Source of the DNA: Myxococcota bacterium
Lineage (GTDB): Bacteria > Myxococcota_A > UBA796
Direction of reading: 5' to 3'
Assembly (NCBI GenBank): GCA_047621685.1
Contig: JBLHNG010000001.1
Span: forward strand, 16,986 to 80,985
Length of the DNA stretch: 64,000 nucleotides
The notes under the pieces were generated by a model that had not been told where the DNA came from, made no database searches, and was given only the letters and a program-made list of their open reading frames with translations. Numbering within the stretch: the first letter of the stretch is position 1; every line of letters starts with the position of its first letter. Both the position numbers and the translations under genes were made by a program. This document shows, piece after piece, positions 1 through 64,000 of the stretch.

Positions 1-1398
1 GGCTACGTGCGGGTGATGGCCCGGCCCGATCTCCAGGGTGGCGGAAACCAACTTGGTTACTGGAACCTCTACGGTCGTCTCCTCAACGAAGGCCCCTACG
101 CCACCCTCAACTTCCGCTACGAGGTGCTGGAGCGGCAGTCCGGCGTCGCCGCGCCCTGGACCACGATCAACGCCCGAATCGAGGGCGGCAGCATCACCAA
201 CGCCGACAGCGGCGGCGGCAGCCTCGACAACCTGAGGCTCTCCCAGGTCTTCGTCAATGCGGGCAACATCGGCATTCCCGGAGTGACCTGGCAGGTCGGC
301 ACCCTCGACAGCTACATCGGCGACCTCGGCCTGTACGACATGCGGCCCGCGCAGCTGTTCTTCGAGACCGTCGGGGCATCGGGGCGCTACCAGAACGACA
401 CCCTCGACCTCCTGGTGGGGGTCGGTGACTCTGGCTACGGCATCCGCGGCAGCGACTACACCACCATCCTCACTGCTGGTGGCTGGCTGCGGGTCCATGT
501 CAACGACCACCTCGAGGTCGGTGCCGGAGGGCAGCACCGGTACGAGCCGTCGGTTCCTGGCAGCCGCAACGCCGCGTACATCACCCCGGGCGTGGACTAC
601 GAGGACTGGGTGCGTGGCGAGGTGGTGGAGAACTACCTCCAGGCCAACCCCAACCGGGAGCTGGAGTTCCCCGATCCCGTCCCCACCGACGCCGCCTCCT
701 GGAAGGCCATCGGCTACCTTGGCTTCGGCAACTTCGGTCCCGTGGTGTGGAACAACCTGTTCGCCAGCCTGGAGCGCCGCCACCCAGAGAGCCGGACGCT
801 TGAGACCTACGGGGGCGAGGAGTACACCCTCTACGTCACCGGGCTGACCGACGAGCGCACCGTGCTCACGGTGGGCGATGAGCTTCAGATGACGGTCATC
901 CCGGGCCGCTTCGACATCGCCCTCGCCGGGCTGTACGGACTGCACACCGACGCGGACAACACCATCGTCCCCTCCGACCACGCCCGGTCCTACCGCTCTG
1001 CGGTGCTCCGTGGGCAGTTCTACCTCACCCCGACCGTGCACTGGCTCGTCGAGTCCTCCATCGCCGAGGAGGTCTCCACCAACGGCAACGCCTACCGCGA
1101 GCACGCCGACTCGATCTTCGCCAACACCGGCACCGTCTCGGACACCCGGGGCCTCGAATACGGCGACACCAACACCCGCACCACCTGGCAGGGCAAGACC
1201 GGTCTCGTCCTCAACCCGCTGGGTCGAGGCATCTACACCCGCCCCTCGCTGCGGCTGCTGTATGGGGCGCAGTACTCCAACCAGAACAACGCGTTTGGCA
1301 ACAGCTTCGTCGAGACGCTCGATCAGTACAATCAGTTCGGCAACGTCGAGCGACACTGGCACCATGTGGTCGCCCTGGAGACCGAAGCATGGTTCTGA
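1..1398 (+). CDS. Outer-membrane beta-barrel porin-like protein; 5' end probably outside the window
   Basis: ORF 7..1398 is open back to base 1. Alternating Gly/Tyr/Asn-rich beta-strand-like composition and a C-terminal ...ETEAWF aromatic terminus typical of OM barrels. Overlaps the next gene and is followed by an amylase, so a carbohydrate porin is possible. Confidence 0.6.
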   Translation, partial: GYVRVMARPDLQGGGNQLGYWNLYGRLLNEGPYATLNFRYEVLERQSGVAAPWTTINARIEGGSITNADSGGGSLDNLRLSQVFVNAGNIGIPGVTWQVGTLDSYIGDLGLYDMRPAQLFFETVGASGRYQNDTLDLLVGVGDSGYGIRGSDYTTILTAGGWLRVHVNDHLEVGAGGQHRYEPSVPGSRNAAYITPGVDYEDWVRGEVVENYLQANPNRELEFPDPVPTDAASWKAIGYLGFGNFGPVVWNNLFASLERRHPESRTLETYGGEEYTLYVTGLTDERTVLTVGDELQMTVIPGRFDIALAGLYGLHTDADNTIVPSDHARSYRSAVLRGQFYLTPTVHWLVESSIAEEVSTNGNAYREHADSIFANTGTVSDTRGLEYGDTNTRTTWQGKTGLVLNPLGRGIYTRPSLRLLYGAQYSNQNNAFGNSFVETLDQYNQFGNVERHWHHVVALETEAWF

Positions 1399-1898
1399 TC
1401 CTGTCGATGCTTCTGGGATGCAGCGCGAAGACTGCGGTCGTCAAGGCGCCGAGTCCGATGGACGTCTCCCTGGCTGCCGCGCGAAACAACCTCGACGATC
1501 GGCAGGTCCTTCCCCTCCCCGATCCGCTGCTCGCCGCGATCACCGCCCAGCTCTCTGATCGCAACCTCACCCCGATCCTCCAGCCGCTCTCCACCCTCGC
1601 TGATGCCCGGCTCACTGCCCGACGCCTGGAGATCCTCTCCGCAGACGGCGCCCCGCTGGTGATGCTGGTCGAGACCGAGGCGCTCTACACCGCGCAGCTG
1701 GAGGGGCGGCTGCGGTGGACCGTGCAGGTCACCCTGACGCTGGATCCGGCGGACGGAGAGCCAACGACGTCCGAGTTCTCAGTGCCTGTCTTCCTCCAGT
1801 TCCAGCACCAGGACGCCGACGACGCCCTCCTCGGTGCCGCCCCAATCATCGAGCGCCACGTCGGCTACCTGCTCGATGAGTACCTCTCGGGGCTGTGA
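1389..1898 (+). CDS. Hypothetical lipoprotein
   Basis: N-terminus MVLILSMLLGCSAK has a lipobox (LLGC). Overlaps both neighbours by a few nt, consistent with an operon. Confidence 0.55.
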   Translation: MVLILSMLLGCSAKTAVVKAPSPMDVSLAAARNNLDDRQVLPLPDPLLAAITAQLSDRNLTPILQPLSTLADARLTARRLEILSADGAPLVMLVETEALYTAQLEGRLRWTVQVTLTLDPADGEPTTSEFSVPVFLQFQHQDADDALLGAAPIIERHVGYLLDEYLSGL

Positions 1899-3553
1899 TG
1901 CTGCCGCTGCTGCTGCTCAGCACGGTGCAGGCGGAGGAGCCAGAGAGCGACCTCGTCTCTGAGAGCGACCTCGTCTACTTCGTGCTCGTCGATCGGTTCG
2001 ACAACGGCGATGCGACCAACGACGACACCATCGACCTCGCCGATCCCCACGCCTTCCACGGCGGCGATCTGGCCGGGGTGACCCGTCGGCTGCCCTACCT
2101 CTACGACCTCGGGGTCCGCACGATCTGGCTCTCCCCGGTGTTCACCATGCGCACCGAGAAGTTCCACAGCCACGGCGCGTTCCATGGCTACTGGATCGAG
2201 GATCTCGGCAGCATCGAGCCCCGGTTCGGCGGCGATGAGGCCCTGATCGCGCTGGCGGATGCAGTGGAGGAAGCCGGGATCCGCCTCATCCTCGACATGG
2301 TCTACAACCACACCTCGTTTGATGCCCCTCTCGTGACCCAGCGCCCCGACTGGTTTCACAGCGACGGCAGCATCGAGAACTGGGACGACCCGGTCGAGCT
2401 GATCAACGGGCAGGTCCACGGTCTGCCTGATCTCGCCCAGGAGAACCCGGAGGTCTACGAATACCTGCTGCGCCACTCGCTGCACTGGGGACGCACCCTG
2501 TCCGCGGATGGCTTTCGCATCGACGCCGTCCGACACATGCCCAATGACTTCTTCCACAGCCTGTCCACGGACCTCAAGGAAGAACTTGGCGCGGACTTCT
2601 GGCTGCTGGGCGAGGACTTCCAGGGCGATCCGGTGCAGCTGTCGAGTACCTTCCGGGACGGCGGCTTCGACGCGATGTTCGACTTCCCGCTGCGCTACGC
2701 CCTGGTCGATGTCATCTGCCACGGCACGCACCCCGGTCGGCTGGCGTCCACCCTGTCTGCCGACCACCTCTACGACGATCCGGCAGGCCTGGTCACCTTC
2801 CTCGACAACCACGACCTTCCCCGGCTCGCCAGCGAGTGTGGCGGGGAGCGCTGGCGGGTCGAGGCGGCCCTGATGGCCCTGTTCGCCCTGCGCGGCACTC
2901 CGTCGATTACCTACGGCACCGAGTGGATGCTCGATGGACCGGGGGAGCCGGAGAACCGCGCAGACATGCCCTGGCAGACCCGTGGCCCCCTGGCGGACAC
3001 CCTCGCCACTCTCGCCGCCCTTCGCGCCGAGCACCCCTTCCTGACGGACGCCGAGATCCGCATCGGCAGCCTGGAAGACGACCGGCTTGAGCTGTGGCTG
3101 CTCGGGAAGTCGCAGAGCGCCCGACTCATCCTCAACCTCGGCACACGCCCGCTGACCACGGAGGGGGCCGGGGTGCTCGTCGGGGAGGGCGGCACATTGC
3201 GCGAATTCGAGGGCACCGTCCCATCGCGCTCCGCGGCACTCCTCTTCTCCAGCAGCACACACCTGCCGTGGCCCGACGAGACCGTGAGCGTCCACATTGA
3301 TGTCCAGGCGAAGCGGAGGCGCGGCGAGCAGCTGGTGGTGGTCGGTGCTGGCGAGGCACTCGGAGACTGGGATCCGGCCCGGGGGATCCCGCTGCCGGCG
3401 TCCATCAAGCAGCCCCTCGGCTCGGTGATGGCATACAAGCTTGTCCGCATCGACCGCAAGGGCGTGGCGCACTGGGAAGAGCGGGAGAATCGCTATGCAG
3501 TCGTCGGGGAAGAGGACATGCGGATAGAGGCGCTCTGGGAGGAGAAGCACTAA
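1895..3553 (+). CDS. Secreted GH13 alpha-amylase family glycosidase with C-terminal CBM20-like starch-binding domain
   Basis: GH13 conserved regions present: DLVYFVLVDRFDNGD, DMVYNHTS, GFRIDAVRHMP, LLGEDF, FLDNHDLPR. C-terminal LVVVGAGEALGDWDP...YKLV...WEERENR resembles CBM20. Signal-like N-terminus. Confidence 0.9.
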   Translation: MMLPLLLLSTVQAEEPESDLVSESDLVYFVLVDRFDNGDATNDDTIDLADPHAFHGGDLAGVTRRLPYLYDLGVRTIWLSPVFTMRTEKFHSHGAFHGYWIEDLGSIEPRFGGDEALIALADAVEEAGIRLILDMVYNHTSFDAPLVTQRPDWFHSDGSIENWDDPVELINGQVHGLPDLAQENPEVYEYLLRHSLHWGRTLSADGFRIDAVRHMPNDFFHSLSTDLKEELGADFWLLGEDFQGDPVQLSSTFRDGGFDAMFDFPLRYALVDVICHGTHPGRLASTLSADHLYDDPAGLVTFLDNHDLPRLASECGGERWRVEAALMALFALRGTPSITYGTEWMLDGPGEPENRADMPWQTRGPLADTLATLAALRAEHPFLTDAEIRIGSLEDDRLELWLLGKSQSARLILNLGTRPLTTEGAGVLVGEGGTLREFEGTVPSRSAALLFSSSTHLPWPDETVSVHIDVQAKRRRGEQLVVVGAGEALGDWDPARGIPLPASIKQPLGSVMAYKLVRIDRKGVAHWEERENRYAVVGEEDMRIEALWEEKH

Positions 3554-4557
3554 TGGCAGGCGGCAGCACAAAGGCAGTCTATGCAGCGATCGTGGCCAAC
3601 TCGATCGTCGCGGTCTTAAAGTTTATCGGGTTTGCCTTCAGCGGATCGGGCGCGATGCTCTCCGAAGGAATCCACTCCATCGCCGATGTCACCAACCAGC
3701 TTCTGCTGGCGGTGGGCATCAAGCGGGCGGAGCGCGAGGCGGACGAGGATCACCCCTACGGCTACGGTCGCGACAAGTTCGTCTTCGCGATGATCTCGGC
3801 GGTGGGCATCTTCTGGTTTGGCTGCGGGGTCACCCTGTACCACGGCATCACCTCGCTGCTGCACCCCCACCCCGTCGCGGCCCTGGAGCTGGCGATTGGC
3901 ATCCTGGTGGTCTCTGGGCTCATCGAGTCGGTCACCCTGTGGATTGCCTGGGTCGCGGTGCGGGATGGCGCGAAGAAGGACGGCATGGCCCTCAAGGAGT
4001 ACCTGCTCAAGGGCTCCGATCCGATGGGTGTGGCGGTGCTGCTTGAAGACGGCGCGGCGGTGCTCGGCATCCTGATCGCCCTGGCCACCCTCGGGCTGTC
4101 CCTGGCCACCGGCAACCTGATCTTCGACGCCATCGGCTCCATCCTCATCGGCGTGCTGCTCGGCGCGGTGGCGGCGTTTCTGGTGGTCAAGAACCGCACC
4201 GTGCTGCTCGGACTCTCCATGTCCACCCAGAACACCTCCCGGGTGGTCGAGATCCTGTCCGGCGATCCGGTGGTCGAGTCGGTCCACGACGTCAAGACGA
4301 CGGTGCTCGGCACCGATCAGACTCGCTTCAAGGCCGAGATCCAGTTCGACGGAGAGGCCATCGCCCGGCGGTTCCTGATCACCCAGGATCTGGCGACCAT
4401 CTGGGAGCGCATCAACACCGAGGACGAGCTGCGCACCTTCCTCATTGAGTACGGCGACCACATCGTCGAGGCCCTCGGCGATGAGATCGACCGGCTGGAG
4501 GACAAGGTCCGTCTTGCCGCACCGGAGATCCGGCACGTGGACCTTGAGGCCGAGTAG
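3553..4557 (+). CDS. Cation diffusion facilitator (CDF) family metal efflux transporter
   Basis: N-terminal AIVANSIVAVLKFIGFAFSGSGAMLSEGIHSIADVTNQ and HPYGYGRDKFVF motifs, multiple TM helices, C-terminal cytoplasmic domain. Confidence 0.85.
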   Translation: MAGGSTKAVYAAIVANSIVAVLKFIGFAFSGSGAMLSEGIHSIADVTNQLLLAVGIKRAEREADEDHPYGYGRDKFVFAMISAVGIFWFGCGVTLYHGITSLLHPHPVAALELAIGILVVSGLIESVTLWIAWVAVRDGAKKDGMALKEYLLKGSDPMGVAVLLEDGAAVLGILIALATLGLSLATGNLIFDAIGSILIGVLLGAVAAFLVVKNRTVLLGLSMSTQNTSRVVEILSGDPVVESVHDVKTTVLGTDQTRFKAEIQFDGEAIARRFLITQDLATIWERINTEDELRTFLIEYGDHIVEALGDEIDRLEDKVRLAAPEIRHVDLEAE

Positions 4558-4647
4558 CCGACCGCTCACTGCTGCTTCCTGACCGCTCAGCTCGTCCTCG
4601 CCTGATCCCACCCCACTGCCGGGTGAACATGGATCGAGCGGAGGTGA

Positions 4648-5157
4648 GTGATGCAGGTGACTGGACGGCCCGCCCATTGGGCGAGAGACATGGCGATCGT
4701 GGGCGGAGTGACGGCGAGTCTGGCCCCGCTGCCGGCGCTGGCGCTGGGGGCAACGGCAGCGTTCATCGGGGGCACTGCGGTGACCGGCGCGGTGACTGGA
4801 GCAGCCCTTGGAGCGGTGATGCCGGGGGTGCTGGAGCGGGTTCGTGGGCGGCTGCCGCTGCCGGTCCTCATGGTGCTCGGCCCGATTCCCGGTGCGCTGT
4901 GGGGCGGGATTGTCGGTGCAGTGGGCTTTGCGCTGTCTGGTGTGGGCGTCCCGCTGGCCCTCTGTGTGCTCTGCGCGGCCCTCGCCGGGGCGGTCCAGTT
5001 CGGCCTGTTCTGGTTCCCCTACACCTTCCAGACCGTGCGCGGCGCCCGCCGCTGGCCGGTGGTGCTTGGTGCCTGCGCAGTCACCCCGATGATCGGGCTG
5101 CTGACGGTGGCCATCGTGCTCACCACAGTGCTCGGCTTCCCAGGCAGTCTGATGTGA
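4648..5157 (+). CDS. Hypothetical polytopic membrane protein (start uncertain)
   Basis: Gly/Ala/Val/Leu-rich hydrophobic segments throughout. No recognisable motif. Confidence 0.4.
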   Translation: MMQVTGRPAHWARDMAIVGGVTASLAPLPALALGATAAFIGGTAVTGAVTGAALGAVMPGVLERVRGRLPLPVLMVLGPIPGALWGGIVGAVGFALSGVGVPLALCVLCAALAGAVQFGLFWFPYTFQTVRGARRWPVVLGACAVTPMIGLLTVAIVLTTVLGFPGSLM

Positions 5158-5169
5158 TACACGAGGCGA

Positions 5170-5613
5170 ATGAAGGTCATCTTTGTCCGACATGGTGAGC
5201 GCCGGAAGGGGGAGAGCGACCCTGAGCTGACGTCGTGGGGCCGCCGGATGAGCACCGAGACCGGGCACTGGATTCAGGCGCAGGGGCTCACCCCCGATCA
5301 GGTGATCGTGACCCCGACCATGCGCACCCGGCAGACCGTCGAGGAGATCCTGCTGGTATTCTCTGCCCCGATACCCATCCGGGAGGCAGGGTTGCCGGAA
5401 TTGCTGGAAGACTGGGATGCACTGCTGGAGACCATTCCTGAGAAGGGGGTGGCGCTGCTGGTCGGCCACCACCCCACCATGGACATGCTCCGGCGCGAGC
5501 TTGGCCCCCTGCCGGTGAGCGTGCCACGTGGACACTTCGCCTCGGCGGTGGTGCTGGAAGCCGACGGTGGAAGCTGGCGATGCGCCGCGTCCTGGCCGGG
5601 GAGGCCAGCATGA
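5170..5613 (+). CDS. Histidine phosphatase superfamily protein, SixA-like
   Basis: N-terminal VIFVRHGER...LTSWGRR (RHG catalytic motif). Small size is typical of SixA. Confidence 0.7.
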   Translation: MKVIFVRHGERRKGESDPELTSWGRRMSTETGHWIQAQGLTPDQVIVTPTMRTRQTVEEILLVFSAPIPIREAGLPELLEDWDALLETIPEKGVALLVGHHPTMDMLRRELGPLPVSVPRGHFASAVVLEADGGSWRCAASWPGRPA

Positions 5614-6134
5614 GTGTCGAGAAGCTCTCCCGGCTCCCGCTGTTCCGCAACATCCCAGCGGACTCCCTGAGCAACCTCCTTGAGGTCTGCCCCACCACTT
5701 CCTACCGAATTGCAGCGCGAATCTTCGAGCAGGGCAGCCCGGCAGATCAGGCGCTGCTGCTGCTTGATGGGCGGCTGGAGGTCTCGGTAAAGAACGGCAG
5801 CACCCACCAGCACGTCGGCGAGATTCACCCCGGCGAGGTCGTCGGAGAGCAGGCGCTGTTCGTCTCCGGTGGTCTGCGAAACGCCTCGGTCTTCGCCAAC
5901 CAGCCCAGCACCGCCCTCATCCTCAGCCCGAGGCTGTTCCAGAGCGGCAGCGACGATCCGGCCATCGCCGCCCTGGAGCGACACCTCATCGCCACTCTGT
6001 CCCGGCGAATCCGAAAGACCAACCTGGAGATCCAGAAGGCCTGGAAGGCTTCACGGGTCGAGGAGGCTGAGGAAGTCGCCGAGGCTCCGACCTTCCGCGC
6101 CCGGCTCCGCTCGATGTTTGGAGGTCGGTTTTGA
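5610..6134 (+). CDS. Cyclic nucleotide-binding domain protein
   Basis: LPLFRNIP...IFEQGSPADQALLLLDGRLEV...GEVVGEQALF pattern of cNMP-binding domains. ATG 5610 overlaps the upstream stop (ATGA). Confidence 0.7.
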   Translation: MSVEKLSRLPLFRNIPADSLSNLLEVCPTTSYRIAARIFEQGSPADQALLLLDGRLEVSVKNGSTHQHVGEIHPGEVVGEQALFVSGGLRNASVFANQPSTALILSPRLFQSGSDDPAIAALERHLIATLSRRIRKTNLEIQKAWKASRVEEAEEVAEAPTFRARLRSMFGGRF

Positions 6135-6781
6135 ACGCAGAAGTCCTCAAGCCCATTGCCCGCAAGCTCCTTCGCACCCATCGGGTCCAGGGCGCACGAT
6201 CTGCGGACCTCGCTCAGGCCCTGGCCACTGGAAAGCCCCGAAGGGTGGCCGACGGAGAGCGGCTGTGCAGTGAGGGCGATCCCTCCGACTCGATGTTCAT
6301 CCTGCTCAAGGGGCGCATCCAGGTGCTGCGGAAGGATGACCGCGGAGAGGAGCGCCAGCTCGCGATGCTCACTGCCCCGGCCCTGGTCGGTCACATGGGC
6401 CTGGTGGATGGCTCGGCGAGGTCGGCGAGCTGTGTAGCGATGGGAGAGATCGGCTGCCTGCGGCTGACCCGGGTGGCCTTCCAGCGCCTCCTGGAGGAGT
6501 CCTCTGCCAGCGGTGGTGCGATGCGGCGCCTCATCCTCGCCAGCCTCATCGGCCAGCTCACTTCCGCGAACACCCGCATCAAGGAGATGATCACGGCACC
6601 GGAGCCTCAGCCAGACGCCCCTGAGTCCCTGCGTCGGGACATCTCCTCCGACGACATCCTCAAGCTCGCCGGTGTCCTCGATGGCTGGTCCGTCGACCGC
6701 ACCGCCATGGACACGGAGGTGCGCTTCGTCGAAGACGATGACATGCGGCGCACCCGCGAGGCCCGCGTCCGGAAGCGGTAG
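6131..6781 (+). CDS. Cyclic nucleotide-binding domain protein (paralogue of the upstream gene)
   Basis: GERLCSEGDPSDSMFILLKGRIQVLRKD...ALVGHMGLVDG...ASCVA pattern. TTG start overlaps the upstream stop. Confidence 0.7.
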   Translation: MNAEVLKPIARKLLRTHRVQGARSADLAQALATGKPRRVADGERLCSEGDPSDSMFILLKGRIQVLRKDDRGEERQLAMLTAPALVGHMGLVDGSARSASCVAMGEIGCLRLTRVAFQRLLEESSASGGAMRRLILASLIGQLTSANTRIKEMITAPEPQPDAPESLRRDISSDDILKLAGVLDGWSVDRTAMDTEVRFVEDDDMRRTREARVRKR

Positions 6782-6822
6782 GTGGGCGGCCGCGGAGGGG
6801 ACCAGTACCGATCAGATTTAGG

Positions 6823-7632
6823 CTACGCCGTCCAGGTCCCCGCGCGCGGGAGCCGCAGGGAGAGGCAGGTCAGCGCGCCATCAGCCTTGTGGAACTCATC
6901 AACCTGGAGCACCCGCACCCGCAGGCCCCGGCGGTGCAGAGCCTCGGCGGTCCGCGGCGCGGCGGCGGAGACGAGGATGGTGTCTCCCAGCGCCAGCACG
7001 TTGCCACCGTGGGGCTCCTCGGTGGGCAGCAGCTCTACGCCTGCTTCGGCCAGCGACTCAGGTCTGAGCATCGACGGACAGTAGATCAGCAGCTCAGGGG
7101 TGGCGAGGGTCACTGCGCTCTTGAGGTGCAGGCCCGCCCGGAGCGGCACGGAGCGAACGGTGAGCCCCTCCGCAGTCGCCGCGAGCTTCAGCCAGGCCAG
7201 CCCCTCGCTGTTGCTGCGTTGCGTGCGGCCGACGTAGAGGGTCTGACCGATTCGGAGCACATCGCCGCCGTCGAGGGTGGCGGGTGTGGGCATCGCCGAC
7301 AGGGCGCACCAGTCCGCCAGCGCCTCCGACACCCCGGCAGACTCGCCCCGCCGACCGGGGGCCGCTGAGCGGGTCAGCAGCGCCCGCCGCCCGAGGATCA
7401 CCGCCGGATCCTCCACGAAGCAGCAGTCGGGGTGGTCGGGCAGTGCCGGGAGCACGCGCACCGCCACCCCGACCTCCTTGAGTGCAGAGACATAGGCGGC
7501 GTGCTGGAGGCGCGCCCGGTCCACGTCGATGTCCGCCGGATGTTCCTGGATGGAGTCGGTGAAGCGATCTGGAACCGCACGAACGAGGGCCGCGGCGGGT
7601 GCATCAAACGTGAGCGTGCTCGGCAGGTTCAT
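6823..7632 (-). CDS. Dimethylarginine dimethylaminohydrolase / amidinotransferase-family protein
   Basis: ALVRAVPDRF..., CCFVEDPAVI, and C-terminal FHKADGALTCLSLRL (catalytic Cys context) match the DDAH/arginine deiminase-fold family. Confidence 0.75.
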   Translation of the reverse strand: MNLPSTLTFDAPAAALVRAVPDRFTDSIQEHPADIDVDRARLQHAAYVSALKEVGVAVRVLPALPDHPDCCFVEDPAVILGRRALLTRSAAPGRRGESAGVSEALADWCALSAMPTPATLDGGDVLRIGQTLYVGRTQRSNSEGLAWLKLAATAEGLTVRSVPLRAGLHLKSAVTLATPELLIYCPSMLRPESLAEAGVELLPTEEPHGGNVLALGDTILVSAAAPRTAEALHRRGLRVRVLQVDEFHKADGALTCLSLRLPRAGTWTA

Positions 7633-8800
7633 CGGGTACGGTGTCCTTGAGGAGCTTTCGGGCGAACGAAGGGAACAGCAGGCTGGCGATGATGCCGGCG
7701 GTGATCACCACCGCCCGGGTGGTGTCATCCACCGCGCCGAACCGGTGCCCGATGTCCATGATGGCGATAACCAGAGTCAGCGGCGCGGCGAGCAGCCCGG
7801 CGGTCGCTGCGACCTCCTTGATGCTCAGCCCTCGGAGCAGCAGGAGCGAGCCGGGGATGAGCTTGGCGAGCAGCATCAGGGCGATCAGAGAGAAGATCCA
7901 CCCGATGTTGGTGAGGACCAGATCAGCCGTGAGGGTGAGCTGGATGCCGACGTTGATGAAGAAGACCGGGATGAAGAAGCCGTAGCCCATCGAGGAGAGC
8001 TTGTGCTCCAGCGCGCCCTTCTCCCGGATGACGAACGACAGGATCGCTCCGGCGATGAATGCACCGAGGAAGGGCTCGACGTGCGCGAGCATTGAGAGCC
8101 CGACGAACGAGAACATCAGCCCAAAGCCGACCCGGACCCCGACCTCGGAGGGATCATCGTGAGCAACGAGGCGGGTGAACAGGTGGGGATACCACCACAG
8201 CAGGGCGCGGAGCAGCTGCACCACGACCACCATCACCACCACCAGCCCCAGGAGCCGTCCGATCCCGACAGCGATGTCTCCGAGGTTGTGGGCGTGCTGC
8301 TGGATCTCGACGAGGGAGAGGAAGACGATGGTCAGCGCCTCCCCCACCGCCGCGAAGGTGATCATCGTCGTGCCCAGCGAGGTCGAGGACAGCCGCAGCT
8401 CGCGGACCACCGCCAGCAGCAGCGGCACTGAGGTTGCTCCGGTCGCCAGTCCCACCCACATCCCCCAGCCCTGGTGGATGGACACCCCCATGGACATCAC
8501 AAACGCCAGAGTGGAGACCGCCACCGGCATGATGCCGCCCTTCAGTCCGCGCCCTTCGACGCCACGGAAGTCGATCTCGAGGCCGGCGAGGAACAGGAAG
8601 AAGGCGAAGCCGACCACCGAGAGGAAGCTGATGAATGGGTCGTTGACGTCAGGGACAATGCCGAGGCCGGTGTTGCCGATCAGCAGCCCGAAGGCGATCT
8701 CCATCACCGCGACCGGGATGGCGACCTGCCGGGCCACCCCTGGCACGATGATCGCACCGAGGGTGATGAGGATGAGGGGAATCGCAGCGTTTGGATCCAT
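7604..8800 (-). CDS. CPA2-type cation:proton antiporter (Kef/NhaP-like)
   Basis: About 12 hydrophobic helices with Na+/H+ exchanger family-like composition. ATG at 8800 overlaps the upstream TAA (TAATG), so I prefer it to the ORF-track start at 8821. Confidence 0.8.
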   Translation of the reverse strand: MDPNAAIPLILITLGAIIVPGVARQVAIPVAVMEIAFGLLIGNTGLGIVPDVNDPFISFLSVVGFAFFLFLAGLEIDFRGVEGRGLKGGIMPVAVSTLAFVMSMGVSIHQGWGMWVGLATGATSVPLLLAVVRELRLSSTSLGTTMITFAAVGEALTIVFLSLVEIQQHAHNLGDIAVGIGRLLGLVVVMVVVVQLLRALLWWYPHLFTRLVAHDDPSEVGVRVGFGLMFSFVGLSMLAHVEPFLGAFIAGAILSFVIREKGALEHKLSSMGYGFFIPVFFINVGIQLTLTADLVLTNIGWIFSLIALMLLAKLIPGSLLLLRGLSIKEVAATAGLLAAPLTLVIAIMDIGHRFGAVDDTTRAVVITAGIIASLLFPSFARKLLKDTVPDEPAEHAHV

Positions 8801-10179
8801 TACCGACCCGCCACGTTCCACGGCACGAACAGCACAGAGCAGGGCGTGCTGTGGAGCAGATACATCGAGATATCAGGTGTAAAGAGGGTGTTCCGGCTCT
8901 GGTGCGAGTGCCCGACCACCAGCAGGTCGAAGTTCGCGGCGTGGCTTCGGATCTGCTTGATGGGGTTGCCCTCGGAGATGACGGTGTCGACCTCCAGTCC
9001 ATGCAGCCGGCCCAGATCCGCGACCTGTCGGGGAACCGCTCGGAGGGGTGCGAGGGCCTCCTCGCCTTTGGAGAGCGAGGGCGGCAGCACCGTGAGCACC
9101 GTCAGCGAGGCCCCGACCAGGGTGGCGATGTCCATAGCAATGACGGAGATGGCGTTGACGCTATCCTGAGAGCTGACCGCCAGGAGGATGCGCTTGTAGG
9201 GGCGCTGGCTGCGGGCGATGAGGACCGGGACCCGGGCGGCGAGGATGAGCTTCTTGCGATTGGAGATGCGAAGCCCGAGTCGAGAGCTGAGGCGCAGGGG
9301 GCGGCTCTCCAGGACCAGCAGGCCGACCTCCTGGCGCGACAGGTTCAGGGCGATGTCCGTGGCGCTGAGGATGTTGGTGTCCAGCTTCTCCGAGGGCAGC
9401 GAGATCAGGTGCTCGGCCTGGGTCTTCTCCAGCAGCCAGGCGGCCTCTTTCTGGACCTCATCGTCGCCGAGGTAGCCGATGGAGGCGCCATACTGAGAGG
9501 GGAAGACCGCCTCCGCGCCGTGGATGAAGTTCGCGACACTGTCGACCACGTCGGGCTCACCGGTCAACATCACCCGGTCGCCAGACTCCAGGACCGTCTC
9601 TCCGTGGGGTACGATCAGAGCATCGTTGCGGTAGATCGCCGCCACCAGCCAGCGCCGCGGCTTGAGCTGGCTGAGGGTCCGGCCGATCGCAGCGCTGCCG
9701 GGCAGGACCTGGATGACCTGCAGCTCTCCGCGGGCGAGCTGGTCCGCGAGGAGGTGAGGCTCGCTGCGGCTGAAGTGGTTCATGGTGTGCCGGGCCGCGG
9801 CCACCGAGCGCAGGGCGATCTCATTCCCAGTGAGTCCATTGGCGGCGCTGTTCTCGGCGCTGTTGAGCTGACAGACGAGGTCATCGACCTGAAAGTGGGC
9901 TCGGATCACCCGGGCGATCTCCAGGTTGGTCTCGTCTGACCCGGTGAGGATCGCGACCATGGTTCGGGTGGACAGCCCGACCTGGTTCAGGACCAGTCGG
10001 CTGGTGGCGTCGCCCTGGACCTTGAGGATGGTCTGACCCCCATGTGTCTCCGGGAGTACCGCGAGGGCCTCCGCTGAGGTGTCCACCGCGGACACGGTCC
10101 ATGAGACAGGCAGCTCCGCCAGCAGCGCCAGCCCCACCTCTCCCGCTCCGATCAGCACTACATGACGATGGGTCCGCAA
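8800..10179 (-). CDS. TrkA-N (NAD-binding) / TrkA-C (RCK) / universal stress protein domain fusion regulator
   Basis: HVVLIGAGEVG Rossmann motif. RCK_C-like GDRVMLTG segment. C-terminal Usp-like ILLAV...DLLVVGHSH...VLFVP. Confidence 0.75.
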   Translation of the reverse strand: MRTHRHVVLIGAGEVGLALLAELPVSWTVSAVDTSAEALAVLPETHGGQTILKVQGDATSRLVLNQVGLSTRTMVAILTGSDETNLEIARVIRAHFQVDDLVCQLNSAENSAANGLTGNEIALRSVAAARHTMNHFSRSEPHLLADQLARGELQVIQVLPGSAAIGRTLSQLKPRRWLVAAIYRNDALIVPHGETVLESGDRVMLTGEPDVVDSVANFIHGAEAVFPSQYGASIGYLGDDEVQKEAAWLLEKTQAEHLISLPSEKLDTNILSATDIALNLSRQEVGLLVLESRPLRLSSRLGLRISNRKKLILAARVPVLIARSQRPYKRILLAVSSQDSVNAISVIAMDIATLVGASLTVLTVLPPSLSKGEEALAPLRAVPRQVADLGRLHGLEVDTVISEGNPIKQIRSHAANFDLLVVGHSHQSRNTLFTPDISMYLLHSTPCSVLFVPWNVAGR

Positions 10180-10378
10180 GCTACCCCTCCTCTGGAAAGG
10201 CCACCATCATAGCAGCCCGCAGGAAGGGGTATCTTGATCAAAAGATGACGCTGATGGCAGGGCGGCTCCTGCCAGACGGAGTGTCCCCATCCAGGCCGCA
10301 GAGACCCATCTCCCCGCGACCGCTCGTCGGCTGGGCTACCCTGCCATCAGGTGTAAATACGACCCGCCTCAATAAGTG

Positions 10379-10407
10379 GATATTCCACTTTTAATCAATG
10401 GAATATC
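10379..10407. promoter_or_regulatory. AT-rich inverted repeat GATATTCCA-N11-TGGAATATC
   Basis: Perfect 9-bp arms read directly. Lies just after the FG-GAP gene stop and upstream of the TrkA/Usp-antiporter operon, so either a terminator hairpin or an operator. Confidence 0.35.
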
Positions 10408-10445
10408 TCTCACCGAGCCGGTGTTGTCTCGCCCGATTGAGGTTC

Positions 10446-11753
10446 CTACATCGACCCGGTGGTGATGTTCCAGGTGAAGGTGTTGTCCGCGAGCCGGCCG
10501 AGAAGTTCCTTGTCAAAGGTCTTCTTCTCAGCGTTGTAGCGATAGGCCTTCAGCTCCCGCTGCTCGTCGGCAGCGACGTACAGCTCCAGCTTGCCGTCGC
10601 CGTCGAGGTCCGCGGCGTAGCTGGCGTGCTCGAAGCCACTGGAGACGGCGTCGATGAGAGTCTTCTGCCAGCCGTCTTCCTCCTTCGTCAGCAGCCAGAG
10701 GCCGGTCTTCATCGCCGCAGCGACCAGATCGATGTCGCCGTCGCCGTCGAAGTCGCCGGGGATGAGGAAGCGGGTCTGCCGGTCGTCGATCGTCATGATC
10801 GACTCGTGGGTGAAGGTGCCGTCCTCGCCGAGGGTGTACTGGCGGATCTCGACGGGCTTGACCACGCTCTTGCCTGCTGTCTCGGCCTCCACCACGCTGA
10901 ACAGCTCGCTGGTGCCGTCGCCGTCGATGTCGGTGACCAGGATCTCCTTGGCGTGGGTGGTGCCGAACGGATCGACCAGAGTGCGCACATAGGTGGTGCC
11001 GTCGAAGCGGTACATCACCATCTGACCGGCCTGGCTGGCGTTGGCCTTGTTGCGGTCGGTCGGGGTGGCGAAGAACTCCATCTTGCCGTCGCCGTCAATG
11101 TCACCGATCTCGATCTCGTGGACGAAGGTGTCGGCCTTCTTGTCCAGCTCGATGATCACGGCCTCGCCGCCGTCTTCTGGCGGGTTGTAGACCGCGACCA
11201 CGCCGTAGTCGTGGCTGGCGATGACGTACTCGTCCTTGCCATCTCCATCGACATCGCCGATCTCCAGGTCCCGAAGGCGGTTGAACTTGCCCTCCCAGTC
11301 CTGCTGCCAGAGGGACTCCCCGCTCCAGGCGCCGTCGGCGAAGGTCCACTTCTTGAGGTGAGCCCCCTCTGCGCCGATGGTGAGGATGGAGCCGTCGTCG
11401 AGCTGGATGGCCTTGTGGAAGACGTTGGAGTCGCCGTCTTCGAGGCGGGTCGCCCGCCAGCCGTCCGGGGTCTGACGCCACAGCTCAAGCCGCGCAGGAC
11501 CGGGCTTGGGCTTGTTGGCTTCGTCCTTCCAGAACCACGCCTGTGCGACGAGCAGGGTGGGGTAGGGACCGCCCTCCAGTGCCTCCTGCTCCGGTGTCGG
11601 TGCAGCCTTGCCAGCGGGCGCGGGGGTCGCACCCTTGTCGGTGCCCGCCGTCGGCTTGGTGGTGGGCTCCTCGGTGTCGCCGTCACAGGCAACAACCCCG
11701 AGAGCGATGGCCAGCAGGGCGGAAGGGATAGCAATCAGCAGGCGGTTTTTCAT
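10446..11753 (-). CDS. FG-GAP/VCBS repeat lipoprotein
   Basis: Internal start MKNRLLIAIPSALLAIALGVVAC (lipobox). Repeated DxDGDG motifs: DVDGDGKDE, DIDGDGKME, DIDGDGTSE, DFDGDGDID, DLDGDGKLE. Confidence 0.8.
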   Translation of the reverse strand: MKNRLLIAIPSALLAIALGVVACDGDTEEPTTKPTAGTDKGATPAPAGKAAPTPEQEALEGGPYPTLLVAQAWFWKDEANKPKPGPARLELWRQTPDGWRATRLEDGDSNVFHKAIQLDDGSILTIGAEGAHLKKWTFADGAWSGESLWQQDWEGKFNRLRDLEIGDVDGDGKDEYVIASHDYGVVAVYNPPEDGGEAVIIELDKKADTFVHEIEIGDIDGDGKMEFFATPTDRNKANASQAGQMVMYRFDGTTYVRTLVDPFGTTHAKEILVTDIDGDGTSELFSVVEAETAGKSVVKPVEIRQYTLGEDGTFTHESIMTIDDRQTRFLIPGDFDGDGDIDLVAAAMKTGLWLLTKEEDGWQKTLIDAVSSGFEHASYAADLDGDGKLELYVAADEQRELKAYRYNAEKKTFDKELLGRLADNTFTWNITTGSM

Positions 11754-11842
11754 AGCAGGGCTCCAGTGGTCGCACCGCGAGATATCGGCTCGAAGCGATC
11801 CATTCAAGCACCTGCACGGTTTCTGCAGCCCATCTGTGCCGA

Positions 11843-12322
11843 TCAGACCCCTGTGGAGCCAAATCCGCGCTCGCCTCGCTGGGTGTCGTCGAGGGTGGTG
11901 ACCACTGCGATCTGTGCCTGCGCTACCGCAGCGATGATCATCTGGGCGATGCGCATGCCCCGGGTGACCTCAAACGGATCCGGGCCGAGGTTGATGAGCA
12001 GGACCTTCAGCTCTCCCCGATAGTCGGCGTCGATGGTACCTGGGGAGTTCGGTATCGAGATGCCGTACCGGAACGCGAGCCCGGATCGGGGGCGAATCTG
12101 TGCCTCAAAGCCCATCGGGACCGCGATGCTCAGTCCGGTGGCGACCGCGGCACGGCCCATCGGTGCCAGGGTGAGCGACTCCGCGGCGTGCAGGTCCATG
12201 CCTGCGGCCCCCGGGGTCTGATAGGCGGGCAGGGGGAGCCCTTCTCCATGGGGAAGGACCTTGATCCGAAGCTGAACGTCCACAGCACGCTCTCCAGTCG
12301 AGGGGAGCGCCACCCGTATCAC
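11843..12322 (-). CDS. dut: dUTP diphosphatase
   Basis: [22 protein letters not shown] and C-terminal [10 protein letters not shown] motifs. The true start may be slightly downstream. Confidence 0.9.
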
Positions 12323-12415
12323 GCCAACGAGAGAGCCCCCTCAAGCCGGATCGGAATCCAACCTGAGGGGGCTCGGCGGTCTCAGGCTGAGCCTGCACCG
12401 ACTGCGTGTCGTGGC

Positions 12416-14518
12416 TTAGAGCAGCGCGTCGTCCAGGGCTTCCTTGCGGGAGAGCCGGACCTTGCCGCCCTTGTCGATGTCGATGACCCGGACCAGGACC
12501 TCATCACCCTCGTTGACGATGTCGGTGGTGTTGTTGACCCGCTCCTTGGCGAGGTGGCTGATGTGGACCAGACCCTCGGTTCCGGGGAAGATCTCGACGA
12601 ACGCGCCGAAGTCGACGGTGCGCTTGACCACGCCGAGGTAGAGCTTGCCGATCTCAGCTTCCTGGGTCAGCTCGCGGATGAGGCTGATGGCCTTCTCGGC
12701 GGCTTCCATGGAGGTGGAGGCGACGTCGACCTTTCCGGTGTCGTCCACGGTGACGCGGGTTCCGGTCTGCTCCTGGATGGAGCGGATGGTCCGACCACCG
12801 GGGCCGATGAGCTCGCGGATCTTGTCGTTCTTGATCTTGATGGAGGTGATTCGGGGGGCGTGCGGCGAGAGATCGTCGCGGTGGGTAGCGATGGTCTTGG
12901 CCATCTCGTCGAGGATGTGGATCCGGCCCTCACGCGCCTGGTTCATCGCCCGCAGCATGACCTCACGGGGGATGCTGTCGATCTTGGTGTCCATCTGGAA
13001 GGCGGTGATGCCCTTGTGGGTACCGGTGACCTTGAAGTCCATGTCGCCGAGGTGGTCCTCGTCGCCGAGGATGTCGGACAGGACCGCGAAGGAGTCACCC
13101 TCCTTGATGAGGCCCATCGCGATGCCAGCGACGGGGGCCGTGAGGGGCACACCGGCGTCGAGCAGGGCGAGGGTGGCGCCGCAGACCGAAGCCATGGACG
13201 AGGAGCCGTTGGACTCCAGGACGTCCGCGCAGCAACGGAGGACGTAGGGGAACGCGTCCTGGTTGGGGATGACCGGGACCATTGCGCGGTGGGCGAGGGC
13301 GCCGTGACCGATCTCGCGCCGCTTGGGACCGCGCATCGGGCGGGCCTCGCCGGTGCAGAACGGCGGGAAGTTGTAGGTCAGCATCCAGCGGCGGAAGTTG
13401 TCGGTCGCGCCGGCGTAGTCGATGCGCTGCGAGTCGCGCTCAACACCGAGGGCGGCGGTCACGAGGGTCTGGGTCTCGCCGCGGGTGAACACTGCGGAGC
13501 CGTGGGCACGGGCCGAGACGCCGACCTCACACCAGATGTCGCGGATCTCGTCGGTGGCCCGACCGTCGATGCGGCGGCCCTCTTCGATGACCACGCGGCG
13601 CATCTGCTTGCTGACCATCTTCTGCCAGGCCTTCTTGGCGGTCTTGGTGACCCCATCGACATCCTCACAGCCCTCGGTGAGCTGTGCGATGACGCTGTTG
13701 CGGGCGACCTTGAGGGCTGTGCTGCGCTCGTGCTTGCCGGTGATGGCGAGGGCAGTGACGAGGGGGGTGAGGCCCAGCTCGCTGACCTTGGCCACGACGT
13801 CCGCGTCCAGCGTGGGAGCGGGGGCGATCGTCATCTTCTCGACACCGGCGAGGGTGCGAAGCTCCTCGATGGCGGCGACGATCTTCTTGATCTCTGCGTG
13901 TGCGAGATCCATGGCATCCATCACGATGACCTCTCCGATCTCCTTGGCGCCACCCTCGACCATGCAGATGGCATCTGCGGTGCCAGCGACGGTGAGGTTC
14001 AGCTCGGCCTCGTCCATCTGGGCGCGGCTGGGGTTGACCACCAGCTCACCATCAACGAGAGAGACGCGGACGCCAGCGACCGGCCGCTGCATGGGCAGCT
14101 CGCTGATGTGCATCGCCGCGCTGGCGCCACAGAGGGCGAGCACGTCGGTGTCGCAGTTGGTGTCAAACGAGATGACGGTTGCGATGATCTGCAGGTCGTT
14201 GCGGAAGTGCTTGGGGAACTGCGGACGGATGGGGCGGTCGATGAGCCGACAGATGAGGGTCTCGCGCTCGTTGGAGCGGCCCTCGCGCTTGTGGAAGCTG
14301 CCCGGGATGGTACCGAACGAGCCATTGCGATCCTGGTAGTCCACCGTGAGGGGCAGGAAGTCGAACGGGCGGGGGCTGCGGGAGCAGGCGGCGGTCACGA
14401 GGACCGAGCTGTCGTTCTGGCTGATGACGACGGCGCCAGATGCCTGCTTGGCGAGCTTGCCAGTCTCAAGGGTAAAGGGGCGGCCACCGACGTCGATGGT
14501 AATGGTATGAATGTTCAT
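12416..14518 (-). CDS. pnp: Polyribonucleotide nucleotidyltransferase (PNPase)
   Basis: Full-length duplicated RNase PH domains, KH (GPGGRTIR) and S1 ([19 protein letters not shown]) domains. Start taken at MNIHTITID. Confidence 0.95.
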
Positions 14519-14740
14519 GATTCTTCCGATTGGAAGCACCACACGGCTTCATCCGGAGAACAGGTAACAGGGCACCTGTAGACTTGCGATGTGGCATCAA
14601 GCGAACTTGATGGCGCATCGTTAGCCTGCAGGGATTCCAGCCATCCTGCGACTCCGGGATCACCCGAGTGGAGCGGATTGTGCTGTCTTGTCGCAGCGAG
14701 AGTGCTGCTTAACAACTGTAAAGAACAAGGGGGGTTGTAA

Positions 14741-14774
14741 GAACCAAACAGGGCGACGGTTTCCCGTCGCCCTG
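14741..14774 (-). terminator. Rho-independent terminator/attenuator between rpsO and pnp
   Basis: Perfect hairpin CAGGGCGACGG-gaaa-CCGTCGCCCTG (as read on the minus strand; + strand 14749..14774 shows loop tttc), followed on the minus strand by TTTGGTTCTT, directly after the rpsO stop. The classical rpsO-pnp arrangement. Confidence 0.6.
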
Positions 14775-14781
14775 TCAAGTC

Positions 14782-15051
14782 TTAGCGGCGCAGACCCAGA
14801 CGCTCGATGAGCGCCTTGTAGCGGTTGTTGTCTACCTTCTGGAGGTAGCGCAGCAGCCGCCGGCGCTGGCCGACCAGCTTGAGAAGGCCACGACGGGAGT
14901 GGTGGTCCTTCTTGTGCGTCTGGAAGTGCTCGGTGAGGTAGGTGATGCGCTCGGTGAGGAGTGCGACCTGAACCTCGGGGGAGCCGGTGTCGTTTTCTAC
15001 ACGAGCGTACTCGTGAATGATTTCTGTCTTGCGGTTTGGGGTCATCGCCAT
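14782..15051 (-). CDS. rpsO: 30S ribosomal protein S15
   Basis: 89 aa with [16 protein letters not shown]...[20 protein letters not shown], the canonical S15 sequence. Confidence 0.95.
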
Positions 15052-15252
15052 GATATTTCTCCGGTAAGACCGGGCCTGGCAGGTGGGATGTGGTGGCGTT
15101 CCACTACTCCTTCATCATGTTGTCTTCAGAATGAAAGACACCCAGGATGAAGATCCCTGCCGCACAGGCCGGCATCAAGGAGGGGAAATTGACCCGCTGC
15201 CGGGAGGCTGTCAAGGTGCAGGGGTGTAGATCCAGCCCCGGAGCGCCCCTTT

Positions 15253-15846
15253 ATGTTGACGCCGCACCCCTCCGTTCAGCGAAACAGAGATCCAATAGCA
15301 AAGGTTATTCAAGGCGTATTGCCCGGTGAAGGACTCGTCCTGGAGATCGGAAGTGGCAGTGGTGCGCATGCGGCATGGTTTGCCCCCCGACTCCCTGGAG
15401 TGAGCTGGCAGCCCACCGATGGCGAGCCCGCTTCGCTGCCGATCATCTCTCAGTGGGCCGCGCAGTCCGGTGCCACCAACATCCTCCCCCCGCTCCACCT
15501 CGACGCCACCGCTCAGGACTGGCCTGTCGAGAGGGCTGCAGCGATGGTGTGCATCAACATGATCCACATCTCCCCCTGGCAAGTCACCCTCGGCCTGCTG
15601 GCCGGCGCCGGGCGGGTGCTACCCAGCGGCGGCGTGCTCTACCTCTACGGGCCCTTCCGCATCAACGGGCAGCAGACTGCGCCGAGCAATGTGCAGTTCG
15701 AGGGCTGGCTGAAGGGGCTCGATCCGCGGTTCGGCGTCCGGGATCTCGGCGAGGTCACTGAGGTCGCGGCAGGCCATGGACTGCGACTCACCGAGCGCCG
15801 AGCAATGCCAGCCAACAACTTCTCGGTGGTCTTCCAGCGCGACTGA
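15253..15846 (+). CDS. DUF938-family methyltransferase-like protein
   Basis: LEIGSGSGAHAAWFA..LP...WQPTD, NMIHISPW, LYLYGPF, SN..F...L......GVRD and MPANNFSVVFQR match my recollection of DUF938. Confidence 0.75.
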   Translation: MLTPHPSVQRNRDPIAKVIQGVLPGEGLVLEIGSGSGAHAAWFAPRLPGVSWQPTDGEPASLPIISQWAAQSGATNILPPLHLDATAQDWPVERAAAMVCINMIHISPWQVTLGLLAGAGRVLPSGGVLYLYGPFRINGQQTAPSNVQFEGWLKGLDPRFGVRDLGEVTEVAAGHGLRLTERRAMPANNFSVVFQRD

Positions 15847-15878
15847 ACACCGACTCCAGCAGCTCTACTCCAGCAGCT

Positions 15879-16892
15879 CTACTCCAGCAGCTTCGGCCCG
15901 CCCTTCGCGGCGACCGGTCGACGGATCTGAAGGGTGCGCCCGGCGGTCTGGCCGCTGGCGGTTGCCGCATTGGCGCGCAGGGTGCTCCCCCGCCCAGCGC
16001 GACGGCGGGGGTGGCGGGTCTCCAGGTAGTCCTCCAGTCCCGCCGCCTTCACCCACACCAGCCCGGCCTCCTCGTCGTCGCGCTGCTGAGCCTCCAGCTG
16101 CTGGCGGACCCCCATCATCACCCCGGCGAAGAACCGCTGCCGATCGCGACCGTGGGCGCCGGTGCGCTTCCGATGCGCCCGCCAGAGCCGACCGGTGGCC
16201 TCCAGCAGGAAGCCGTGCATCCAGCAGGCGACCTCCAGGTTCTCCGGGCTGCCGCAGATCTCCAGCACCCGCCCCCGCTTCCTGCGGTCCACCGCGTACC
16301 CGCTCACCCAGATCCCACTGACGAAGAAGTGATCGATGAGGATGGCAGCGAGCAGCTTGTCGTACAGCGGGCGGCTGCCGGAGGGGGTGCCGAGCTGACG
16401 AAAGCCGTAGCGGCTGGTGCCGCCGGCCTCGGAGAGGTTGTGCCGCAGCATCAGCCGCCGGGCCGCCCGGGCTGCGACCTCCGCCTCATGCACGTTGTCG
16501 CTGCCGGCCAGGGCGAGCAGCCGCTGCACCTTGCGCATCGCCTTGCTGGCGCTGTCTGGCAGTCCCCCGGCAGCCGGATCGATCTGGAGCCGTCGGCAGA
16601 CCTCCTGGAACACCGGTCCGTGTGCGGTCTCATCGGCCTTGAGCACCTCAGCGACGTACTGGTGGGCCATCTCGTGCTTGAGGATCTCCACCACCACGCC
16701 CCACGGCTGCGTGGTCACCAGGGTGCGAGACAGGCTCAGGGTGCGACCGGTCGTCGTCCAGGTCCCCAGCGTCGTCTGGCCATCCGAGAGCGCGAGGATC
16801 GGCGCCCGGAGGGCCTCGCGGAAGTGCAGTCGGTTGACCCGCCGCCACTCGGAGAGCAGCTCGTGGATCAGAAGGGACTCGGGGGCGGTCAT
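15879..16892 (-). CDS. SprT-like zinc metallopeptidase domain protein with DUF2786-like segment
   Basis: HEMAHQY (HExxH) in a SprT-like context, plus LALAGSDNVHEAEVAARAARRLMLRHNL. ORF-track start 17117 trimmed to ATG 16892 because the extension overlaps the mutT-like gene. Confidence 0.6.
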   Translation of the reverse strand: MTAPESLLIHELLSEWRRVNRLHFREALRAPILALSDGQTTLGTWTTTGRTLSLSRTLVTTQPWGVVVEILKHEMAHQYVAEVLKADETAHGPVFQEVCRRLQIDPAAGGLPDSASKAMRKVQRLLALAGSDNVHEAEVAARAARRLMLRHNLSEAGGTSRYGFRQLGTPSGSRPLYDKLLAAILIDHFFVSGIWVSGYAVDRRKRGRVLEICGSPENLEVACWMHGFLLEATGRLWRAHRKRTGAHGRDRQRFFAGVMMGVRQQLEAQQRDDEEAGLVWVKAAGLEDYLETRHPRRRAGRGSTLRANAATASGQTAGRTLQIRRPVAAKGGPKLLE

Positions 16893-16917
16893 GGTGTCGT
16901 CTCTATATAAAGCGTCA

Positions 16918-17325
16918 ATGAAGATCATCCGAGTCGTCGCAGGCGCGATCATCAAAGACGGCCTGCTCCTGGCCGCGCTGCGGGGGCCGGGCATGTCCCA
17001 GGCGGGGCTGTGGGAGCTGCCCGGTGGGAAGGTGGAGCCTGGAGAGGATGACCGCAGTGCCCTCGCCCGGGAGCTGCACGAAGAGCTGGGCATCACCGTC
17101 GCCGTCGGGGACTTCATCGCCAGCCACGACCACGCCTACCCCGGCAAGACCGTGCGGCTGGTCGCCTACGCCTGCCGCATCATCGACGGAGCGCTCGCGG
17201 TCACCGAGCACGCGGAGATCCGCTGGGTGAGCGCAGGAGCAATCGACGGGCTGACCTGGGCGCCCGCGGACCTCCCGCTGCTCATCGCCACCCGTCCGCT
17301 GCTCACCGCCCCACCGATGGCTTGA
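16918..17325 (+). CDS. NUDIX hydrolase, MutT-like (8-oxo-dGTP diphosphatase-like)
   Basis: NUDIX box GLWELPGGKVEPGEDDRSALARELHEELGI. About 135 aa. Confidence 0.8.
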   Translation: MKIIRVVAGAIIKDGLLLAALRGPGMSQAGLWELPGGKVEPGEDDRSALARELHEELGITVAVGDFIASHDHAYPGKTVRLVAYACRIIDGALAVTEHAEIRWVSAGAIDGLTWAPADLPLLIATRPLLTAPPMA

Positions 17326-17947
17326 TGTCCGCCCAGGTGTAGCGCCCTGGTTTGAGCGGCGGGACGGGTCGATCCACCAGCGGCGCGAGGACGCGGAGCA
17401 GCTCCAGGAAGCTGTGGGCGGTGCCGCCGAACAGGTGATGCGCTCCGATGTCAAACACCGGCGAGAGCATCGGGCGGCCCCAGCCAGTGAACGGGATCGC
17501 GTCGATGTGGGGGGCTGAGAGAGTCTCCATGATGCCCACGATCAAGACCTTCGCCACCTCACCTGGATCGGGCGTCAGCACATCCTGTTCGACAACCGCC
17601 ACAAACGGCTCCAGCCGGAAGTCGGATGTAAACAGCGGTATCGAGGACATCCTGCCGAGGACCACCGCCCCTTCGATCCCCAGCTCCTCCCGGGCCTCCC
17701 GCAGTGCTGTGGCCTGGATGTCGGCGTCTTGAGGCTCCGGGCGCCCGCCGGGGTAGCTGATCTCACCAGGATGGTTGCGCAGCTGAGACGACCGGAGAAT
17801 CAGCAGACACTCCAGATCTTCCCGCCACCGCAGGGGCACTAAGACCCCGCCCTGGCGGTCATTTCGCCGTCCGGTGTGGGCTGGAGTTTCCTCCCGGGGC
17901 CAACAAGACAGCGCATCGCGGACATCTTCGGGGTGAGGCAGCGTCAT
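17303..17947 (-). CDS. NUDIX hydrolase, CoA pyrophosphatase-like
   Basis: LILRSSQLRNHPGEISYPGGRPEP...ATALREAREELGI. The NUDIX box with preceding context is typical of the CoA pyrophosphatase subgroup. Confidence 0.75.
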   Translation of the reverse strand: MTLPHPEDVRDALSCWPREETPAHTGRRNDRQGGVLVPLRWREDLECLLILRSSQLRNHPGEISYPGGRPEPQDADIQATALREAREELGIEGAVVLGRMSSIPLFTSDFRLEPFVAVVEQDVLTPDPGEVAKVLIVGIMETLSAPHIDAIPFTGWGRPMLSPVFDIGAHHLFGGTAHSFLELLRVLAPLVDRPVPPLKPGRYTWADIKPSVGR

Positions 17948-17982
17948 GTCTCAAGATATAAACGTCTGCCAAGGATGTTCCC

Positions 17983-18498
17983 ATGAACCGAGCCCTGCTG
18001 ATGTTGATGATGGCGGCACCCCTGTCCGCCGGTGCCTACCCAGAGATGATCCCGCTGGAGGAGACCTCCCTGGTCGGCCGTGCGGCCCCGGAGGTTGATC
18101 TCAAGACCCTCGGCGGAGAGGCCTTCGTGCTCTCAGAGGCGAAGAACACGCCGGTCGTTCTGGCGTTCTGGGCGAGCTGGTGTGGCCCCTGCCGCAACGA
18201 GATGCCCGCCCTGATCGAGCTTCAGAAGGCCCGCAGCGATGTGCGCATCGTGATGGTCAACGTCGACCGGGATCGCCGCGACGCCCAGCGCTTCCTCTCC
18301 CAGGTCGGCATCACCCCCGAAGACGCCGAGATCGCCCTGGACAGCGAGGCGCTCGCGCTGGGGGCCTACGGGGTGATGAGCATGCCGACGACGTTCCTGG
18401 TCGACGGCAGCGGCGTCGTGAAGTTCCACAAGGTCGGCTACAGCACTGAGAAGGGCCTCACCGAGCTGATCGAAGCGATCGAGGGGGTGAAGCCATGA
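17983..18498 (+). CDS. Periplasmic TlpA/ResA-like thiol:disulfide oxidoreductase
   Basis: Signal peptide, FWASWCGPCRNEMP (CxxC thioredoxin-fold motif). Confidence 0.85.
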   Translation: MNRALLMLMMAAPLSAGAYPEMIPLEETSLVGRAAPEVDLKTLGGEAFVLSEAKNTPVVLAFWASWCGPCRNEMPALIELQKARSDVRIVMVNVDRDRRDAQRFLSQVGITPEDAEIALDSEALALGAYGVMSMPTTFLVDGSGVVKFHKVGYSTEKGLTELIEAIEGVKP

Positions 18499-20387
18499 AG
18501 AAGGGCGCACTCCTCCTCCTGGTGCTCGTCGGGCTCGCCGGGGCCGCCATCAGCGGGCTGATGACCTGGCACCACGACGTTCAGATGTTCGGAGACGCGG
18601 CGATCCAGGGCGGCCTCATCGGCTGCGAGGCCAGCGAAGAGGTCAACTGCGACATCGTCAACACCAGCGAGTACTCCGAGCTTCTCGGCGTGCCGATCGC
18701 CACCTGGGGCATCGCGACCTACCTGCTGATCGCCATGCTGGCGGCACTGGCTGCGGCCGGGCGTCAGGCCGTGCTCAAGCTGCTGCTGGCCATCGGGGTG
18801 GGCACGACCCTCTACTCCGGCTTCCTGTTCGGCATCTCCAAGCTCCAGCTCAACTACGTCTGTGCCTGGTGCATGCGCCTGTACGGCATCAACCTCTCCA
18901 TCCCGGTGCTCTCCCTGCTCGCCGGTGCCTGGAGTGCGCCGAAGCCGTCGGGGAAGGTCATCGGCTCCGCGCTGGCGGCGTTCGTGCTGCTCTCGGCGGT
19001 CTCAGTCGGCGGAGAGCGGGCGTTTCGGGCGGGTCTGCTCGGTGATGAAGCCAGCACCACCCGGCTCGCAGAGGTCACCCCTCAGGAGGCCACTCCGGTC
19101 GGCCCCCAGCTCGATCCCGAGGGCACCCTCACCGCGCGCACGATGGCGGTGAAGACCGAAGACAAGAACGACGCCATCCTCCACATCCGCGCCGACGACG
19201 CCTGGAAGGGCAACCCGGACGCCGAGGTGATGCTGGTGGAGTTCGCGGACCTGGAGTGCGGCTACTGCAAGCGCACCAGCAGCCAGCTCAAGCGCCTGGT
19301 GGATGCCTACAGCGACGACGTCCTGTTCGTCTTCAAGCACTTCCCGATGGACCCCAGCTGCAACCCCGGGGTGAACAACCGCAAGCACCGAGACGCCTGC
19401 ACCGCAGCGATGGCCAGCGTCTGCGCCCAGCAGCAGGGGCGGTTCTGGTCGTTCCATGACCTCGCGTTCAAGAACCAGCACAAGCTCAAGGCCGACAACC
19501 TCCGGACCTACGCGGAGAGCGTGGGGGCTGACATGGCCACGTTCGACGACTGCATGCGCGACCCGGCCACCAAGCAGGCGGTGGTGGCAGACGCAGAAGA
19601 CGGCGCGGCGGTGGATGCCCACGGCACCCCGCGGATCTTCATCAACGGCCAGCTCTACCGCTCCGGCTCCTCCGCCGAGAAGATGGCCACAGCGATCGAG
19701 CGCGCGCTGGGGGCAGACGCCGCGACAGCCCGGGAGTCCGCCAAGGCCGTCGCGGAGGAGCGGCTCACCACCACCCCCATCCCCGATGACGTCGAAGAGA
19801 TGCAGCGCATCACCCACGGCGACCTCGACTTCCTCATCGACACCTTCGAGTCCGCCCTCTCCGTGCAAGGAAGCACCGCGACCGCACAGCAGGGCCGCCA
19901 CCTCATCCCCGCCACTCAGATGAGCTGGTTCGCCGCCAACGAGGCCTGCTCAGCAGCGGGCAAGCGCATGTGCACCGAGGCGGAGTGGGTGGCCACCTGC
20001 CAGAACACCGCGCCCGTCGACGACGACGGAAACGGCCAGTTCGCCGACGACATGGTCGAGGGCACCAGCTACCCCTACGCCGACTACCACTCCCCCGGGC
20101 GCTGCTGGGATGGCCACGCACGCGGCAGCAAGTGCGGTGAGGAGAAGGACCAGGACTGCCGACCGGTCTACACCGGCGAGATGCCCGGCTGTGTGTCCGC
20201 GGGCGGGGTCTATGACCTGACCGGAAACGTCGAGGAGTGGGTCGGAGACAGCGCAGAGACCGCAGTGCTGCTCGGCGGCGCGTTCGACACCTCCAAGGAC
20301 CACGCCCGCTGCTATCGCAGAAACGACACCTACGGTCCTGGCTTCGCCAATGTCCGGACCGGCTTTCGGTGCTGCAAGAACCCGTGA
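18495..20387 (+). CDS. Triple-domain fusion: VKOR membrane domain + DsbA-like thioredoxin domain + FGE/SUMF1-type domain
   Basis: N-terminal TM helices with Cys pairs (CEASEEVNCD, CAWC). Central VEFADLECGYCKR DsbA motif. C-terminal MSWFAANEAC..GKRMCTEAEW, YDLTGNVEEWV, RTGFRCC FGE-sulfatase signature. Confidence 0.8.
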   Translation: MKKGALLLLVLVGLAGAAISGLMTWHHDVQMFGDAAIQGGLIGCEASEEVNCDIVNTSEYSELLGVPIATWGIATYLLIAMLAALAAAGRQAVLKLLLAIGVGTTLYSGFLFGISKLQLNYVCAWCMRLYGINLSIPVLSLLAGAWSAPKPSGKVIGSALAAFVLLSAVSVGGERAFRAGLLGDEASTTRLAEVTPQEATPVGPQLDPEGTLTARTMAVKTEDKNDAILHIRADDAWKGNPDAEVMLVEFADLECGYCKRTSSQLKRLVDAYSDDVLFVFKHFPMDPSCNPGVNNRKHRDACTAAMASVCAQQQGRFWSFHDLAFKNQHKLKADNLRTYAESVGADMATFDDCMRDPATKQAVVADAEDGAAVDAHGTPRIFINGQLYRSGSSAEKMATAIERALGADAATARESAKAVAEERLTTTPIPDDVEEMQRITHGDLDFLIDTFESALSVQGSTATAQQGRHLIPATQMSWFAANEACSAAGKRMCTEAEWVATCQNTAPVDDDGNGQFADDMVEGTSYPYADYHSPGRCWDGHARGSKCGEEKDQDCRPVYTGEMPGCVSAGGVYDLTGNVEEWVGDSAETAVLLGGAFDTSKDHARCYRRNDTYGPGFANVRTGFRCCKNP

Positions 20388-20503
20388 GCTGATCGGGCCA
20401 AAAAAAGCGGGGTGTCGAAGGCATACGACAGGGCTGTAGAAGGCTTACGACAGCGGCCACCAGCCTCGGATCGCTACTTCTTTCTCATCAATCCCCCTGA
20501 TAG

Positions 20504-22102
20504 ATGAGGAAACAGCCCGTGGCGATCATCAACACTCCGAAGCACCTCAAATACAGCAAGACAAAGCTCAAGCAGCTCAAGGCCGGCAGCCACACCGAGG
20601 GGCTGGCCTTCTGCATCCTCCGGAGGAAGGGTGCCCAGGACGCCGTGGTCCACTTCGACAAGCCCGCCCGCGTCGGGCAGTACAAGAACCCGGCGGCCAT
20701 CCACAAGGTGCTGAAGAAGACCACTGCGTTCGACCTCGACGATGCCAATCCCTTCTTCAACGACATCTCCAAGCTCGTCTCGCTGACCGGCGTGGTGACC
20801 CACACCGACGGCAAGCTCCACTTCCAGAAGACCCTCGGTCGCGGAAAGGAAGCGGACCTCAAGCTGGGCATGAAGTTCTTGAAGCAGGCGAAGTTTTCCT
20901 TCGGAACCACGGCCCCCGGTCGCGAGGAGGTTGTGGCCGCGACCAGCAGGTCCACCGAACGCATCACCGCCTTGAAGACGCTCTCGCCAGACGACTGGGC
21001 CACCGTCGCCTCCGATCCTGGAGCCCACTTCGGCACCGTCGAGGGCCTCGGTGACATCATCGAGCAGCTCACCGAGAGCGGCGAGGACCCGGTGCTCCTC
21101 CAGAAGCTGAAGGCTGCCTATACATCGATTGACGACTGGTCCGAAGACGGCATCGAGCCGGTCGACGACGCCATGGCGCTCCTCAGCGGGATCACCGACT
21201 TCCGCGAAGAGGAGACGGACATCCAGGATGCCTGGCAGATGGGGACCGCGGACATGCGGATCGAGCTGTCGAAGCTCCGAACGAAGGCTGCAGAGATGCT
21301 CACTCAGAAGAGCTTCGGCGGCCAATTCAAGAGCCTGTTCAGTCAGGCGCGGACGATGAGCACCATGCGGATGGGCCACTATCAGTTCGTCCATAAGACC
21401 ATTGAAGCGGTCGGCGGTGGCCCGCTGCTGATGGTGAGCGCCTCCTCTACCTTCCAGCACCAGATACTGTTCGACGATGTGAAAGCCGTCCCAATCGCCG
21501 CGGGCCGGTTTCGTCGAAGCAAGAGCGGCAAGAAGATCGCATTCCAGGTCAACAACGGCAGCACCACCGAGCACCTGCTCCAGAGCGCCCTCAAGAAGTC
21601 AGGGCTCGCCAGCAGCACAGCGTTTATCGTCGACGACTTCGACGACTTCCAGGCGACGATGAAGGCAAAGCGCCAGGTCAACGACCTCAAGTCTCCTGCC
21701 GCGATCGCGACGCTGACGCTCTCGTTCACCCTCGAAAAGCCGCTCCTCCGAGACCTCTTTGCCGAGCACTGTGCTGATGAGTACAGCGCGGAGAACATCG
21801 CGTACTACCTGCAGGAAGAAGGGCTCCCCATCCCGAGCTGCATTCCCGCCGACCTGGTGATTATAGACGCGGTGGTTCGCCACCAGGCCTTCATCTCCAA
21901 GGGCCTGAGCACCTCGCTCAACCTGCCCCACACCGTGTACGAGACTGCGGTGGAGCAGGACCCTGTCACGGCCTATTCCACCGTAAAAATAGAAGTCATC
22001 ACGCTGTTCAGGGACACCTTCGCTCGCTTCGTCAAGGGCAAGCATCTGAGCAACGCCGTCGGCACCTCCGCCGAGATCCGCACCCTGATCGGCATCCGCT
22101 GA
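20504..22102 (+). CDS. Cytoplasmic protein with C-terminal RGS (regulator of G-protein signalling)-like domain
   Basis: Residues encoded around 21721..22050: LFAEHCADEYSAENIAYYL ... HQAFIS....SLNLP ... ITLFRDTFARFVKGKHL. These parallel the RGS hallmarks (F..FL.SE[FY]SEEN..FW, ..FI....EVNL, ..M..DS[FY].RFL.S). The N-terminal ~400 aa are unassigned. Confidence 0.65.
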   Translation: MRKQPVAIINTPKHLKYSKTKLKQLKAGSHTEGLAFCILRRKGAQDAVVHFDKPARVGQYKNPAAIHKVLKKTTAFDLDDANPFFNDISKLVSLTGVVTHTDGKLHFQKTLGRGKEADLKLGMKFLKQAKFSFGTTAPGREEVVAATSRSTERITALKTLSPDDWATVASDPGAHFGTVEGLGDIIEQLTESGEDPVLLQKLKAAYTSIDDWSEDGIEPVDDAMALLSGITDFREEETDIQDAWQMGTADMRIELSKLRTKAAEMLTQKSFGGQFKSLFSQARTMSTMRMGHYQFVHKTIEAVGGGPLLMVSASSTFQHQILFDDVKAVPIAAGRFRRSKSGKKIAFQVNNGSTTEHLLQSALKKSGLASSTAFIVDDFDDFQATMKAKRQVNDLKSPAAIATLTLSFTLEKPLLRDLFAEHCADEYSAENIAYYLQEEGLPIPSCIPADLVIIDAVVRHQAFISKGLSTSLNLPHTVYETAVEQDPVTAYSTVKIEVITLFRDTFARFVKGKHLSNAVGTSAEIRTLIGIR

Positions 22103-22133
22103 TCTACCCCATCCCCACCCGCAGGAGCCCACC

Positions 22134-22532
22134 ATGACCAGCAAGTCCGATCGCCACCTCATCGTCCTTCTCTCCCTCGTCGTCGCTGCTGACGCTGGTC
22201 CCGAGGGGCCGTCCATTCGCAAGCGCCGGGCGATGCAGCTCGTCCTCCGGAGCCGGTTTCCCGACCGGGGCTACGCCGATGTCCAGAAGCTCATCGCGAA
22301 GGCCAACACCGGCATGCCCGCGATCACAAGCGGCCTCGACATCATGAAGATCACCGAGCGTCAGGCAGAGAAGCTCGCCGCCACCCTGCCTGCCGAGGAG
22401 CGCGAGGAGGCGCTGCTCACCATCCTCGATGTCGCTGCTGCCGTCCCGGTGATCAGCGCCCAGTCCGAGCGCATCCTCCGCGTCATCGCCCGGACGCTGG
22501 ACCTCTCCGAGCGCCTTCCCGCCGCAGCCTGA
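22134..22532 (+). CDS. Hypothetical protein (weak TerB-like resemblance)
   Basis: 132-aa ORF with coding-like composition. The pattern VVAADAG...ERILRVIARTLDLS is loosely TerB/DjlA-N-like. Confidence 0.4.
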   Translation: MTSKSDRHLIVLLSLVVAADAGPEGPSIRKRRAMQLVLRSRFPDRGYADVQKLIAKANTGMPAITSGLDIMKITERQAEKLAATLPAEEREEALLTILDVAAAVPVISAQSERILRVIARTLDLSERLPAAA

Positions 22533-22685
22533 TCAGTCCTCCCCTGGCTGTCCTTTGCCGGGCGGGTTTCTGACCCAGCTCTGAAGTCTCCCTCACAAGA
22601 CCTGAAGCCCTCTGGCAAGAGCTGGACAAGATCGCTTTCAAAAAACAGAGAGTGATGTAAATTCGGGTCAACTCGGAGACCCCCC

Positions 22686-25600
22686 ATGACGCTGCTCCTC
22701 ACCCTCTCAGCCCCCTCCCTCGCCGCGACCCTCATCGTCGACCCGTCCACCTCCGGTGCATATGCCACCATCCAGGACGGCATCGACGCGGCAAGCTCCG
22801 GCGACACCGTCACGGTGGCGAGCGGGACGTACTACGAGTGCATCGACACCGAAGGGAAGGACCTCACCGTCAGCGGCTCCAGCGCGACCATCGACGGCGC
22901 GGGGTACTGCACCACTGGTGTCATCACCGTGGACGGGGGCGAGACCGTCACCTTCTCCGGCTTCACGATCCGCAACACCTACTACCGCGGCGCCTACGTC
23001 TACTACAGCGACGTCACCTTCGATGATGTCTCCTTCAACGGCAACGGGCACACCTCGTACACCACCTACGGCGGCGGGCTCTACGCCGAGGGCGCCACGG
23101 TGACGATCACCGACTCAGAGTTCACCGACAACGACGCCTACTACGGCGGTGCGATCTACCTCACCCTGGGGGCCGACCTGACCATCTCCGACACGGAGAT
23201 CTCGGACAACTACGGCTACTACGGTGCGGGAATCTACGCGAACACCTCCACCACCGTCTCGCTGGACGCCGTCACCCTCGACACCAACTTCGCCTACTAC
23301 TACGGCGGCGCGGTCTACCTGAACTCCTACGCTGACCTCGAGAGCACCGACTCCACCTGGACCTCAAACGGGGGCTACTACACCCACGGTGCCGGCGTCT
23401 ACGGCTACGCTCAGAATGAGATCACCCTGTCAGGCGACACCTTCGATGACAACGCCGCCACCTACTACACCTCCGGCTACCACGGCGGCGCGGTCTACCT
23501 GGGCACCTACGCGAACCTGACCGCCTCAGACACCACGTTCTCCAACAACGCTGGCTACAACGGTGGTGCGATCTACTCGACCTCGTACAACGACATCGAC
23601 CTCACCGACGTCGACTTCGACGCCAACTACGCCCGCTACTACGGCGGCGCGATCTATGCGTACTACTACAGCGACATCTCGCACAACGGTGGTGAGTACA
23701 CCAGCAACTCGTCGTACTACTCCGGCGGTGCGATCTACTCGACCTACTACGGTGACGTCGATCTCGACAACCTCGACTTCACCTCGACGACCTCGCTGTA
23801 TGGCTACGGCGGCGCGGTCTACCAGTACTACTACGGCTCCCAGAGCATCGCGGACACTACGTTCACCGACTCGACGGCCTACTACGGCGGCGGCGCGCTG
23901 TACCTCCACCAGCTCTACACCTCCGTCACCATCGCCCGCACCGACTTCGACGGCAGCACCGCAACCTACCAGCATGGCGGCGCGATCCACGCCGACTACT
24001 ACGTCGGCCTCGGCATCACCAACAGCACCTTCACCGACAGCCACAGCTACAGCAACGGCGGTGCGATCTACCAGTACCGCTACGGTGCGCTGTCCATCGA
24101 CGCTTCGACCTTTGATGGCAACGACACCACCTACGGCCACGGCGGCGCGATCTACGCCTACCCGGCGACGACGGGGGCCTACGACCTGCTGGTGACCGAC
24201 TCGGAGTTCACCGACAACGAGACGTACTACAACGGCGGTGCGATCTACGCCTACTACATCGATGACCTCGAGATCTCCGGCTCCACCTTCGAGTCCAACG
24301 TCGCCAACAGCTCCAACAGCTCCTACTCGGGCGGCGCGCTGTACCTGTACTACAACGACGACGTCACCGTCGCCTCGAACATGTTCTGCAACAACGAGGC
24401 GTACAATGGCGGTGGCGTCTACAGCTACTACGCCTACGGCGGCACCGATGAGTGGACCAACAACATCTTCCAGGAGAACGTCGCCACCTACGCTGGCGGC
24501 GCGCTCTACTTCTACTCCAACCACTACAACGAGTTCATCAACAACACGCTGGTCGGAAACGATGCCAACACCTACGGCGGCTCAGTCTACTTCCTCGGGA
24601 CCTACTCGTCGTTCTTCAACAACATCATCGCCTACAGCCTCGATGGTGGCGGAGTCTACGCCGCGGGCACCGCCAGCGACACCAACTCTGACTTCTACTA
24701 CAACGACTGGTACAGCAACCTCGGTGGCGACACCGCGGGCTCGTTTTCCTTCTCGACCTCCGGCAACGGCAACATCACCGATGACCCGGACTTCGGCAGC
24801 TACAACCTCGACGGAGACTGCGAAAACGACGACCTGACCCTCGACTCCGGCTCGGCCCTCATCGACGCTGGACACACCGCCTACCAGGACCCCGACGGGA
24901 CCACCTCAGACATCGGTGCCTACGGCGGCCCGGACAGTCCGCTCGTGGACGACGACGGGGATGGCTACTACCAGGGCGATGACTGCGACGACGACGACGC
25001 CAGCACCTACCCGGGCGCGACGGACACCTGGTACGATGGCGTGGACTCGGACTGCGACGGCGCCAGCGACTACGACCAGGACGGAGATGGCGAGGACTCC
25101 GATGCCTACGGCGGCGTAGACTGCGACGACACTGCCGCCAGCATCAACACTTCCGCCTCGGACACCTGGTACGATGGCGTGGACTCGGACTGCGATGGTG
25201 CCAGCGACTACGATCAGGATGCCGACGGCTATGATCACGACAGCTACGGCGGAAGCGACTGCGATGATGTCGACGACAGCGTCAATCCCGGCGAGAGTGA
25301 GACCTGGTACGATGGCATCGACACCGACTGCAGCGGCACCAGTGACTACGACGCCGATGGAGACGGCGAGGACTCCGACGCCTACAGCGGCACCGACTGC
25401 GACGATGCGGACGCCAGCATCAACACCACCACCTCAGAGACCTGGTACGATGGCATCGACTCGGACTGCGATGGCGCCAGCGACTACGATGCAGATGGCG
25501 ACGGCTACGACTCCGACAGTTACAGCGGAACCGACTGCGATGACTCCACCGCGAGCACCAACCCCGGGGCCTCAGAGACCTGGTACGATGGCGTCGATGC

Positions 25601-26774
25601 GGACTGCGCAGGCGACTCTGACTACGATGCAGACGGCGACGGAGAGGACTCCAGCAGCTACAGCGGAGACGACTGCGACGACACGGATGCGACCGTCAAC
25701 ACCACGGCCACTGAGACCTGGTACGATGGCGTCGATGCGGACTGCGCGGGCGACTCCGACTACGACGCGGACATCGACGGCTACGATTCCGACAGCTACG
25801 GCGGAACCGACTGCGATGATGCGGACCTCGCCATCAACCCGGGTGCCTCCGAGACCTGGTACGATGGCATCGACACCGACTGCGACGCCCTGAGCGACTA
25901 CGACCAGGACGGCGACGGCGAAGACTCCGATGCCTACAGCGGTCCGGACTGCAATGACACCGACGCTACCGTCAATACCACATCTGCAGAGATCTGGTAC
26001 GACGGCGTTGATCAAGACTGCAACGGTGCGAGTGACTACGACGCCGACCTCGACGGCTACAACCTGGACACCTACGGCGGCACTGACTGCGACGACACCG
26101 ACGATGCGGTCAACCCCGCTGAGAGCGAGGTCTGGTACGACGGGGTCGATCAGGACTGCGACGGTGCCAGCGACTACGACGCCGACGGCGACGGCTACGA
26201 TCAGGAAGGCCTCGGCGGAGACGACTGCCAGGATGCGGACCCTGACATCTACCCGGGCGCGAAGGATGACCCCTACGACGGCATCGATCAGGACTGCTCT
26301 GGTGACTCGGACTACGACAACGACGGCGATGGCTACGACTCGGTGGACTACGGCGGTCCGGACTGCGACGACGACGACGAGGACATCCACCCCTCCGCCA
26401 CCGAGATCTGGTACGACGGCGTGGATGGCGACTGCGATGGTGCCAGCGACTACGACGCCGACGCTGATGGCTATGAGGCCGCGGACTTTGGCGGCGAAGA
26501 CTGCGACGATGAGGATGGTGCCATCAGCCCGGCCGCTGAGGAGGTCGCTGACGACGGCATCGACCAGGACTGCGACGGCGAAGACCTCGTCACCGAGGAC
26601 ACCACGCCCATCGATGGCGGAGAGGACACCGGCGAGGGCGACGGCGGAGAGTACACCGGTGGGAACACCGATGAGGATGGCGACAAGGCATGCAGCCACG
26701 TGCGGTCGGGGACGGCTGGGCTCTGGGGCCTCATGGTCCTCTTCGTTGGCCTCGTCCGCCGTCGGCGGGAGTGA
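22686..26774 (+). CDS. Giant secreted surface protein: right-handed beta-helix / PMP-type (GGAIY) repeats + 11 tandem 46-aa Cys/Asp repeats + Cys-containing C-terminal sorting tail
   Basis: Signal-like MTLLLTLSAPSLAATL. More than 20 YYGGA[IV]Y-type repeats. Repeats of WYDG[VI]D.DC.G.SDYD.D.DG... Tail ACSHVRSGTAGLWGLMVLFVGLVRRRRE. Confidence 0.85.
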   Translation: MTLLLTLSAPSLAATLIVDPSTSGAYATIQDGIDAASSGDTVTVASGTYYECIDTEGKDLTVSGSSATIDGAGYCTTGVITVDGGETVTFSGFTIRNTYYRGAYVYYSDVTFDDVSFNGNGHTSYTTYGGGLYAEGATVTITDSEFTDNDAYYGGAIYLTLGADLTISDTEISDNYGYYGAGIYANTSTTVSLDAVTLDTNFAYYYGGAVYLNSYADLESTDSTWTSNGGYYTHGAGVYGYAQNEITLSGDTFDDNAATYYTSGYHGGAVYLGTYANLTASDTTFSNNAGYNGGAIYSTSYNDIDLTDVDFDANYARYYGGAIYAYYYSDISHNGGEYTSNSSYYSGGAIYSTYYGDVDLDNLDFTSTTSLYGYGGAVYQYYYGSQSIADTTFTDSTAYYGGGALYLHQLYTSVTIARTDFDGSTATYQHGGAIHADYYVGLGITNSTFTDSHSYSNGGAIYQYRYGALSIDASTFDGNDTTYGHGGAIYAYPATTGAYDLLVTDSEFTDNETYYNGGAIYAYYIDDLEISGSTFESNVANSSNSSYSGGALYLYYNDDVTVASNMFCNNEAYNGGGVYSYYAYGGTDEWTNNIFQENVATYAGGALYFYSNHYNEFINNTLVGNDANTYGGSVYFLGTYSSFFNNIIAYSLDGGGVYAAGTASDTNSDFYYNDWYSNLGGDTAGSFSFSTSGNGNITDDPDFGSYNLDGDCENDDLTLDSGSALIDAGHTAYQDPDGTTSDIGAYGGPDSPLVDDDGDGYYQGDDCDDDDASTYPGATDTWYDGVDSDCDGASDYDQDGDGEDSDAYGGVDCDDTAASINTSASDTWYDGVDSDCDGASDYDQDADGYDHDSYGGSDCDDVDDSVNPGESETWYDGIDTDCSGTSDYDADGDGEDSDAYSGTDCDDADASINTTTSETWYDGIDSDCDGASDYDADGDGYDSDSYSGTDCDDSTASTNPGASETWYDGVDADCAGDSDYDADGDGEDSSSYSGDDCDDTDATVNTTATETWYDGVDADCAGDSDYDADIDGYDSDSYGGTDCDDADLAINPGASETWYDGIDTDCDALSDYDQDGDGEDSDAYSGPDCNDTDATVNTTSAEIWYDGVDQDCNGASDYDADLDGYNLDTYGGTDCDDTDDAVNPAESEVWYDGVDQDCDGASDYDADGDGYDQEGLGGDDCQDADPDIYPGAKDDPYDGIDQDCSGDSDYDNDGDGYDSVDYGGPDCDDDDEDIHPSATEIWYDGVDGDCDGASDYDADADGYEAADFGGEDCDDEDGAISPAAEEVADDGIDQDCDGEDLVTEDTTPIDGGEDTGEGDGGEYTGGNTDEDGDKACSHVRSGTAGLWGLMVLFVGLVRRRRE
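25023..26540. repeat. Tandem array of 11 x 138 bp (46-aa units) inside the giant gene
   Basis: Unit starts checked at 25023, 25161 and 26403 (exact 138-bp phase). Units alternate between a ...DGDGEDSDAY.G.DC.DTDA.VNTT... type and a ...D.DGYDSDSYGG.DCDD.D..[IV]NPG.SE... type. Confidence 0.9.
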
Positions 26775-26783
26775 TGCGTCCCT

Positions 26784-26822
26784 GACATCTGAAGCCGACA
26801 TCTGAAGCCGACATCTGAAGTC
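26784..26822. repeat. 3 x 13-bp direct repeat GACATCTGAAGCC in the spacer between the two giant paralogues
   Basis: Read directly: copies at 26784, 26797 and 26810. The last copy ends ...GTC. Confidence 0.8.
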
Positions 26823-26890
26823 AGAAAACTCTCCCCTCTCCGACTGGCTGGTTGCTCGATTACAGTGGGAGTACCGATTCGGAGGCTACC

Positions 26891-29800
26891 GTGCTCGCCC
26901 TGCTCCTTGCTATGCCGTCCCTGGCAGCGACCCTCACAGTCTCCGCTTCGGGGACCTACACCACCATCCAGTCCGCGGTCACGGCCGCCTCGGATGGGGA
27001 CACCATCTCGATCTCGGCAGGGACCTACATCGAGTGTGTGGATCTCGGCGGACTCGATCTCATCCTGATCGGCGCCTCTACCTCTTCGACCACCGTCGAC
27101 GGTGGCGGGTGTTCTGCGGGTGCATTTTCCATGACCGGGGGCGAGACCGCGGAGATCAGCGACCTCACCATCACCAACAGTGGCTACTCTGCGGTGGTGG
27201 TCGAGAGCAGCTTCCTGACCCTGGACAATGTGGTGATCGAGTCCTCTGGCTCGGTGAGCTTTGGCCGGGACGGCGGCGCGATCTTTGCCGACAGCAGCTA
27301 CATCGAGATCACCGACTCCGTCTTCGACAGCAACGGCGGCTACTACGGCGGCGCGATCGCGCTGGAGTCTGCCTCCGCCCTGGTCGTCGATGATGTGACC
27401 TTCACTGACAACCTGGGCCAGTTCGGTGCGGGCATCTCGCTGAAGGATGCCTCATCCGCCGACATCACCAACACCACCTTCGAGGGCGGACTGGTGAGCG
27501 TGACGGGCTACGGCAAGGGCGGCGCGATCTACAGCTACTACGACGTCGAAGTGACCATCGACAGCTCGACGTTCACCGACAACGATGCCGCGACCTTCGG
27601 CGGTGCCATCTCCATGGAGAGCGGCGGCAGCCTGGTCATCACGAGCTCGATCTTCGACAGCAACGAGATCCTCACCTCGCTGGCTGCCCCCAGCAGCGGC
27701 GGCGCGATCTACACCTACGACCTCGATGAGATGTCCATCTCAGACTCAGAATTCACGGATAACGTCGGTTATTTCTATGGCGGTGCGGTCTTCGCCAACA
27801 ACATGAACGATGAGACCGAGATCAGCGACTCGATCTTCTCTGGCAACGAGATTCAGAGCAAGCGCGGTGGCGCGGTCGAGTTCTCCGCGGGCTCAGATCT
27901 GGTGATCACCCGCTGCACCTTTGAGGACAACATCTCCGCAGAGGGCGGCGCGGCGCTGAGTGTGTACCAAAACGTCACACTGGAAATTACGGAATCCACC
28001 TTCTCCAGAAACACCAACTCCTCCACCCGGGATGCCTACGGCGGCGCGATCTTCGTCTATGACGACGACAACGGCGAAGACCTGACCATCACCGACAGCA
28101 CCTTTGACGACAACGAGGCTGCCCTCTCCGGTGGCGCACTCTACGTCTATGGAATGGACACGGTCGATATCAGCGGGACCGCCTTCCGCAACAACGCAGC
28201 GAGCGGGGTCGGCAGCTCGTCGGTGTACTACGGCGGCGCAGCCAACTTCTACGATGTCTCCGAGGTGAACATCACCAACGCCGATGTCTGTGGAAACGAG
28301 GCAGACTACGCCGGTGGCTTCTATATGGAGCTGATCGACGCGGTCTCGATGAAGAACTCCACGATGGTGGAGAACACCGCCGCGTTTGAGGGCGGCAGCG
28401 GCTACATCCTGGACGTCACGGATGTGGTGATTGAGAACAACACCTTCATCGCAGCGACCGGCGGCGGGCTGTACTTCGGCCAGACCGCGGTGACCTTCAC
28501 CAACAACGTCGTCGCCTACACCACCGACACCTACGGGGTGTACGCCGAGGACTCCGACACCGACACCGACTCCGACTTCACCTACAACGACTGGTACGAC
28601 AACGGAACCGACGACACCGACGGCTACTTCAGCTTCTCGACCACCAGCGACGGCAACATCACCGATGAGCCGGAGTTCAACGACTACTCCGAAGACGGTG
28701 ACTGCACCAACGACGACCTCACCCCCGCCATCGGCTCCCCCCTGATCGACGCCGGCGACCCCGCCATCACCGATCCCGACGACTCCGACAGCGACATCGG
28801 CGCCTATGGTGGTCAGGGCAGCACTGCAGTGGATGAAGACGGCGACGGCTACTACATCAACACCGACTGCGACGACACCGACAGCGACATCAACCCAGGG
28901 GCGACCGAGATCTGTGATGGGGTGGACAACGACTGCGACGGCACCGTCGACATCGGCAGCGACGACGGCGACACCTACTACGCCGACGACGACGGCGACG
29001 GCTTCGGCGACGCCGACGACAGCAGCTTCCTCTGCGAAGAGACCAGCGGCTACGTCACTGACGACACCGACTGTGACGATGGTGACAGCGACATCAACCC
29101 CGACGCCGAAGAAGTCTGTGACAATGAAGACAACGACTGTGACGGCGACATCGACGGCGAAGATGCTACCGATGTGACCACCTGGTACCTCGACTACGAC
29201 TCCGATGGCTATGGCGGGAGTGCCTACACCGAGACCGCCTGCGATCAGCCCTCCGGATACGTCGCTGACAGCACCGACTGCGACGACGGCGACTCCAGCA
29301 TCAGCCCGGGTGCTGATGAGTACTGCGACGGCGACGACAACGACTGCGACGGCGACACCGACGAGGACTCCGCTCTCGATGCCACCACCTGGTACATCGA
29401 CTTCGACAGCGACGGCTACGGGGTCGCAACGTTCACTGAGATCTCCTGCGATGAGCCTTCCGGCTTCGTCGACAACATCGACGACTGCGACGACACCGAC
29501 AGCAGCGTGAGCCCGGATGCTGACGAGGTCTGCGATGGCATCGACAACAACTGTGACGGCACCACAGACACCGATGCCATCGATCTCGCGACCTGGTACG
29601 CCGACGCCGACGGCGACACCTACGGCGACCCTTCAGACAGCGAGATGACCTGCGAGCCCTCGTCCGGCTACGTCGACAACGATGACGACTGCGACGACGA
29701 CTCCGCTGAGGCCCTGCCCGGCGGCACCGAGATCTGTGACGGACTCGACAACGACTGTGACGGCAGCACCGACGACGGAAGCGCAGACATCTCAATGTTC

Positions 29801-30451
29801 TACGCGGACTTTGACGGAGACGGCTACGGCGACCCGGATAGCCTCACCGAGGCATGTGAGGCCCCGGGCGGCCACGTCGAGAACGGCGAAGACTGCGACG
29901 ACGGCGTCAGCTACTCCTACCCTGGCGCCGATGAGGTCTGCGACGACCTCGACAACGACTGCGATGGCGAGATCGACGAAGACGCCATCGACATGCTCAC
30001 GTACTACGCCGACAGCGACGACGACGGCTACGGCGACGCCAGCAGCGTGATGATGTCCTGCGACCCGCTCTCCGGCTTCGTGCTCGACAGCAGCGACTGC
30101 AACGACGACGCAGATTCCGCCTACCCCGGCGGCACCGAGATCCCCTACGACGGCATCGACAACGACTGCGACGGCAGCGATCTCACCGACGTCGATGGCG
30201 ACGGGTATGAGTCGGATGTGATCGGTGGAGAAGACTGCGACGATGACGATGATGTCATCAACCCCGAGGGCGACGACATCGCCGGAGACGGTGTGGACCA
30301 GGACTGTGACGGGTCTGATACACCGCTTGACGGCTCGGAAACGGACGACGACAAGGGCTCTTGTAGCTATGTCGGCGGTGGAGATGCCGGGCTCTGGGGG
30401 CTGCTGGCGGTCGCCGGTCTCCTCCGGCGTCGGCGCCGCACAGAGGCGTGA
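26891..30451 (+). CDS. Giant secreted surface protein, paralogue of 22686..26774: beta-helix/PMP repeats + MopE-type putative metal-binding Cys/Asp repeats + C-terminal sorting tail
   Basis: GTG 26891 preceded by GGAGG gives VLALLLAMPSLAATLTV, parallel to the paralogue N-terminus (the ORF track starts at TTG 26852). GGAI[YF] repeats. About 7 repeats of DCDD.D..[IV].P.A.E.CDG.DNDCDG..D. Tail GSCSYVGGGDAGLWGLLAVAGLLRRRRR. Confidence 0.85.
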   Translation: MLALLLAMPSLAATLTVSASGTYTTIQSAVTAASDGDTISISAGTYIECVDLGGLDLILIGASTSSTTVDGGGCSAGAFSMTGGETAEISDLTITNSGYSAVVVESSFLTLDNVVIESSGSVSFGRDGGAIFADSSYIEITDSVFDSNGGYYGGAIALESASALVVDDVTFTDNLGQFGAGISLKDASSADITNTTFEGGLVSVTGYGKGGAIYSYYDVEVTIDSSTFTDNDAATFGGAISMESGGSLVITSSIFDSNEILTSLAAPSSGGAIYTYDLDEMSISDSEFTDNVGYFYGGAVFANNMNDETEISDSIFSGNEIQSKRGGAVEFSAGSDLVITRCTFEDNISAEGGAALSVYQNVTLEITESTFSRNTNSSTRDAYGGAIFVYDDDNGEDLTITDSTFDDNEAALSGGALYVYGMDTVDISGTAFRNNAASGVGSSSVYYGGAANFYDVSEVNITNADVCGNEADYAGGFYMELIDAVSMKNSTMVENTAAFEGGSGYILDVTDVVIENNTFIAATGGGLYFGQTAVTFTNNVVAYTTDTYGVYAEDSDTDTDSDFTYNDWYDNGTDDTDGYFSFSTTSDGNITDEPEFNDYSEDGDCTNDDLTPAIGSPLIDAGDPAITDPDDSDSDIGAYGGQGSTAVDEDGDGYYINTDCDDTDSDINPGATEICDGVDNDCDGTVDIGSDDGDTYYADDDGDGFGDADDSSFLCEETSGYVTDDTDCDDGDSDINPDAEEVCDNEDNDCDGDIDGEDATDVTTWYLDYDSDGYGGSAYTETACDQPSGYVADSTDCDDGDSSISPGADEYCDGDDNDCDGDTDEDSALDATTWYIDFDSDGYGVATFTEISCDEPSGFVDNIDDCDDTDSSVSPDADEVCDGIDNNCDGTTDTDAIDLATWYADADGDTYGDPSDSEMTCEPSSGYVDNDDDCDDDSAEALPGGTEICDGLDNDCDGSTDDGSADISMFYADFDGDGYGDPDSLTEACEAPGGHVENGEDCDDGVSYSYPGADEVCDDLDNDCDGEIDEDAIDMLTYYADSDDDGYGDASSVMMSCDPLSGFVLDSSDCNDDADSAYPGGTEIPYDGIDNDCDGSDLTDVDGDGYESDVIGGEDCDDDDDVINPEGDDIAGDGVDQDCDGSDTPLDGSETDDDKGSCSYVGGGDAGLWGLLAVAGLLRRRRRTEA

Positions 30452-30873
30452 TGCTTCCGCTGCTGATGCTGCTGGGCTGTGACAATGCGGTCGAGGGGCC
30501 CTGGCAGGGCTTCTCGATTCACCCGGTCGTCGAGACCGGTGGCACCGCGCTGCCACAGCATGGCTCCGATACGCCCCTCCAGGTCGGCGAGGCGGTTCTG
30601 GACGGCAGCTGTGTGGCGTCCGCGAAGGTGAGCACCGACGCAGCGAGCGGATCCGCCATCCTCACCCGGTTCACTCCGAAGTGCGCCACACGGCTCGCCG
30701 ACTTCACCGGCGAGAACATCGGCCACTCCATCGCCCTGGTGGTCCGCGGTGAGGTCTACTCAGCCCCGGTGATCATGGAGCGCATTGAGGGGGGCGAGGT
30801 CTTGCTGAGCCTCGGTGGTCAGTACTCACCGGAGCAGGCTGAGCGGCTTCTTGTTGAGCTCAGTGGACCATAA
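30448..30873 (+). CDS. Small lipoprotein with SecD P1-head-like segment
   Basis: MMLPLLMLLGCDN lipobox. GHSIALVVRGEVYSAPVIMERIEGGEVLLSLG resembles the SecD periplasmic (LDG.V.SAP.I...I.GG) motif. Start overlaps the giant gene stop (TGATG). Confidence 0.55.
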   Translation: MMLPLLMLLGCDNAVEGPWQGFSIHPVVETGGTALPQHGSDTPLQVGEAVLDGSCVASAKVSTDAASGSAILTRFTPKCATRLADFTGENIGHSIALVVRGEVYSAPVIMERIEGGEVLLSLGGQYSPEQAERLLVELSGP

Positions 30874-30902
30874 GTGCATGAGTAACGCCACCTCGCAGCG
30901 GC

Positions 30903-32096
30903 TTAGCCAGCAATGTTCCACGTGGAACACACCACATGCAGCGCATGCAGTCCCGCCAGAAGACGCCGACCAGCAGCAGTGGGCTGGCCCTTCTCAGCAA
31001 CAGTAGCCAGCCCACGGGCGTTGCTCTCCAGCACCGCATCCCGCCGACGACGAAAGTGCGGAGTCTGACTGATCGGATGCCCAAGCGCCTCCAGGCGGGC
31101 ATGCATCGCCGCGACCGGAACGAAGGCATGAGCAGCCAGAAGCACGCCGGACAGCGGACGGAGGTCTGGCCGAACCGGAGAAGCGGTCCACTCGCTTCGA
31201 CCGTTCTTGAGCACCGGATCCAGCCACATCAGCGTGTTCAGCCGACTGTGCTGGGTCTCATGCACGATCGCTTCGGCCAGGGTCAGCGGATCGGGGTGTA
31301 GCGTCATCCAGGCCACCCCCGGGGCCTCCAGGTAGGACGCTGACAGGTGCATCTCCGCCTCAAAGCCCACCGGCACCAGCCGCTCCAGGCTCAGCGGAAG
31401 CTCTCGCCACCACTCCGGCAGGGCCACCGCAATCAGCGCCAGCGCCTCAGACAGCGCAGCCACCCACTCCGTCGCAGCCTTCCCGCCCAGGCTCACCGCG
31501 TTGCCAGCTTTGTCGGGGTGGTCTTCGAGCATCGAGAGCGGGTTGGTGTCCCGGGTGCTGAGGTGCAGTCGGGGGAGGTCGGGGTGCAGCGGGTGGTAGG
31601 GGCGGCGGGCGTCTTGGGGCGGGACGGAGAGCCGGGTGCCGTCGGCCAGGGCCAGCGACAGCCCGCTCGGATCGGCGACCACCACTGAGAGCGGTGCATC
31701 GATGGCGAAGCCCAGCCGCGGTGCGGACAGCCCCGGAGCGGGGTGGTCCCAGAGGATCGCCTCGGTGAGCGCACGGGCGGGCAGGGCAGCGAGGAGGTCT
31801 GGGCCGACAGCGGCGAGCTGGGCGATCGCATCGACCTGGGGGTGCGCCAGCGACAGCAGGCGCGGCAGCACATCGGGGGCACCGATGGCGGAGAGGGTGG
31901 CAGCCGGGTGGCGTCGGGCGGTGTCGGTGAGCACCGGACGCAGTCGAATCAGCGCACTTCGCAGTGTCGGCGGAAGGCCATCGAGGGGCCAGGTCAGCAG
32001 CCGACGCAGGGCCAGGAGGCGAACCTTACGCACGAGCCGGGGCCAGGAGCTGTCCGATGCCGGGAGCGTGAGAAAGGCGGAGGGGAGGTCGAGCAT
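30903..32096 (-). CDS. HExxH-motif protein, aKG-HExxH-type peptide beta-hydroxylase-like (TIGR04267-like)
   Basis: LAEAIVHETQHSRLNTLMWLDP motif in a ~400-aa soluble protein, transcribed divergently from a radical SAM operon. That context is typical of this family as I recall it. Confidence 0.7.
   Translation of the reverse strand: MLDLPSAFLTLPASDSSWPRLVRKVRLLALRRLLTWPLDGLPPTLRSALIRLRPVLTDTARRHPAATLSAIGAPDVLPRLLSLAHPQVDAIAQLAAVGPDLLAALPARALTEAILWDHPAPGLSAPRLGFAIDAPLSVVVADPSGLSLALADGTRLSVPPQDARRPYHPLHPDLPRLHLSTRDTNPLSMLEDHPDKAGNAVSLGGKAATEWVAALSEALALIAVALPEWWRELPLSLERLVPVGFEAEMHLSASYLEAPGVAWMTLHPDPLTLAEAIVHETQHSRLNTLMWLDPVLKNGRSEWTASPVRPDLRPLSGVLLAAHAFVPVAAMHARLEALGHPISQTPHFRRRRDAVLESNARGLATVAEKGQPTAAGRRLLAGLHALHVVCSTWNIAG
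30910..30931. promoter_or_regulatory. Copy A of 22-bp motif GCAATGTTCCACGTGGAACACA (perfect 16-bp palindrome TGTTCCACGTGGAACA at 30914..30929)
   Basis: Identical 22-mer also at 50253..50274. Read directly. Confidence 0.4.
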
Positions 32097-32150
32097 GGCG
32101 GCTTTATATCAGCCGACCCCGACAGCCCGAGGCAAGGCGTTGTGATACCG

Positions 32151-33482
32151 ATGGGTATGGATCACGCCGAGGAGAACCACCGCACCAAGGGGCTGACCCG
32201 GCTGACCATGGCCTGCAATGAGCGGTGTCCGTTCTGCAACGTGCCGATGGAGGACTACCCTCGCCTCACGCCGCCGGAGTCCGAGGTCCTCGCCGAGCTT
32301 CAGAGCTTCTTCGACAGCGGCGCGCAGACCCTGACCATCTCCGGTGGCGAGCCCACCCTGCTGAGGCGCCGGCTGCTGTCGCTGGTCGACAAGGCGCGGC
32401 AGGGCGGCATCCGCTCCATTGAGCTGCAGACCAACGCTGTGCTGATCGATGGGGCCTACGCGACAGATCTCGCTGAGGCTGGGCTGACCAGTGCGTTCGT
32501 CTCGCTGCTCTCTGAGAGCGCTGAGCTGCACGACCACCTCGCTGGCCTCCCCGGCGCCTTCCCCCGGTGCCTCGCGGGCATCGACGCGCTGATCGCGGCG
32601 GGGGTGTCCGTGACGCTCAACCCGGTCATCGCCTCTGCGACCCAGGCGCGGGTCGTGGACTACATGCGCTTCGTCGTGCAGCGCCTGCCGGCAGTGCGCT
32701 CGATCTCCCTGTCCGCAGTGCAGCCCCATGGCCGGGCCGCCGACAACCTCGATCTCCTGCCCGACTACGGCGTGCTCGCTCAGCAGCTTCCGGAGGCCCG
32801 ACAGGTCGCTCAGGCTGCTGGGGTCACCGTGCTCAACCCCTACTGCGGGCTGCCGCTGTGCGTGGGCTGGAGCGGTGACCTGGGGCAGTGTGTGGAGGCC
32901 GCAGAGGCCCGTGACGGCGGCTGGCGGGCGCGTCCAGGCATCGACAACCAGGGCAACAAGTCCCACGGCGCGGTGTGTGGTCCCTGCGTGCTGCGTCCCT
33001 GGTGTGGTGGCGCCTGGCATGCCTACTGGCAGCATCGGGATGGCGCGGGCATCGCACCCCCGGCCGAGCGGATCCCGCCGTGGCGTGCTGGAGCCTCGAC
33101 GGCCCCCTGGCAGTCGGTGGTCTCCGCGCCCGGTGGCTTGACCGATGCCGCTCGGACCGCACTTCAGTCCGCCGAGACCCCGACGATCTGGCTGTGGACG
33201 GATCGGCTGACCCGGGCAGATGTCGTGCCGCTGCTGACCTCCCGCTGCACTGCGGTGGGGCTGGAGGTGGTGGCTGACGGGCTGGCCTCCGGTGCTCGCC
33301 CCGACTGGCTCCGTCCGCTGCGGGCGCTGCTCCGTGGTGGCTGTGCGGCCCACCTCGCGGTGCGTCGGCCGCTGCTGGCAGGGGATCGTCAAGCGCTGGC
33401 AGCGCTGGCGGACCGGCTCGGGGTGACCGGAGTCGATGTGCTTCCCGAGAGACAGCATGCTTCCAGCACGGCAGGGGCCTGA
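32151..33482 (+). CDS. Radical SAM protein with partial SPASM/twitch-like C-terminal Cys motif (rSAM1)
   Basis: LTMACNERCPFCNV (CxxxCxxC), ISGGEPTLL, ELQTNAVLI, CGPCVLRPWCGG. Start taken at ATG 32151 (GTG 32142 is also possible). Confidence 0.85.
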   Translation: MGMDHAEENHRTKGLTRLTMACNERCPFCNVPMEDYPRLTPPESEVLAELQSFFDSGAQTLTISGGEPTLLRRRLLSLVDKARQGGIRSIELQTNAVLIDGAYATDLAEAGLTSAFVSLLSESAELHDHLAGLPGAFPRCLAGIDALIAAGVSVTLNPVIASATQARVVDYMRFVVQRLPAVRSISLSAVQPHGRAADNLDLLPDYGVLAQQLPEARQVAQAAGVTVLNPYCGLPLCVGWSGDLGQCVEAAEARDGGWRARPGIDNQGNKSHGAVCGPCVLRPWCGGAWHAYWQHRDGAGIAPPAERIPPWRAGASTAPWQSVVSAPGGLTDAARTALQSAETPTIWLWTDRLTRADVVPLLTSRCTAVGLEVVADGLASGARPDWLRPLRALLRGGCAAHLAVRRPLLAGDRQALAALADRLGVTGVDVLPERQHASSTAGA

Positions 33483-33483
33483 C

Positions 33484-34947
33484 ATGAGACAGCGACTTCC
33501 CCAGCCGATGTGGGTCGACATCGGCGGCACGACCCGAAGCCCCGAGCGTCTGGATGTGGTGCCGGCCCCAGCGCGCTCCACGGAAGGCCTCCGCAGTGAC
33601 ATCGCCGCCGCCGGGCGTCACTGGATGCTCACCGGCGGCGAGCCCACCCTGCGTGCAGACCTCTTAGCGCTGCTCTCCGGTGGCGGAATCCGCACCGACG
33701 GCCTCCTCCTCAGCCGCCCTGATGCCCTCGCCACCCTCCAGCGCGCCGGACTGAAGCGCGTGCGCATTCGCATCCACAGCAGCCGTCCCGACGCCCACGA
33801 CTGGCTCTCTGGAACGAAGGGCTCGCTTCGGCACGCCCTGAGGGGGCTCCAGGCATGCACCCGCGCGGGGATTCCCGCGGAGGTCGAGATCGTGCTCACC
33901 CGACCCACCATCGGCCACCTCGACGAGACCGTCGCTCTGGTGACCCGGCTGGGTGCTCGGGGGGTGGCGCTGCGTCGGCTCACCGCTCAGGGGACTGCAG
34001 CGGCGGACTTCATCGCCCTCTCCCCGCGCCTCGGTCTGCTGAGTGCCCCCCTGGAGGATGCAATGGCCGCAGCGGATGCGGCTGGTGTTCCGGCCTGGAC
34101 TGAGGGAGTGCCGACCTGCATGGCGCCCGCCTCTCGGCTGCGAGCGACGCCGACCGGGCGCACTCCGGGATGTGCAGACTGCCCGGCGGACTGCCCCGGC
34201 TACCCAACCGACTACGCAGAGCGCTTCGGGCTCGCGGAGCTGTGGCGGGTGGCTGGAGCGCCGTCCCGGGAGCAGATCCGGGTGGTGATCTCCCCAGACG
34301 AGGCCACCCGGGATGTCCGCCGACGCCTGGTCGCTGCTGCAATGTGTCGTCCAGAGACCCTGCGGGTGGTCGGGGCCGCATCTCACCCCGCACGGTCCGA
34401 CCTGCTGCGAGAGCTGCTGCGCCTGTCGGTCTCCAGTGTCGAGCTGTGTGGAGTGATGGATGGGCTCGCCACCCTCTCCGGGGCTGATCAGCTCCGGCTG
34501 CGTGGATTTGCCCGCATCGACGCCGCCCTCCTCGGCAGCACCGCAGCAACCCACGATGCCGCGGTCGGTCGTCCCGGTGCGTTTGATGCGGTGAAGCAGC
34601 TGCGCAATGTGACGTGTTACGGCATCGTGCGATCCGCTGAAGAGGCCGCTGCGTTCGTCTCCACAGGGGTCACCGATCTGAGGCTCGCCGAGCCGGGCGG
34701 CACCCTCACCTCGCTGTCTGGCATCGCCGCGCTGGCCCCTCTGATCCCGCCTTGTCTTGGTGGCAGCGGCAGCAGCCCGCCCCCTGCCGAGGACTTTCAC
34801 GGCTCCACCCCCGCCGGTCGGCAGGGCTGCTCCACAGACCGCATCGGCGCCACCACCCCCTGCCCCCACGCCGCGCGCTGTTCCGCAGCCGATCGCTGCC
34901 CGGGGCTCGCGGTTGGCTGGGATGCAGAAGGCGTGACACCGCTGTGA
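33484..34947 (+). CDS. Radical SAM-fold paralogue lacking the CxxxCxxC motif (rSAM2, probably catalytically degenerate)
   Basis: Retains MLTGGEPTLRADL, RIRIHSSRPDAHDWLSGTKGSL and CADCPADCPG. The N-terminal 60 aa contain no Cys (MWVDIGGTTRSPERL replaces the cluster loop). ATG lies 1 nt after the rSAM1 stop. Confidence 0.7.
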   Translation: MRQRLPQPMWVDIGGTTRSPERLDVVPAPARSTEGLRSDIAAAGRHWMLTGGEPTLRADLLALLSGGGIRTDGLLLSRPDALATLQRAGLKRVRIRIHSSRPDAHDWLSGTKGSLRHALRGLQACTRAGIPAEVEIVLTRPTIGHLDETVALVTRLGARGVALRRLTAQGTAAADFIALSPRLGLLSAPLEDAMAAADAAGVPAWTEGVPTCMAPASRLRATPTGRTPGCADCPADCPGYPTDYAERFGLAELWRVAGAPSREQIRVVISPDEATRDVRRRLVAAAMCRPETLRVVGAASHPARSDLLRELLRLSVSSVELCGVMDGLATLSGADQLRLRGFARIDAALLGSTAATHDAAVGRPGAFDAVKQLRNVTCYGIVRSAEEAAAFVSTGVTDLRLAEPGGTLTSLSGIAALAPLIPPCLGGSGSSPPPAEDFHGSTPAGRQGCSTDRIGATTPCPHAARCSAADRCPGLAVGWDAEGVTPL

Positions 34948-35008
34948 TGCTGCCACTCACCCTGGAGACAGAGGGCAAGTGGCCCCCACCTGCGATAGGA
35001 TCCGCTCA

Positions 35009-36814
35009 ATGAACCTTCGCGACACGATGCTGGAGCGCGAGCAGATCGCCAACCGCCGCAAGCACTGGGTGCGTGCAGTCACCGCCTGCAACAGCCGCTG
35101 TGTGTTCTGCCTGGACATGGACACCCCCCGCAACGTCTTCCTGCCCATCGAGGAGGTCCAGGCGGAGCTGCAGCGCGGTCGGGAGGAGCTGGACGCCGAC
35201 AAGGTGATCATCTCCGGCGGCGAGGCATCGCTGCATCCGTCGTTCCACGAGCTGGTCCGCTATGGACGCAGCATCGGCTACGACCGGGTCCAGACCGTCA
35301 CCAACGGCTGGAACTTCGCCGAGCGGGACTTCTACCGAGAGGCCATGGCTGCCGGGCTCGGCGAGATCACCTTCAGCCTCCACGGCCACACCGCCGAGCT
35401 GCACGACCGGCTCACTCGCCACCACGGCTCGTTTGCCCGGCTGATGAAGGGCATGATCCGGGCCATCCGCGATCCCCGCGGCCCGATCGTCAACGTCGAT
35501 GTGGTGATCAACAAGCAGAACGTCGGGGTGCTCGACCGCATCATCGAGCTGTGCATCTCCGTCGGCGTGACTGAGTTCGACCTGCTCCATGTCATCCCGC
35601 AGTCTGAGGCATACCGGAATCGTGAGGACCTGTTTTACGATGTTCGCGACCACATGGACGTGCTGCATCGGGTCTTCCGACTCAACCGCCATCCCCGGCT
35701 GGTGATCTGGACCAATCGCTTCCCGATCTCCTACCTGGAGGGGCTCGAAGACCTCATCCAGGACCCCCACAAGATGCTCGACGAGGTCAACGGCCGCCGC
35801 TTCCAGGTCCGCCGCTATCTCGACACCGGCGAGCCCCTCGACTGCCGCCAGCAGGAGCGGTGCGTGCACTGCTTCATCGAGCCGTTCTGCACCACCATGG
35901 ACCGGGTCATCACCACCCAGCACGCCGGGGGCTTCGAGGTGTGGCAGGGCGAGACACAGGGAGAGGATGCGGGTGAGCTGCCGTTTGGCTGCACCCGCTG
36001 GGGACAGACCGCCGCCTCCTGGGACGACGTGCAGTGGCCGGATGTCGGCGGGCTGGAGCTGACCGGAATGGCCGCTGAGCCCATCCCCCGGGCGCTGCCG
36101 GTTCCGGTTCGGATGATCGCCGATCACCCCGACCAGCTCACCGCCTGGCTGAGCGGTCCGCTGCCAGCGCTCGTCGAGGTCGAGGTGGTGCTCAACCAGG
36201 TGACCGCCCCCTGGCTGATGAAGCACCGCGAGACACTGCTCCCACTGCTCGACAGCCTCCGCATTCACCAGCCCTCCCACACGAAGCTGGCCGGGGCCAT
36301 GAAGCAGGATGTCCGCAATCCAGGTGGATTCTTCACCCGACTCGCGCTGCCGATCCGGGTCAGCGGTCTGCCCGCCTGCCTCACCACTGGTGCGGTGGTG
36401 GTCTCGCCCGTTGCTCGCCTCAGTCCGGCCCTGTTCGACCCCGAGCTGGGCCGCCTGGACTCCCGGGCACTCTCTGAGCACCACATCGAGCAGAACTACC
36501 GGGCGAAGTCCGAGCGCTGTCGGGATTGTGCAGTGACCAACGCCTGTGACGGCATCCACGTCAACATGATCCGCGACCAGGGGCTCGCCCTCGCCCGCCC
36601 CCTCGCGCAGGCCCCTGCCGTACACCCGCCCATCGGGGTTCGCATCGCCGAGGGCTGTCCCCCGCTGCCCCCCGCAGAGAGCCTGCCTGGGTTCGCGCCC
36701 CCCCAGGCCCCACCCCGCGATCCCCTCTCCGTCATGGCCGAGCAGATAGACGCCCGCCGCGAGGCCAAACGGGTGGCCCGGAAGAAGATGCTCGCTGATG
36801 CAAGGGAGAGCTGA
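35009..36814 (+). CDS. Radical SAM protein with two SPASM-like Cys motifs (rSAM3)
   Basis: VTACNSRCVFCLD, ISGGEASL, FSLHGHTAELHDRLTRHHGSF, CVHCFIEPFC, CRDCAVTNACDG. Alternative GTG start at 34979. Confidence 0.85.
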   Translation: MNLRDTMLEREQIANRRKHWVRAVTACNSRCVFCLDMDTPRNVFLPIEEVQAELQRGREELDADKVIISGGEASLHPSFHELVRYGRSIGYDRVQTVTNGWNFAERDFYREAMAAGLGEITFSLHGHTAELHDRLTRHHGSFARLMKGMIRAIRDPRGPIVNVDVVINKQNVGVLDRIIELCISVGVTEFDLLHVIPQSEAYRNREDLFYDVRDHMDVLHRVFRLNRHPRLVIWTNRFPISYLEGLEDLIQDPHKMLDEVNGRRFQVRRYLDTGEPLDCRQQERCVHCFIEPFCTTMDRVITTQHAGGFEVWQGETQGEDAGELPFGCTRWGQTAASWDDVQWPDVGGLELTGMAAEPIPRALPVPVRMIADHPDQLTAWLSGPLPALVEVEVVLNQVTAPWLMKHRETLLPLLDSLRIHQPSHTKLAGAMKQDVRNPGGFFTRLALPIRVSGLPACLTTGAVVVSPVARLSPALFDPELGRLDSRALSEHHIEQNYRAKSERCRDCAVTNACDGIHVNMIRDQGLALARPLAQAPAVHPPIGVRIAEGCPPLPPAESLPGFAPPQAPPRDPLSVMAEQIDARREAKRVARKKMLADARES

Positions 36815-37872
36815 TGGCCAACCTCGGCTACCTCCAGCTCACCCGCAACTGCGTCCAGCGCTGCCGGTTCTGCAGCAACCCGCCCACCGGGGTCGAGCTG
36901 ACCGAGCCCCAGATGCGGGGCCTCATCGATGAGCTGGTCGACCTGGGCTACGACGGGGTCATCCTGACCGGCGGCGAGCCCAGCTACTCCCCGCTGCTGT
37001 TCCCCGCCCTGAAGTACGCCACCGAGAAGGGGCTGTACAACCGGATGATCACCAACGGGCAGCGTCTCGCGGAGCCGGACTTCTTCCAGAAGTGCGTCGA
37101 TGCCGGGCTGTCCCACATCCACGTCTCGCTGCACTCCTGCCGTCGGGAAGTCCACGACTACATCACCCGCTACCCCGGGGCCTATGATGTGCTCGTCCGC
37201 TGCCTGGAGTTGGTGCCGAAGATGGGCATCACCTGTGACATCAACACGGTAATAAACACGTATAACGCTGATCATCTCCATGAGACGGTCCAGTGGCTCT
37301 GTGAGCGGTTCCCGTTCATCCGCCACTTCGTCTGGAACAACATGGACCCGGACGGCAACCGCGCGGAGGACAACCCCGACTGCATCGCGTTTCACCATGA
37401 GTTCCAGGTCAGCCTGGAGCTGGCGATGGACTACCTCTCCCGCACCGGACGCACCTTCCGGGCCGAGCGGGTTCCGCTGTGCTTCATGCGGCGCTACGCC
37501 CACTGCTCGACTGAGACCCGCAAGATCGTCAAGGAGGAGGAGCGCTGCATCCAGTTCCTCGACAACAAGGGCTTCGTCCACCAGCTGGAATTCCTGCACG
37601 GCAAGGGAGACGCCTGCAATGCGTGCCGCTGGGACGGCATCTGTGCAGGCATGTTCTCGATGGCGCGGACTTTCGATGAGCGGGAGCTGTCGCCGATCTT
37701 CGAGGATCCCCTCCCGGTCATTCGGGCGGTGCTCGGAGAGGAGCCCACCCCGGCCCTTCTGGAGCGGATCGAGGCCAGGAAGGGGCGCCGAAGCACCACC
37801 GAGCAGCCCGACGAAGAGACGCGGGGTGCGTACCGGATGCTGCCGCTGTTCCGCTCAGCGGTGAGAGAGTAG
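36814..37872 (+). CDS. Radical SAM protein with SPASM-like Cys motif (rSAM4)
   Basis: LTRNCVQRCRFCSN, LTGGEPSY, ITNGQRL, VSLHSCRREVHDYITRYPGAY, CNACRWDGICAG. ATG overlaps the rSAM3 stop (TGATG). Confidence 0.85.
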   Translation: MANLGYLQLTRNCVQRCRFCSNPPTGVELTEPQMRGLIDELVDLGYDGVILTGGEPSYSPLLFPALKYATEKGLYNRMITNGQRLAEPDFFQKCVDAGLSHIHVSLHSCRREVHDYITRYPGAYDVLVRCLELVPKMGITCDINTVINTYNADHLHETVQWLCERFPFIRHFVWNNMDPDGNRAEDNPDCIAFHHEFQVSLELAMDYLSRTGRTFRAERVPLCFMRRYAHCSTETRKIVKEEERCIQFLDNKGFVHQLEFLHGKGDACNACRWDGICAGMFSMARTFDERELSPIFEDPLPVIRAVLGEEPTPALLERIEARKGRRSTTEQPDEETRGAYRMLPLFRSAVRE

Positions 37873-38552
37873 CGCCACGGCGATGTTGTCCTCACCGCCA
37901 TGTTCCAGGGCAGCGGTGGTCAGGTTGATCGCGGCCTGTTGGGCGGTGCCCCCGGTGGCGATCTGGCCGACCTGATGGGCGGAGAGAGTGGGGATGTTGT
38001 AGCGGCACTCGGGCAGCCCATCGGATGCCAATATGATCCGATCACCAGCCTGTAACGAGTACTCTCCCGTGCTCACTGACAGCAACCTCCAGTCCCCGAG
38101 GTAGCGCCCTTCCAGGGGGTTGAGCACCACCGTCTGCTCCGAACGGAGTCGATAGAGCCGGCAGTCTCCGATGGAAGCCCAGCTGAGCCAGTCCTCCTGA
38201 ACCACCACCGCCAGCAGCGCGCAGGCTGAGGAGCCAAGCAGCACCCGCCGGTTGATCTTCGAGAGCCGCCCCTTCAGCCAGCCGATCGGATCGTTGTCTG
38301 GGGGGGAGGACATCGCGGCATACAGCAGGGCGTCGACCGCAGTCTCCGCAGAGCTGCGCCCGAAGTGAGCGTCTGCGACCACTGCGACGGAGGCACCGGA
38401 CACGGTGACCACACCGCAGGAGTCTTCGTTGGGATCCTGCTTCGGCGCCGGACTCTCCAGACCCCGACACAGGGCAAGCCCCCAGCCGCCGTGCTCGGCG
38501 TGCTGGATGGTGCCATATTCGATGCAGTCACGCCCATGAAGGACGGCAGGCT

Positions 38553-38556
<4 letters not shown>
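37855..38556 (-). CDS. PP2C-family Ser/Thr protein phosphatase
   Basis: NEDSCGV, VADAHFG, ILASDGL and GGEDNIAVALL motifs. Confidence 0.85.
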
Positions 38557-39560
<1,004 letters not shown>

Positions 39561-39626
39561 TGTGGAATCCCCATCTCTCTCAGTGAGTTGAGCGCAGGAT
39601 ACCCTGCGGTTTCAGGAGGAGTTGTC

Positions 39627-40043
39627 ATGTCTGTGCTATCGCTATTGATCGGAACCGCTTTGGCGGATGTTCAGGTCTCGGTCTCGGAGCTTTCTGTCGA
39701 TGGACTCCAGGTCCGTTCTCTTGAATGTACCCTGGATAAGGGCGGGTTTCTGGCCGCTGCCACGGTCGTGGGCTCGCTCGCACAGCAGGACGACGCATTG
39801 GACGCCTGTTCCCAGGAAGGAGCGGCATTCTCGGTGCAGTGGACCTGGGGGGCCGCTTCGGATGCGGTGGTGCTCACATCCAGCCGTCCCAGCGCAGATG
39901 TCTGCATTCAGTCAATTCTGAAGACCACCACCTCCAGCCTCAACGGGCAGTGCACGGCGGTGATCCTGGTCGGTGAGGAGGTCGCGGCTGCTGCGGCTGC
40001 GACTGCATTGGCTACAGCCGCGTCGCCTCCGGCCACCCCGTGA
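39627..40043 (+). CDS. Small hypothetical secreted protein
   Basis: ATG 39627 preceded by AGGAGGA. MSVLSLLIGTALA signal-like N-terminus. No recognisable domain. Confidence 0.45.
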   Translation: MSVLSLLIGTALADVQVSVSELSVDGLQVRSLECTLDKGGFLAAATVVGSLAQQDDALDACSQEGAAFSVQWTWGAASDAVVLTSSRPSADVCIQSILKTTTSSLNGQCTAVILVGEEVAAAAAATALATAASPPATP

Positions 40044-41035
40044 GCCATGGTCGGGTCCTCCAGAGCGGCTTCTCCCCGCCCTGGTGGCTGAAGAACCCCC
40101 ACCTCCAGACCTTCTGGCCGGTGCTCTTCCGCCGCCAGCCGCCCCTGCCGCACCGCACTGAGCGGCTGGAGCTGCCAGACGGAGACTTCGTGGATCTGTG
40201 CTGGACCGGTCCCGATCAGGGGCCACTGGTCATCGTGCTCCATGGCCTCCAGGGCTCGATTCAATCGCCTTACGCCGTCGGCATCCTGCGGACCCTGGCC
40301 GAGCGCGGCATTCGGGGAGTGCTGATGCACTTTCGGGGCTGCTCCGGGCAGCCCAACCGTCTGGCACGGGGCTACCACTCCGGTGAGACCGAGGATCTGC
40401 GCTTCCTCATCTCCACCCTTCGACAGCGAGAGCCGGAGACCCCGCTTGCGGCGGTGGGCTACTCGCTGGGCGGCAACGTGCTGCTGAAGTACCTCGGGGA
40501 GTCCGGCGCAGAGACCCCGCTGTGTGTGGGCGCGGCGGTCTCGGTGCCGATGGTGCTGCGGACCGCCTCGGACCGACTCGGGAGCGGTCTGTCCCGGATC
40601 TACGACCGCTACCTGCTCCGGGGGCTGCTGGCTGGCGCGAAGAACAAGGCGGCACTGCTGGAGGGGGCGGGGCTGGATGTGCCAGCGGTGCTGGACTGCC
40701 AGAGCATCCGGGAGTTCGACGATCGGCTGACCGCTCCGCTCCATGGCTTCGCCGATGCGCCGGACTACTACACTCAATGCTCCAGCCGCAGCTTCCTCGA
40801 CCGCATCCAGCGTCCCACCCTCATCCTCCACGCCGCCGACGATCCGTTCATGCGCCCCGATGTGGTCCCCGATGCGACCGAGCTGTCGGAGTCGGTGACC
40901 CTGGAGCTGTCTGAGGGCGGCGGGCACGTCGGGTTCGTCTCGGGGATCGGGCGGTACTGGCTGGAGGAGCGGATCCCGGCGTTCATTACTCCGATGCTGC
41001 TCAGCTCCCCAGAAGCCGCCACAGGGTCAGCTTGA
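40040..41035 (+). CDS. Alpha/beta hydrolase, YheT/ABHD1-3-like
   Basis: PLVIVLHGLQGS..SPY, GYSLGGNVLLKYLGE (GxSxG nucleophile elbow), C-terminal GGHVGF. Confidence 0.8.
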   Translation: MSHGRVLQSGFSPPWWLKNPHLQTFWPVLFRRQPPLPHRTERLELPDGDFVDLCWTGPDQGPLVIVLHGLQGSIQSPYAVGILRTLAERGIRGVLMHFRGCSGQPNRLARGYHSGETEDLRFLISTLRQREPETPLAAVGYSLGGNVLLKYLGESGAETPLCVGAAVSVPMVLRTASDRLGSGLSRIYDRYLLRGLLAGAKNKAALLEGAGLDVPAVLDCQSIREFDDRLTAPLHGFADAPDYYTQCSSRSFLDRIQRPTLILHAADDPFMRPDVVPDATELSESVTLELSEGGGHVGFVSGIGRYWLEERIPAFITPMLLSSPEAATGSA

Positions 41036-41600
41036 GGTACTCGTTGCGCACCTGCCGACGCTGACGGTCATCTCGCCACCAGCCGTCGGGATCAAACGGG
41101 TCCTCTGGTGCTGGCGCGGTGAGCACCTCAATGTCCAACGACTCAAGCACTTCCTCGAACAGCACCCCGGCCCGCCAGGTGTGGTAGGGCGAGGTGACCA
41201 CGATGATCCTTCCCCATCCCCGATCCACGGCATAGTCCGCTGCAGCACGGGCTTCCTGGAGGGTGGAGGGCTCGTACTGTCCCGAGACGAGGATGCGATC
41301 TTCAGGCACCCCGAGGGTCTGGAGGAGCCGGGCGGTCTTGTAGGCCTGTGAGCGGGTCCCATCGGACTCGATGCCGCCCACAGCGAGCACCACCGGAGCG
41401 AGGCCCTCGGCGAACAGGGCCGCGCCATGCGGTGCCCGATGCTGAGCATCTCCACCGAGAATCACGACTGCATCAGCGACGGTCAGGGTGTCCTGGCGGA
41501 CGAGTTGGTGTCCGATCGTAGACGCAAGCGGGCCGCTCAGGCCGAGGAGAATCCCCACCAGAGACATCAGGAGCAGCAGTCTCTGCCATCGCCTGCCCAT
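41001..41600 (-). CDS. DUF218 (YdcF/ElyC-like) membrane-anchored protein
   Basis: MGRRWQRLLLLMSLVGILLGL anchor, VILGGD, VVTSPYHTWRA. Start uncertain (ATG 41600 or 41627); the ORF-track start at 41864 is an unlikely extension. Confidence 0.7.
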   Translation of the reverse strand: MGRRWQRLLLLMSLVGILLGLSGPLASTIGHQLVRQDTLTVADAVVILGGDAQHRAPHGAALFAEGLAPVVLAVGGIESDGTRSQAYKTARLLQTLGVPEDRILVSGQYEPSTLQEARAAADYAVDRGWGRIIVVTSPYHTWRAGVLFEEVLESLDIEVLTAPAPEDPFDPDGWWRDDRQRRQVRNEYLKLTLWRLLGS

Positions 41601-41629
41601 GCCACCGTTGTATCGGTAGACTCCCATCC

Positions 41630-41952
41630 ATGCACCCCTTCCATGAGCTGTATGGTGCGCTTCCCCGGCAGGGACCGGGCTCAGCGACCTCGACCCGTCG
41701 GGCGCTCTCCGCGCTCGACCTCTTGCATGGCGCCTCCGTGCTCGACATTGGCTGTGGCTCTGGCACCCAGACCACCGCTCTCGCCGAGCGGGAAGACCTG
41801 TGCTGCAGGATCGAATCGCACAGCTCTGGCCGTCCTGGTCCGCTGATGAGACACGACGAGCCATCTTGGAGGAAGCTCGCCGCGAGGTCTCGCTGTTTGA
41901 GCGTTACAGCTGTGAATACGGCTATGTGTTCTACTTGATTCGGGCTCAGTAA
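41630..41952 (+). pseudogene. Remnant of a class I SAM-dependent methyltransferase (internal deletion plus frameshift)
   Basis: Frame 1 encodes a ~55-aa N-terminus with motif I (VLDIGCGSGTQTTALAE), then degenerates. A different frame from ~41790 reads RIAQLWPSWSADETRRAILEEARREVSLFERYSCEYGYVFYLIRAQ-stop (41950..41952), a typical C-terminus of such enzymes. The middle ~150 aa of a normal enzyme are missing. Confidence 0.55.
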
Positions 41953-43163
41953 GCCTTCAGCCAGCCCCAGGTCGGGCTCGCCCAGTTGGCAGTGGTGGGG
42001 GGCTGGGACCACTCGGTGGGGCGGCCGGTGTAGCCCTCGGTCACCAGACTGCCGACGAAGCTGGCGTCGGAGTAGACCCGATCGATCTGCGCACGGAGCC
42101 GGGCGGCATCGGCATCGGTGAGGGTGCCGGTGTCGGTGGCCTGGTAGAACTGCACGGTCACCCGGACCGGGAATTGATCATCGCGCTCAATGTCGAGATC
42201 GTGGAGCTCGGTGAATGGACCCTCGACCGCGCCGTGTCCGATCACCGCCTGCTCCATGCCCCGGCTGTTCTGGGAGGCTGGCATGTTCATGTCCATGGCG
42301 TCGACCTCCAACATTCCGCCGTAGCCGAAGAGTCCTTGATTGGGCGCTTTCTGCTTGAGCGGGACCTGGATGACCAGCACGACGTTGTTCATGCCCTCCT
42401 GGACTGCCTGCTCCCGGGGCGTGTTGGCGGTGTTGTCGTCGCCGCCGTTGTCGATCCAGTCGCTGAGGCGCTCGGCAACGAACGGAGCACGCTGTCCGTC
42501 GTGGTTGAAGAACAGCGGCTGGCTCATGTACCCGCCGTCGTTCTCGACGACTGAGATGCTGGTGCCCTCTCGGGTGGCGACGATGGTGAGCACCGCCGGG
42601 TCGCCGGGGTAGGACTGGTAGTTGTAGATCACCGGGGTGAAGGTGGCCTCTCCATGAGCAGGCACCGGGAGCAGGCAGGCCTGGGCGCTGACCAGGACGT
42701 GCTCGTCGCGATCCGCCCACACCGAGCGCTGTCGCCCTTCCCAGGAGCCGGGCTCATGCAGGAAGCCACGGAGATTCTGGAGCATCTGGTCCAGCCGGAT
42801 CGCTTCCAGGTCGCTGCCGCGCTCGTTGCCGGCCAGCAACCAGAACCGGTCGGACTGAACATCGGCTGTAACATCGTTAAAGTTATCGAATCGCAGGACC
42901 GGCATCGGGTGAAGTGCGCCGGAGCTGTCTCGAACGCCGATGGTCATGTCGCTGATGTTTGGCCCCCATGACGAGCCCTTGCTGCGGCCAGTGTCCTCCC
43001 AGGTGACGTTGACCAGGCTCAGCCCGTGGCGGGCGGCGGTCTGGGTAGCGTTGCTGTCCCAGACCATTCCCTCGACCTGACTGATGGTCGCGTCGATGGT
43101 GGAGCGACTGCGGGCGTCGGCGCTGAGGCTGAGGGCGGCTGCGAGGGGGAGGAGGAAGCGCAT
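41946..43163 (-). CDS. Hypothetical secreted protein
   Basis: ATG 43163 preceded by GGAGA. MRFLLPLAAALSLSADA signal peptide. ~400 aa with coding-like composition and no motif recognised. Confidence 0.6.
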   Translation of the reverse strand: MRFLLPLAAALSLSADARSRSTIDATISQVEGMVWDSNATQTAARHGLSLVNVTWEDTGRSKGSSWGPNISDMTIGVRDSSGALHPMPVLRFDNFNDVTADVQSDRFWLLAGNERGSDLEAIRLDQMLQNLRGFLHEPGSWEGRQRSVWADRDEHVLVSAQACLLPVPAHGEATFTPVIYNYQSYPGDPAVLTIVATREGTSISVVENDGGYMSQPLFFNHDGQRAPFVAERLSDWIDNGGDDNTANTPREQAVQEGMNNVVLVIQVPLKQKAPNQGLFGYGGMLEVDAMDMNMPASQNSRGMEQAVIGHGAVEGPFTELHDLDIERDDQFPVRVTVQFYQATDTGTLTDADAARLRAQIDRVYSDASFVGSLVTEGYTGRPTEWSQPPTTANWASPTWGWLKAY

Positions 43164-43212
43164 TGGTGTCTCCGTTTCGTTTCGGAACATCAACGGGCGC
43201 TTCGGAGCGGGC

Positions 43213-43545
43213 TTACAGCGCGGGGGTGTTTTTGTTGTCCAGCGCCTTCTGGCGGCCAGTCCACTTCGCAACGATCGGGGTCAGGGCCAGGGTCGCGAGG
43301 ATGCGAAACGGCTGGATCGCCTTGGTCGCGGCATAGGCGATGACCACAGTCCCGGTCTTTCCAGTGCCGCTGTCCACCTCAAAGCCAGCCTTGATCGCAA
43401 TGAAAAAGACAGCGATGGAGCCGAAGAAGATGGTGAAGTAGATGATGAACGCCAGGCGTCCATATGTCTCCATCAGCGCCTTGAGCTGCTCCTTGAGCGC
43501 CTGAAGACGCTCCTTGATCGACGGCTTCTTCTCTTCTTCGCCCAC
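43213..43545 (-). CDS. DUF1279 (FAM210-like) small membrane protein
   Basis: LKALMETYGRLAFIIYFTIFFGSIAVFF...YAATKAIQPFRILATLALTPIVAKW. GTG 43545 preceded by GGGGGAG is preferred to ORF-track start 43629, which overlaps the upstream gene. Confidence 0.5.
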   Translation of the reverse strand: MGEEEKKPSIKERLQALKEQLKALMETYGRLAFIIYFTIFFGSIAVFFIAIKAGFEVDSGTGKTGTVVIAYAATKAIQPFRILATLALTPIVAKWTGRQKALDNKNTPAL

Positions 43546-43573
43546 GGTCTCCCCCCTTGCGACCCCTCCAGTA

Positions 43574-44863
43574 TCAGGGAATCGGAGAGTCTGGAGCAGA
43601 CAGGAGCACCTCAGCCGGTCCCGGGCCACTCAGGGCCTCCAGGAACGCCACCACATCGGCGACACCCGCTTCATCCAGCTCAAGCGGCACCATCAGGTCT
43701 TCCCGGTGCCCCCAGTCTGGCTCCTCGTCCAGCTCATTGTAGAAGGTGACCACCTCCGTGAGAGACTCGAAGTGACCGCCGTGCATATACGGTGGGTGTG
43801 AGGCGACGTTTCTCAGAGAGGGGACCTTGAACTGGCCGAGCTGTTCGGGGGTCTGGGCGAGGAAGTTGAGGGTGATCTCAGCGGACGCCGGATCGTCGGA
43901 GTAGGGGCCGGTGCCGTTGAACGGGCTCTCCAGCAGAGCGGTGATGCCGTCGAACCGGCCAGTGTCCTCAGGGCGCAGCCAGTCCCGGGGGCCGAGGCCG
44001 ATGTTGTGGAACTCGTTGTTGGAGTAGTTCGCACCGGCGTGGCAGAAGTGGCAGTTGCCCTCGCCGACGAACACCTCCAGGCCGCGCTGGGCCTCCTCGG
44101 AGAGCAGCCCGGAGGCGGCATCTTCGCCTTGTGAGACCAGGGTGTCGATGTAGTCGTCTGCGGGGGCGGGGCCGGTGACGATGAGGCGCTCATAGGCCGC
44201 GATGGCCTTGCCGACGTTGGCGAAGATGGTGTTGATGGTGGTCTGGTCTTCGGCAGCCATGCCGTCCCAGGCGATGTGGAGCGGATCGGTGATGTCCTCC
44301 ATCGGACGACCGGCGGGGGGGAATCGCTCAGCGTCGGAGAGGTCGGGCAGCGTGGTGAAGACGGCAGCATAGGCCGCAGAGAGGTCCGCATCGTTGGCCA
44401 GGAGGTGTGCGACCTGGAGCCGGGTGAAGTCCATCTCACCGGGATCTTCGATGGGGCCGAGCGCCTGGCACCAGTGGGAGTCGCAGCGGCCGTCCCAGAA
44501 CATCCACCGGTTGTAGACGGTGTTGAAGATGGAGGGGGCGTGACGGCCGGTGGTGGAGAGGCCCTCAGACAGTGCGAGCCCGTCGCCAAAGCCCAGTGTC
44601 GGCTCGTGGCAGGTCGCACAGGACACCGCGCCGTTGTCGGAGAAGCGGTCGTCGAAGTAGAGCCAGCGGCCGAAGTGTGCGGCGTCTTCGTCGTCTGCGA
44701 CGGCGTTGGTTGGGTCCGCAGGGATGGCCGGAAGCGGGGTGAGAGAGGCGAGGATCGCCAGCTCTTCATTGGTGAACCGGCCGGTCTGCTCTGCGGTGTC
44801 TCCGGTGTCCGGGCTGCCGGAGCAGGCGAAGAGGATCAGGAGACTACTCACAGCATTCCACAT
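43574..44863 (-). CDS. Di-haem cytochrome c peroxidase / MauG family
   Basis: Two CxxCH motifs (CATCHEP, CHFCHAG), PSLRNV...PYMHGG distal motif, lipoprotein-like N-terminus (LILFACSG). Confidence 0.9.
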   Translation of the reverse strand: MWNAVSSLLILFACSGSPDTGDTAEQTGRFTNEELAILASLTPLPAIPADPTNAVADDEDAAHFGRWLYFDDRFSDNGAVSCATCHEPTLGFGDGLALSEGLSTTGRHAPSIFNTVYNRWMFWDGRCDSHWCQALGPIEDPGEMDFTRLQVAHLLANDADLSAAYAAVFTTLPDLSDAERFPPAGRPMEDITDPLHIAWDGMAAEDQTTINTIFANVGKAIAAYERLIVTGPAPADDYIDTLVSQGEDAASGLLSEEAQRGLEVFVGEGNCHFCHAGANYSNNEFHNIGLGPRDWLRPEDTGRFDGITALLESPFNGTGPYSDDPASAEITLNFLAQTPEQLGQFKVPSLRNVASHPPYMHGGHFESLTEVVTFYNELDEEPDWGHREDLMVPLELDEAGVADVVAFLEALSGPGPAEVLLSAPDSPIP

Positions 44864-45257
44864 CGAAGTAGCCCTCTTCAGTCACGCCATCCTGGGTCAG
44901 CGCGAACTCAATCGTCCAGTGGCCGGTCATGTGGAACAGGAGCGGGGTGGCGGTGAAGGTACCGTCGCCGTTGTCGGTGACTTCCGGGGTGACGTTCATG
45001 CCGTGCCCGTGGCTGGTCATCACCGCATCAAGTTCCACGGAAGCACCCGTTAGCGGTGTGCTTCCATCGGACTCAAATGCGGAGAGGGTCACCGAGAAGT
45101 AGTCATCGTTGGGGATGGAGGTGGGGTCGGTGGTGTAGGAAGCCATGAACGAGCCGCCGTCCGTGGCAGCGGTGGTGGTGAAGTTGGTCTCCACCACGCT
45201 CCCAGAGTCGCCCTCTTTGTCTCCACAGCCAATCAGCATGGCAAGCATCCACATCAT
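44844..45257 (-). CDS. Small lipoprotein, YtkA/FixH-like
   Basis: MMWMLAMLIGCGD lipobox. MTSHGHGMNVTPEVTDNGDGTFTATPLLFHMTGHWTIEF resembles the YtkA-like domain. Overlaps the peroxidase gene by 20 nt. Confidence 0.55.
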   Translation of the reverse strand: MMWMLAMLIGCGDKEGDSGSVVETNFTTTAATDGGSFMASYTTDPTSIPNDDYFSVTLSAFESDGSTPLTGASVELDAVMTSHGHGMNVTPEVTDNGDGTFTATPLLFHMTGHWTIEFALTQDGVTEEGYFDVECCE

Positions 45258-45316
45258 TGCTCTCCTCCTCGTTCATGTATCTGGCACCTTCGATACGGCC
45301 ACACGCTACCTCTGGA

Positions 45317-46558
45317 TCACGGTGAAGTCGGTGGAAGTCCGGGAGCGGGCAGCACCCGCAGCAGGGAGACGGCATCGGGCGAGAAGAAATCATTGATGAA
45401 AGCATTGATTTCAGCGATGGGTAGCGTCTCAGCATCGTCGATGACCGCCGTGCTGTGATCCTGCGGCCAGTCGTGCCGGAGGGCCTCCATGGTGGCGAGC
45501 AGGGCGTCATCGGGTGTGGTGGGTGTGTCGCGGAGCCGGAGGGCGCGGATCGCGACGGTGCGCTCTGGCTCGGTGATGCCACGGGCGGCGAAGTCCGAGA
45601 GGAGCTGATCGGTGAGCTGTGTGGTCTGGCTGAGCTGGCTGGCCCGGGTCGGGATGGTGATGGTCATCAGTCCAGGGATGGGTCCGGCACCGTCAGAAGC
45701 GGAGAGGCTGTAGATCAGCCCGGCCTCATGGCGGAGGGCGATCAGCAGTCGGCTTCGAGCGCCACCCGCGAGTGCATGCAGCGCGACCAGGAGCGCGGGG
45801 TAGTCCGGATCGGTCTTCGCGAGGCCCGCCCGGGCCAGCACGACCGCACCCTGCCCCCCGCCCGGAAGCCACCCGGCCCTCACGCCGCCGGGGGTGGGCG
45901 GGATGGGGGTCAGCACCGGGGCGAGGTTGTCGGGCAGCGTGGTGGCGGGAGTCGGCAGCAGTGCAGCGGCGGACTCTCGGGCCTGCTGGATGGTTACATC
46001 ACCTGTAAAGCCGATGATACGATCCTGGAGGCCAACCAGCGCCGAGCGGGTTCGCTGAAGCCGGGACAGCCTTCGAGGCGGAGACGGAGCGGGTCGGCGG
46101 CGCAGATCCCGGGGATCGAGCAGCATGCGCTCCACCATGACCGACAGGGCGCGCCGGGGTGCCTCCCATGGCCCCCGACCCGCGCTTCGCCAGGCCCGCA
46201 GCGTGCTCCGCTCAACCGAGCCGCCTGAGAGAAAGTCCGCGAGTGCGGAGATGGCGTGGTCGAGGTCCTGGGTCCGGAACCGGGCGGAGAGGGTGGTGCT
46301 CCACGCATCAGAGGACAGGTCCAGCGCCATGAGCTCGTCGATTCTAACCGTTAGCTGTGGGTCAGCGCGGGGCAGGTGCCAGGCGGCGGCGACATCGGCA
46401 TCCCACCACCAGGAACTCAGGCGCCCCACCGGCAGTGCAATGCGCACCCCGACGAGGGCGGCCCGGGTGTCGGGGACCACCACCAGGGTGTCGCCCTCTG
46501 GGGTGGTCTCGATGACCGGTGCCGCGAGCACCACAGCCAGCAGCAGCTCAGCCCACAT
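45317..46558 (-). CDS. M16 (pitrilysin) family peptidase-like protein, non-catalytic subunit
   Basis: Size and pairing with the upstream M16 gene. No HxxEH motif present. Confidence 0.65.
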   Translation of the reverse strand: MWAELLLAVVLAAPVIETTPEGDTLVVVPDTRAALVGVRIALPVGRLSSWWWDADVAAAWHLPRADPQLTVRIDELMALDLSSDAWSTTLSARFRTQDLDHAISALADFLSGGSVERSTLRAWRSAGRGPWEAPRRALSVMVERMLLDPRDLRRRPAPSPPRRLSRLQRTRSALVGLQDRIIGFTGDVTIQQARESAAALLPTPATTLPDNLAPVLTPIPPTPGGVRAGWLPGGGQGAVVLARAGLAKTDPDYPALLVALHALAGGARSRLLIALRHEAGLIYSLSASDGAGPIPGLMTITIPTRASQLSQTTQLTDQLLSDFAARGITEPERTVAIRALRLRDTPTTPDDALLATMEALRHDWPQDHSTAVIDDAETLPIAEINAFINDFFSPDAVSLLRVLPAPGLPPTSP

Positions 46559-47747
46559 CTGCGAGCACCTCGACGGGGTCCGCGGTGCTGATCCAGCGCT
46601 GCCAGACTGCGGAGACCACCTCCAGGGTCAGCGCCTCCAGGGCGACCACCGTCGCATCCGCAGAGTGCACCTCGCCACGCATCACCGCCGACCAGCCCAG
46701 CCCCCTTGCCAGCGGACTCGGATCGAGGCGGTGGCTCAGGGTCTGTCGGATCAGGCGCGCCCGGGCGGACTCCAGGCGCTCTGCGGTGAGCCAGCTTGCG
46801 GTCAGGGTCGCAGTGAGGCCGAGGTCTGCCTTGATGCGCTCGTCGCTCCGAAGCGCGCTGTAGACCCCCGAGAGCAGCAGGCGACTCCCGTCCCGTCCCC
46901 AGGAGACATGGCCACCCGCTGACAGTGTGCCTGGCATCAGCGACGGCGCGGCTCTGGGCAGTCCCCCGAGCGCGAGCTGGAGCGCGGGCTGGTCGGGGTG
47001 TGTGGTGGGCGGGAGTGGCCAGATGAGCCCAGCGAGACGGACCGCGGAGGGGCCGGTGCTCAGGGCTATCTGCTCCGGAATACTGTGGGTCGAATCAACC
47101 GTAACGGTAGCTTCTTCAGTGAGATCGCCGTAGTGCTCTCGAACGGTCGAGAGGGCTTCTTCGGTGTCGATTGGCCCGACAATCACCAGCTGCGTCTGCC
47201 CGGGGCGGTATCGGGCGGTGATGAAGTCTGCGCAGTCGGTGGCGGTGAGGGTGTCGGGATCGACCAGCATCCAGCTCGCTGTGGCGGCGTAGGGGTGCTC
47301 GCGCCAGTAGGCGATGTCGATCGCCGCACGGAGGCGCGCGGTGTAGCCGCCCCGCTGCGCCAGCTCCTCAGCGACCACCCGACGGGCAGAGGCGAGGGTG
47401 GCCTCGGTGGGGGTGATCGGGGTGAGGATCTGGAGGGTCTCAGAGAGGTCAGTGGGAGGGACCAGGGCGCTGTAGCGGGTGTAGTCCGGCGCGGTGTAGG
47501 CGGAGAGCTGACCGCCGAGTGCTGCGATGGTCTCCTCCATCCCGCTGTCTCTGACCACGACATGCTCGACGAGGTGGGCGAGTCCAGGCTGGGTCGGCTG
47601 ATCGGATGCGGAGCCGCTCATCACCCAGTGCTGCACGACGAGGTGAGGCATGGCCTCATCAGCGATCACTGTGACGGTCAGCCCGTTGTCCAGGATGACC
47701 TGATGCGGCTCCCCGGCAGCCGCCGTCAGCACTGAGAGCCACAGCAT
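46548..47747 (-). CDS. M16 (pitrilysin/insulinase) family zinc peptidase
   Basis: GLAHLVEHVV (HxxEH inverted zincin motif) near the N-terminus. Overlaps the downstream M16 paralogue. Confidence 0.8.
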   Translation of the reverse strand: MLWLSVLTAAAGEPHQVILDNGLTVTVIADEAMPHLVVQHWVMSGSASDQPTQPGLAHLVEHVVVRDSGMEETIAALGGQLSAYTAPDYTRYSALVPPTDLSETLQILTPITPTEATLASARRVVAEELAQRGGYTARLRAAIDIAYWREHPYAATASWMLVDPDTLTATDCADFITARYRPGQTQLVIVGPIDTEEALSTVREHYGDLTEEATVTVDSTHSIPEQIALSTGPSAVRLAGLIWPLPPTTHPDQPALQLALGGLPRAAPSLMPGTLSAGGHVSWGRDGSRLLLSGVYSALRSDERIKADLGLTATLTASWLTAERLESARARLIRQTLSHRLDPSPLARGLGWSAVMRGEVHSADATVVALEALTLEVVSAVWQRWISTADPVEVLADVG

Positions 47748-47777
47748 CCCAGGCAGTATAGGACCACCCGCGCGGGG

Positions 47778-48992
47778 TTGGGGGTTGGTATCATCGTCAC
47801 CGCGAGGTGGGTGTTGCAGTGGTTCAGTGAGGTATCGACCGGCTCGGGTGCGCTTGAAGCGTGCATCGGGCGGCTGTCAGAGCGGGCGGAGGAGCCCACG
47901 CTGCTGGTTGCCTTTGTCTCACCGGATCTTGCCAGCAAGGCACCGGAGCGGCTGGCGAAGGCATTTCCGAGCGCGACGGTGCTGGGATGCTCCGCGGCGG
48001 GTGTGGTCGGCGGCGGGCGAGAGGTCGAAGATGGCCCGATGGTGGCTCTGACTGCGGCATCGCTCCCCGATGTCGCCGTGGTGCCCTTCCACATGACCAT
48101 GGGCCGTCTGCCCAGCCTCGATTCTCCGCCAGAGGCCTGGCATGCGCTGGTCGGCGTCGAGCCGGAGGTCCAGCCGATCTTCCTGCTGCTGCCGGACCCG
48201 TTCACCTTTGAGCCCCGGGTGCTCACCGGTGGGCTCGACGATGCCTACCCTGATGCGCCCAAGATCGGCGGAATGGCCAGCGGCGGGAGGCGTCCCGGAG
48301 AGAGCCTCCTGATGCTCGGCGAGCCCGGTCGGGTGACCAGCCATCGGGCTGGCGCGGTGGGTGTGGCGCTGTATGGCGACGTCGCGATGGACACCGTGGT
48401 CGCGCAGGGGTGTCGCCCGGTCGGCGCGCCGATGGTCATCACCCGCTGTGCACGCAACCACATCAGGGAGCTGGACGGACGCCCCGTGATTGCGACCCTG
48501 GAGTCGCTGTTCATGTCGATGTCTGACCACGACCAGCAGCTCTTCCGGCGCTCACCGATGCTGGGTCTGGCGATGCAGGGGGAGCGGCGTCCGCTTCGGC
48601 AGGGGGACTTCCTCATCCGAAACATCCAGGGCATCTCACGGCGCACTGGAGCGATGGCGATCGCGGCGATGCCAGCAGACGGCATGGTGGTTCAGTTTCA
48701 CATCCGCGATGCCAAGACCTCCACCCGCGACCTCACCGAGCTGCTCTCCCGCCACCAGCGGCGCCCGGACTTCGTCGCACCGTCTGGCGGGCTGCTGTTC
48801 TCCTGCCTCGGACGTGGTGAGAAATTCTACGGAACAACAGGTCACGACTCGAAGATCATCACCGACAGCCTCGGCGAAATACCGATCGGGGGCTTCTTCT
48901 GCAATGGGGAGATCGGCCCGGTGCATGGAAAGACCTTCCTCCACGGCTACACCAGCTCTCTGGGGCTGTTCCGCCCGCGCGGCTGGAGCTGA
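47778..48992 (+). CDS. FIST-N/FIST-C domain sensory protein (start uncertain)
   Basis: PTLLVAFVSPD..., and C-terminal GLLFSCLGRG...GGFFCNGEIGPV..KTFLHGYT, typical of FIST_C. Confidence 0.75.
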   Translation: MGVGIIVTARWVLQWFSEVSTGSGALEACIGRLSERAEEPTLLVAFVSPDLASKAPERLAKAFPSATVLGCSAAGVVGGGREVEDGPMVALTAASLPDVAVVPFHMTMGRLPSLDSPPEAWHALVGVEPEVQPIFLLLPDPFTFEPRVLTGGLDDAYPDAPKIGGMASGGRRPGESLLMLGEPGRVTSHRAGAVGVALYGDVAMDTVVAQGCRPVGAPMVITRCARNHIRELDGRPVIATLESLFMSMSDHDQQLFRRSPMLGLAMQGERRPLRQGDFLIRNIQGISRRTGAMAIAAMPADGMVVQFHIRDAKTSTRDLTELLSRHQRRPDFVAPSGGLLFSCLGRGEKFYGTTGHDSKIITDSLGEIPIGGFFCNGEIGPVHGKTFLHGYTSSLGLFRPRGWS

Positions 48993-49129
48993 GCCCTGGT
49001 ACTGCTCGGCAGAAGTCATGCCCCCCTTCGGGGATCCATGATTTCCACCGCTCATTCCCAGCCTTTTTTGGGGGTTGCCCCCCTCCTGCCTTCGGCAGCC
49101 CCCGCTGACTCTTCGTGTCAGCCCATGAC

Positions 49130-49184
49130 GTACCACTCGGCAGAAGCCTTCTGACGACCTCTGACGACTTCTGCCGAGTGGTAC
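49130..49184. terminator. 17-bp-stem hairpin between convergent FIST and K+ channel genes
   Basis: GTACCACTCGGCAGAAG (49130..49146) pairs perfectly with CTTCTGCCGAGTGGTAC (49168..49184). The loop contains CTGACGAC twice. A third, near-identical arm copy GTACTGCTCGGCAGAAG lies at 48999..49015. Confidence 0.5.
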
Positions 49185-50236
49185 TACAGCGCCTGAGCCA
49201 GCGCGCGGACTCCCTCTGAGCGGCCGACCACGATGAGCACGTCCCCGACCTCCAGGGTCACGTCGCCATCGGGAGCCGCGAGCATCTGGCCGCTGGCCCG
49301 TCGGATCGCCACCACGAGCACCCCGTACTCCCGACGCACCCCCAGAGCGCCGAGGGTCTGACCGACGAGCCGGCAGCCCTCTTTAAGGAGCAGCTCGTCG
49401 ATGAGCAGCTCGTCGTTGGCCGCGAGGGTGGCGAGATCGAGGAAGTTGCTGGTGTCGGGTCGGATGAGGCCGTGCGCCATGCGCCAGCCGCCCATCCGGA
49501 ACGGACTGACCACGCTGGTCGCTCCAGCGCGTCGGGCCTTCAGCGCCTCCTCCTGATCAGAGGCTCGGGTTGAGATGGGCAGGTCCGGGCTGAGGTGGCG
49601 TGCGGAGAGGGTGACGAAGATCGCCTCCGCGCCCGAGGGCACCGCCACCGCCATGCCCTGCGCCCGGGCGATGCCGGCCTCTCGGAGCACGTCGTCGTTG
49701 GAGCCGTCTCCCTGGATCACCAGCAGGCCGCGACGGCTGAGTGCTGCGATGCGCTCCGGATCGCGCTCGATCACGCAGACCTGCCCGCCGGATGCCGTGA
49801 CCTCATCGATCACCGACATGCCCAGTCGACCCGCACCGACGATGATGTAGTGGTTGCTCAGCCGCGTCATCTGCCAGCTCCTTCGGCTGAAGCGAATGTC
49901 GTCCAGCAGTGTGCCCTCGACCAGCAGGGCGGTGATCCGGGTGAGGGCGTAGGTGCCCACGCTTACCCCGCTGATGATCAGCGCGACGGTCCACAGCCGA
50001 CCGCCATCGCTCAGCGGATGGACCTCGCCGTAGCCGATGGTGGTCAGAGTGATGAAGATCATCCACAGGGCGTCCCAGGCGCTCCACCCCTCGATGACCA
50101 TGTAGCCGACCACTCCCACCGCAATGATGAGCAGAAGCAGGGCTGTGGCATACCGAATCGGACGGGGAAGCCACGACATCAGATCCGCGGATCCGGCCTG
50201 TTGCTTCGGGCTGCTGGACTGGGTGTCCACGATCAT
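49184..50236 (-). CDS. Two-TM potassium channel with TrkA-N/TrkA-C (RCK) domains
   Basis: Selectivity filter TLTTIGYGEV. IIVGAGRLG Rossmann motif. RCK_C-like GDVLIVVG. Start set at MIVDTQ because the ORF-track N-terminus (MMCSTWNIA) is the translation of the palindromic motif. Confidence 0.85.
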   Translation of the reverse strand: MIVDTQSSSPKQQAGSADLMSWLPRPIRYATALLLLIIAVGVVGYMVIEGWSAWDALWMIFITLTTIGYGEVHPLSDGGRLWTVALIISGVSVGTYALTRITALLVEGTLLDDIRFSRRSWQMTRLSNHYIIVGAGRLGMSVIDEVTASGGQVCVIERDPERIAALSRRGLLVIQGDGSNDDVLREAGIARAQGMAVAVPSGAEAIFVTLSARHLSPDLPISTRASDQEEALKARRAGATSVVSPFRMGGWRMAHGLIRPDTSNFLDLATLAANDELLIDELLLKEGCRLVGQTLGALGVRREYGVLVVAIRRASGQMLAAPDGDVTLEVGDVLIVVGRSEGVRALAQAL

Positions 50237-50252
50237 CCCACTCTGTATCGCG

Positions 50253-50274
50253 GCAATGTTCCACGTGGAACACA
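50253..50274. promoter_or_regulatory. Copy B of 22-bp motif GCAATGTTCCACGTGGAACACA (palindrome at 50257..50272)
   Basis: Identical to 30910..30931. Lies in the divergent spacer between the K+ channel and ferredoxin genes. Confidence 0.45.
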
Positions 50275-50301
50275 TCACCAGATGTCGGCTACAGTGGCGG
50301 T

Positions 50302-50592
50302 GTGGCGAACATCGTGACCTTCCTCCCCGCTGAAATTACCGTCTCCATTGATGGGCGGACGACCCTGTTTGAGGCGGCCAATCAGGCTGGACTCCCGGTG
50401 GGCAGCTCGTGTCAGGCGGAGGGAATCTGTGCACACTGTGGGCTGCGGATTCTGTCGGGGCTGGAGAACCTCTCAACGGAGAGTCCCCTGGAGAAGCGGG
50501 TCAAGACGGCCAACCGGGTCGACCCTTTGCTGCGGCTGTCCTGCCTCGTCCGGATCCGCGGTCCAGTCACTGTGACCGCAGACTACTGGTAG
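50302..50592 (+). CDS. 2Fe-2S ferredoxin-like protein
   Basis: 96 aa. SSCQAEGICAHCGLRI Cys cluster plus a distal Cys (LSCLV). GTG start. Confidence 0.7.
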   Translation: MANIVTFLPAEITVSIDGRTTLFEAANQAGLPVGSSCQAEGICAHCGLRILSGLENLSTESPLEKRVKTANRVDPLLRLSCLVRIRGPVTVTADYW

Positions 50593-50820
50593 ATCGGGCA
50601 CCGGTCACACGGTGCATCATCTGCGGACAGTCTTCCGCCGCAGACTCTCTGCGGCGAAGATGGGGAAGAATCTGTCTTCCCCTCAGCAGAAAAGCGCACC
50701 GGTCGAGCCGGATACTGTCCGGCTCGGTGACTGGTGCCGTAGATCGTCTGCAACAAGGCATCGATGGCTTGCGTATCCCTCTGCCTCGAATAAGACGCCT
50801 GATCTGCCCAGGAGCCAAAG

Positions 50821-51699
50821 ATGCCCACTACTGTCGCCACCCACTCTGGGCCGTTCCACGCCGATGACGTCCTGGCCTGGGCGCTCATCCGGACCTTCTT
50901 CGACGCCGATGCTGCGCTGATCCGCACCCGGGATCAGGCCCTCATCGAGACCACAGACATCGTGGTAGACGTCGGCGGCCTGTACGATCCGGCCACGCTC
51001 CGCTTCGATCACCACCAGCAGGAGTACACCGGGCTGCTCTCCTCCGCAGGCATGGTGCTGCACTGGCTGGCAGATGACGGGCGCATCACCCCTGCGCTCG
51101 CTGGGGAGCTTCGCGGGCAGATGGTGGACTACGTCGATGACGTCGACAATGGCCGGAGGATGCCGGACACCGCGGTGCCCTGCTTCGCCTTGCTGGTCAG
51201 CGCCTACAACCAGGGCTGCCACACCCTCGAAGAGTTCGACGCCGCCTTCCTGCGTGCGGGAGAGGCCGCCGCCGGCATGGTCGCTGGGATCGTCGCTGGA
51301 CACACGGAGCGACTCGCCAGCGCCGCCACCGTGATCGCCGCCATGGACGCCGCCACAGCAGCCGGTCAGAACGTCATCTTCATGGACCGCTACCACTCCT
51401 GGAAGGACATCTACTTCGCCAACGGCGGCGAGGATCACCCCACCGAGTACGTTGTCCATCCCGGCATCGATGGGCGCTGGCGGGCGGTGGGCATCCCCCC
51501 GGTTCGCGGCAGCTTCGCTCAGAAGCGCGCCTTTCCGGAGGCCTGGGCCGGGCTGCGTGACGAGGAGCTGTCTGCGGTGACCGGCGTGGAGGGCGCGCTG
51601 TTCTGCCACAAGAACCGGTTCATCGCGGTGTTTTTGACCCGCGAGGGTGTGCTGGAGGCGATGGGGCGGTTTGGCCTGCTGGTCGGCTTCAGTCGATGA
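50821..51699 (+). CDS. MYG1/UPF0160 family metal-dependent hydrolase
   Basis: N-terminal THSGPFHADDVLA and FDHHQ motifs. Confidence 0.8.
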   Translation: MPTTVATHSGPFHADDVLAWALIRTFFDADAALIRTRDQALIETTDIVVDVGGLYDPATLRFDHHQQEYTGLLSSAGMVLHWLADDGRITPALAGELRGQMVDYVDDVDNGRRMPDTAVPCFALLVSAYNQGCHTLEEFDAAFLRAGEAAAGMVAGIVAGHTERLASAATVIAAMDAATAAGQNVIFMDRYHSWKDIYFANGGEDHPTEYVVHPGIDGRWRAVGIPPVRGSFAQKRAFPEAWAGLRDEELSAVTGVEGALFCHKNRFIAVFLTREGVLEAMGRFGLLVGFSR

Positions 51700-53254
51700 C
51701 CTCGCCCGCCAGGTAGACCGCCTCGACCGTCAGACCAGACAGCTCAGCAGGCTCGACATCCCACGGAGACTCAGAGAGCACCGTGATGTCAGCAGTGCAG
51801 CCGACCGACAGGCACCCCAGGACCCCGTCCTGCCCGACCGCTGCCGCGCCGCCTGCGGTGTAGGCGGTCAGGGCGGCGGCGAGGCTCATCGGATGCTCCA
51901 CACCCACCGCTGACCACAGGCTGTTCGCGACATGCAGGGTGGGCCACACCGGCCAGTCCGTGCCCAGCGCCATCGGGATGTCGTAGCTCTCGAGGGTGGT
52001 GTAGTCGTAGGCCCGGGCGAACCGCTCGGAGCCCCAGGCCTCCGCAGAGTCCCCAAACGCTGCGACGAGGGCGTGGGGTGGCTGCACGGAGACCACCAGA
52101 CCCAGCGCGCTGATGCGGGCGTAGTCGGCCTCGTCGATGAGCACTGCGTGGTCGAGGACGTGGGGCTGGCTCAGCGGTGCCACGGCCTCCAGGGCATCGA
52201 GCACCGCAGCGACCGCAGCGTCGCCGTTGGCGTGGAACTTCAGCGGCAGCCCCACAGCCTCGGCCCGGGCGACCACGTCGAGGATCTGCTCGGCGGTGAA
52301 GTAGTGGCTGCCGTGCTCGTCGTCGGTGCCCTCATGCGGCTCGCTGACCCAGCTCTGCGCCGTGCCCATCGAGCCATCCACCCACACCTTGGCCCCGGCA
52401 AACCGGACCCGCTCGCCGTCGTACACCCCTGCCAGTGCTGCCACTGACTCAACGTCCTCCGTCGAGAACAGCGGCACGTAGTAGTAGACGCGAACCGGAA
52501 GCTCTCCGCTGTTCTCCAGGGTCTCGTACAGCCACGGCCAGGTCAGGTCGAGGCCAGGGCTGGCGAGGATCTCGGAGATCGAGGTGATGCCAGAGGCCGG
52601 CAGGGTGGCGAGCTGCTCGCGGAGGGGGGTGAGGAACTGCTCGTCGTTGTAGTCGGCCAGGGCGACCGGGGTGATCAGCGACAGGGCCTCCTCCAGCAGC
52701 AGCCCGGTGGGCTCGCCGGTCTTTGGGTCCCGGACGATCTCGCCGCCGATTGGATCGGGGGTGTCCGCGGTGATGCCCGCAGCATTCAGCGCGGCGGAGT
52801 TGACCAGGGCGGCGTGGCCGGAGCTGTCGACGAGGATGACCGGCCGGTCAGAGACGACCGCGTCGATCGCCACACCGCTTGGGTCTTCCACCAGGGCGTG
52901 GACCCAGCCAAACCCGATGATCCAGGGCTCGCTCGGGGCCTCCTCGGCGTAGTCTTCCACCGCAGAGAGGACGCTGTTCATCGAGCCGGTGCCCAGCATC
53001 ACCAGGCGCTCCATGACGAACGAGCCGGGCAGGAAGTGGGCGTGGGCGTCGTGGAAGCCAGGGAAGGCGGTGCCAGTCAGCGCGATGGTCTGTGTGTCGT
53101 CGCCGATCAGCGCCTCGGCGTCTGCCCCGGTGGCGACCACCACCCCATCGGTGACCGCCAGCGCGGTCGTGACTGTCTCGGCGTCGGTAAAGATCTCCCC
53201 GGTGAAGACCTGCTCGGCAGGCTCTCCGCCGCAGGCCAGCATCAGCATCAGCAT
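51689..53254 (-). CDS. Amidohydrolase-3 (YtcJ-like) family metallo-hydrolase lipoprotein
   Basis: MLMLMLACGG lipobox, FPGFHDAHAHF, KFHANGD, LGTDWP. The ORF-track 798-aa ORF is trimmed to ATG 53254, 2 nt after the upstream gene stop. Confidence 0.8.
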   Translation of the reverse strand: MLMLMLACGGEPAEQVFTGEIFTDAETVTTALAVTDGVVVATGADAEALIGDDTQTIALTGTAFPGFHDAHAHFLPGSFVMERLVMLGTGSMNSVLSAVEDYAEEAPSEPWIIGFGWVHALVEDPSGVAIDAVVSDRPVILVDSSGHAALVNSAALNAAGITADTPDPIGGEIVRDPKTGEPTGLLLEEALSLITPVALADYNDEQFLTPLREQLATLPASGITSISEILASPGLDLTWPWLYETLENSGELPVRVYYYVPLFSTEDVESVAALAGVYDGERVRFAGAKVWVDGSMGTAQSWVSEPHEGTDDEHGSHYFTAEQILDVVARAEAVGLPLKFHANGDAAVAAVLDALEAVAPLSQPHVLDHAVLIDEADYARISALGLVVSVQPPHALVAAFGDSAEAWGSERFARAYDYTTLESYDIPMALGTDWPVWPTLHVANSLWSAVGVEHPMSLAAALTAYTAGGAAAVGQDGVLGCLSVGCTADITVLSESPWDVEPAELSGLTVEAVYLAGEVID

Positions 53255-53256
53255 GG

Positions 53257-53745
53257 TTACTCCTGGAACTGCTTGCGAAGCTCGCGCATCTCCAGCCGAC
53301 GTGCCCGGCGGAGGTCGGCCTCTTTCGTTCGGCGGATCATGTCGACATCCTCGCCCGGATCCAGCGACACGATGCTCCGGGGCTGGCCGTGGGCGTCGAG
53401 CGCGACGAAGGTGAGGTAGGCGGTGCAGCAGTGGACCAGGGAGCCGGTGGCGGGATCTTCGGCATCCACCCGCACCCCGACTTCCATCGAAGTCCGCCAC
53501 GCCTGGTTGACCTGGGACTTGAGGATCACGACCATGCCCCGCCGCACTGGCCGGAGGAAGTGAAGCTGATCCATCGAGGCTGTGACCACCGCTCCCCGGC
53601 AGAACCGCTGCGCAGAGATTGCCGCGCAGATGTCGCACCACGCTGCGATCTGACCGCCGAACACGGTGTCGTGGTTGTTGGTGTGGGTCGGGAGCACGAT
53701 CTGGTGCATCTCGGAGCGGCTGTTGGCGGGGTTCTTTGGGCTCAT
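53257..53745 (-). CDS. Acyl-CoA thioesterase (hotdog fold, YciA-like)
   Basis: VLPTHTNNHDTVFGGQIAAWCD and the ASMDQLHFLRPV pattern. Confidence 0.8.
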   Translation of the reverse strand: MSPKNPANSRSEMHQIVLPTHTNNHDTVFGGQIAAWCDICAAISAQRFCRGAVVTASMDQLHFLRPVRRGMVVILKSQVNQAWRTSMEVGVRVDAEDPATGSLVHCCTAYLTFVALDAHGQPRSIVSLDPGEDVDMIRRTKEADLRRARRLEMRELRKQFQE

Positions 53746-53783
53746 GGAGGCACCGTATCGCGGAACCGGGGTATGTCGGAGAG

Positions 53784-54608
53784 ATGAAGCAGACGCTGAT
53801 CACCGGAGCCAACACCGGACTCGGGCTGGCCTCCTCCAAGATGCTTGCCCGCGCCGGACACCACGTCATCATGCTGTGCCGGAGCCCGGAGAAGGGGGCT
53901 GCGGCGCTGGCGGAGGTCGCTGCAGAGGGCTCTGCGGAGCTGGTGCTGTGCGACCTGTCAGACTTCGAGCAGGTCCGTGGACTGGCGCAGACTTTTGCAG
54001 GACGCCCCCTCGATGTTCTGCTCCACAACGCCGGGATCGTGCTCACCGAGCGCAAGACCTGCCCCCAGGGCTTCGAGCGGACCATCTCTGTGAACCACCT
54101 CGCCCCCTACCTGCTCACCCACACCCTCTGGGGCTCGCTTCAGGAAGGCAGCCGGGTGGTGATCGTCGCCTCGGATGCTCACCGGGCTGGCACGCTCGAT
54201 CTTGAGACCTGGATGGCGGAGGAGAAGTACTCCACCATCCAGCAATACGGCCGCAGCAAGATGTGTAACATCCTGTTCTCTGATGCTCTCTCCCGCAGAG
54301 CAGAGCCCCACGGTGTGACCGTGAACTGTCTCCATCCCGGTGTGGTCAATACTTCGCTCGGAGACGGAAACGACGTCTGGTACAGCTTCCTTGGCAAGTG
54401 GGCCAAGCGCTTCATGACCAGCCCGGAGAAGGGCGCTGACACCCAGGTCTGGCTGGCGGACTCCCCGGAGGTTGAGGGGAGGACCGGCGGCTATTACGCG
54501 AAGCGAAAGCCCGGAAAGCGTAGCCGTCAGGCCAGTGATGCGGTGCTGTCTGAGGCCCTGTGGCAGCGCAGCGCCGACCTCCTCGGTATCAAGTCCGACT
54601 GGCCCTGA
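53784..54608 (+). CDS. Short-chain dehydrogenase/reductase (SDR)
   Basis: ITGANTGLGLA (TGxxxGxG), NAGI, and the Y..SK catalytic pair (YGRSKMCN). Confidence 0.85.
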   Translation: MKQTLITGANTGLGLASSKMLARAGHHVIMLCRSPEKGAAALAEVAAEGSAELVLCDLSDFEQVRGLAQTFAGRPLDVLLHNAGIVLTERKTCPQGFERTISVNHLAPYLLTHTLWGSLQEGSRVVIVASDAHRAGTLDLETWMAEEKYSTIQQYGRSKMCNILFSDALSRRAEPHGVTVNCLHPGVVNTSLGDGNDVWYSFLGKWAKRFMTSPEKGADTQVWLADSPEVEGRTGGYYAKRKPGKRSRQASDAVLSEALWQRSADLLGIKSDWP

Positions 54609-55754
54609 GTCGTCCCGCTACACTGTGAGACATGATGCTCTCACTGTGGCTGCTGGCGGGTGCCTCCGCTGACTCACCCCGCGCGACGATCGACCCGCGC
54701 TTCCTGCCGACGGCTCCCACGCTGCTCTCTCAGGCCCCACGGCTGGAGGAGCCCGAGCCCCTCGCACATCCGCTGTGAGCGCTGCCGAACCTCTCGGAGA
54801 GAGGTGACCCGAGCCCTCCGGTTCTGCTGCTCCAGGTGCCGCTGCCCGGTTCTCGGCGGTAGCTGATGTTCGGAGTTCAGACGGAGCCGGTCGGGTGGCT
54901 GGCTGTGGCCTGACCTGTGAGTTGGGGCAGCAGCCGGTCGAAGGCGGGCGAGCTGACCTGCGGGGGGCGGTGCGGGGACGGGGTGAGGCATCCGAAGCCG
55001 GTCAGGTGGCTGCCTAACCCCCCAAATTTGTTGATTGTATTGTTTGGATCGCCTTGTCTCAAGTCGCAGTCCGCCCGGGCGCGCGCAGGGGGACCCGCAG
55101 AGGGCCGTGTCGGAGACCCTGCACGCCAGATTCTCTGGCAGGGTCGGAGACAGCCAGCGACCCGAGGCTGGTAACGAAGGCAGTTTCTGAACAGTGGACG
55201 CCGACAGGGAGTGAGAGGCGGAGCCGCTGGAGCGGGCACTCATGGAGACGGCTCAGAGCCGGCACTCGCGAAGCGGAGTTACGACCGCGGAGGGGACCCC
55301 AGGCGATCAGCGTCCAAGGACGGAGACGTCGCTGGCATCACCTCCAGTTGAGGCTTCGCCCATCTCTGCTTTTGATAGTGCCGACCTGTCCTGCTCGCCC
55401 TTCGGTCTTCTCAGCCAGGGGCGATGGGATGACGGCGGGTTCTCCCTCCCCGTGTGAGCTGAGGTTCGCCATCGTCGGCGCCATTCTTTTTCTGGCCACT
55501 CCGCTCCAACGCAGGCCTTACGGCTTGCTTATGTCGCTTCGCTCAAGGGGGCTGCACTCCTTGCGTCTCACTCCGTTCGCCTCCAGTCCCCGCCCCCTGC
55601 GATCCCCACCCCGACACCAATTACTCCCCACTCACCGCACTCTCAAAGGACCTTCCTGTACCACCCAGAGCACCACATGCTTCCGCAGTCAGATTCCCAC
55701 ATTCGCCGCAAGAATCGGGTCGCTGCCAGACTTCCTGCCGCATACCTCCCCTGC

Positions 55755-56594
55755 ATGCCCAGTGACTACGCCCGCATCGCCACCGCAATCCGCTACCTCG
55801 ACACCACCGCCACCACCCAGCCCTCCCTCGCAGAAGTCGCCGCCCACATCGGCCTCAGCGAACACCACTTCCAGCGCCTGTTCCGTCGCTGGGCCGGAGT
55901 CTCGCCCAAGCGCTTCCTCCAGTTCCTCACCGTCACCCACGCCCGGCAGCTCCTCGAGGACTCCCACAGCAGCGTCCAGACTGCAATGAAGACCGGCCTC
56001 TCCAGCCCTGGTCGGCTGCACGATCTGGTCTGCACCATCGAGGCTGCCACCCCGGGTGAGCTGAAGAAAGGCGGGATGCACATCCGCTGGGGCATCTCTG
56101 AGAGTCCGTATGGCCGGGTGATGCTCGGGCAGACTGACCGCGGAGTGTGCTGGCTGGACTTTCTGCCCGACGACATGACCGAAGAGGACTCAGTGGGACG
56201 GCTGGCCCATGCCTGGCCGGGTGCGGACCTGCTCCACCATCCCGATGAGGCCAGCACGCTGGTTACACGCATATTTGCTGGCGAGCGCCCAGCACTGCTG
56301 ACCACCGGCACCAACTTCCAGCTCCAGGTCTGGCGGGCGCTGCTGCGCATCCCTCCGGGCACGGTCACCTCGTATGGCGTGCTGGCGAATGCCATCGGGC
56401 GCTCCGGTGCCAGCCGCGCGGTCGGTCGCGCCATCGGCAGCAACCCCATCGGCTACCTGATTCCCTGCCATCGGGTGATTCGCCAGACCGGCGGGTTTGC
56501 GAGCTATCGCTGGGGGCTGGTCCGAAAGAAGGCGCTGCTCGGACACGAGGCCGTGACACACCGAGGGGGTGTCCAACCTGACGCTGCGCGGTGA
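55755..56594 (+). CDS. AraC-type HTH fused to methylated-DNA-protein-cysteine methyltransferase (Ada/AdaA-Ogt-like)
   Basis: SLAEVAAHIGLSEHHFQRLFRRWAGVSPKRF (AraC HTH). C-terminal IPCHRVI active-site motif with SYGVLA...AVG.A.G.NP. Confidence 0.85.
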   Translation: MPSDYARIATAIRYLDTTATTQPSLAEVAAHIGLSEHHFQRLFRRWAGVSPKRFLQFLTVTHARQLLEDSHSSVQTAMKTGLSSPGRLHDLVCTIEAATPGELKKGGMHIRWGISESPYGRVMLGQTDRGVCWLDFLPDDMTEEDSVGRLAHAWPGADLLHHPDEASTLVTRIFAGERPALLTTGTNFQLQVWRALLRIPPGTVTSYGVLANAIGRSGASRAVGRAIGSNPIGYLIPCHRVIRQTGGFASYRWGLVRKKALLGHEAVTHRGGVQPDAAR

Positions 56595-56607
56595 TACCTT
56601 CCCCGGC

Positions 56608-58410
56608 ATGAAGCCCTTTACCTTCGCGGTCATCGCCGACTCCCACTTCCACCCGCCGGGCATCCCCGCCCAGGCTGCCTGGGAGTCCGACGCCTCCTTC
56701 AACGACCGCAACCGCCACGCCGTCGACCTCGTCGTCCATGCCCGGCCCGAGTTCGTCGTGCATGTCGGCGACGTGCCCCATCCGGTGCCCGGCCTCGTTG
56801 CCCATGAGCGCGCCCTCGATGTCGCCCAGGCCACCTACGCCGCCCTGCCCTGTCCGCTGTTCATGGTCCCCGGCAACCACGACATCGGCGACAAGCCCCA
56901 CCCCTGGGCTCCCGCCCCCACCGTAACCGTGGAGCGTCACGAGGCGTTTACGGCCCGCTGGGGTCCGCCATGGCAGGTCTTTGAGCACAGCGGCTGTCGG
57001 ATGCTGCTCATCGACACCCCGGTGCTCAACTCTGGCCTGCCGATGGAGGCGGAGCAGTGGGCCTGGCTGGAGGGTGTCCTGGCAGAGCCGATGCGCACCT
57101 TCGTCTTCCTGCACTACCCGCCGTTCCTGCTCAACCGCGACGAGCCGGAGCACTACGACAACATCGCCCAGCCCGCCCGGGATCGGCTGCTGGCGCTGCT
57201 GGCGGGCACCGAGGCGATCTTCTGCGGGCACGTCCACCGCTTCTTCTGGAACCCCGTCGAAGAGACTGACCTGTATGTGGTCCCAGCGACCTCGTTCGTG
57301 CGGCCCGGCTACAGCGAGCTGGGGCGCACCGGTCCGGGCGCGGAGTTTGGCCGAAACGACGAAGACAAGCTCGGCATCGCGTTTGTGCATGTCACCGAGG
57401 ATGGTCACCGGGTGGAGTGGGTGCGCACCAACCAGCCCCGCCCCGCCCTGCCCGCGCTGATGCCGGGCCAGTCACCAGCCCCCGCCTGTCCGCTGGGCGT
57501 CACCCTCCGGCACGCCTGGGATCAGCCGATGGACGTGCCCTGCGATGGGCTCGACCCGTTCCGCCGCAAGCAGGCGCGGGACGATCTGGTCATCCAGGCG
57601 ATCTGGGAGCTTGGGATCACCCAGCTGCGGCTGCCGATCTCTGACCTCATCCAGCCCGCGACCCGCTCCCGGCTCATCGCCCTCGCCCGACACGGCCAGC
57701 GTGCGGTGTTGTTCTCCGCCGAATTGCCCAATGCAGAGACCCTCGCGCTGCTGGTGGAACACCGGGAGATCATCACCGCCTTCGAGCTGATCGTGCCGCG
57801 CAGCTGGGTGTCGCGAACCGATCTGCTGCCCGACCTCGACGGTCTGCCCCCGGTGTGGCTCTCGGCGGTCGGTCGCAAGACCGCCACCGACGAGGTCTGC
57901 TTCTCCCACTTCCCTCGGCCCGGCTTCCTGCCAGAGGAAGACATCGACCTGCCGAGCGGGGCGGTGGTTCGCATCTCACCGGAGCGGGACGCCTTTGAGG
58001 GCGTGGCTTCCGCAGAGAGAGTGGGCGCAGTTGCAGCGCATGTCTGGCTGCCGAGGGCCGAGGAGTCGAGCCGCTTCACTGACGATGCCGCGGTCACCCG
58101 GCGGGTGGTGGAGGCTGCAATCGCTGCCCATGCCCACCCCGCCATCTCGGTCATCCTCGACGCATTCCTCGACCATGATCGAGGTTACTACCCCCGTAAT
58201 GGTCTTCTCACCCGGCAGACGGTGCCCCGGCCGGCGTTCCATGCGCTGCGCAACCTCTCCCGACTCCTGCCTGCCGGGGCCACCGTGACCCGGATTGATG
58301 GCGGCTATGCGCTGTCCACCGGCGCGAAGGTGCTGCTGTCGGCGGGGGCGGAGGGCATCGATCTGGTGACCGGCCAGCCCGCTGAGGATGGCCCGCGCTG
58401 GGTTCAGTAG
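56608..58410 (+). CDS. Calcineurin-like metallophosphoesterase with large C-terminal extension
   Basis: FAVIADSHF, HVGDV, VPGNHD, FLHYPP, CGHVHRF motifs. The ~330-aa C-terminal region is unassigned. Confidence 0.75.
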   Translation: MKPFTFAVIADSHFHPPGIPAQAAWESDASFNDRNRHAVDLVVHARPEFVVHVGDVPHPVPGLVAHERALDVAQATYAALPCPLFMVPGNHDIGDKPHPWAPAPTVTVERHEAFTARWGPPWQVFEHSGCRMLLIDTPVLNSGLPMEAEQWAWLEGVLAEPMRTFVFLHYPPFLLNRDEPEHYDNIAQPARDRLLALLAGTEAIFCGHVHRFFWNPVEETDLYVVPATSFVRPGYSELGRTGPGAEFGRNDEDKLGIAFVHVTEDGHRVEWVRTNQPRPALPALMPGQSPAPACPLGVTLRHAWDQPMDVPCDGLDPFRRKQARDDLVIQAIWELGITQLRLPISDLIQPATRSRLIALARHGQRAVLFSAELPNAETLALLVEHREIITAFELIVPRSWVSRTDLLPDLDGLPPVWLSAVGRKTATDEVCFSHFPRPGFLPEEDIDLPSGAVVRISPERDAFEGVASAERVGAVAAHVWLPRAEESSRFTDDAAVTRRVVEAAIAAHAHPAISVILDAFLDHDRGYYPRNGLLTRQTVPRPAFHALRNLSRLLPAGATVTRIDGGYALSTGAKVLLSAGAEGIDLVTGQPAEDGPRWVQ

Positions 58411-59369
58411 TCGTCGACCTTCGACAGACCGCCGCGCTTTCGCAGCCACAGCTCCATGCCCTCTCGGCCCGCCAGTGCTGTGGCGAGTCTGGTCAGCAGT
58501 GCCGGGGTCGCGAGGGTGGTGAGGTCACCGAGCGCGGCAAAGTCCCCGGAAGTCAGCACTGCGGCCACCGCCTCAAGCTCGTCGACGTCTGCGGTGATGA
58601 CCACCTCATCATCTTCTGCTAACGACGCCTCTCGACCGGCCTTGCCCTCTCGCCAGGCCGCCAGCGCGAGGGCAAGCCCAGCTCGGGATACCCCGTCGAA
58701 CTCCCCGCGAAGCCACAGCCCCTCGGTGGAGATCGGGGCGCGGTCGGGGGCGTCCTCGGAGACTGTGAGGCCCCGGTTCCTGAGATCGGCGAGGGTCGCT
58801 GGGCTCAGGGCGCTCCGCCGAATCCCGACCGCGTCGATGTGTGCTCCGGTGACGTCTGCCATGAGCAGGTCCGCCCACTTCAGGTCCACTCCTCGCAGGT
58901 CCGCGCCGCGCAGGGTGGCACTCCGCATCCGGGCGCGCTGGAGGTTGGCGCCATTGAGGCTGGCGCTGGCGAGGTTGGCCCCCTGGAGGACGGCCAGCTG
59001 AGCGCGCGCCTGGTTCAGCTCGGCGAAGCGCAGGTCGGCCCCGGCGAGCACTGCGCCCTCCAGCTGGGCGCTGTGCAGGCGAGTGTTGCGCAGGTCGGCG
59101 TCGTTGAGCTTCGCCCCCTGGAGATTGGCCCGGCTGAGCTGAGCACCAGACAGGATGGCGCCGCGGAGATCGGCTCCGAACAGATTGGCCCCGGTGAGGG
59201 TCGCCCCGGACAGGTCGGCTCCCCTCAGGTCGGTGTTTCGCAGCGCGGCGGTGGAGAAGTCGAGTCCCCGAACCGGGCGTCTGGCGGAGAGGTAGCTGAG
59301 GAGGAGCTTTCCCTTCTCTTCGACATTGAGGTGGGAGCCGGGCACAGGTAGGGAGTCGTCGTACAACAC
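58404..59369 (-). CDS. Pentapeptide repeat protein
   Basis: Long run of A(D/N)LxG-type pentapeptides (LRGADLSGATLTGANLFGADLRGAILSGAQLSRANLQGAKL...). Confidence 0.85.
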   Translation of the reverse strand: MLYDDSLPVPGSHLNVEEKGKLLLSYLSARRPVRGLDFSTAALRNTDLRGADLSGATLTGANLFGADLRGAILSGAQLSRANLQGAKLNDADLRNTRLHSAQLEGAVLAGADLRFAELNQARAQLAVLQGANLASASLNGANLQRARMRSATLRGADLRGVDLKWADLLMADVTGAHIDAVGIRRSALSPATLADLRNRGLTVSEDAPDRAPISTEGLWLRGEFDGVSRAGLALALAAWREGKAGREASLAEDDEVVITADVDELEAVAAVLTSGDFAALGDLTTLATPALLTRLATALAGREGMELWLRKRGGLSKVDDY

Positions 59370-59518
59370 AGTGTCCTTGGATGCAGCCGTTACACTATGC
59401 GGCTCACAGGAGTCCTCAACATGAAATCACCGGGTCCATTCCACCTGAACACCACGCGGCTCGTCCTCGGTCGAGGCTCTCAGGCCACCACAAAAGCCGT
59501 AACACCGGGGCGCGAGCG

Positions 59519-60694
59519 ATGAGGGCCATGCTCGGGGATCGCAGTCTGTTCCCGGACCTCTCCTGGGAGGTCTACCTCAACCACGCTGCGATCTCTCCGC
59601 CCTCCACCCCGGTCCTCCAGGCTGCAGCAGCGGTGTCGCAGTCCTATGCATCACAGGGTGTTACGGCATTCCCGATTTGGATGGAGTCCCGGGAGGTTCT
59701 GCGTGGAAAGCTCGCCCGCCTCATCCATGCCGCACCCGAAGACATTGCCCTGACTGCCAACACCACCGCCGGGGTGATCGCGGTGGCCAATTGTTTCCCG
59801 TGGAACAATGGGGACGGTGTGGTGGTGTTCTCTGGGGAGTTTCCCACCAACGTCACCCCCTGGCAGCAGGCTGCGCGCAGCTTCGGGCTTCGGCTCACTC
59901 AGCTCTCCCTGGATGGCTTCGGGGATGGCAGCGGCGCTGGGCTGGCTCGGCTGGAGGCGGCGCTGAAGCAGGGCGTGGTGCTGGTGGCGGTCAGCGCGGT
60001 GCAGTTCCAGACCGGACTGGCCATGCCGATCAAGGCGATGGCCGACCTCGCCCACCGCTACGGTGCTCAGCTGTTCGTGGATGGCATCCAGGCGGTCGGT
60101 GCGGTCGAGCTGGATGCACGCGATGTGGACTACCTCGCTGTTGGCTCTCACAAGTGGCTGATGGGCATCGAGGGCTGTGGGTTCCTCTACGTTCATCCCG
60201 ATCGCATCGGCGCGTTGGTGCCGCGCATGGCCGGCTGGTTGTCCCATGACGACGGGCTCGGTTTCTTGTTCAACGGCGCGGGACACCTCCGCTATGACCG
60301 GCCGATTCGCCGTCGGGCCGACTTCTTAGAGGCCGGGGCATACAACTCGGCGGGCTTCCAGGCGCTGCTCGCCTCGGTGTCTCTCATCGAACACCTTGGT
60401 GTTACGGCGATCTTTGCGCACATCACCGCCTACCTCGACGCCCTGGAGCTCGGCCTGCTCGCCCAGGGCTTCACCAGCCTTCGAGCACCCGATCCCGCTG
60501 CGCGCTCGGGCATCCTCAGTGTGCTTCCGCCAGAAGGGGTGGATCTCCTCCAGCTCGCTGAGGCCCTCGCCGCTCGTGGCATCGGGGTGACCACTCCTGA
60601 CGGGCGCCTGCGGTTCTCGCCACACTGGCCCAACAGCCTCGATGAGGTCCCGGTGGTTCTGGCGGCAACCGAGGCCGCGATCAGATCGGCGTGA
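59519..60694 (+). CDS. Class V aminotransferase / cysteine desulfurase-like PLP enzyme
   Basis: YLNHAAISP, ALTANTT, and SHKWLMG (PLP-Lys context). The 3' end overlaps the convergent rSAM gene by 14 nt. Confidence 0.8.
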   Translation: MRAMLGDRSLFPDLSWEVYLNHAAISPPSTPVLQAAAAVSQSYASQGVTAFPIWMESREVLRGKLARLIHAAPEDIALTANTTAGVIAVANCFPWNNGDGVVVFSGEFPTNVTPWQQAARSFGLRLTQLSLDGFGDGSGAGLARLEAALKQGVVLVAVSAVQFQTGLAMPIKAMADLAHRYGAQLFVDGIQAVGAVELDARDVDYLAVGSHKWLMGIEGCGFLYVHPDRIGALVPRMAGWLSHDDGLGFLFNGAGHLRYDRPIRRRADFLEAGAYNSAGFQALLASVSLIEHLGVTAIFAHITAYLDALELGLLAQGFTSLRAPDPAARSGILSVLPPEGVDLLQLAEALAARGIGVTTPDGRLRFSPHWPNSLDEVPVVLAATEAAIRSA

Positions 60695-61721
60695 GCCCGT
60701 CGTCGCCCCAGATGTCCAGGTAGTTCTGCCAGACTCCCTCGCACAGGTCGGCCCGGGTGCAGGTGCTGCAGGCTTTGGGGTGGCCCTTGAGGTCGTGGCG
60801 CTTGCGGTCCTGCCAGTTGAATCGGGCGCGACCGCCGTCGATTCGGGTCACGCCGTCGACCTCACCGTCGCCGTGCTTGTCGCTTCGGATCGAGCAGTCC
60901 GTAGACAGGTCGCGGTACTCGCCCATGTACTTCTTCAGCAGCCGCTCGCTCCGGCGTAGCTCCACCGGCAGCACACAGAGGGGGAAGCCGCCGAAGGTGA
61001 AGGTCTTCTTGAAGTGGAACTCGTTGAGCAGGATCGCTTTCTGGAGGATGGGCACGACCTTGTCGTACTGTGGGGTCAGGGAGCGGCTGCCCTCGGCGTA
61101 GCCCTCGGGGCGCACGAAGTTGACCCGGATGTCATCCAGCTCCAGCTCATCATAGAAGAACCGCATCATCTTCGGCAGATAACGGTAGTTCCAGCCGTTC
61201 AGGACGACGTTGATGGCGAGCCCATCGGGCAGGTAGCCGGCGGCACGCTTGGTGTTGAGGTAGCGGATGGCGGTGCACTTCTTCTCGAAGTTGCCAGGCA
61301 CCCGGGTGAGCCGGTCTTCCAGCGAGGCGGTGTGGCCATGCATGGAGATGGTGATTCGGGTCAGCCCGGCGTCGAGGATGCGGTCGGTGAAGTGCGTGAG
61401 GCGCAGCTTGGTGGCGTTGGTGGCGATGGCGATGCGGGTGAAGCCGATCTCCTTGCCATAGGCCACGGACTGCACGATCTTCGGGTAGGTCGTGGGCTCT
61501 CCACCCAGAAAGCCCAGCGAGCGGTGCCCGGCTGCGTGCCACTGCCGGATCTCCGCCTGCATCTGGTCAAACGGCATGTAGCTGCGGTCTTCTTTCTTGG
61601 GCAGACCGTCGAGGCAGAACACGCAGCGGTTGTTGCACGCCTTGCCGATGTTGATCTCGACGTTGCGGCGGACATCCCGGAGGGGGTTGTACAGCTGGTT
61701 GGCGGGGTGTTCTTCAGCCAT
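60681..61721 (-). CDS. Radical SAM protein with SPASM-like Cys motif (rSAM-C, third maturase of the HxS operon)
   Basis: IGKACNNRCVFCLDG, LGGEPTT, IATNATKL, ISMHGHTASLEDRLTRVPGNF, CSTCTRADLCEG, C-terminal ...DGLTPI. Confidence 0.85.
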   Translation of the reverse strand: MAEEHPANQLYNPLRDVRRNVEINIGKACNNRCVFCLDGLPKKEDRSYMPFDQMQAEIRQWHAAGHRSLGFLGGEPTTYPKIVQSVAYGKEIGFTRIAIATNATKLRLTHFTDRILDAGLTRITISMHGHTASLEDRLTRVPGNFEKKCTAIRYLNTKRAAGYLPDGLAINVVLNGWNYRYLPKMMRFFYDELELDDIRVNFVRPEGYAEGSRSLTPQYDKVVPILQKAILLNEFHFKKTFTFGGFPLCVLPVELRRSERLLKKYMGEYRDLSTDCSIRSDKHGDGEVDGVTRIDGGRARFNWQDRKRHDLKGHPKACSTCTRADLCEGVWQNYLDIWGDDGLTPI

Positions 61722-61730
61722 AAGCTCAGC

Positions 61731-62690
61731 CTATCCCAGAATCGGGGTCAGATCGGTGGTCGGCCACTTGCGGGCATATTCGTCGAACACCCCCATGCAG
61801 ACGCCGCGAAGGGTGCAGCCCTCGCACTGCGCGACATGGACTCGCTTGCGGTCAGGTGCCCAGGAGTAGAGGCCCTCGAACTTCACCGAGCCGGGGTGAG
61901 CGGTCCACTCCACGGTCACCCGGGGATCCCAGTGCAGATCGTTGGACAGCGCGCGGTGGCTGCCCAGCAGGCACATCGGCACCCCGAAGAAGCGCAACAC
62001 GGCGGTCTCTGCGGCGGACACGGAGCGGGGCAGGACATCGGCGAGCACACTCAGCGGCACCGCGAGGTCTTCGTAGGCATCGAGCCCTGCGCCCTCGGGG
62101 GTGGTGTTGGAGACCACGATGAGCTTCGCGCCCAGCGAGTCCGCCAGGGCGATGGTCTCGGGGAGCTTCTCAGCATTGTGACGGGTGATCACGGTGTTGA
62201 TGAAGGCTCCGAAGTCTCCTCGAAGCGCGATACAGCGGCGGATTGCCTCGGTGACCCGGTCGAAGCTGCCCTCGCGGCGGGCGAGGGCGTCGTGGGTGGC
62301 GGCATCTGGGCCGTGCAGGGAGAACAGGCCCTCGTCGAGGTACTCGATGACCGTCTCTGCGAAGCCTGGTCGGGACAGCATGGTGCCGATGGTGCCGATG
62401 GAGGTGCGCATCCCCAGCTTCTTGGACAGCCGGAGGACGTCGAGAAAGCGGGGGTGTATCGTCGGCTCACCGCCGGTGAAGTGCACCCCGTCTCCGCCCC
62501 GGGCCGCATGTCGACGCAGCACGGTCGCCGCCCGCCCCCAGGTCACCGGGAAGCGCTTGAAGCGCTCCATCCGGTGCTCCTCGGAGCAGAACACGCAGCG
62601 CTCCGGGCAGGTGTAGGTCAGGTGCAATTCCAGCCGGCGCATGATCTGACCCTCAGGGCCGATCCAGGGAGTGAGGTTCTGCTCGGTCAT
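61731..62690 (-). CDS. Radical SAM protein with SPASM-like Cys motif (rSAM-B)
   Basis: LTYTCPERCVFCSE, FTGGEPTI, FSLHGPDAATHDALARREGSF, CEGCTLRGVCMG, C-terminal ...TDLTPI. ATG 62690 overlaps the upstream stop (ATGA). Confidence 0.85.
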   Translation of the reverse strand: MTEQNLTPWIGPEGQIMRRLELHLTYTCPERCVFCSEEHRMERFKRFPVTWGRAATVLRRHAARGGDGVHFTGGEPTIHPRFLDVLRLSKKLGMRTSIGTIGTMLSRPGFAETVIEYLDEGLFSLHGPDAATHDALARREGSFDRVTEAIRRCIALRGDFGAFINTVITRHNAEKLPETIALADSLGAKLIVVSNTTPEGAGLDAYEDLAVPLSVLADVLPRSVSAAETAVLRFFGVPMCLLGSHRALSNDLHWDPRVTVEWTAHPGSVKFEGLYSWAPDRKRVHVAQCEGCTLRGVCMGVFDEYARKWPTTDLTPILG

Positions 62691-63649
62691 GCCGCTCCCC
62701 TCCGCTTTCGATAGGCACGCAGCGCGGGGTAGAGCCCGCGACACAGCCGGGTCAGCTCTGCATCGACCGCCATGGTGGACTGCCACACCTTCTCTGGGAG
62801 GTGAGTCGCCAGCAGCCCGTTGATCGCCTCGGCTTTCTCGGCGAGGGCCTCGGGAGTGGGCGGGTCATCGAGGGTGCCGATGGTGGTCTGATCGCGGAGG
62901 TGGTCCAGGGTGCCGGAGAGCCCGACATTGGAGGGGTGGATGGTGCGGTCGGAGTCGACCACGAAGCCGGTGTTGAAGAACGGGGTGGGTGCCTGGGTGA
63001 ACAGGTTTCGCAGGTAGAAGTGTCGACCGGAGCGCCAGCGATCCTCGATGATCCCTCGGATGGCGTCGAAGGAAGCCGCCAGCGCGGCGAGCTGGTGGGT
63101 CTTCCAGGGGATGTAGTAGCCGGGGAGCAGGTTGAACCGGTAGAATCCAAGCGACAGCAGGTGGCTCAGGTTGTCGGCGGCCCGGCTGGCGGTGGCGGGC
63201 GGGATGGTCTGGGTGATGACCAGCCGGGTGAGGGTGAGCAGCGACTCACGCAGGGTCATCAGGTGGTCGTAGGCGTCCGCGACTCCAGGCAGTGCCCGAC
63301 GCATTCGGCGGTGATCTTCGGGCGCACCGTCCATGGAGATGGTCAGGATTCCCTTCTTGTAACCTCGGAGATACTCGATCCACTCCGGCGTGAGGCCGAG
63401 ACCGTTGGTGGAGAGGTAGACCCGCCGGATCTCCGGACGATCTCGGGCGGCCTCCATCGCGGCCCGGACCACCTCAGGGACCAGCAAGGGCTCGCCGCCA
63501 AACAGCTTGACGTCACCGCCGCCGTATCGATCGGCGAACAGAGACACCGCCAGCCGGGCGTCGTCCGGTGTCAGGGAGGGCCAGCCGTCTTTTGCCGTGG
63601 GGCAATACGAGCAGCGGAGGTCACAAGCCCGGGTGACGGTGAGAATCAC
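62687..63649 (-). CDS. Radical SAM protein without C-terminal Cys cluster motif (rSAM-A, first maturase after the HxS precursor)
   Basis: VTRACDLRCSYCP (CxxxCxxC), LFGGEPLL, LSTNGLGL, ISMDGAPEDHRRMR. GTG start 12 nt after, and in the same frame as, the precursor stop. Confidence 0.85.
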   Translation of the reverse strand: MILTVTRACDLRCSYCPTAKDGWPSLTPDDARLAVSLFADRYGGGDVKLFGGEPLLVPEVVRAAMEAARDRPEIRRVYLSTNGLGLTPEWIEYLRGYKKGILTISMDGAPEDHRRMRRALPGVADAYDHLMTLRESLLTLTRLVITQTIPPATASRAADNLSHLLSLGFYRFNLLPGYYIPWKTHQLAALAASFDAIRGIIEDRWRSGRHFYLRNLFTQAPTPFFNTGFVVDSDRTIHPSNVGLSGTLDHLRDQTTIGTLDDPPTPEALAEKAEAINGLLATHLPEKVWQSTMAVDAELTRLCRGLYPALRAYRKRRGAA

Positions 63650-63661
63650 AGGTGAACCGGT

Positions 63662-64000
63662 TTACCACTGCCCGTGGGAGCCGTGGGAGCCATGGGAGCC
63701 GTGAGAGCCGTGAGAGCCGTGAGAGCCGTGGGAGCCGTGGGAACCATGAGAGCCATGAGAGCCGTGGGAACCATGAGAGCCGTGGGAACCATGAGAGCCA
63801 TGAGAGCCATGGGAGCAGTGAGAGGCATGAACCACGCCGGCGGTCGCTGGATCCGCGAGCAGGGCATCGGCCTTCAGCAGCAGCTCGCCGGAGTGATCCT
63901 TGCGGCAGGCCTGCTGGCGCTCAGATGCCTGGAGGTGGTCGGTGGCTTTGCGGGTGAGGGTGGGCAGCTTGGGAGCAGCCTTCTCGGTCCTGGTGCTGTC
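63662..64000 (-). CDS. His-Xaa-Ser repeat protein (HxsA-like RiPP-type precursor), 5'-truncated by the window edge; absent from the ORF track
   Basis: Manual translation of the minus strand (codons phased on 63662): ...KAAPKLPTLTRKATDHLQASERQQACRKDHSGELLLKADALLADPATAGVV-HAS-HCS-(HGS)x15-HGQW-TAA. The frame is open to base 64000. All inter-repeat nucleotide differences are synonymous in this frame only. Confidence 0.75.
   Translation of the reverse strand, partial: DSTRTEKAAPKLPTLTRKATDHLQASERQQACRKDHSGELLLKADALLADPATAGVVHASHCSHGSHGSHGSHGSHGSHGSHGSHGSHGSHGSHGSHGSHGSHGSHGSHGQW
63677..63829. repeat. 17 tandem 9-bp units encoding HxS triplets
   Basis: + strand units [ga]ga-[ga]c[ca]-[ga]tg, counted one by one: 15 HGS, 1 HCS, 1 HAS. 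Confidence 0.95.

Follow-up and report, generated by a model that had tools for sequence, protein, structure and literature searches.

Can a bacterial protein carry the RGS domain known from eukaryotes and, if so, on what would such a domain act? The RGS domain is counted among the tools of heterotrimeric G-protein signalling that are specific to eukaryotes, and no report of bacterial RGS domains was found in the literature searched. The question is raised by a gene located in 64 kb of DNA from a Myxococcota MAG (the whole stretch analysed, hereafter the window), for which an earlier reading, made from the sequence only, had claimed an open reading frame ending in an RGS domain. The reading frame is indeed present, the list of open reading frames giving it as open from ATG 20504 (20504..22102, + strand, 532 aa), while the NCBI annotation starts at GTG 20519 and names the 527-aa product ‘MAG: hypothetical protein ACI8RZ_000031 [Myxococcota bacterium]’. 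GTG 20519 is likely the real start of the gene, because the N-termini of the family (M-x-I-x-N-T-x-x-H-L) align to it, an AGGA is found 8 nt 5' of it (20507-20510) and the NCBI call agrees. Residue numbers throughout follow the 532-aa numbering from ATG 20504. The features of the locus are the following:

20519..22102, + strand, gene of the three-module RGS protein, 527 aa from GTG 20519
20525..20908, + strand, N-terminal alpha/beta module, aa ~8-135 (17-sequence alignment and AF2 model)
20936..21364, + strand, helical linker region, aa ~145-287 (low-confidence model)
21365..21688, + strand, middle alpha/beta module, aa ~288-395 (family alignments and model)
21716..22078, + strand, RGS domain, aa ~405-525 (Pfam match at aa 410-511, 21731..22036)
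within 21779..21796, at 21920..21922 and within 22010..22030, + strand, equivalents of RGS4 contact residues, S428/E430/N431, N473 and D504/R508, respectively (alignment to RGS4)
22134..22532, + strand, gene of a TerB-like small protein, 132 aa (BLASTP, Pfam and family HMM)

Taken alone, the protein scores below the threshold of the Pfam RGS model (PF00615), reaching 15.4 bits (E=0.024) where the cut-off demands 23.9 bits, with a match spanning model positions 6-110 of 117, and its best match among PDB sequences is RGS14 (E=0.0067). The RGS call therefore rests on the homologues and on structure. Three of the homologues (P0002, P0003 and P0007, with 37.9, 30.2 and 29.4 bits, respectively) exceed the cut-off on their own, so that the expected match to PF00615 holds for members of the family and fails for the target itself. 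RGS is the sole or best Pfam match in six of the seven representatives of the RGS-bearing branch; the seventh gives no Pfam RGS match, either as the partial sequence P0017 or as the full-length P0021. A profile of the C-terminal part of the family matched 37 PDB sequences, all of them RGS or RGS-homology domains, and it fits the classical R4, R7, RZ and R12 types of RGS far better than the RGS-homology domains, the best match being RGS16 (8.8e-12) as compared to 0.03 for axin, with no GRK or RhoGEF rgRGS among the matches listed. Aligned by hhalign to the RGS4 box, the family profile reached 97% probability (E=1.1e-10), at an identity to RGS proteins of about 15-23%. The three conserved RGS blocks recognised in the sequence-only reading, EYSAENIAYY (aa 426-435), TSLNLP (aa 470-475) and RDTFARFVKG (aa 503-512), are aligned accordingly by both HMMER and hhalign.

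The domain is also predicted to adopt the RGS helical-bundle fold. For aa 400-529, AF2 predicts an entirely helical structure (nine helices by DSSP, pLDDT 75-89), and the top 15 Foldseek matches of the AlphaFold model in the PDB are all RGS domains (probability 1.00, target-normalised TM 0.59-0.74), including RGS4, RGS1, RGS7 and RGS8. The comparison with RGS4-type bundles proposed beforehand as a check comes out in favour of the claim, RGS4, RGS1 and RGS8 being the best of these matches. Chance resemblance of a helical, motif-poor region, with the Pfam match as noise, could account for the low score of the target and for its low identity to RGS proteins; three homologues above the gathering score, a family profile whose 37 PDB matches are without exception RGS or RGS-homology domains, the hhalign result against RGS4 and a structure prediction that matches RGS4, RGS1, RGS7 and RGS8 with TM up to 0.74 make this highly improbable. 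Since significance against PF00615 is found in the family and the predicted fold is that of RGS proteins, the RGS reading is supported and the original claim is upheld: the C-terminal ~120 residues are confirmed as a genuine, divergent homologue of the eukaryotic RGS box.

The residues through which RGS4 reportedly contacts G-alpha (Tesmer et al. 1997; Ser85, Glu87, Asn88, Asn128, Asp163 and Arg167) all have identical equivalents in the target (S428, E430, N431, N473, D504 and R508), and P0002 likewise keeps six out of six. Within the seven RGS-bearing sequences the conservation is graded: N473 is retained in all seven, E430 in six, N431 and R508 in five each and the D163 equivalent in three, P0005 reads G-S-G-A-E-S where the others have E-Y-S-x-E-N, and in P0017 N-E replaces E-N. 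As contact residues have been lost in some paralogues, GAP activity may not be general. No polar residue of the RGS domain other than N473, which corresponds to Asn128, is invariant across the family. In RGS4 this Asn points into the active site of G-alpha, and RGS4 stabilises the intrinsic catalytic residues (PMC3199381).

The N-terminal ~400 residues had been described as matching nothing recognisable, and this remains the case, with no hits in Pfam, NCBIfam, PADLOC or PDB sequences. The N-terminal module (helix, b-b, a-a, b-b, a, b) is modelled by AF2 with a pLDDT of 88.3 and a pTM of 0.81, and carries five invariant residues in the 17-sequence alignment (H14, H50, P63, G96 and G112). Compared to the PDB by Foldseek it shows no known fold, the best match being ADF-H/cofilin (probability 0.28, TM 0.30), and its profile retrieved nothing significant among PDB sequences. 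The linker that follows (pLDDT 32-65) contains the motif W212-x3-G-x3-V-x6-L at 21137..21184, in which W212, G216, V220 and L227 are invariant; relatives lacking RGS share the linker to about aa 260, the phmmer stretches of P0008-P0016 extending to query residues ~186-273. The middle module (b-b-a-b-b-a-b, pLDDT 64-85) is confined to the RGS-bearing branch and had no match among PDB sequences. It includes an invariant basic hairpin, GRFRRSKSGKKIAF (aa 334-347, 21503..21544), and the family alignments show G334, F336, S339, S341, K343 and K344 to be invariant. Weak PHPT1-like Foldseek matches (probability 0.92, TM 0.41-0.44) were obtained with the whole model and were absent with the N-terminal model, and therefore probably map to the middle module. 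The N-terminal and middle modules are not repeats of one another (hhalign 0.5%; BLASTP gave a 15-residue match only).

The family to which the RGS protein belongs is very rare, an exhaustive phmmer search of 1.84 billion proteins yielding 18 cluster representatives. Seven of these are RGS-bearing, with the middle module and RGS at the C-terminus, and in the relatives without RGS an unrelated helical tail takes their place. The N-terminal module is the defining domain of this wider bacterial family. The possibility that the helical tail of the relatives conceals a cryptic RGS bundle was discarded (hhalign 0.03%). One MAG encodes at least three RGS paralogues, as judged by a shared locus-tag prefix. 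Word-indexed searches, run with the protein and with alignments of the full length and of the RGS domain, gave nothing beyond the query protein, so that the family emerged solely from the exhaustive phmmer search. Scans of genome collections found nothing for the RGS branch and one MAG contig only for the N-terminal module, and a metagenome scan found one locus.

A context missed by the sequence-only reading is that the RGS gene is one half of a conserved two-gene module. A TerB-like gene (22134..22532) begins 31 nt 3' of the RGS gene on the same strand, with its own AGGAG ribosome-binding site, and its product matches the corresponding partner at locus L001 (BLASTP E=5e-15). TerB (PF05099) is the sole Pfam match of the partner gene. 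The window copy covers nearly the whole model (positions 3-111 of 118) and scores 19.5 bits against a cut-off of 24.4, the L001 orthologue exceeds this cut-off with 32.7 bits, and the other orthologues score 18-22 bits; in the PDB the only match of the partner profile, 2ou3 (a tellurite-resistance protein), lacks significance (E=1.2). Using the family HMM, one TerB-like copy was found adjoining every family member where the contig allows. The loci with an adjacent TerB-like gene are the window, L001/L011/L012, L002, L003, L004/L005, L006 (truncated at the end of its contig), L008, L010, L013 and L014/L015. The partner gene co-varies with the N-terminal module, and BLASTP among all neighbours revealed no third conserved gene. 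No description of a pairing of TerB with the N-terminal module, and hence with RGS, was found in the literature searched. A role in sensing metal or envelope stress has been proposed for TerB domains.

At several loci of relatives without RGS (L004/5, L010 and L014/15) the pair is part of a longer gene order, in which the N-domain protein and TerB are followed by an ECF43-like sigma factor (PF07638) and a Hanks-type Ser/Thr kinase (Pkinase); at L013 the unannotated reading frame after the sigma factor is truncated by the contig end. The sigma factors of these relatives carry a Thr at the place of the canonical DxxD in the sigma-2.2 segment. An adjacent Hanks kinase gene is the hallmark of ECF43, and in Xanthomonas citri an anti-amoeba T6SS is under the control of ECF43 and Hanks-kinase pairs (PMC13147305). 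The RGS-bearing members, that of the window included, have neither a sigma factor nor a kinase gene next to them. At L010 the member, which lacks RGS, shares a tightly packed operon with a CIS_spike_tip gene (PF19267, 109 bits), which it directly follows, a link seen at one locus among about ten.

The chromosomal neighbourhood of the RGS gene is ordinary. The gene is, as perceived by eye in the earlier reading, less GC-rich than its surroundings (61.5%, at the 4th percentile among 1.6-kb segments, as opposed to 65.9% in the window as a whole), although taking this as a hint of foreign DNA is unsupported, the codon usage being native. GC3, at 0.857, is within the neighbours' range of 0.84-0.90, and by RSCU distance the gene ranks 14th among 33. 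It is the first two codon positions that account for the GC deficit, the protein being rich in Lys, Phe, Ile and Thr (Lys 8.1% against 1.8%). With GC3 and RSCU both native, the low GC is therefore attributed to the Lys-rich composition, and recent horizontal transfer was rejected. Neither tblastn with Gi-alpha-1, H-Ras and Arf1 nor a six-frame G1-G3-G4 scan revealed a G-alpha or small GTPase in the 64-kb window and the related loci, and the window holds no injection, secretion, VgrG, PAAR, sheath or tube genes. Membership of an anti-phage defence system was likewise dismissed, PADLOC giving no match except a non-significant Csm2 for P0021. Scans for promoter and terminator consensus sequences around the gene pair found nothing.

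Our tentative interpretation, held at somewhat less than even confidence, is that the protein is a TerB-coupled intracellular GTPase regulator, that is, a cytoplasmic three-module signalling protein with an endogenous GTPase as substrate. The N-terminal module would constitute, together with its TerB-like partner, an input or regulatory unit, possibly one that senses metal or envelope stress. The RGS domain would be the output, docking at its switch regions on a GTPase that is loaded with GTP and equipped with its own catalytic Arg and Gln. Such docking would stabilise these two residues and speed up hydrolysis, as RGS proteins do on G-alpha. The substrate would most likely be an endogenous bacterial GTPase encoded elsewhere in the genome. 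MglA-type GTPases of myxobacteria supply such residues in cis; the intrinsic Arg and Gln of MglA resemble those of G-alpha, and the GAP of MglA acts in an RGS-like manner (PMC3199381). An endogenous switch run by some Myxococcota, in which a TerB-sensed signal accelerates GTP hydrolysis, by way of the RGS domain, on an MglA- or Arf-like bacterial GTPase with G-alpha-like catalytic residues in cis, appears improbable. The native codon usage, the at least three paralogues in one MAG, the ordinary neighbourhood, free of secretion and injection genes over the 64 kb, and the N-terminus folded from residue ~8 speak for an endogenous regulator, as does the sigma/kinase context of the relatives. Against it speak the restriction of established RGS substrates to eukaryotic G-alpha, the loss of contact residues in some paralogues, the lack of an encoded GTPase in the window or the related loci, the origin of the sigma/kinase signalling context in relatives without RGS, the L010 relative in operon with a contractile-injection spike-tip gene, and the window TerB copy below the Pfam cut-off.

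RGS domains are not known to have substrates other than eukaryotic G-alpha subunits. As G-alpha is eukaryote-specific, the protein might instead be an injected anti-eukaryote effector, which a contractile injection or type VI-like apparatus would deliver into a eukaryotic prey, predator or host cell, where its RGS domain would switch off G-alpha signalling, for instance in protist chemotaxis or phagocytosis, with the N-terminal module as the loading domain and the TerB-like protein as chaperone or adaptor; this is the foremost alternative, although we consider it rather unlikely. It would agree with the full G-alpha contact set retained in the target and P0002, with the several paralogues in one genome, and with an organisation (conserved N-terminal domain, variable C-termini, small adjacent gene) reminiscent of polymorphic effector cassettes. 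However, the partner gene tracks the N-terminal module and has its only match in TerB, not in any family of known adaptors or chaperones. The protein lacks a signal peptide, and its N-terminus, conserved and already folded from about residue 8, does not have the character of a disordered secretion signal; nor was a trafficking domain detected with Pfam, NCBIfam or PADLOC. The L010 member directly downstream of the spike-tip gene, and the anti-amoeba T6SS run in X. citri by ECF43/Hanks-kinase pairs like those of the relatives (PMC13147305), would again fit delivery into eukaryotes, but the former is a single locus of about ten with a member lacking RGS, and apart from this spike tip the structural genes for injection or secretion are absent from the other loci as they are from the window.

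Also unlikely is that the domain is an RGS-homology scaffold and not a GAP, as in axin, GRKs and sorting nexins, with no GTPase partner and possibly a peptide or the kinase/sigma machinery as ligand. The divergence of the contact residues among paralogues (the D163 equivalent in three of seven, the altered E-N of P0005 and P0017) is consistent with such a role, as is the lack of a GTPase gene nearby, both in the window and at the related loci, together with the fact that bacteria are not known to have canonical G-alpha. The family profile, however, strongly favours GAP-active RGS (RGS16) over axin, the target keeps all six contact residues, and the one polar residue that never varies corresponds to the Asn pointing into the G-alpha active site (PMC3199381).

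Irrespective of the substrate, the gene pair represents a previously undescribed two-gene module of a novel N-terminal domain and a TerB-like protein. It is unusual for a bacterial family to keep the RGS fold and its contact residues, with at least three copies in one genome, and for RGS to be fused to bacterial modules that elsewhere accompany sigma-factor/kinase signalling. The regulatory logic of heterotrimeric G-proteins is currently regarded as a eukaryotic invention, and Myxococcota are a phylum that has repeatedly entered discussions of eukaryogenesis. With an endogenous substrate, as under the intracellular regulator that we tentatively prefer, the family would offer a case of RGS-type control of a bacterial GTPase and bear on the origin of G-protein regulation; the endogenous switch, if true, would give prokaryotes a counterpart to the heterotrimeric logic, and the two might even be related. 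Should the substrate be a eukaryotic G-alpha, it would represent a new class of effectors that shut down G-protein signalling in protists or hosts.

Among known systems, the ECF43/Hanks-kinase pairs (EcfK/PknS and EcfP/PknT) resemble the loci of the relatives without RGS in the order of a PF07638 sigma factor followed by Pkinase and in the Thr of the sigma-2.2 segment, whereas the RGS-bearing loci have no adjoining sigma factor or kinase and are associated with such pairs by family membership only. The partner gene is akin to the TerB proteins (PF05099) in matching nearly the full model, with the L001 orthologue above the cut-off, and differs from TerB stress and conflict modules in that the window copy falls below it and no other ter genes are found nearby. 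MglB, the GAP of MglA, occurs in the same phylum and shares the proposed mode of stabilising the GTPase's own Arg and Gln; its authors liken the MglB/MglA mode to that of RGS4 and Gi-alpha-1, and no residue of MglB approaches the active site (PMC3199381). MglB has a Roadblock/LC7 fold, however, without sequence or structural relation to RGS, and that the RGS protein might act on an MglA-like GTPase is something we infer purely by analogy. Domains known to accompany RGS in eukaryotic proteins include DEP, GGL, PDZ, RBD, GoLoco, PX and 7TM, to none of which the flanking modules of the target are related. In comparison to the classical eukaryotic RGS proteins (R4/R7/RZ/R12; RGS4, RGS16, RGS1 and RGS8), the target is set apart by its bacterial origin in a Myxococcota MAG, in which no G-alpha is known, its native codon usage, an identity of about 20% and its pairing with a TerB-like gene, while it has in common with them the same helical box, the predicted fold and the three conserved blocks.

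The analysis shows that the window protein contains a genuine RGS domain whose G-alpha-type interface is intact. The domain is fused to bacterial modules, and the gene belongs to a conserved two-gene unit whose other gene encodes a TerB-like protein. The ORF list gives the gene as:

20504..22102, + strand: RGS-protein ORF, 532 aa

In the public record it is a hypothetical protein and the start is GTG 20519, yielding 527 aa without a precomputed Pfam domain. Since the N-terminus from this codon (M-A-I-I-N-T-P-K-H-L) fits that of the relatives, which all begin M-x-I-x-N-T-x-x-H-L, and an AGGA lies 8 nt upstream, GTG 20519 is probably the true start; residues are given in 532-aa numbering despite the likely 527-aa product.

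The three RGS blocks quoted in the sequence-only reading are present at residues 426-435, 470-475 and 503-512. Taken alone, the window protein has a marginal RGS signal, with a Pfam RGS score of 15.4 bits (E=0.024, model positions 6-110 of 117), below the cut-off of 23.9 bits, and best matches among PDB sequences to RGS14, RGS17 and RGS7 (E=0.007 to ~1). An exhaustive phmmer search of 1.84 billion cluster representatives returned only 18 relatives, in seven of which (the window protein counted) the match extends to the middle or C-terminal region. Three homologues exceed the Pfam cut-off (P0002, 37.9 bits; P0003, 30.2; P0007, 29.4), while P0004 (22.4) and P0005 (17.0) fall below it. The family C-terminal profile (alignment A3) matches 37 PDB sequences, RGS or RGS-homology proteins without exception (RGS16, E=8.8e-12; RGS4, 3e-9; axin, 0.03), and hhalign against the RGS4 box gives 97% probability (E=1.1e-10). 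An AlphaFold2 model from a 7-sequence alignment predicts a helical bundle at residues 400-529 (pLDDT 75-89), for which the best 15 Foldseek matches in the PDB are all RGS domains (probability 1.00, target-normalised TM 0.59-0.74), including RGS4 in complex with Gi-alpha-1, RGS1, RGS7 and RGS8. Homologues above the cut-off, family profile, hhalign and predicted fold agree, and together establish homology of the C-terminus to RGS as proposed; the combination that the proposal had named as counter-evidence, no significant PF00615 match together with an unrelated fold, was not encountered. Chance similarity without a real RGS domain is exceedingly improbable, being effectively excluded by these same four lines of evidence.

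Mapping of the family onto RGS4 places S428, E430, N431, N473, D504 and R508 of the window protein at Ser85, Glu87, Asn88, Asn128, Asp163 and Arg167, which we take, from the RGS4/Gi-alpha-1 structure, to be G-alpha contacts. Among the RGS-bearing sequences N473 is kept in 7/7, E430 in 6/7, N431 and R508 in 5/7 each, and D504 in 3/7. An Asn of RGS4 is directed into the active site (PMC3199381). In the comparison with PDB sequences, RGS classes with GAP activity match the family profile far better than RGS-homology domains of the scaffold type do. The kept contacts, the invariant N473 and this fit favour a GTPase-directed function, at least for the window paralogue and P0002.

The remainder of the protein is divided into further modules. 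The N-terminal module (residues ~8-135) is common to all 17 relatives that include the N-terminus (alignment A5) and, modelled alone, has a confident fold (pLDDT 88, pTM 0.81). The earlier remark that the N-terminal ~400 residues resemble nothing recognisable holds; for this module the best Foldseek match is ADF-H (probability 0.28, TM 0.3), and its profile found nothing among PDB sequences. It is followed by a poorly modelled helical linker (~145-287) and a middle module (~288-395) confined to the RGS-bearing branch, for which no relative was found among PDB sequences. An hhalign comparison ruled out the middle module as a repeat of the N-terminal one. The middle module contains an invariant basic beta-hairpin, GRFRRSKSGKKIAF (residues 334-347, window 21503..21544), which includes an RRxS-type motif; as family relatives adjoin Hanks-type kinases, it might be a putative phosphorylation site, or else a membrane- or ligand-binding patch. 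The C-terminal tails of relatives without RGS are unrelated to it (hhalign 0.03%). The fact that N-terminal modules of RGS-bearing members are closer to the target (41-50% identity, A5) than those of other members (24-33%) suggests that a pre-existing bacterial protein gained the middle module and RGS in a single fusion event.

The second gene of the unit has its own AGGAG and lies 31 nt 3' of the RGS gene:

22134..22532, + strand: TerB-like partner gene, 132 aa

TerB is its sole Pfam match (19.5 bits, cut-off not reached); the orthologue next to P0005, 32% identical (E=5e-15), reaches 32.7 bits, above the cut-off. According to a family HMM and precomputed annotations, a TerB-like gene adjoins every family member with enough contig (the window, L001/L011/L012, L002, L003, L004/L005, L006, L008, L010, L013 and L014/L015), placed upstream in L003, on the opposite strand in L004/L005 and cut at the contig end in L006. 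What is conserved is thus a pair, the protein with the N-terminal module and the TerB-like protein; no third conserved gene was found among the locus neighbours.

The family is extremely rare: the 185,579 species-representative genomes yielded a single matching contig. P0019 (of the same length as P0003 and within its 90% cluster) and P0017 share the locus-tag prefix ACI8RZ with the window protein, which implies at least three RGS paralogues in one genome. The lower GC noticed by eye is real (61.5% vs 65.9% for the window) and is due to amino-acid composition, the protein being strikingly rich in Lys for this genome (8.1%, against 1.8% over the 49 remaining genes of the window). Its synonymous codons are used in the native manner: GC3 (0.857) resembles that of adjacent genes, and by RSCU distance the gene ranks 14th of 33, in the middle of the range. 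Composition therefore gives no hint of a recent transfer.

The window is ordinary chromosome, nearly all of its roughly 50 likely genes being annotated, among them PNPase, dUTPase, NUDIX, M16 peptidases, K+ channel genes and the following:

5580..6781 and 47778..48992, + strand: adjacent pair of proteins with cyclic-nucleotide-binding domains, and a FIST sensor protein
15879..17117, - strand: SprT-like + DUF2786 + DUF7168 protein, 411 aa
17983..18498: redoxin gene, its stop overlapping the start of the next ORF
18495..20387, + strand: VKOR + DsbA/thioredoxin + FGE-sulfatase fusion, 630 aa, single ORF just upstream of the RGS gene
22686..26774 and 26852..30451, + strand: two giant proteins immediately downstream, 1362 and 1199 aa, each with beta-helix/PMP repeats and 12 or 7 MopE-type 'Cu-binding' repeats
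31743..37872, + strand: four consecutive radical-SAM genes (annotation)
37855..38556: PP2C phosphatase
60681..63649, - strand: second radical-SAM run, three genes (annotation)

The cyclic-nucleotide-binding and FIST genes make the region rich in signalling genes, and the radical-SAM runs may be peptide- or cofactor-maturation clusters. Unusually, the VKOR ORF joins three oxidative-folding modules in one protein. The two giant proteins share a C-terminal pattern made up of a Cys-containing motif, the hydrophobic stretch GLWGL and a tail of RRRR, a putative MYXO-CTERM-like sorting signal, which would fit the Myxococcota label.

Other RGS-bearing loci have unrelated neighbours: ScpA/ScpB/RluB (L001/L011), TauD (L002) and a metallophosphoesterase (L003). 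Among members lacking RGS, four independent loci (L004/5, L010, L013, L014/15) have an ECF sigma factor gene (PF07638) after the pair. A Ser/Thr kinase gene comes next in three of them; in L013 the gene beyond the sigma factor is truncated by the contig end and unannotated. These sigma factors have Thr at the site of the canonical DxxD, and an adjacent Hanks kinase is described as the defining mark of the ECF43 group, which is controlled by phosphorylation (PMC13147305). In L010 a tight same-strand run (128..6894) comprises CIS_spike_tip (PF19267), a 434-aa protein of unknown function, P0013 (without RGS), the TerB-like gene, a 553-aa unknown, the ECF sigma factor and the kinase; this is the family's sole link to a contractile injection system.

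The relatives' signalling operons, native codon usage, paralogy, housekeeping neighbourhoods and folded N-terminus lend support to an intracellular signalling protein, tentatively the best explanation though short of an even chance. Input or regulation would come from the N-terminal module with its TerB-like partner, and the RGS domain would act as GAP on a candidate GTPase bringing its own catalytic Arg and Gln, as myxobacterial MglA does; MglB, the GAP of MglA, is unrelated to RGS, although its mechanism has been explicitly likened to it (PMC3199381). The explanation is weakest on the GTPase substrate: searches of the window and related loci found neither G-alpha, Ras or Arf nor a G1-G3-G4 GTPase signature of any kind.

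An injected effector inactivating G-alpha in a eukaryotic target, the main rival, appears unlikely. In its favour are the restriction of G-alpha to eukaryotes and a layout resembling effector cassettes, as well as the spike-tip gene (109 bits) in the operon of the L010 member and the ECF43 and kinase pair controlling an anti-amoeba T6SS in Xanthomonas (PMC13147305). However, the spike-tip link is confined to a single locus, injection genes were not found near any RGS-bearing member, and annotation of nearly all genes in the 64-kb window revealed no secretion or injection machinery. Less probable still is a scaffold-only RGS-homology role; it would accord with the interface residues that some paralogues have lost, but the invariant Asn and the GAP-active profile fit speak against it.

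No description of bacterial RGS proteins was found in the literature searched. The RGS domain itself is of an already known kind, and automated annotation tags P0002 with PF00615. The new points are its occurrence in a bacterium under native codon usage, its expansion into paralogues, the family's link to ECF-sigma and kinase operons, and the architecture of two unassigned modules with an obligate TerB-like partner.

Follow-up and report, generated by a model that had tools for sequence, protein, structure and literature searches.

What is modified by a set of radical-SAM-family (rSAM) enzymes whose genes come without a conventional precursor gene? The question is raised by a five-gene block within a 64,000-nucleotide stretch of DNA from a Myxococcota bacterium (the window), in which a gene for an HExxH protein (30903–32096, minus strand) faces four packed radical-SAM-family genes (32151–37872, plus strand). 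The initial annotation had left the substrate unknown and named four candidates: an HxS protein 26 kb away, a 21-codon mini-ORF inside the block, a large neighbouring protein, or something outside the window. Comparison with related loci suggests that the five genes probably make up the accessory portion of an expanded His-Xaa-Ser maturation system of the HxsA4 type in Myxococcota-type bacteria, and the peptide that the module modifies is most likely one of repeated Ser-His-Gly units.

Architecture of the five-gene block

The gene for the aKG-HExxH-type oxygenase (30903–32096, minus strand; 397 aa, with homologues that align from residue 1) is separated from rSAM1 by a divergent spacer of only 54 nt (32097–32150) that includes the AT island TTTATATC; a scan for the sigma-70 consensus gave no match within this spacer. 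On the plus strand, rSAM1 (32151–33482; 443 aa, TGA stop) is followed after 1 nt by the ATG of rSAM2 (33484–34947; 487 aa), which could instead begin at an in-frame ATG at 33436 or 33508, the latter being the choice of an independent gene call. The rSAM2 stop (34945–34947) overlaps an ATG at 34947 whose frame differs from that of rSAM3; it opens the 21-codon mini-ORF (34947–35012, plus strand; MLPLTLETEGKWPPPAIGSAQ), and the TGA of the mini-ORF in turn overlaps the ATG of rSAM3 at 35009 as ATGA, such that the small frame bridges the two larger ones (TGATG ... ATGA). Likewise, the stop of rSAM3 (35009–36814, plus strand; 601 aa) and the start of rSAM4 (36814–37872, plus strand; 352 aa) overlap as TGATG at 36812–36816, and the 3′ end of rSAM4 overlaps a convergent PP2C gene (37855–38556) by 18 nt. 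The coordinates, the spacer with its AT island, the 1-nt gap between rSAM1 and rSAM2 and the rSAM3/rSAM4 junction given in the initial annotation were all reproduced from the sequence, and a precursor gene is indeed absent from both ends of the block; the overlap at 34947 also stands, with the correction that this ATG begins the mini-ORF and not rSAM3.

It is worth considering whether the block might be a self-contained RiPP cluster with a local, unconventional precursor, be it the mini-ORF or another unannotated small ORF. The mini-ORF is stop/start-coupled exactly at both ends, and the closest relative, a locus (L002) of 85% identity, has a 20-codon ORF at the same position. However, the middle of the L002 peptide differs (MLMALQIGSDQLRTAVGSAQ) and is unrelated, the residues in common being the first two and the last five; the 3′ part that is conserved falls on DNA that immediately precedes the rSAM3 start, and the ORF is missing in 13 more distant loci inspected. 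Because the peptide is not conserved, we reject the mini-ORF as a substrate; it is at most a translational-coupling relay and not a precursor. Furthermore, the gaps between the genes of the block are only 54, 1 and 61 nt, with an overlap at the remaining junction, and therefore leave no room for another gene, making a precursor of this local kind very improbable.

Linkage to Hxs genes in related loci

About 185 rSAM3-related loci were found in one-genome-per-species contigs, and 80 of them were analysed. Orthologues of rSAM4 are present in 64 of the 80, mostly immediately 3′ of rSAM3, followed in frequency by those of rSAM2 (54), HxsD (47), c11, a protein with a Tat-type signal (45), HxsB (45) and the HExxH protein (37), and 36 loci have an HxsA with (SHG)n. 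The arrangement is not peculiar to the window genome: 11 other loci have the five genes in identical order, the HExxH gene occurs with rSAM2, rSAM3 and rSAM4 in 30, and these four are found together with HxsB in 21. Where the genes are contiguous, the HExxH gene stands on one side and the order on the other is (rSAM1), rSAM2, rSAM3, rSAM4, the Tat-signal protein, HxsD, HxsB, HxsA and two to three more rSAMs. In several loci the genes make up a single compact unit on one strand: the gaps in one locus (L070) are 0–12 nt, with 12 nt and a small overlap across rSAM4/c11/HxsD and 9 nt between HxsB and HxsA, and in two others (L056 and L073) the series rSAM2-rSAM3-rSAM4-c6-c18-HxsD-HxsDrel-HxsB is spaced at 3–22 nt with the HExxH gene downstream. 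The HExxH gene keeps with the system in three layouts: divergent upstream in 29 loci, after HxsB in eight, and, in L126 and L140, ahead of HxsD.

Of the related genome loci, 49 span 15 kb or more, and in 36 of these Hxs genes stand beside the module; by our estimate, chance would place a single Hxs copy of a genome, assumed to be ~10 Mb, within a 20-kb window ~0.2% of the time. The reciprocal test gives a similar picture, as metagenome loci of the QW type anchored on HxsB adjoin the rSAM3/rSAM4 module in ~11 of 17 informative cases, and distant SW-type systems have rSAM4-like genes (48–50% identity) or rSAM3-like genes (35–41% identity, C-terminal domain included) beside HxsD-HxsB. Against the HxsA4 reading, the remaining 13 of the 49 long loci have no Hxs gene within 10 kb, and in the window and L002 the halves of the system lie apart, which means that co-transcription is not a general rule. 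Comparative genomics shows this linkage as one of guilt by association.

In the window, the system is split between the HExxH/rSAM1–4 block at 30.9–37.9 kb and an HxsA-c7-c19-c30 group that extends on the opposite strand from 60.7 kb to beyond 64 kb. The HxsA4-type precursor gene (63662–64000, minus strand, with its 5′ end beyond the window edge) encodes a conserved leader that aligns with 37 homologues, then HCSHG(SHG)n and a QW end, and its product scores 96.9 bits against the HxsA4 model NF038313 (cut-off 55); across loci, a conserved leader of ~55 aa is followed by 4–49 Ser-His-Gly repeats and a QW or SW end. Starting 12 nt past the HxsA stop, c7 (62687–63649, minus strand; a radical SAM protein of 320 aa) occupies the slot that HxsC has in canonical systems, as it does in 21 related loci. 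The two genes beyond it are c19 (61731–62690, minus strand; HxsC/HxsC4-like, 319 aa by an independent gene call), which comes after c7 in 18 loci, and c30 (60681–61721, minus strand; HxsC4-like, 346 aa), which comes after c19 in seven genome loci and several metagenome loci. The order in the window is exactly that of the relatives, and c11, HxsD and HxsB are presumably located just past the window edge; in relatives, HxsB reaches 482.6 bits against TIGR03978 (cut-off 370) and the HxsD-like proteins pass NF038315. Although the precursor lies 26 kb from the module in the window genome, it is adjacent in most relatives, and because of this synteny the HxS protein is strongly favoured among the four candidates. 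As judged from gene content, the full system would comprise the HExxH gene, (rSAM1), pseudo-rSAM2, rSAM3, rSAM4, c11, HxsD, HxsB, HxsA4 and two to three rSAMs (c7, c19, c30).

The neighbourhood also brings up the idea that the enzymes modify large secreted proteins, either the two giant MopE-motif proteins encoded upstream or the Ig/PKD-rich proteins of relatives. The giants, which bear 12 and 7 putative Cu-binding motifs, are immediately upstream of the block, L002 and L005 have homologues of the second at the equivalent upstream site, and unrelated large secreted proteins (c9, c22) lie inside the cluster in ~15 loci. Large repeat proteins of this sort abound in these genomes, however, and no one family of them accompanies the module: nothing in the window matches c9 or c22, and homologues of the second giant occur in only ~8 of the 80 loci at varying positions. 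We consider it highly unlikely that these proteins are the substrate.

The oxygenase and the radical-SAM-family proteins

The HExxH gene was earlier placed in TIGR04267, and its product scores 97.6 bits in a profile search (cut-off 40) over the entire model, positions 1–177. Its motif HETQH occupies residues 279–283, and the columns invariant in 27 orthologues, which hold the family-specific residues, include H279, E280, H283, S306–P314 (SPVRPDxRP), G317 and H323. In addition, the sole significant PDB fold matches of its AF2 model (pLDDT 92.5) are the aKG-HExxH structures 22ob and 8s5f. By HMM, motif and predicted fold, it is a bona fide member of the aKG-HExxH family.

The four plus-strand proteins had been labelled rSAM/SPASM, of which the first part holds and the second does not: all exceed the gathering score of PF04055, whereas PF13186 (SPASM) is absent from all four at E ≤ 0.01 and a CxxCx5C motif is the sole SPASM-side trace. 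HxsC or HxsC4 is the best NCBIfam match of each, and none reaches the cut-off of either, which counts against the HxsA4 reading. With CNERCPFC at residues 22–29, rSAM1 is an active-type radical SAM protein (PF04055, 62 bits; HxsC, 91.6 bits against a cut-off of 267.9); no more than 15 of the 80 loci have it, and it ranks as an accessory member. rSAM4 is the most conserved member (67–93% identity across relatives), with CVQRCRFC at residues 13–20, C268/C271/C277, and scores of 87.3 bits for PF04055 and 87.2 bits, under the cut-off, for HxsC. rSAM2 retains a GGEP motif and a C-terminal CxxCxxxC, and matches PF04055 (35.7 bits) at model positions 46–163 alone; upstream of the GGEP-type motif, CxxxCxxC occurs in none of the 26 family members listed, the window copy included. 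Judged by these motifs, rSAM2 is a conserved pseudo-radical-SAM protein lacking the cluster motif, and the “four paralogous enzymes” of the initial annotation become three enzymes and one such protein. In this it resembles the TIGR04347 pseudo-SAM/SPASM proteins of Haloarchaea, in that the rSAM fold signature is kept and CxxxCxxC is lost in every homologue examined. The match to that model is weak (41.9 bits, cut-off 525) and the core of rSAM2 is homologous to that of rSAM3 (hhalign probability 98%); by sequence comparison, it is a lineage of its own that shares an HxsC-like origin with rSAM3.

rSAM3, the signature enzyme of the module, combines an rSAM barrel (CNSRCVFC at residues 27–34, with a further motif C279/C285/C288/C294) with a C-terminal domain of ~300 aa that bears C504/C507/C513 and is rare, with 170 representatives in 1.84 billion proteins. 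In its model (pLDDT 88.3), PDB rSAM matches (SkfB, BlsE, SuiB, viperin) are confined to the N-terminal ~230 aa. The closest folds include the RiPP maturases SkfB and SuiB alongside the small-molecule enzymes BlsE, viperin and MoaA, and the latter count against the HxsA4 reading, as does the identity of rSAM3 and rSAM4 across relatives (52–93%), which is unusually high for RiPP tailoring enzymes. These features invite the reading that the module is an HxsA-independent small-molecule or cofactor pathway and that Hxs proximity reflects shared regulation only: the conservation is housekeeping-like, the barrel is equally similar to both kinds of enzyme, and rSAM3 stands alone in L004 and L012, with 10-kb flanks on both sides. 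Furthermore, rSAM2, rSAM3 and the HExxH protein showed no domain for leader binding, HxsD-like or of another type, by which they would recognise HxsA, and this likewise counts against the HxsA4 reading. However, in PMC12636437 and PMC13060819 aKG-HExxH enzymes are reported to act on peptide substrates only, dozens of lineages, with several gene orders between them, have the module tightly fused in operons to HxsD, HxsB and HxsA, and by their best family matches the rSAM genes group with peptide and protein maturases and not with a small-molecule pathway. We judge the small-molecule reading to be unlikely.

Relationship to known systems

The canonical HXS system, HxsD-HxsB-HxsC-HxsA, is known from E. 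coli, Klebsiella and Pseudomonas (Haft & Basu 2011; Li et al., Nat Commun 2026, PMC13128918). The system described here shares with it a His-Xaa-Ser repeat substrate, an HxsB rSAM (at equivalog level for TIGR03978 in relatives) with an HxsD partner and, as we propose, extra HxsC-like rSAMs that act on the same protein. It differs in that no protein reaches the HxsC cut-off, in its presence in Myxococcota-type MAGs and not Pseudomonadota, and in having, in place of four genes, up to seven active rSAM-family genes together with a pseudo-rSAM, an aKG-HExxH oxygenase and a Tat-signal protein. Among NCBIfam models, beyond HxsA4 and HxsD-like, HxsC4 (NF038332, “rare”) is the best match of several rSAMs, and with scores of 36–121 bits no rSAM here approaches its cut-off of 500. 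No model of the families that cluster proteins match pairs HxsA4 with rSAM2, rSAM3, rSAM4 or the HExxH oxygenase, and a literature search found no paper on the HxsA4, HxsC4 or HxsD-like families.

As for function, the expanded system may serve in anti-phage defence like that of E. coli, the five genes supplying further modifications of the effector, a role that is compatible with HxsA4 maturation. Canonical HxsD-B-C-A blocks phage DNA entry and requires rSAM-matured HxsA (PMC13128918), and the Tat-type signal of c11 points to a periplasmic component. Nonetheless, HxsA4 has neither a peptidoglycan-binding domain nor basic HxS repeats, the deep divergence with conserved content is unlike patchy defence islands, and the five proteins gave weak viperin-like matches or none in PADLOC-DB (a 2023 library, older than the HXS paper). 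In the published HXS survey, 99.7% of systems are from Pseudomonadota and 99.8% have four genes. On balance, we would give a defence role a modest chance.

Proposed chemistry

Under the HxsA4 reading, the precursor would be a cytoplasmic peptide and the common substrate of all of the enzymes. HxsB and the HxsC-like rSAMs, including rSAM1, rSAM3 and rSAM4, would carry out radical modification of the repeated His-Gly-Ser triads, the nearest known parallel being a three-residue His-to-Ser cyclophane; pseudo-rSAM2, without a radical-generating cluster, may be a non-catalytic partner or scaffold of rSAM3; and the aKG-HExxH enzyme would then beta-hydroxylate the pre-cross-linked peptide, likeliest at His. 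This order of cross-linking and hydroxylation we infer by analogy to triceptide and three-residue cyclophane pathways (ChlBH; minviopeptin MicB), in which an rSAM and an aKG-HExxH hydroxylase are brought to one ribosomal peptide, as we propose for the system here. The His-Ala-Ser motif of MicA is a His-Xaa-Ser triad and a proven cyclophane site, at which the rSAM MicB forms a His5-Ser7 cyclophane (PMC12912966), and the aKG-HExxH enzyme ChlH beta-hydroxylates His, inside such rings, and Asp of an already cyclophane-bearing peptide (PMC12636437, citing Morishita et al., Nat Chem 2024). In contrast to the ChlBH fusion, the rSAM and HExxH genes are separate here, the rSAMs are HxsC-like and without a Pfam SPASM domain, and the proposed substrate holds dozens of copies of one triad. 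The HxsA of E. coli is matured by HxsB, HxsC and HxsD, and its modification maps to an S-H-R-S-S motif; the sole experimental Hxs chemistry is the +8 Da measured there, where a cyclophane should give -2 Da (PMC13128918), and this too counts against the HxsA4 reading.

The gene set is conserved yet unstudied, and comparative genomics names the precursor that was missing from the block, most likely a peptide of repeated Ser-His-Gly units.

Organization of the five-gene block

Direct reading of the sequence bore out the coordinates and open reading frames that the initial annotation had proposed for a five-gene block in which one minus-strand gene faces four on the plus strand. Specifically, the HExxH ORF (30903–32096, minus strand, 397 amino acids) is separated by a divergent 54-nt spacer, containing TTTATATC, from rSAM1 (32151–33482), which is followed on the plus strand by rSAM2 (33484–34947), rSAM3 (35009–36814) and rSAM4 (36814–37872); a convergent PP2C gene (37855–38556) overlaps the 3′ end of rSAM4 by 18 nt. 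Genes called independently on a Logan contig are the same, except that rSAM2 starts at 33508, and the window's proteins are recorded at NCBI and JGI under a Myxococcota MAG. The tight packing attributed to the plus-strand genes likewise holds at the rSAM1/rSAM2 junction, where 1 nt separates the two genes, and at the TGATG (36812–36816) shared by rSAM3 and rSAM4. The ATG at 34947 does overlap the rSAM2 stop as described, but it is not the start of rSAM3; it lies in a different frame and opens a 21-codon mini-ORF (34947–35012) that terminates in an ATGA shared with the rSAM3 start at 35009. Because this mini-ORF overlaps both the rSAM2 stop and the rSAM3 ATG, rSAM2 and rSAM3 are joined via a relay ORF. 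A promoter and terminator scan of 30300–38700 returned no promoter-like site and one terminator-like site, no more than shuffled sequences give; such a scan is uninformative in an organism this GC-rich (62–70% across the window).

Three radical SAM enzymes, a pseudo-rSAM and an aKG-HExxH oxygenase

All four plus-strand proteins match the radical SAM profile PF04055, as had been expected, and in three of them the match is above the cut-off of 29.5 bits (rSAM1, 62; rSAM3, 56.4; rSAM4, 87.3 bits). These same three carry a CxxxCxxC motif near the N-terminus (CNERCPFC, CNSRCVFC and CVQRCRFC, respectively), which agrees with the description of the four as paralogous enzymes; that description fails for rSAM2. 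Its PF04055 match is limited to model positions 46–163, and CxxxCxxC is absent from all 26 members of the rSAM2 family examined, the window copy included, while GGEP is retained and homology to rSAM3 takes in both barrel and Cys motif (hhalign probability 98%). With the cluster motif lost throughout and these other features kept, rSAM2 is a conserved pseudo-rSAM. Further along the chain, rSAM1, rSAM3 and rSAM4 contain CxxCx5C and rSAM2 contains CxxCxxxC, motifs that are compatible with an auxiliary cluster without being proof of one; the SPASM label once given to these proteins finds no support in Pfam, as none of the four matches PF13186 at E ≤ 0.01.

Pairwise identity among the four is just 23–34%, and their best NCBIfam matches are HxsC (TIGR03977) and HxsC4 (NF038332), both models of the His-Xaa-Ser (Hxs) system. 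Membership in either family can be rejected, since all scores fall far under the curated cut-offs: rSAM1 to rSAM4 reach 91.6, 48.2, 75.4 and 87.2 bits against 267.9 for HxsC, and 61.3, 36.2, 86.4 and 63.8 bits against 500 for HxsC4. No enzyme of the five-gene block reaches a curated NCBIfam Hxs cut-off. The predicted rSAM3 structure (pLDDT 88.3) matches the radical SAM barrels of SkfB, BlsE, SuiB and viperin in the PDB over only ~230 residues. The remainder is a C-terminal domain of ~300 amino acids (residues 301–601, window 35909–36811) that contains two further Cys motifs and has no PDB fold match outside the rSAM barrel. A domain of this type is rare: 1.84 billion proteins yield only 170 cluster representatives (E ≤ 0.001), and in full-length representatives (~550–620 amino acids) it occupies the C-terminal half. 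A fused HxsD-like leader-binding domain was sought in rSAM3, rSAM2 and the HExxH protein and rejected, the profile–profile probabilities being 0.2–0.3%.

The assignment of the minus-strand protein to the aKG-HExxH peptide beta-hydroxylase family (TIGR04267/IPR026337), proposed in the initial annotation, is firm: it scores 97.6 bits against a cut-off of 40, and the profile HMM match covers model positions 1–177 of 177 at residues 215–383. The iron-binding motif is HETQH (residues 279–283), and this motif and the downstream SPVRPDLRPLSG align with the corresponding stretches in PDB 22nu and 8s5f, both solved members of the family. The family-specific residues are all present, with H279, E280, H283, R309, D311, R313, P314, G317 and H323 invariant across 27 orthologues. 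The predicted model (pLDDT 92.5) shows the zincin-like fold that distinguishes ChlBH-HExxH; the only PDB fold matches at E ≤ 0.001 are 22ob (SjiH, TM 0.66) and 8s5f (the HExxH domain of ChlBH, TM 0.57–0.69).

Conservation of the module and its link to an Hxs gene set

Full-length homologues of rSAM3 number more than 120 (55–85% identity), and ~185 related loci occur in a collection with one genome per species. We kept 80 of these ~185 loci for analysis, all from MAGs; their labels are mostly Myxococcota, Polyangiaceae, Sandaracinaceae and Deltaproteobacteria, with some Binatia, and a few other taxon labels look like binning names. Orthologues of rSAM4 are present in 64 of the 80, of rSAM2 in 54, of the HExxH gene in 37 and of rSAM1 in 15. 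The five genes thus co-occur well beyond this genome, all of them in the window order at 11 loci and the HExxH gene with rSAM2 to rSAM4 at 30. Two loci, L004 and L012, carry an rSAM3 orthologue alone (58–63% identity, at 10001 in each), and the 10 kb flanking it to each side contain neither Hxs genes nor rSAM2, rSAM4 or HExxH; evidently, the system can be fully dispersed in some genomes.

Clustering the neighbor genes of these loci revealed a second conserved gene set beside the module. It comprises c11, a family of ~190-amino-acid proteins; HxsD (TIGR03976) and HxsB (TIGR03978); HxsA, a small gene ending in long Ser-His-Gly repeats; and the further rSAMs c7, c19 and c30. The genes for HxsB and HxsD of this genome would fall past the window end, and the scores for these two families (482.6 bits against a cut-off of 370, and 50.1 against 50, respectively) come from relatives. 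Among the 80 loci, HxsD is found in 47, HxsB in 45 and HxsA in 36; many of the loci lacking Hxs genes are contigs too short to reveal them, and where at least 15 kb is available the genes are present in 36 of 49. At L070, the genes run rSAM2-rSAM3-rSAM4-c11-HxsD-HxsB-HxsA-c7-c19, mostly 0–12 nt apart or with short overlaps, apart from one 223-nt gap before HxsB. L056 and L073 carry rSAM2-rSAM3-rSAM4-c6-c18-HxsD-HxsDrel-HxsB in this order, spaced by 3–22 nt, and the HExxH gene lies downstream; across loci, the HExxH gene keeps to the cluster in three different positions.

The HxsA precursors have a well-conserved leader of ~55 amino acids (..LP.L.R.P.DFL...E..Q....KAD.LL.DP.N.G....HC), followed by 4–49 SHG units and then a QW or SW tail. 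The window holds such a gene on the minus strand, from 63662 to beyond 64000, where the window edge truncates it; the part within the window (63662–63997) matches the HxsA4 model NF038313 at 96.9 bits against a cut-off of 55. It is followed 12 nt on by c7 and then by c19 and c30. The initial annotation had listed this HxS protein, 26 kb distant from the five genes, among several candidate substrates, and it is the orthologue of the gene that in most relatives adjoins the module. In L002, the closest relative, the system is divided into the same two halves. The observation of a five-gene locus with no precursor gene of its own stands, and its interpretation is supported in part and sharpened in that a substrate candidate can now be named: HxsA4 would be the common substrate of the module's enzymes.

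Several features of the associated genes deserve mention in their own right. SHG repeat number varies from 4 to 49 across genomes (L031:16172–16888; L018:12560–12943), with short natural variants of 4–7 units in loci such as L018 and L033, counts that assembly collapse could distort, and L009 has two HxsA genes (13741–14133 and 14824–15477) with 19 and 42 repeats, numbers subject to the same effect. c11 (for example, L070:5562–6119), present in 45 of the 80 loci, always lies immediately upstream of HxsD; its invariant N-terminal twin arginine precedes a hydrophobic stretch in a Tat-like arrangement, it contains the motif ARVHLC..G.P.G..H...DLVLMNGG.G, and it has no match in Pfam or NCBIfam. 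In the systems with an SW tail, rSAM4 is followed by c6 (L044:12933–15245), a 770-amino-acid double radical SAM protein with two CxxxCxxC motifs whose first half is weakly B12-rSAM/HpnJ-like and whose second half is HxsC4-like, and then by another rSAM, c18 (L056:10741–11715).

We also approached the association from the opposite side, searching metagenome contigs with an HxsB alignment and re-annotating the best 80 loci. A closer group (HxsB at least 51% identical, QW tail) has the order c11-HxsD-HxsB-HxsA-c7-c19-[c30], and among loci whose contigs extend at least 5 kb upstream, the rSAM3/rSAM4 module adjoins it in ~11 of 17, five of which have the full HExxH/rSAM2-3-4 arrangement. In a distant group (HxsB 42–47% identical, SW tail), close orthologues are often missing, and either rSAM4-like genes (48–50% identity) lie directly upstream of HxsD or rSAM3-like genes (35–41% identity, C-terminal domain included) lie nearby. 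Since the link between module and Hxs genes is seen in both HxsB groups, the association outlasts deep divergence and rearrangement, and such persistence is, as far as genomic evidence goes, the strongest kind for a shared function. We consider it probable that the module is part of the HxsA4 system and functions in it.

Other candidate substrates and partners

The initial annotation had also entertained the mini-ORF and a large neighboring protein as substrates, and neither fared well. Among the loci inspected, an ORF at the position of the mini-ORF is found only in L002, where the middle is unrelated (PLTLETEGKWPPP vs MALQIGSDQLRT) and the ends alone are kept; the conserved 3′ end coincides with sequence immediately preceding the rSAM3 start codon, and we reject the mini-ORF as a precursor. 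Directly upstream of the module on the plus strand, two giant proteins (22656–26774 and 26852–30451) contain 12 and 7 PF11617 MopE-type putative copper-binding motifs, plus beta-helix and PMP repeats. Homologues of these proteins lie near the module in only a few loci, and without consistent co-occurrence they too are rejected as substrates; the placement of a His-rich peptide system beside surface proteins with metal-binding motifs may or may not be due to chance. Large secreted proteins with Ig/PKD domains (c9 and c22; for example, L032:11917–16539, L010:4693–6960 and ~15 other loci) interrupt the cluster either downstream of rSAM4 or at the rSAM3/rSAM4 junction and are unrelated to the giant proteins of the window.

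MauG-like and M16 peptidase genes are typical candidates for RiPP processing, and a MauG-like di-haem cytochrome c peroxidase gene and two paired M16 peptidase genes lie between the two halves of the system (43574–47876, minus strand). These genes are syntenic in L002 only and are rejected as conserved partners. Likewise, a class-V aminotransferase/cysteine-desulfurase-like gene (59381–60694, plus strand), divergent from c30, recurs only in L005, where a homologue (47%) follows c19, and it is not a conserved partner; it could be an Fe-S cluster source for the many rSAMs. A conserved protease, oxidase or transporter partner was sought among the neighbors and none was found. Elsewhere in the window (18450–20387, plus strand), a single 645-amino-acid protein combines VKOR, DsbA/thioredoxin and FGE-sulfatase-like domains.

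A proposed route from repeat precursor to product

It is informative to consider what these enzymes might do in light of characterized relatives. In E. coli, HxsA is matured by HxsB, HxsC and HxsD, which modify an S-H-R-S-S motif, and HxsC is a binding partner of HxsD (PMC13128918). The radical SAM enzyme MicB forms a three-residue His5-Ser7 cyclophane on a HAS motif, a proven His-Xaa-Ser site (PMC12912966). ChlH, an aKG-HExxH enzyme, acts on a peptide in which a cyclophane is already present and hydroxylates its His and Asp residues (PMC12636437); for other members of the family the hydroxylated residues are Phe, Gln and Pro (PMC13060819). With the register suitably chosen, the (SHG)n stretch consists of successive His-Gly-Ser triads. 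Based on these precedents and this register, we propose that the HxsC-like rSAMs, including rSAM1, rSAM3 and rSAM4, would cross-link or otherwise modify the repeated triads, that rSAM2 would serve as a non-catalytic partner, and that the HExxH enzyme would then put on beta-hydroxyls. We hold this specific chemistry with much lower confidence than the assignment of the module to the HxsA4 system. Among the caveats, the mass shift in E. coli is +8 Da and not that of a cyclophane (PMC13128918), the search for a leader-binding domain in rSAM2, rSAM3 and the HExxH protein gave none, and the conservation of rSAM3 and rSAM4 exceeds what is usual for enzymes that tailor RiPPs.

It is also worth considering the relationship to the four-gene HXS system, an rSAM-matured anti-phage effector demonstrated only in 2026 and of still unsolved chemistry; in a survey, 99.7% of such systems lay in Pseudomonadota and 99.8% had the four-gene composition (PMC13128918). 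The gene content and order here differ from those of that anti-phage system (Li et al. 2026), and the precursor repeats are Ser-His-Gly, which places it outside that system. Consistent with this, the cut-off of canonical HxsA (TIGR03979) is 121.65 bits, yet precursors from relatives score only 17–20, and the model is not among the matches of the window copy. In the broader sense of Haft and Basu, the system does have the repeat precursor of a His-Xaa-Ser system (HxsA4 in the window). That NCBIfam models named HxsA4, HxsC4 and HxsD-like exist indicates that curators have already seen this precursor class; the library searched returned no literature on Ser-His-Gly repeats, HxsA2, HxsA4 or HxsC4. 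We describe it best as an expanded Hxs system, of which the extra module of pseudo-rSAM, rSAM3, rSAM4, sometimes rSAM1, and the aKG-HExxH oxygenase is undescribed.

As for its role, the system may defend against phage like its small relative or may have a housekeeping or metal-related role; against PADLOC-DB 2023 the five proteins gave only weak viperin-like rSAM matches or none, and a defense annotation by this route is rejected. One speculative reading, which we think rather unlikely, is a lineage-wide, vertically kept pathway and not a defense island. Up to seven radical SAM enzymes would, with an aKG-HExxH oxygenase and rSAM2 as pseudo-rSAM scaffold, work their way along poly(Ser-His-Gly) of 4–49 units. 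The product would then be new to RiPP chemistry: perhaps dozens of identical His-Ser macrocycles, hydroxylated and arrayed as a ladder, for instance a periplasmic polymer that is structural or binds metal, or else many copies of a small His-derived cofactor or metallophore released from a multi-core precursor.

The system described here is a much larger relative of HXS, spread over ~185 loci, that combines a minimal, perfectly repetitive Ser-His-Gly precursor with an exceptional enzyme complement of up to eight rSAM-family genes and an aKG-HExxH oxygenase. For genome mining, it illustrates that a cluster seemingly without a precursor can be resolved through synteny in relatives, which is relevant wherever clusters are split. 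Because the repeats are identical and the enzymes are encoded by separable genes, the system offers a clean test bed, and it could reveal how Hxs-type rSAMs act on His-Xaa-Ser, what a pseudo-rSAM contributes and what an HExxH oxygenase adds.

Follow-up and report, generated by a model that had tools for sequence, protein, structure and literature searches.

Two radical SAM loci of a Myxococcota bacterium as probable modules of one type 4 His-Xaa-Ser peptide-maturation system

Seven genes for proteins with a radical SAM (rSAM) fold were located in two loci of the 64,000-nucleotide stretch of DNA that we analysed (the window). It was quite likely that these loci complemented each other as parts of a single conserved system for peptide maturation, a "type 4" His-Xaa-Ser (Hxs) system. 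Namely, orthologues of the locus 1 genes stood beside the Hxs cassette in other genomes and each protein had orthologues of its own; therefore, we considered the loci as complementary modules of one multi-step cascade acting on one precursor. Two features explained them: a precursor with His-Gly-Ser repeats next to rA and an aKG-HExxH hydroxylase next to r1. Seven rSAM genes within 32 kb were, by a rough estimate, far more than chance would give: well under one would be expected if such genes make up about 0.5-1% of all genes.

The original prediction described the seven proteins as a single rSAM subfamily forming either a modification cascade or duplicated systems. All seven ORFs were real, and every peptide string quoted for them stood where predicted and in the predicted frame. 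The precursor gene by rA and the hydroxylase gene by r1 were not part of that description. The features discussed below were as follows.

30903..32096, minus strand: aKG-HExxH-type peptide beta-hydroxylase (TIGR04267; motif HETQH), divergent from r1
32151..33482, plus strand: r1, HxsC-like radical SAM, 443 aa; CNERCPFC; C237 plus CX2CX5C
33508..34947, plus strand: r2, pseudo-radical-SAM protein, 479 aa; Pfam Radical_SAM 35.6 bits, profile positions 46-163 only
35009..36814, plus strand: r3, HxsC-like radical SAM, 601 aa; CNSRCVFC; two conserved C…CX2CX5C modules
36814..37872, plus strand: r4, HxsC-like radical SAM, 352 aa; CVQRCRFC and five conserved C-terminal Cys
53257..53745, minus strand: 4HBT-fold thioesterase (Pfam 4HBT), loosely associated
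59381..60694, plus strand: class-V aminotransferase (Pfam Aminotran_5), SufS-like (below cut-off), convergent with rC
60681..61721, minus strand: rC, HxsC-like radical SAM, 346 aa; CNNRCVFC and five invariant C-terminal Cys
61731..62690, minus strand: rB, HxsC-like radical SAM, 319 aa; CPERCVFC
62687..63649, minus strand: rA, radical SAM, 320 aa; Pfam Radical_SAM 68 bits; CX3CX2C present
63662..64000, minus strand: HxsA4-type precursor peptide gene (NCBIfam NF038313 HxsA4, 96.8 bits)
63672..63830, minus strand: tandem array found by TRF, 9-nt unit x17, coding for the HGS repeat

The precursor peptide and the seven proteins

Direct results were the identities of the genes, their family scores, their orthology and co-localisation, the frame in which the repeat is coded, and the Cys patterns. 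The precursor ORF was located directly upstream of rA, 12 nt away and just outside the region covered by the original prediction. It was cut by the window edge, with about the first four codons lying outside, and its frame was open to base 64000. The leader carried …KLPTLTRKATDHLQ…ELLLKADALLADPATAG… and was followed by a core of 17 His-Xaa-Ser units (HAS, HCS and 15 HGS), HGQW and the stop codon. The 15 HGS units differed only at the third codon position, and all these differences were synonymous (CAT/CAC, GGC/GGT, TCT/TCC). The peptide belonged to HxsA4: it scored 96.8 bits against a curated cut-off of 55 and covered profile positions 1-87 of 93, including the leader. Its other NCBIfam matches, A2 and A3, were weaker, and the canonical HxsA model was not among the matches listed. 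In the 85-90% identical syntenic relative L006, the orthologous peptide had 116 aa and the N-terminus MSNDDSTRTEK. Among 39 homologous peptides gathered from related loci, the HGQW terminus was present in all, and the number of His-Gly-Ser units in such peptides ranged from 4 to 58 (17 here). Gene callers systematically miss such short repeat-encoded precursors and assemblies break at them, so the system is under-annotated.

All seven proteins scored above the gathering threshold of Pfam Radical_SAM (PF04055; 35.6 to 87.3 bits against 29.5), and all except r2 had the CX3CX2C motif. r1, r2, r3, r4, rB and rC formed a loose HxsC-like clade (25-31% identity) with pairwise identities of 21-33%, and had in common a C-terminal four-Cys module and the S[LM]H variant of the strand-helix motif, both missing from rA and HxsB. 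Against these six, rA reached 23-33 bits over the N-terminal core only, and HxsB scored likewise; judged in this way, rA was as far from them as an unrelated rSAM protein. Thus, the idea of one subfamily held loosely for the six but failed for rA. The best NCBIfam match was HxsC or HxsC4 for r1, r3, r4, rB and rC; for r2 AhbD came first and HxsC second. All scores were below the cut-offs, both for HxsC (TIGR03977, cut-off 267.9: r1 91.6, r4 87.2, r3 75.5, rC 65.4, rB 62.0, r2 48.0; no match for rA) and for HxsC4 (NF038332, cut-off 500: rC 129.4, r3 86.3, rB 78.4, r4 63.8, r1 61.3, r2 36.1).

The C-terminal Cys motif reported earlier for all proteins except rA was borne out, since CX2CX5C was kept in all orthologues of r1, r3 (in two copies), r4, rB and rC and in 0 of 43 rA orthologues. 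The motif lacked the further X3C, each HxsC-like protein had 4-5 invariant C-terminal Cys, and Pfam SPASM (PF13186) gave no match at E<=0.01 in any of the seven rSAM proteins. Such a Cys set would be compatible with one auxiliary cluster of the twitch-like kind; scores against N_Twi_rSAM were 35-44 bits (cut-off 170). The predicted strand-helix-G element was recovered in the AF2 model of rC (strand 122-126, helix 132-139, then G-N-F). rA lacked the S[LM]H..HD..G.F form of this motif. The [LV][TS]P[IL] motif was not always near the end: LSPI of r4 stood about 55 residues from the C-terminus, yet at an equivalent place relative to the Cys motif. The cluster signature and the auxiliary Cys were particular to each orthogroup and kept within it, with orthologue identities of 45-90% (29-43% for r2).

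At locus 2, the peptide and rA were followed by rB, whose start overlapped the rA stop by 4 nt, and, after 9 nt, by rC. rA had no auxiliary-cluster cysteines, was not HxsC-like and resembled the N-terminal core of PapB, CteB and SkfB. Its best NCBIfam match was PapB (71.6 bits, cut-off 340), and its best PDB matches were CteB (36.8 bits) and SkfB (33.2 bits). It was not HxsB either (TIGR03978, 32.7 bits against a cut-off of 370; no C-terminal Cys). Its orthologues (n=44, 45-86% identity) were always just downstream of the peptide. rB had four invariant C-terminal Cys (C240, C289, C292 and C298). rC was the nearest of the set to HxsC4 and aligned over the full profile length, but its 129 bits fell short of the cut-off of 500, so it was not a member of that family. 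The best 120 of its 405 homologues were 62-93% identical, and its AF2 model (pLDDT 86) was most similar in the PDB to BlsE and SuiB (TM 0.58-0.63).

At locus 1, the hydroxylase was a member of TIGR04267 (97.6 bits, cut-off 40; profile positions 1-177 of 177), and its orthologues stood by r1/r2 and the Hxs cassette in 12 loci (L010, L013, L015, L020, L021, L034, L035, L044, L045, L046, L056 and L058). r1 had a C-terminal extension of about 140 aa, and its orthologues (54-62% identity) were found in L021, L034, L045 and L056. The second Cys module of r3 was located in its C-terminal alpha/beta half (AF2 pLDDT 91), and a 100% identical protein (P0121) came from an 88-kb Myxococcota MAG contig. 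The ATG of r4 overlapped the r3 stop. The start of r2 was taken from the gene call in L054. This protein retained GGEP and the core fold signature; CX3CX2C was sought in all frames, and none was present. Neither did any of 116 cluster representatives of its family have the motif; therefore, r2 was a conserved pseudo-enzyme. Judged by its residues, r2 was a protein of the rSAM fold and not an active rSAM enzyme. Its C-terminal half resembled another, degenerate copy of the core (internal alignment of the two halves, E=0.044). The missing motif had gone unremarked in the original prediction.

Comparative synteny and alternative readings

Orthologues of the locus 1 genes (HExxH, r1-r4) adjoined HxsD-HxsB-HxsA4-rA-rB-rC in at least 23 of 45 rA-anchored loci of related genomes, for instance in the order HExxH / r2 r3 r4 Tat HxsD HxsB HxsA4 rA rB (L010 and L044). 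The same neighbourhood was found in two of the three contigs for which r3 served as an independent anchor (L056 and L058). r4 stood directly before rA in L019 and L023, the row r2-r3-r4-Tat-HxsD was present in L010, L044 and L058, and r4 orthologues (74-82% identity) were immediately upstream of the cassette in at least 14 loci. Moreover, orthologues of rA, rB and rC (45-90%) came after the peptide in unchanged order across phyla. Upstream of the peptide, relatives carried HxsB in the adjacent position (L005 507, L006 488 and L055 536 bits; cut-off 370) as well as HxsD (L006 66 and L005 61 bits; cut-off 50) and an HxsD-like protein (L006 53 and L005 52 bits; cut-off 41). No HxsB or HxsD was seen inside the 64-kb window.

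Here the two modules were separated by 23 kb of unrelated genes, and they were also not adjacent in L006, L057 and the Sandaracinaceae loci. Thus, the evidence for their linkage came from comparison among genomes, not from this one. Of the other genes of the window, only a thioesterase and an aminotransferase recurred near the cassette in relatives. The thioesterase was 63% identical to the one downstream of the L005 cassette and was also found near the cassette in L006, L018, L030, L031, L043, L044 and L047. The class-V aminotransferase recurred beside cassette parts in L006, L044 and L057; the association was weak, and this loose associate could possibly supply Fe-S clusters. Conservation of the HxsA4 system extended across Myxococcota-type lineages, and it also occurred in Omnitrophota, where a locus with an NCBI-annotated HxsA4 had HxsD, HxsB and at least seven further rSAM genes. 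Four of these were HxsC-like, the best scoring 208 against HxsC4. Hence, a battery of many rSAM proteins was a hallmark shared across phyla.

The separation of the loci would also be expected if they were two independent systems, locus 2 acting on HxsA4 and locus 1 on another precursor encoded elsewhere, with adjacency in relatives reflecting clustering of similar RiPP genes. Locus 1 had its own divergent promoter region and tailoring enzyme, as such a system would. We consider this unlikely, since no candidate precursor was located near locus 1 within the window, no second recurrent small ORF appeared among the 45 loci, and locus 1 genes, where adjacent, were interleaved and co-directional with the cassette. 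The Omnitrophota locus also combined one precursor with many HxsC-like rSAMs. As for segmental duplication of one ancestral operon, six of the proteins did have domain architecture and motifs in common. Nevertheless, paralogues were only 21-33% identical against 45-90% for orthologues, and the best cross-locus matches (r1 to rC, r3 to rC, r4 to rB, none for rA) were neither collinear nor one-to-one; the score matrix excluded r1/rA, r3/rB and r4/rC as sister pairs. Gene content differed as well (four genes against three, the pseudo-enzyme and HExxH at locus 1 only, rA and the peptide at locus 2 only), and all seven orthogroups coexisted in single superclusters of other genomes. This made duplication extremely improbable, so that of the two options raised originally the cascade survived and the duplicated systems did not.

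It was also conceivable that some or all HxsC-like enzymes had a small-molecule substrate, for instance a sugar nucleotide or a cofactor, and were mere neighbours of the Hxs genes. The nearest solved structure, BlsE, is a nucleotide-sugar decarboxylase, and rC orthologues (about 70% identity) also stood as singletons by dTDP-rhamnose (rmlABCD) genes and an MMPL transporter in L002 and L004, which might mean that rC acts on something other than a peptide. Conservation was, in addition, unusually high for RiPP tailoring enzymes (rC 62-93%, r4 74-82%). On the other hand, the likeness to BlsE was weak and generic (45-49 bits, TM 0.58), and the best family-level matches, HxsC and HxsC4, were rSAMs of peptide systems. 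Tight operonic coupling to the precursor (junctions of 12 nt, a 4-nt overlap and 9 nt) and the synteny of rA-rB-rC after the peptide, kept across phyla, rendered this reading rather improbable.

Proposed maturation pathway

If the two loci are modules of one system, locus 2 would be the 3' part of a cassette of the form [PKD/Ig protein - Tat-signal protein - HxsD - HxsD-like - HxsB] - HxsA4 - rA - rB - rC, the bracketed genes presumably lying just past base 64000 as in L006. Locus 1 (aKG-HExxH hydroxylase / r1-r2-r3-r4) would be an accessory module, physically fused to the cassette in many relatives. The order of the steps, their chemistry, export and the biological role are what we infer. The substrate would be the ribosomally made HxsA4 precursor (about 116 aa), in which a conserved leader precedes a core of some 17 His-Gly-Ser units and the HGQW end. 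HxsB (rSAM/SPASM) and the HxsD proteins would bind leader and core and perform the first radical modification at each HxS triad. Then rB, rC, r1, r3 and r4, with a SAM cluster and a putative four-Cys auxiliary cluster each, and rA, whose sole cluster would be the SAM cluster, may carry out successive and differing radical steps on the repeats. r2, predicted to be unable to bind a SAM cluster, might serve as a non-catalytic partner or scaffold. After cross-links have formed, the aKG-HExxH enzyme would beta-hydroxylate residues, with His as the likely target, and the mature product is probably exported. By analogy with canonical HXS, the role could be antiphage, or another one such as metal binding.

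A broader proposal, which we put forward tentatively, was that the HxsA4 system represents a class of its own among ribosomal-peptide pathways. Here as many as eight proteins of the radical-SAM fold (HxsB, rA, the five HxsC-like paralogues and the dedicated Cys-less pseudo-rSAM) and the hydroxylase would processively turn poly(His-Gly-Ser) with 4-58 identical units into a repetitive polymer with heavy cross-linking and oxidation. Its chemistry might be without described precedent and its role possibly not antiphage, for example that of an exported metal-binding or redox material. We found no publication describing this type 4 Hxs variant or its composition.

Comparison with known systems

What is known so far of the action of radical SAM enzymes on His-Xaa-Ser repeats in canonical HXS is a +8 Da change. 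The substrate of the type 4 variant was simpler and more repetitive, with identical HGS units behind a short leader peptide, and its enzyme set was much larger, separable and included a conserved pseudo-enzyme. Therefore, stepwise reconstitution and mass mapping are feasible. The result also showed that comparative synteny can assemble one pathway from rSAM clusters scattered over large Myxococcota genomes.

The canonical HXS system (HxsD-HxsB-HxsC-HxsA) has recently been shown to be antiphage; HxsA is matured by HxsB, HxsC and HxsD, with an HxS repeat being modified by +8 Da, and the system is 99.7% Pseudomonadota, with four genes and one HxsC (Nat Commun 2026, PMC13128918). The system described here was similar in its His-Xaa-Ser repeat substrate and HxsC-like rSAM partners, and relatives carried HxsB and HxsD above cut-offs. 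It differed in the substrate, a leader-plus-core peptide of about 116 aa with 17 His-Gly-Ser units and the HGQW end, and in the five HxsC-like paralogues, rA, the pseudo-rSAM and the hydroxylase that replaced HxsC. Its hosts were Myxococcota-type MAGs, with genes partly dispersed and no defence-island context. Assignment to canonical HXS was rejected: no HxsC scored above the cut-off, gene content and order differed, and the peptide matched HxsA4. The nearest described families were those of NCBIfam type 4 Hxs (HxsA4 NF038313, HxsC4 NF038332), since the peptide passed as HxsA4 and rC aligned end to end with HxsC4, although its score was below the cut-off.

Triceptide and cyclophane RiPP pathways (ChlBH; HaaB, HtkB) resembled this system in a repeated three-residue motif with an aromatic residue or His first and in an rSAM/SPASM enzyme working alongside an aKG-HExxH beta-hydroxylase. 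Cross-links at His are known there, including His-C2 cross-links made by rSAM enzymes (PMC11499958), and aKG-HExxH enzymes carry out beta-hydroxylation of His and Asp in peptides already bearing a cyclophane (PMC12636437). Such pathways have a single rSAM enzyme, often fused to HExxH, and a few motifs, whereas here there were up to eight rSAM-fold proteins and at least 17 identical units. Finally, the HxsC-like proteins were similar to SPASM/twitch rSAMs (PqqE, MoaA, BlsE, SuiB) in the partial TIM-barrel core, GGEP, the beta4 strand motif and C-terminal Cys for a putative auxiliary cluster. The likeness of all six to solved members was confined to the N-terminal core (32-49 bits, TM <=0.63), and their C…CX2CX5C set of 4-5 Cys, with no Pfam SPASM match, set them apart from the seven-Cys SPASM motif.

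Precursor, hydroxylase and radical SAM genes of the two loci

All the motif strings quoted in the original prediction were present in the order and frame stated, and they defined seven radical SAM (rSAM) ORFs, four in locus 1 (r1-r4) and three in locus 2 (rA, rB, rC), 23 kb away. The ORF starts were adjusted by the gene calls of identical contigs. The prediction had overlooked two further genes, namely a precursor of the HxsA4 (His-Xaa-Ser repeat) type directly upstream of rA and a hydroxylase gene (HExxH) divergent from r1.

Genes of the two loci, with the identity of the rSAM proteins to their orthologues
30903-32096, minus strand: aKG-HExxH peptide beta-hydroxylase with HETQH, divergent from r1; TIGR04267 97.6 bits, cut-off 40
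32151-33482, plus strand: r1, rSAM ORF, 54-62%
33508-34947, plus strand: r2, rSAM ORF, 29-43%
35009-36814, plus strand: r3, rSAM ORF, 48-63%
36814-37872, plus strand: r4, rSAM ORF, 74-82%
60681-61721, minus strand: rC, rSAM ORF, 57-90%
61731-62690, minus strand: rB, rSAM ORF, 52-88%
62687-63649, minus strand: rA, rSAM ORF, 45-86%
63662-64000, minus strand: HxsA4-type precursor ORF, co-directional with rA and 12 nt upstream of it

The product of the precursor ORF read …KLPTLTRKATDHLQ…ELLLKADALLADPATAGVV-HAS-HCS-(HGS)15-HGQW*, and its frame was open up to the window edge. The 9-nt repeat was present in 17 copies. In the HGS frame the units differed only at third codon positions and only synonymously; in the other frames these differences would alter amino acids. 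Against NCBIfam HxsA4 (cut-off 55), the 112 visible residues scored 96.8 bits in an alignment that included the leader. The closest relative was L006 (L numbers denote related loci in other genomes); its orthologue had 116 aa, so only about four codons were cut off. Unit counts in HxsA4 cores spanned 4-58 (median 15), and each of the 39 peptides collected ended in HGQW; their leaders had KLPxLxRKPxDFLQ in common, with LLxKADALLADP in closer relatives. The peptide of L013 (5058-5579) had 58 HxS units with HGS and HAS mixed, and the L025 cassette contained two HxsA4 genes with 19 and 42 units (8466-8636, 9603-9980).

Metagenome contigs ended exactly within the HGS-coding repeat in L001, L012, L016, L024, L029, L043 and L051-L053, and look-ups of exact proteins aimed past base 64000 gave only short Logan contigs broken at the repeat. 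Gene callers also skipped the peptide, which was uncalled in L005 and L058. Thus, HxsA4 genes are systematically under-annotated.

Genes in locus 2 were closely spaced, with gaps of 12 and 9 nt and an overlap of 4 nt at their junctions, and r3 and r4 shared an ATGA overlap. Scans for promoters and terminators at both loci gave nothing over the shuffled expectation.

Relationships among the rSAM proteins

The presence of seven rSAM genes was real and non-random. All seven proteins passed Pfam Radical_SAM, none matched Pfam SPASM, and none reached a curated NCBIfam cut-off. The proposal that they form one subfamily held loosely for six of them, which shared a module and aligned with each other, and failed for rA. 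In all-versus-all BLASTP the paralogues were 21-33% identical, and the mutual alignments of r1, r2, r3, r4, rB and rC covered the larger part of these proteins. For five of these six (r1, r3, r4, rB, rC) the top NCBIfam match was HxsC or HxsC4 at a sub-cut-off score; rC aligned end to end with HxsC4 at 129 bits (cut-off 500). The matches of r2 were AhbD first (58 bits) and HxsC second (48 bits). The six shared the C-terminal module C…CX2CX5C-x-G-[VMA]-[WF], in many cases with [LI]-[ST]-P-[IL] after it, and a beta4 motif in an S-[LM]-H form that was absent from rA and HxsB. Against solved rSAM structures they scored just 32-49 bits, with matches confined to the N-terminal core, so the six are closer to each other than generic superfamily likeness gives, if loosely. 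The outlier rA scored 23-33 bits against the other rSAM proteins, equal to the scores of HxsB; its best matches were the cores of PapB, CteB and SkfB, and among its 43 orthologues no conserved cysteine was found besides CX3CX2C.

Beyond the SAM motif, rB and r1 had four invariant cysteines, rC and r4 five, and r3 two sets of four. These counts would fit one auxiliary cluster per module (twitch-like) rather than a full SPASM domain. The second C…CX2CX5C module of r3 was fully conserved (C467, C514, C517 and C523 in the 611-aa numbering) and was part of an alpha/beta C-terminal half (residues ~310-530) that was modelled with confidence. The AF2 models of rC (pLDDT 86) and r3 (pLDDT 91) showed generic likeness only to BlsE, SuiB and SkfB (TM at most 0.63), and the Foldseek matches of r3 to rSAM structures extended over no more than about 186-300 alignment columns, in a model of 601 residues.

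The CX3CX2C motif was absent altogether from r2. It was also missing from the r2 orthologues of L010, L035, L044, L057 and L058, and an exhaustive search found it in none of the 116 cluster representatives of the family (about 115 matched r2 at E<=1e-30). Since six independent genomes and all 116 representatives were cysteine-less, sequencing error was rejected as the source of this state. The r2 protein is a conserved pseudo-rSAM whose missing motif is a family trait. Its C-terminal half was collinear with its own N-terminal half, a weak internal duplication (E=0.044), and also aligned with the GGEP-to-beta4 region of r1, r3, r4 and rB, a pattern suggestive of two degenerate rSAM half-barrels in tandem.

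One dispersed system or duplicated operons

It had been proposed that so many paralogues imply either a multi-step modification cascade or duplicated systems with separate substrates. All components were mapped on the 45 loci that a genome scan with rA had recovered, nearly all of them from Myxococcota-type MAGs. The conserved core order was [PKD/Ig protein]-[Tat-signal protein]-HxsD-(HxsD-like)-HxsB-HxsA4-rA-rB-rC, and HxsB, HxsD and HxsD-like exceeded the curated cut-offs in L005 and L006. Since L006 shared 85-90% identity with the window and showed synteny to the window's right-hand end, locus 2 almost certainly continues past base 64000 with the rest of the core cassette.

At least 23 of the 45 loci had orthologues of HExxH and r1-r4 right next to the Hxs cassette. 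The order was HExxH(-) r2 r3 r4 Tat HxsD HxsB HxsA4 rA rB in L010 and L044; rA was directly preceded by r4 in L019 and L023; and in L021, L034 and L045 rC was followed, after a 4-5 kb gap, by HExxH(-) r1 r2. Anchoring independently on r3 placed locus 1 beside the cassette in two of three long contigs. Duplication of one operon would make the two loci paralogous copies, but orthologue identities were far over the paralogue identities and the best cross-locus matches were not collinear, so the loci are not duplicated operons. A second precursor near locus 1 was found neither in the window gaps nor among small ORFs recurring across the 45 loci, where the unlabelled small-ORF clusters were antisense shadow ORFs. 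The cascade alternative was favoured, and the two loci are best read as modules of one system that are separated here by 23 kb. An Omnitrophota locus with an NCBI-labelled HxsA4 encoded HxsD and HxsB, a single precursor and no fewer than seven additional rSAM genes, including four HxsC-like genes, one B12-rSAM fusion and one double-rSAM protein. The multi-rSAM battery is therefore a cross-phylum hallmark of HxsA4 systems.

In L002 and L004 (8001-9095), ~70%-identical rC orthologues were the only rSAM genes, flanked on one side by a dTDP-rhamnose (rmlABCD-like) operon and on the other by an MMPL transporter; the nearest 8 kb contained no HxS peptide.

The window had a G+C content of about 66% and Myxococcota-like neighbour genes, among them those of giant proteins with MopE-motif repeats, and a 100% identical copy of r3 was located on an 88-kb Myxococcota MAG contig. 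Only two other window genes recurred at cassettes, both loosely: a 4HBT thioesterase and a class-V aminotransferase. The thioesterase (53257-53745), which together with an Amidohydro_3 gene made up a mechanical 798-aa ORF (51689-54085, minus strand), was 63% identical to one located downstream of the Hxs cassette in a number of other genomes. The aminotransferase (59381-60694, plus strand; SufS-like, sub-cut-off) was convergent with rC, recurred beside cassette parts in L006, L044 and L057, and is a possible source of sulfur for the numerous Fe-S clusters.

Between the loci (43574-47747, minus strand) were a MauG/MbnH-like dihaem peroxidase, a YtkA-like protein and an M16 peptidase pair, which resembled RiPP/cofactor-maturation genes and did not recur near Hxs cassettes. 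The M16 pair, the peroxidase, PP2C and an acidic CTERM protein were rejected as system parts because none recurred there. The peroxidase was also rejected as an Hxs-associated MauG (84.6 bits against a cut-off of 340, below its MauG and MbnH scores). The acidic protein (38553-39560, minus strand; 335 aa) was extremely D/E/G-rich, with a GNGNGN run corresponding to a 6-nt repeat (38712-38758); its C-terminal hydrophobic segment ending in RRRR resembled a sorting signal of the CTERM/myxosortase type, and it had only weak sub-cut-off matches. Two giant secreted-type proteins of 1372 and 1199 aa (22656-26774 and 26852-30451, plus strand) carried many MopE 'putative metal-binding motif' repeats with Chlam_PMP and beta-helix regions; their DNA contained 138-, 276- and 414-nt tandem repeats (tandem repeats at 24981-26573).

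Proposed pathway and comparison with known Hxs systems

In the proposed pathway, HxsB and HxsD proteins would recognise the precursor and start radical modification on each HxS triad. The rA protein and the five active HxsC-like paralogues would add further, distinct radical steps with r2 as a non-catalytic partner, and HExxH would then hydroxylate. The Tat-signal and PKD/Ig proteins encoded next to the cassette suggest that the product is exported. Known rSAM enzymes perform His C2 cross-linking (PMC11499958), and aKG-HExxH enzymes catalyse beta-hydroxylation of His and Asp in peptides that are already cyclophane-cross-linked (PMC12636437).

The searchable literature contained nothing on HGS-repeat or HxsA4 systems, and the NCBIfam names HxsA4 and HxsC4 are the sole prior trace of this one. 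A PADLOC scan gave weak viperin-core matches only, and its library has no Hxs models, so it was uninformative on defence. Canonical HXS (HxsD-HxsB-HxsC-HxsA) is an antiphage system found to 99.7% in Pseudomonadota, in which HxsA receives a +8 Da modification dependent on HxsB, HxsC and HxsD (PMC13128918). The system described here lacked a peptidoglycan-binding domain, had a non-basic core, was strongly conserved in sequence, and had dispersed genes in ordinary genomic surroundings. These features call for caution in transferring the antiphage role; the product may serve in phage defence, as canonical HxsA does, or in something else. The window entity is a much expanded variant of an Hxs-type system.
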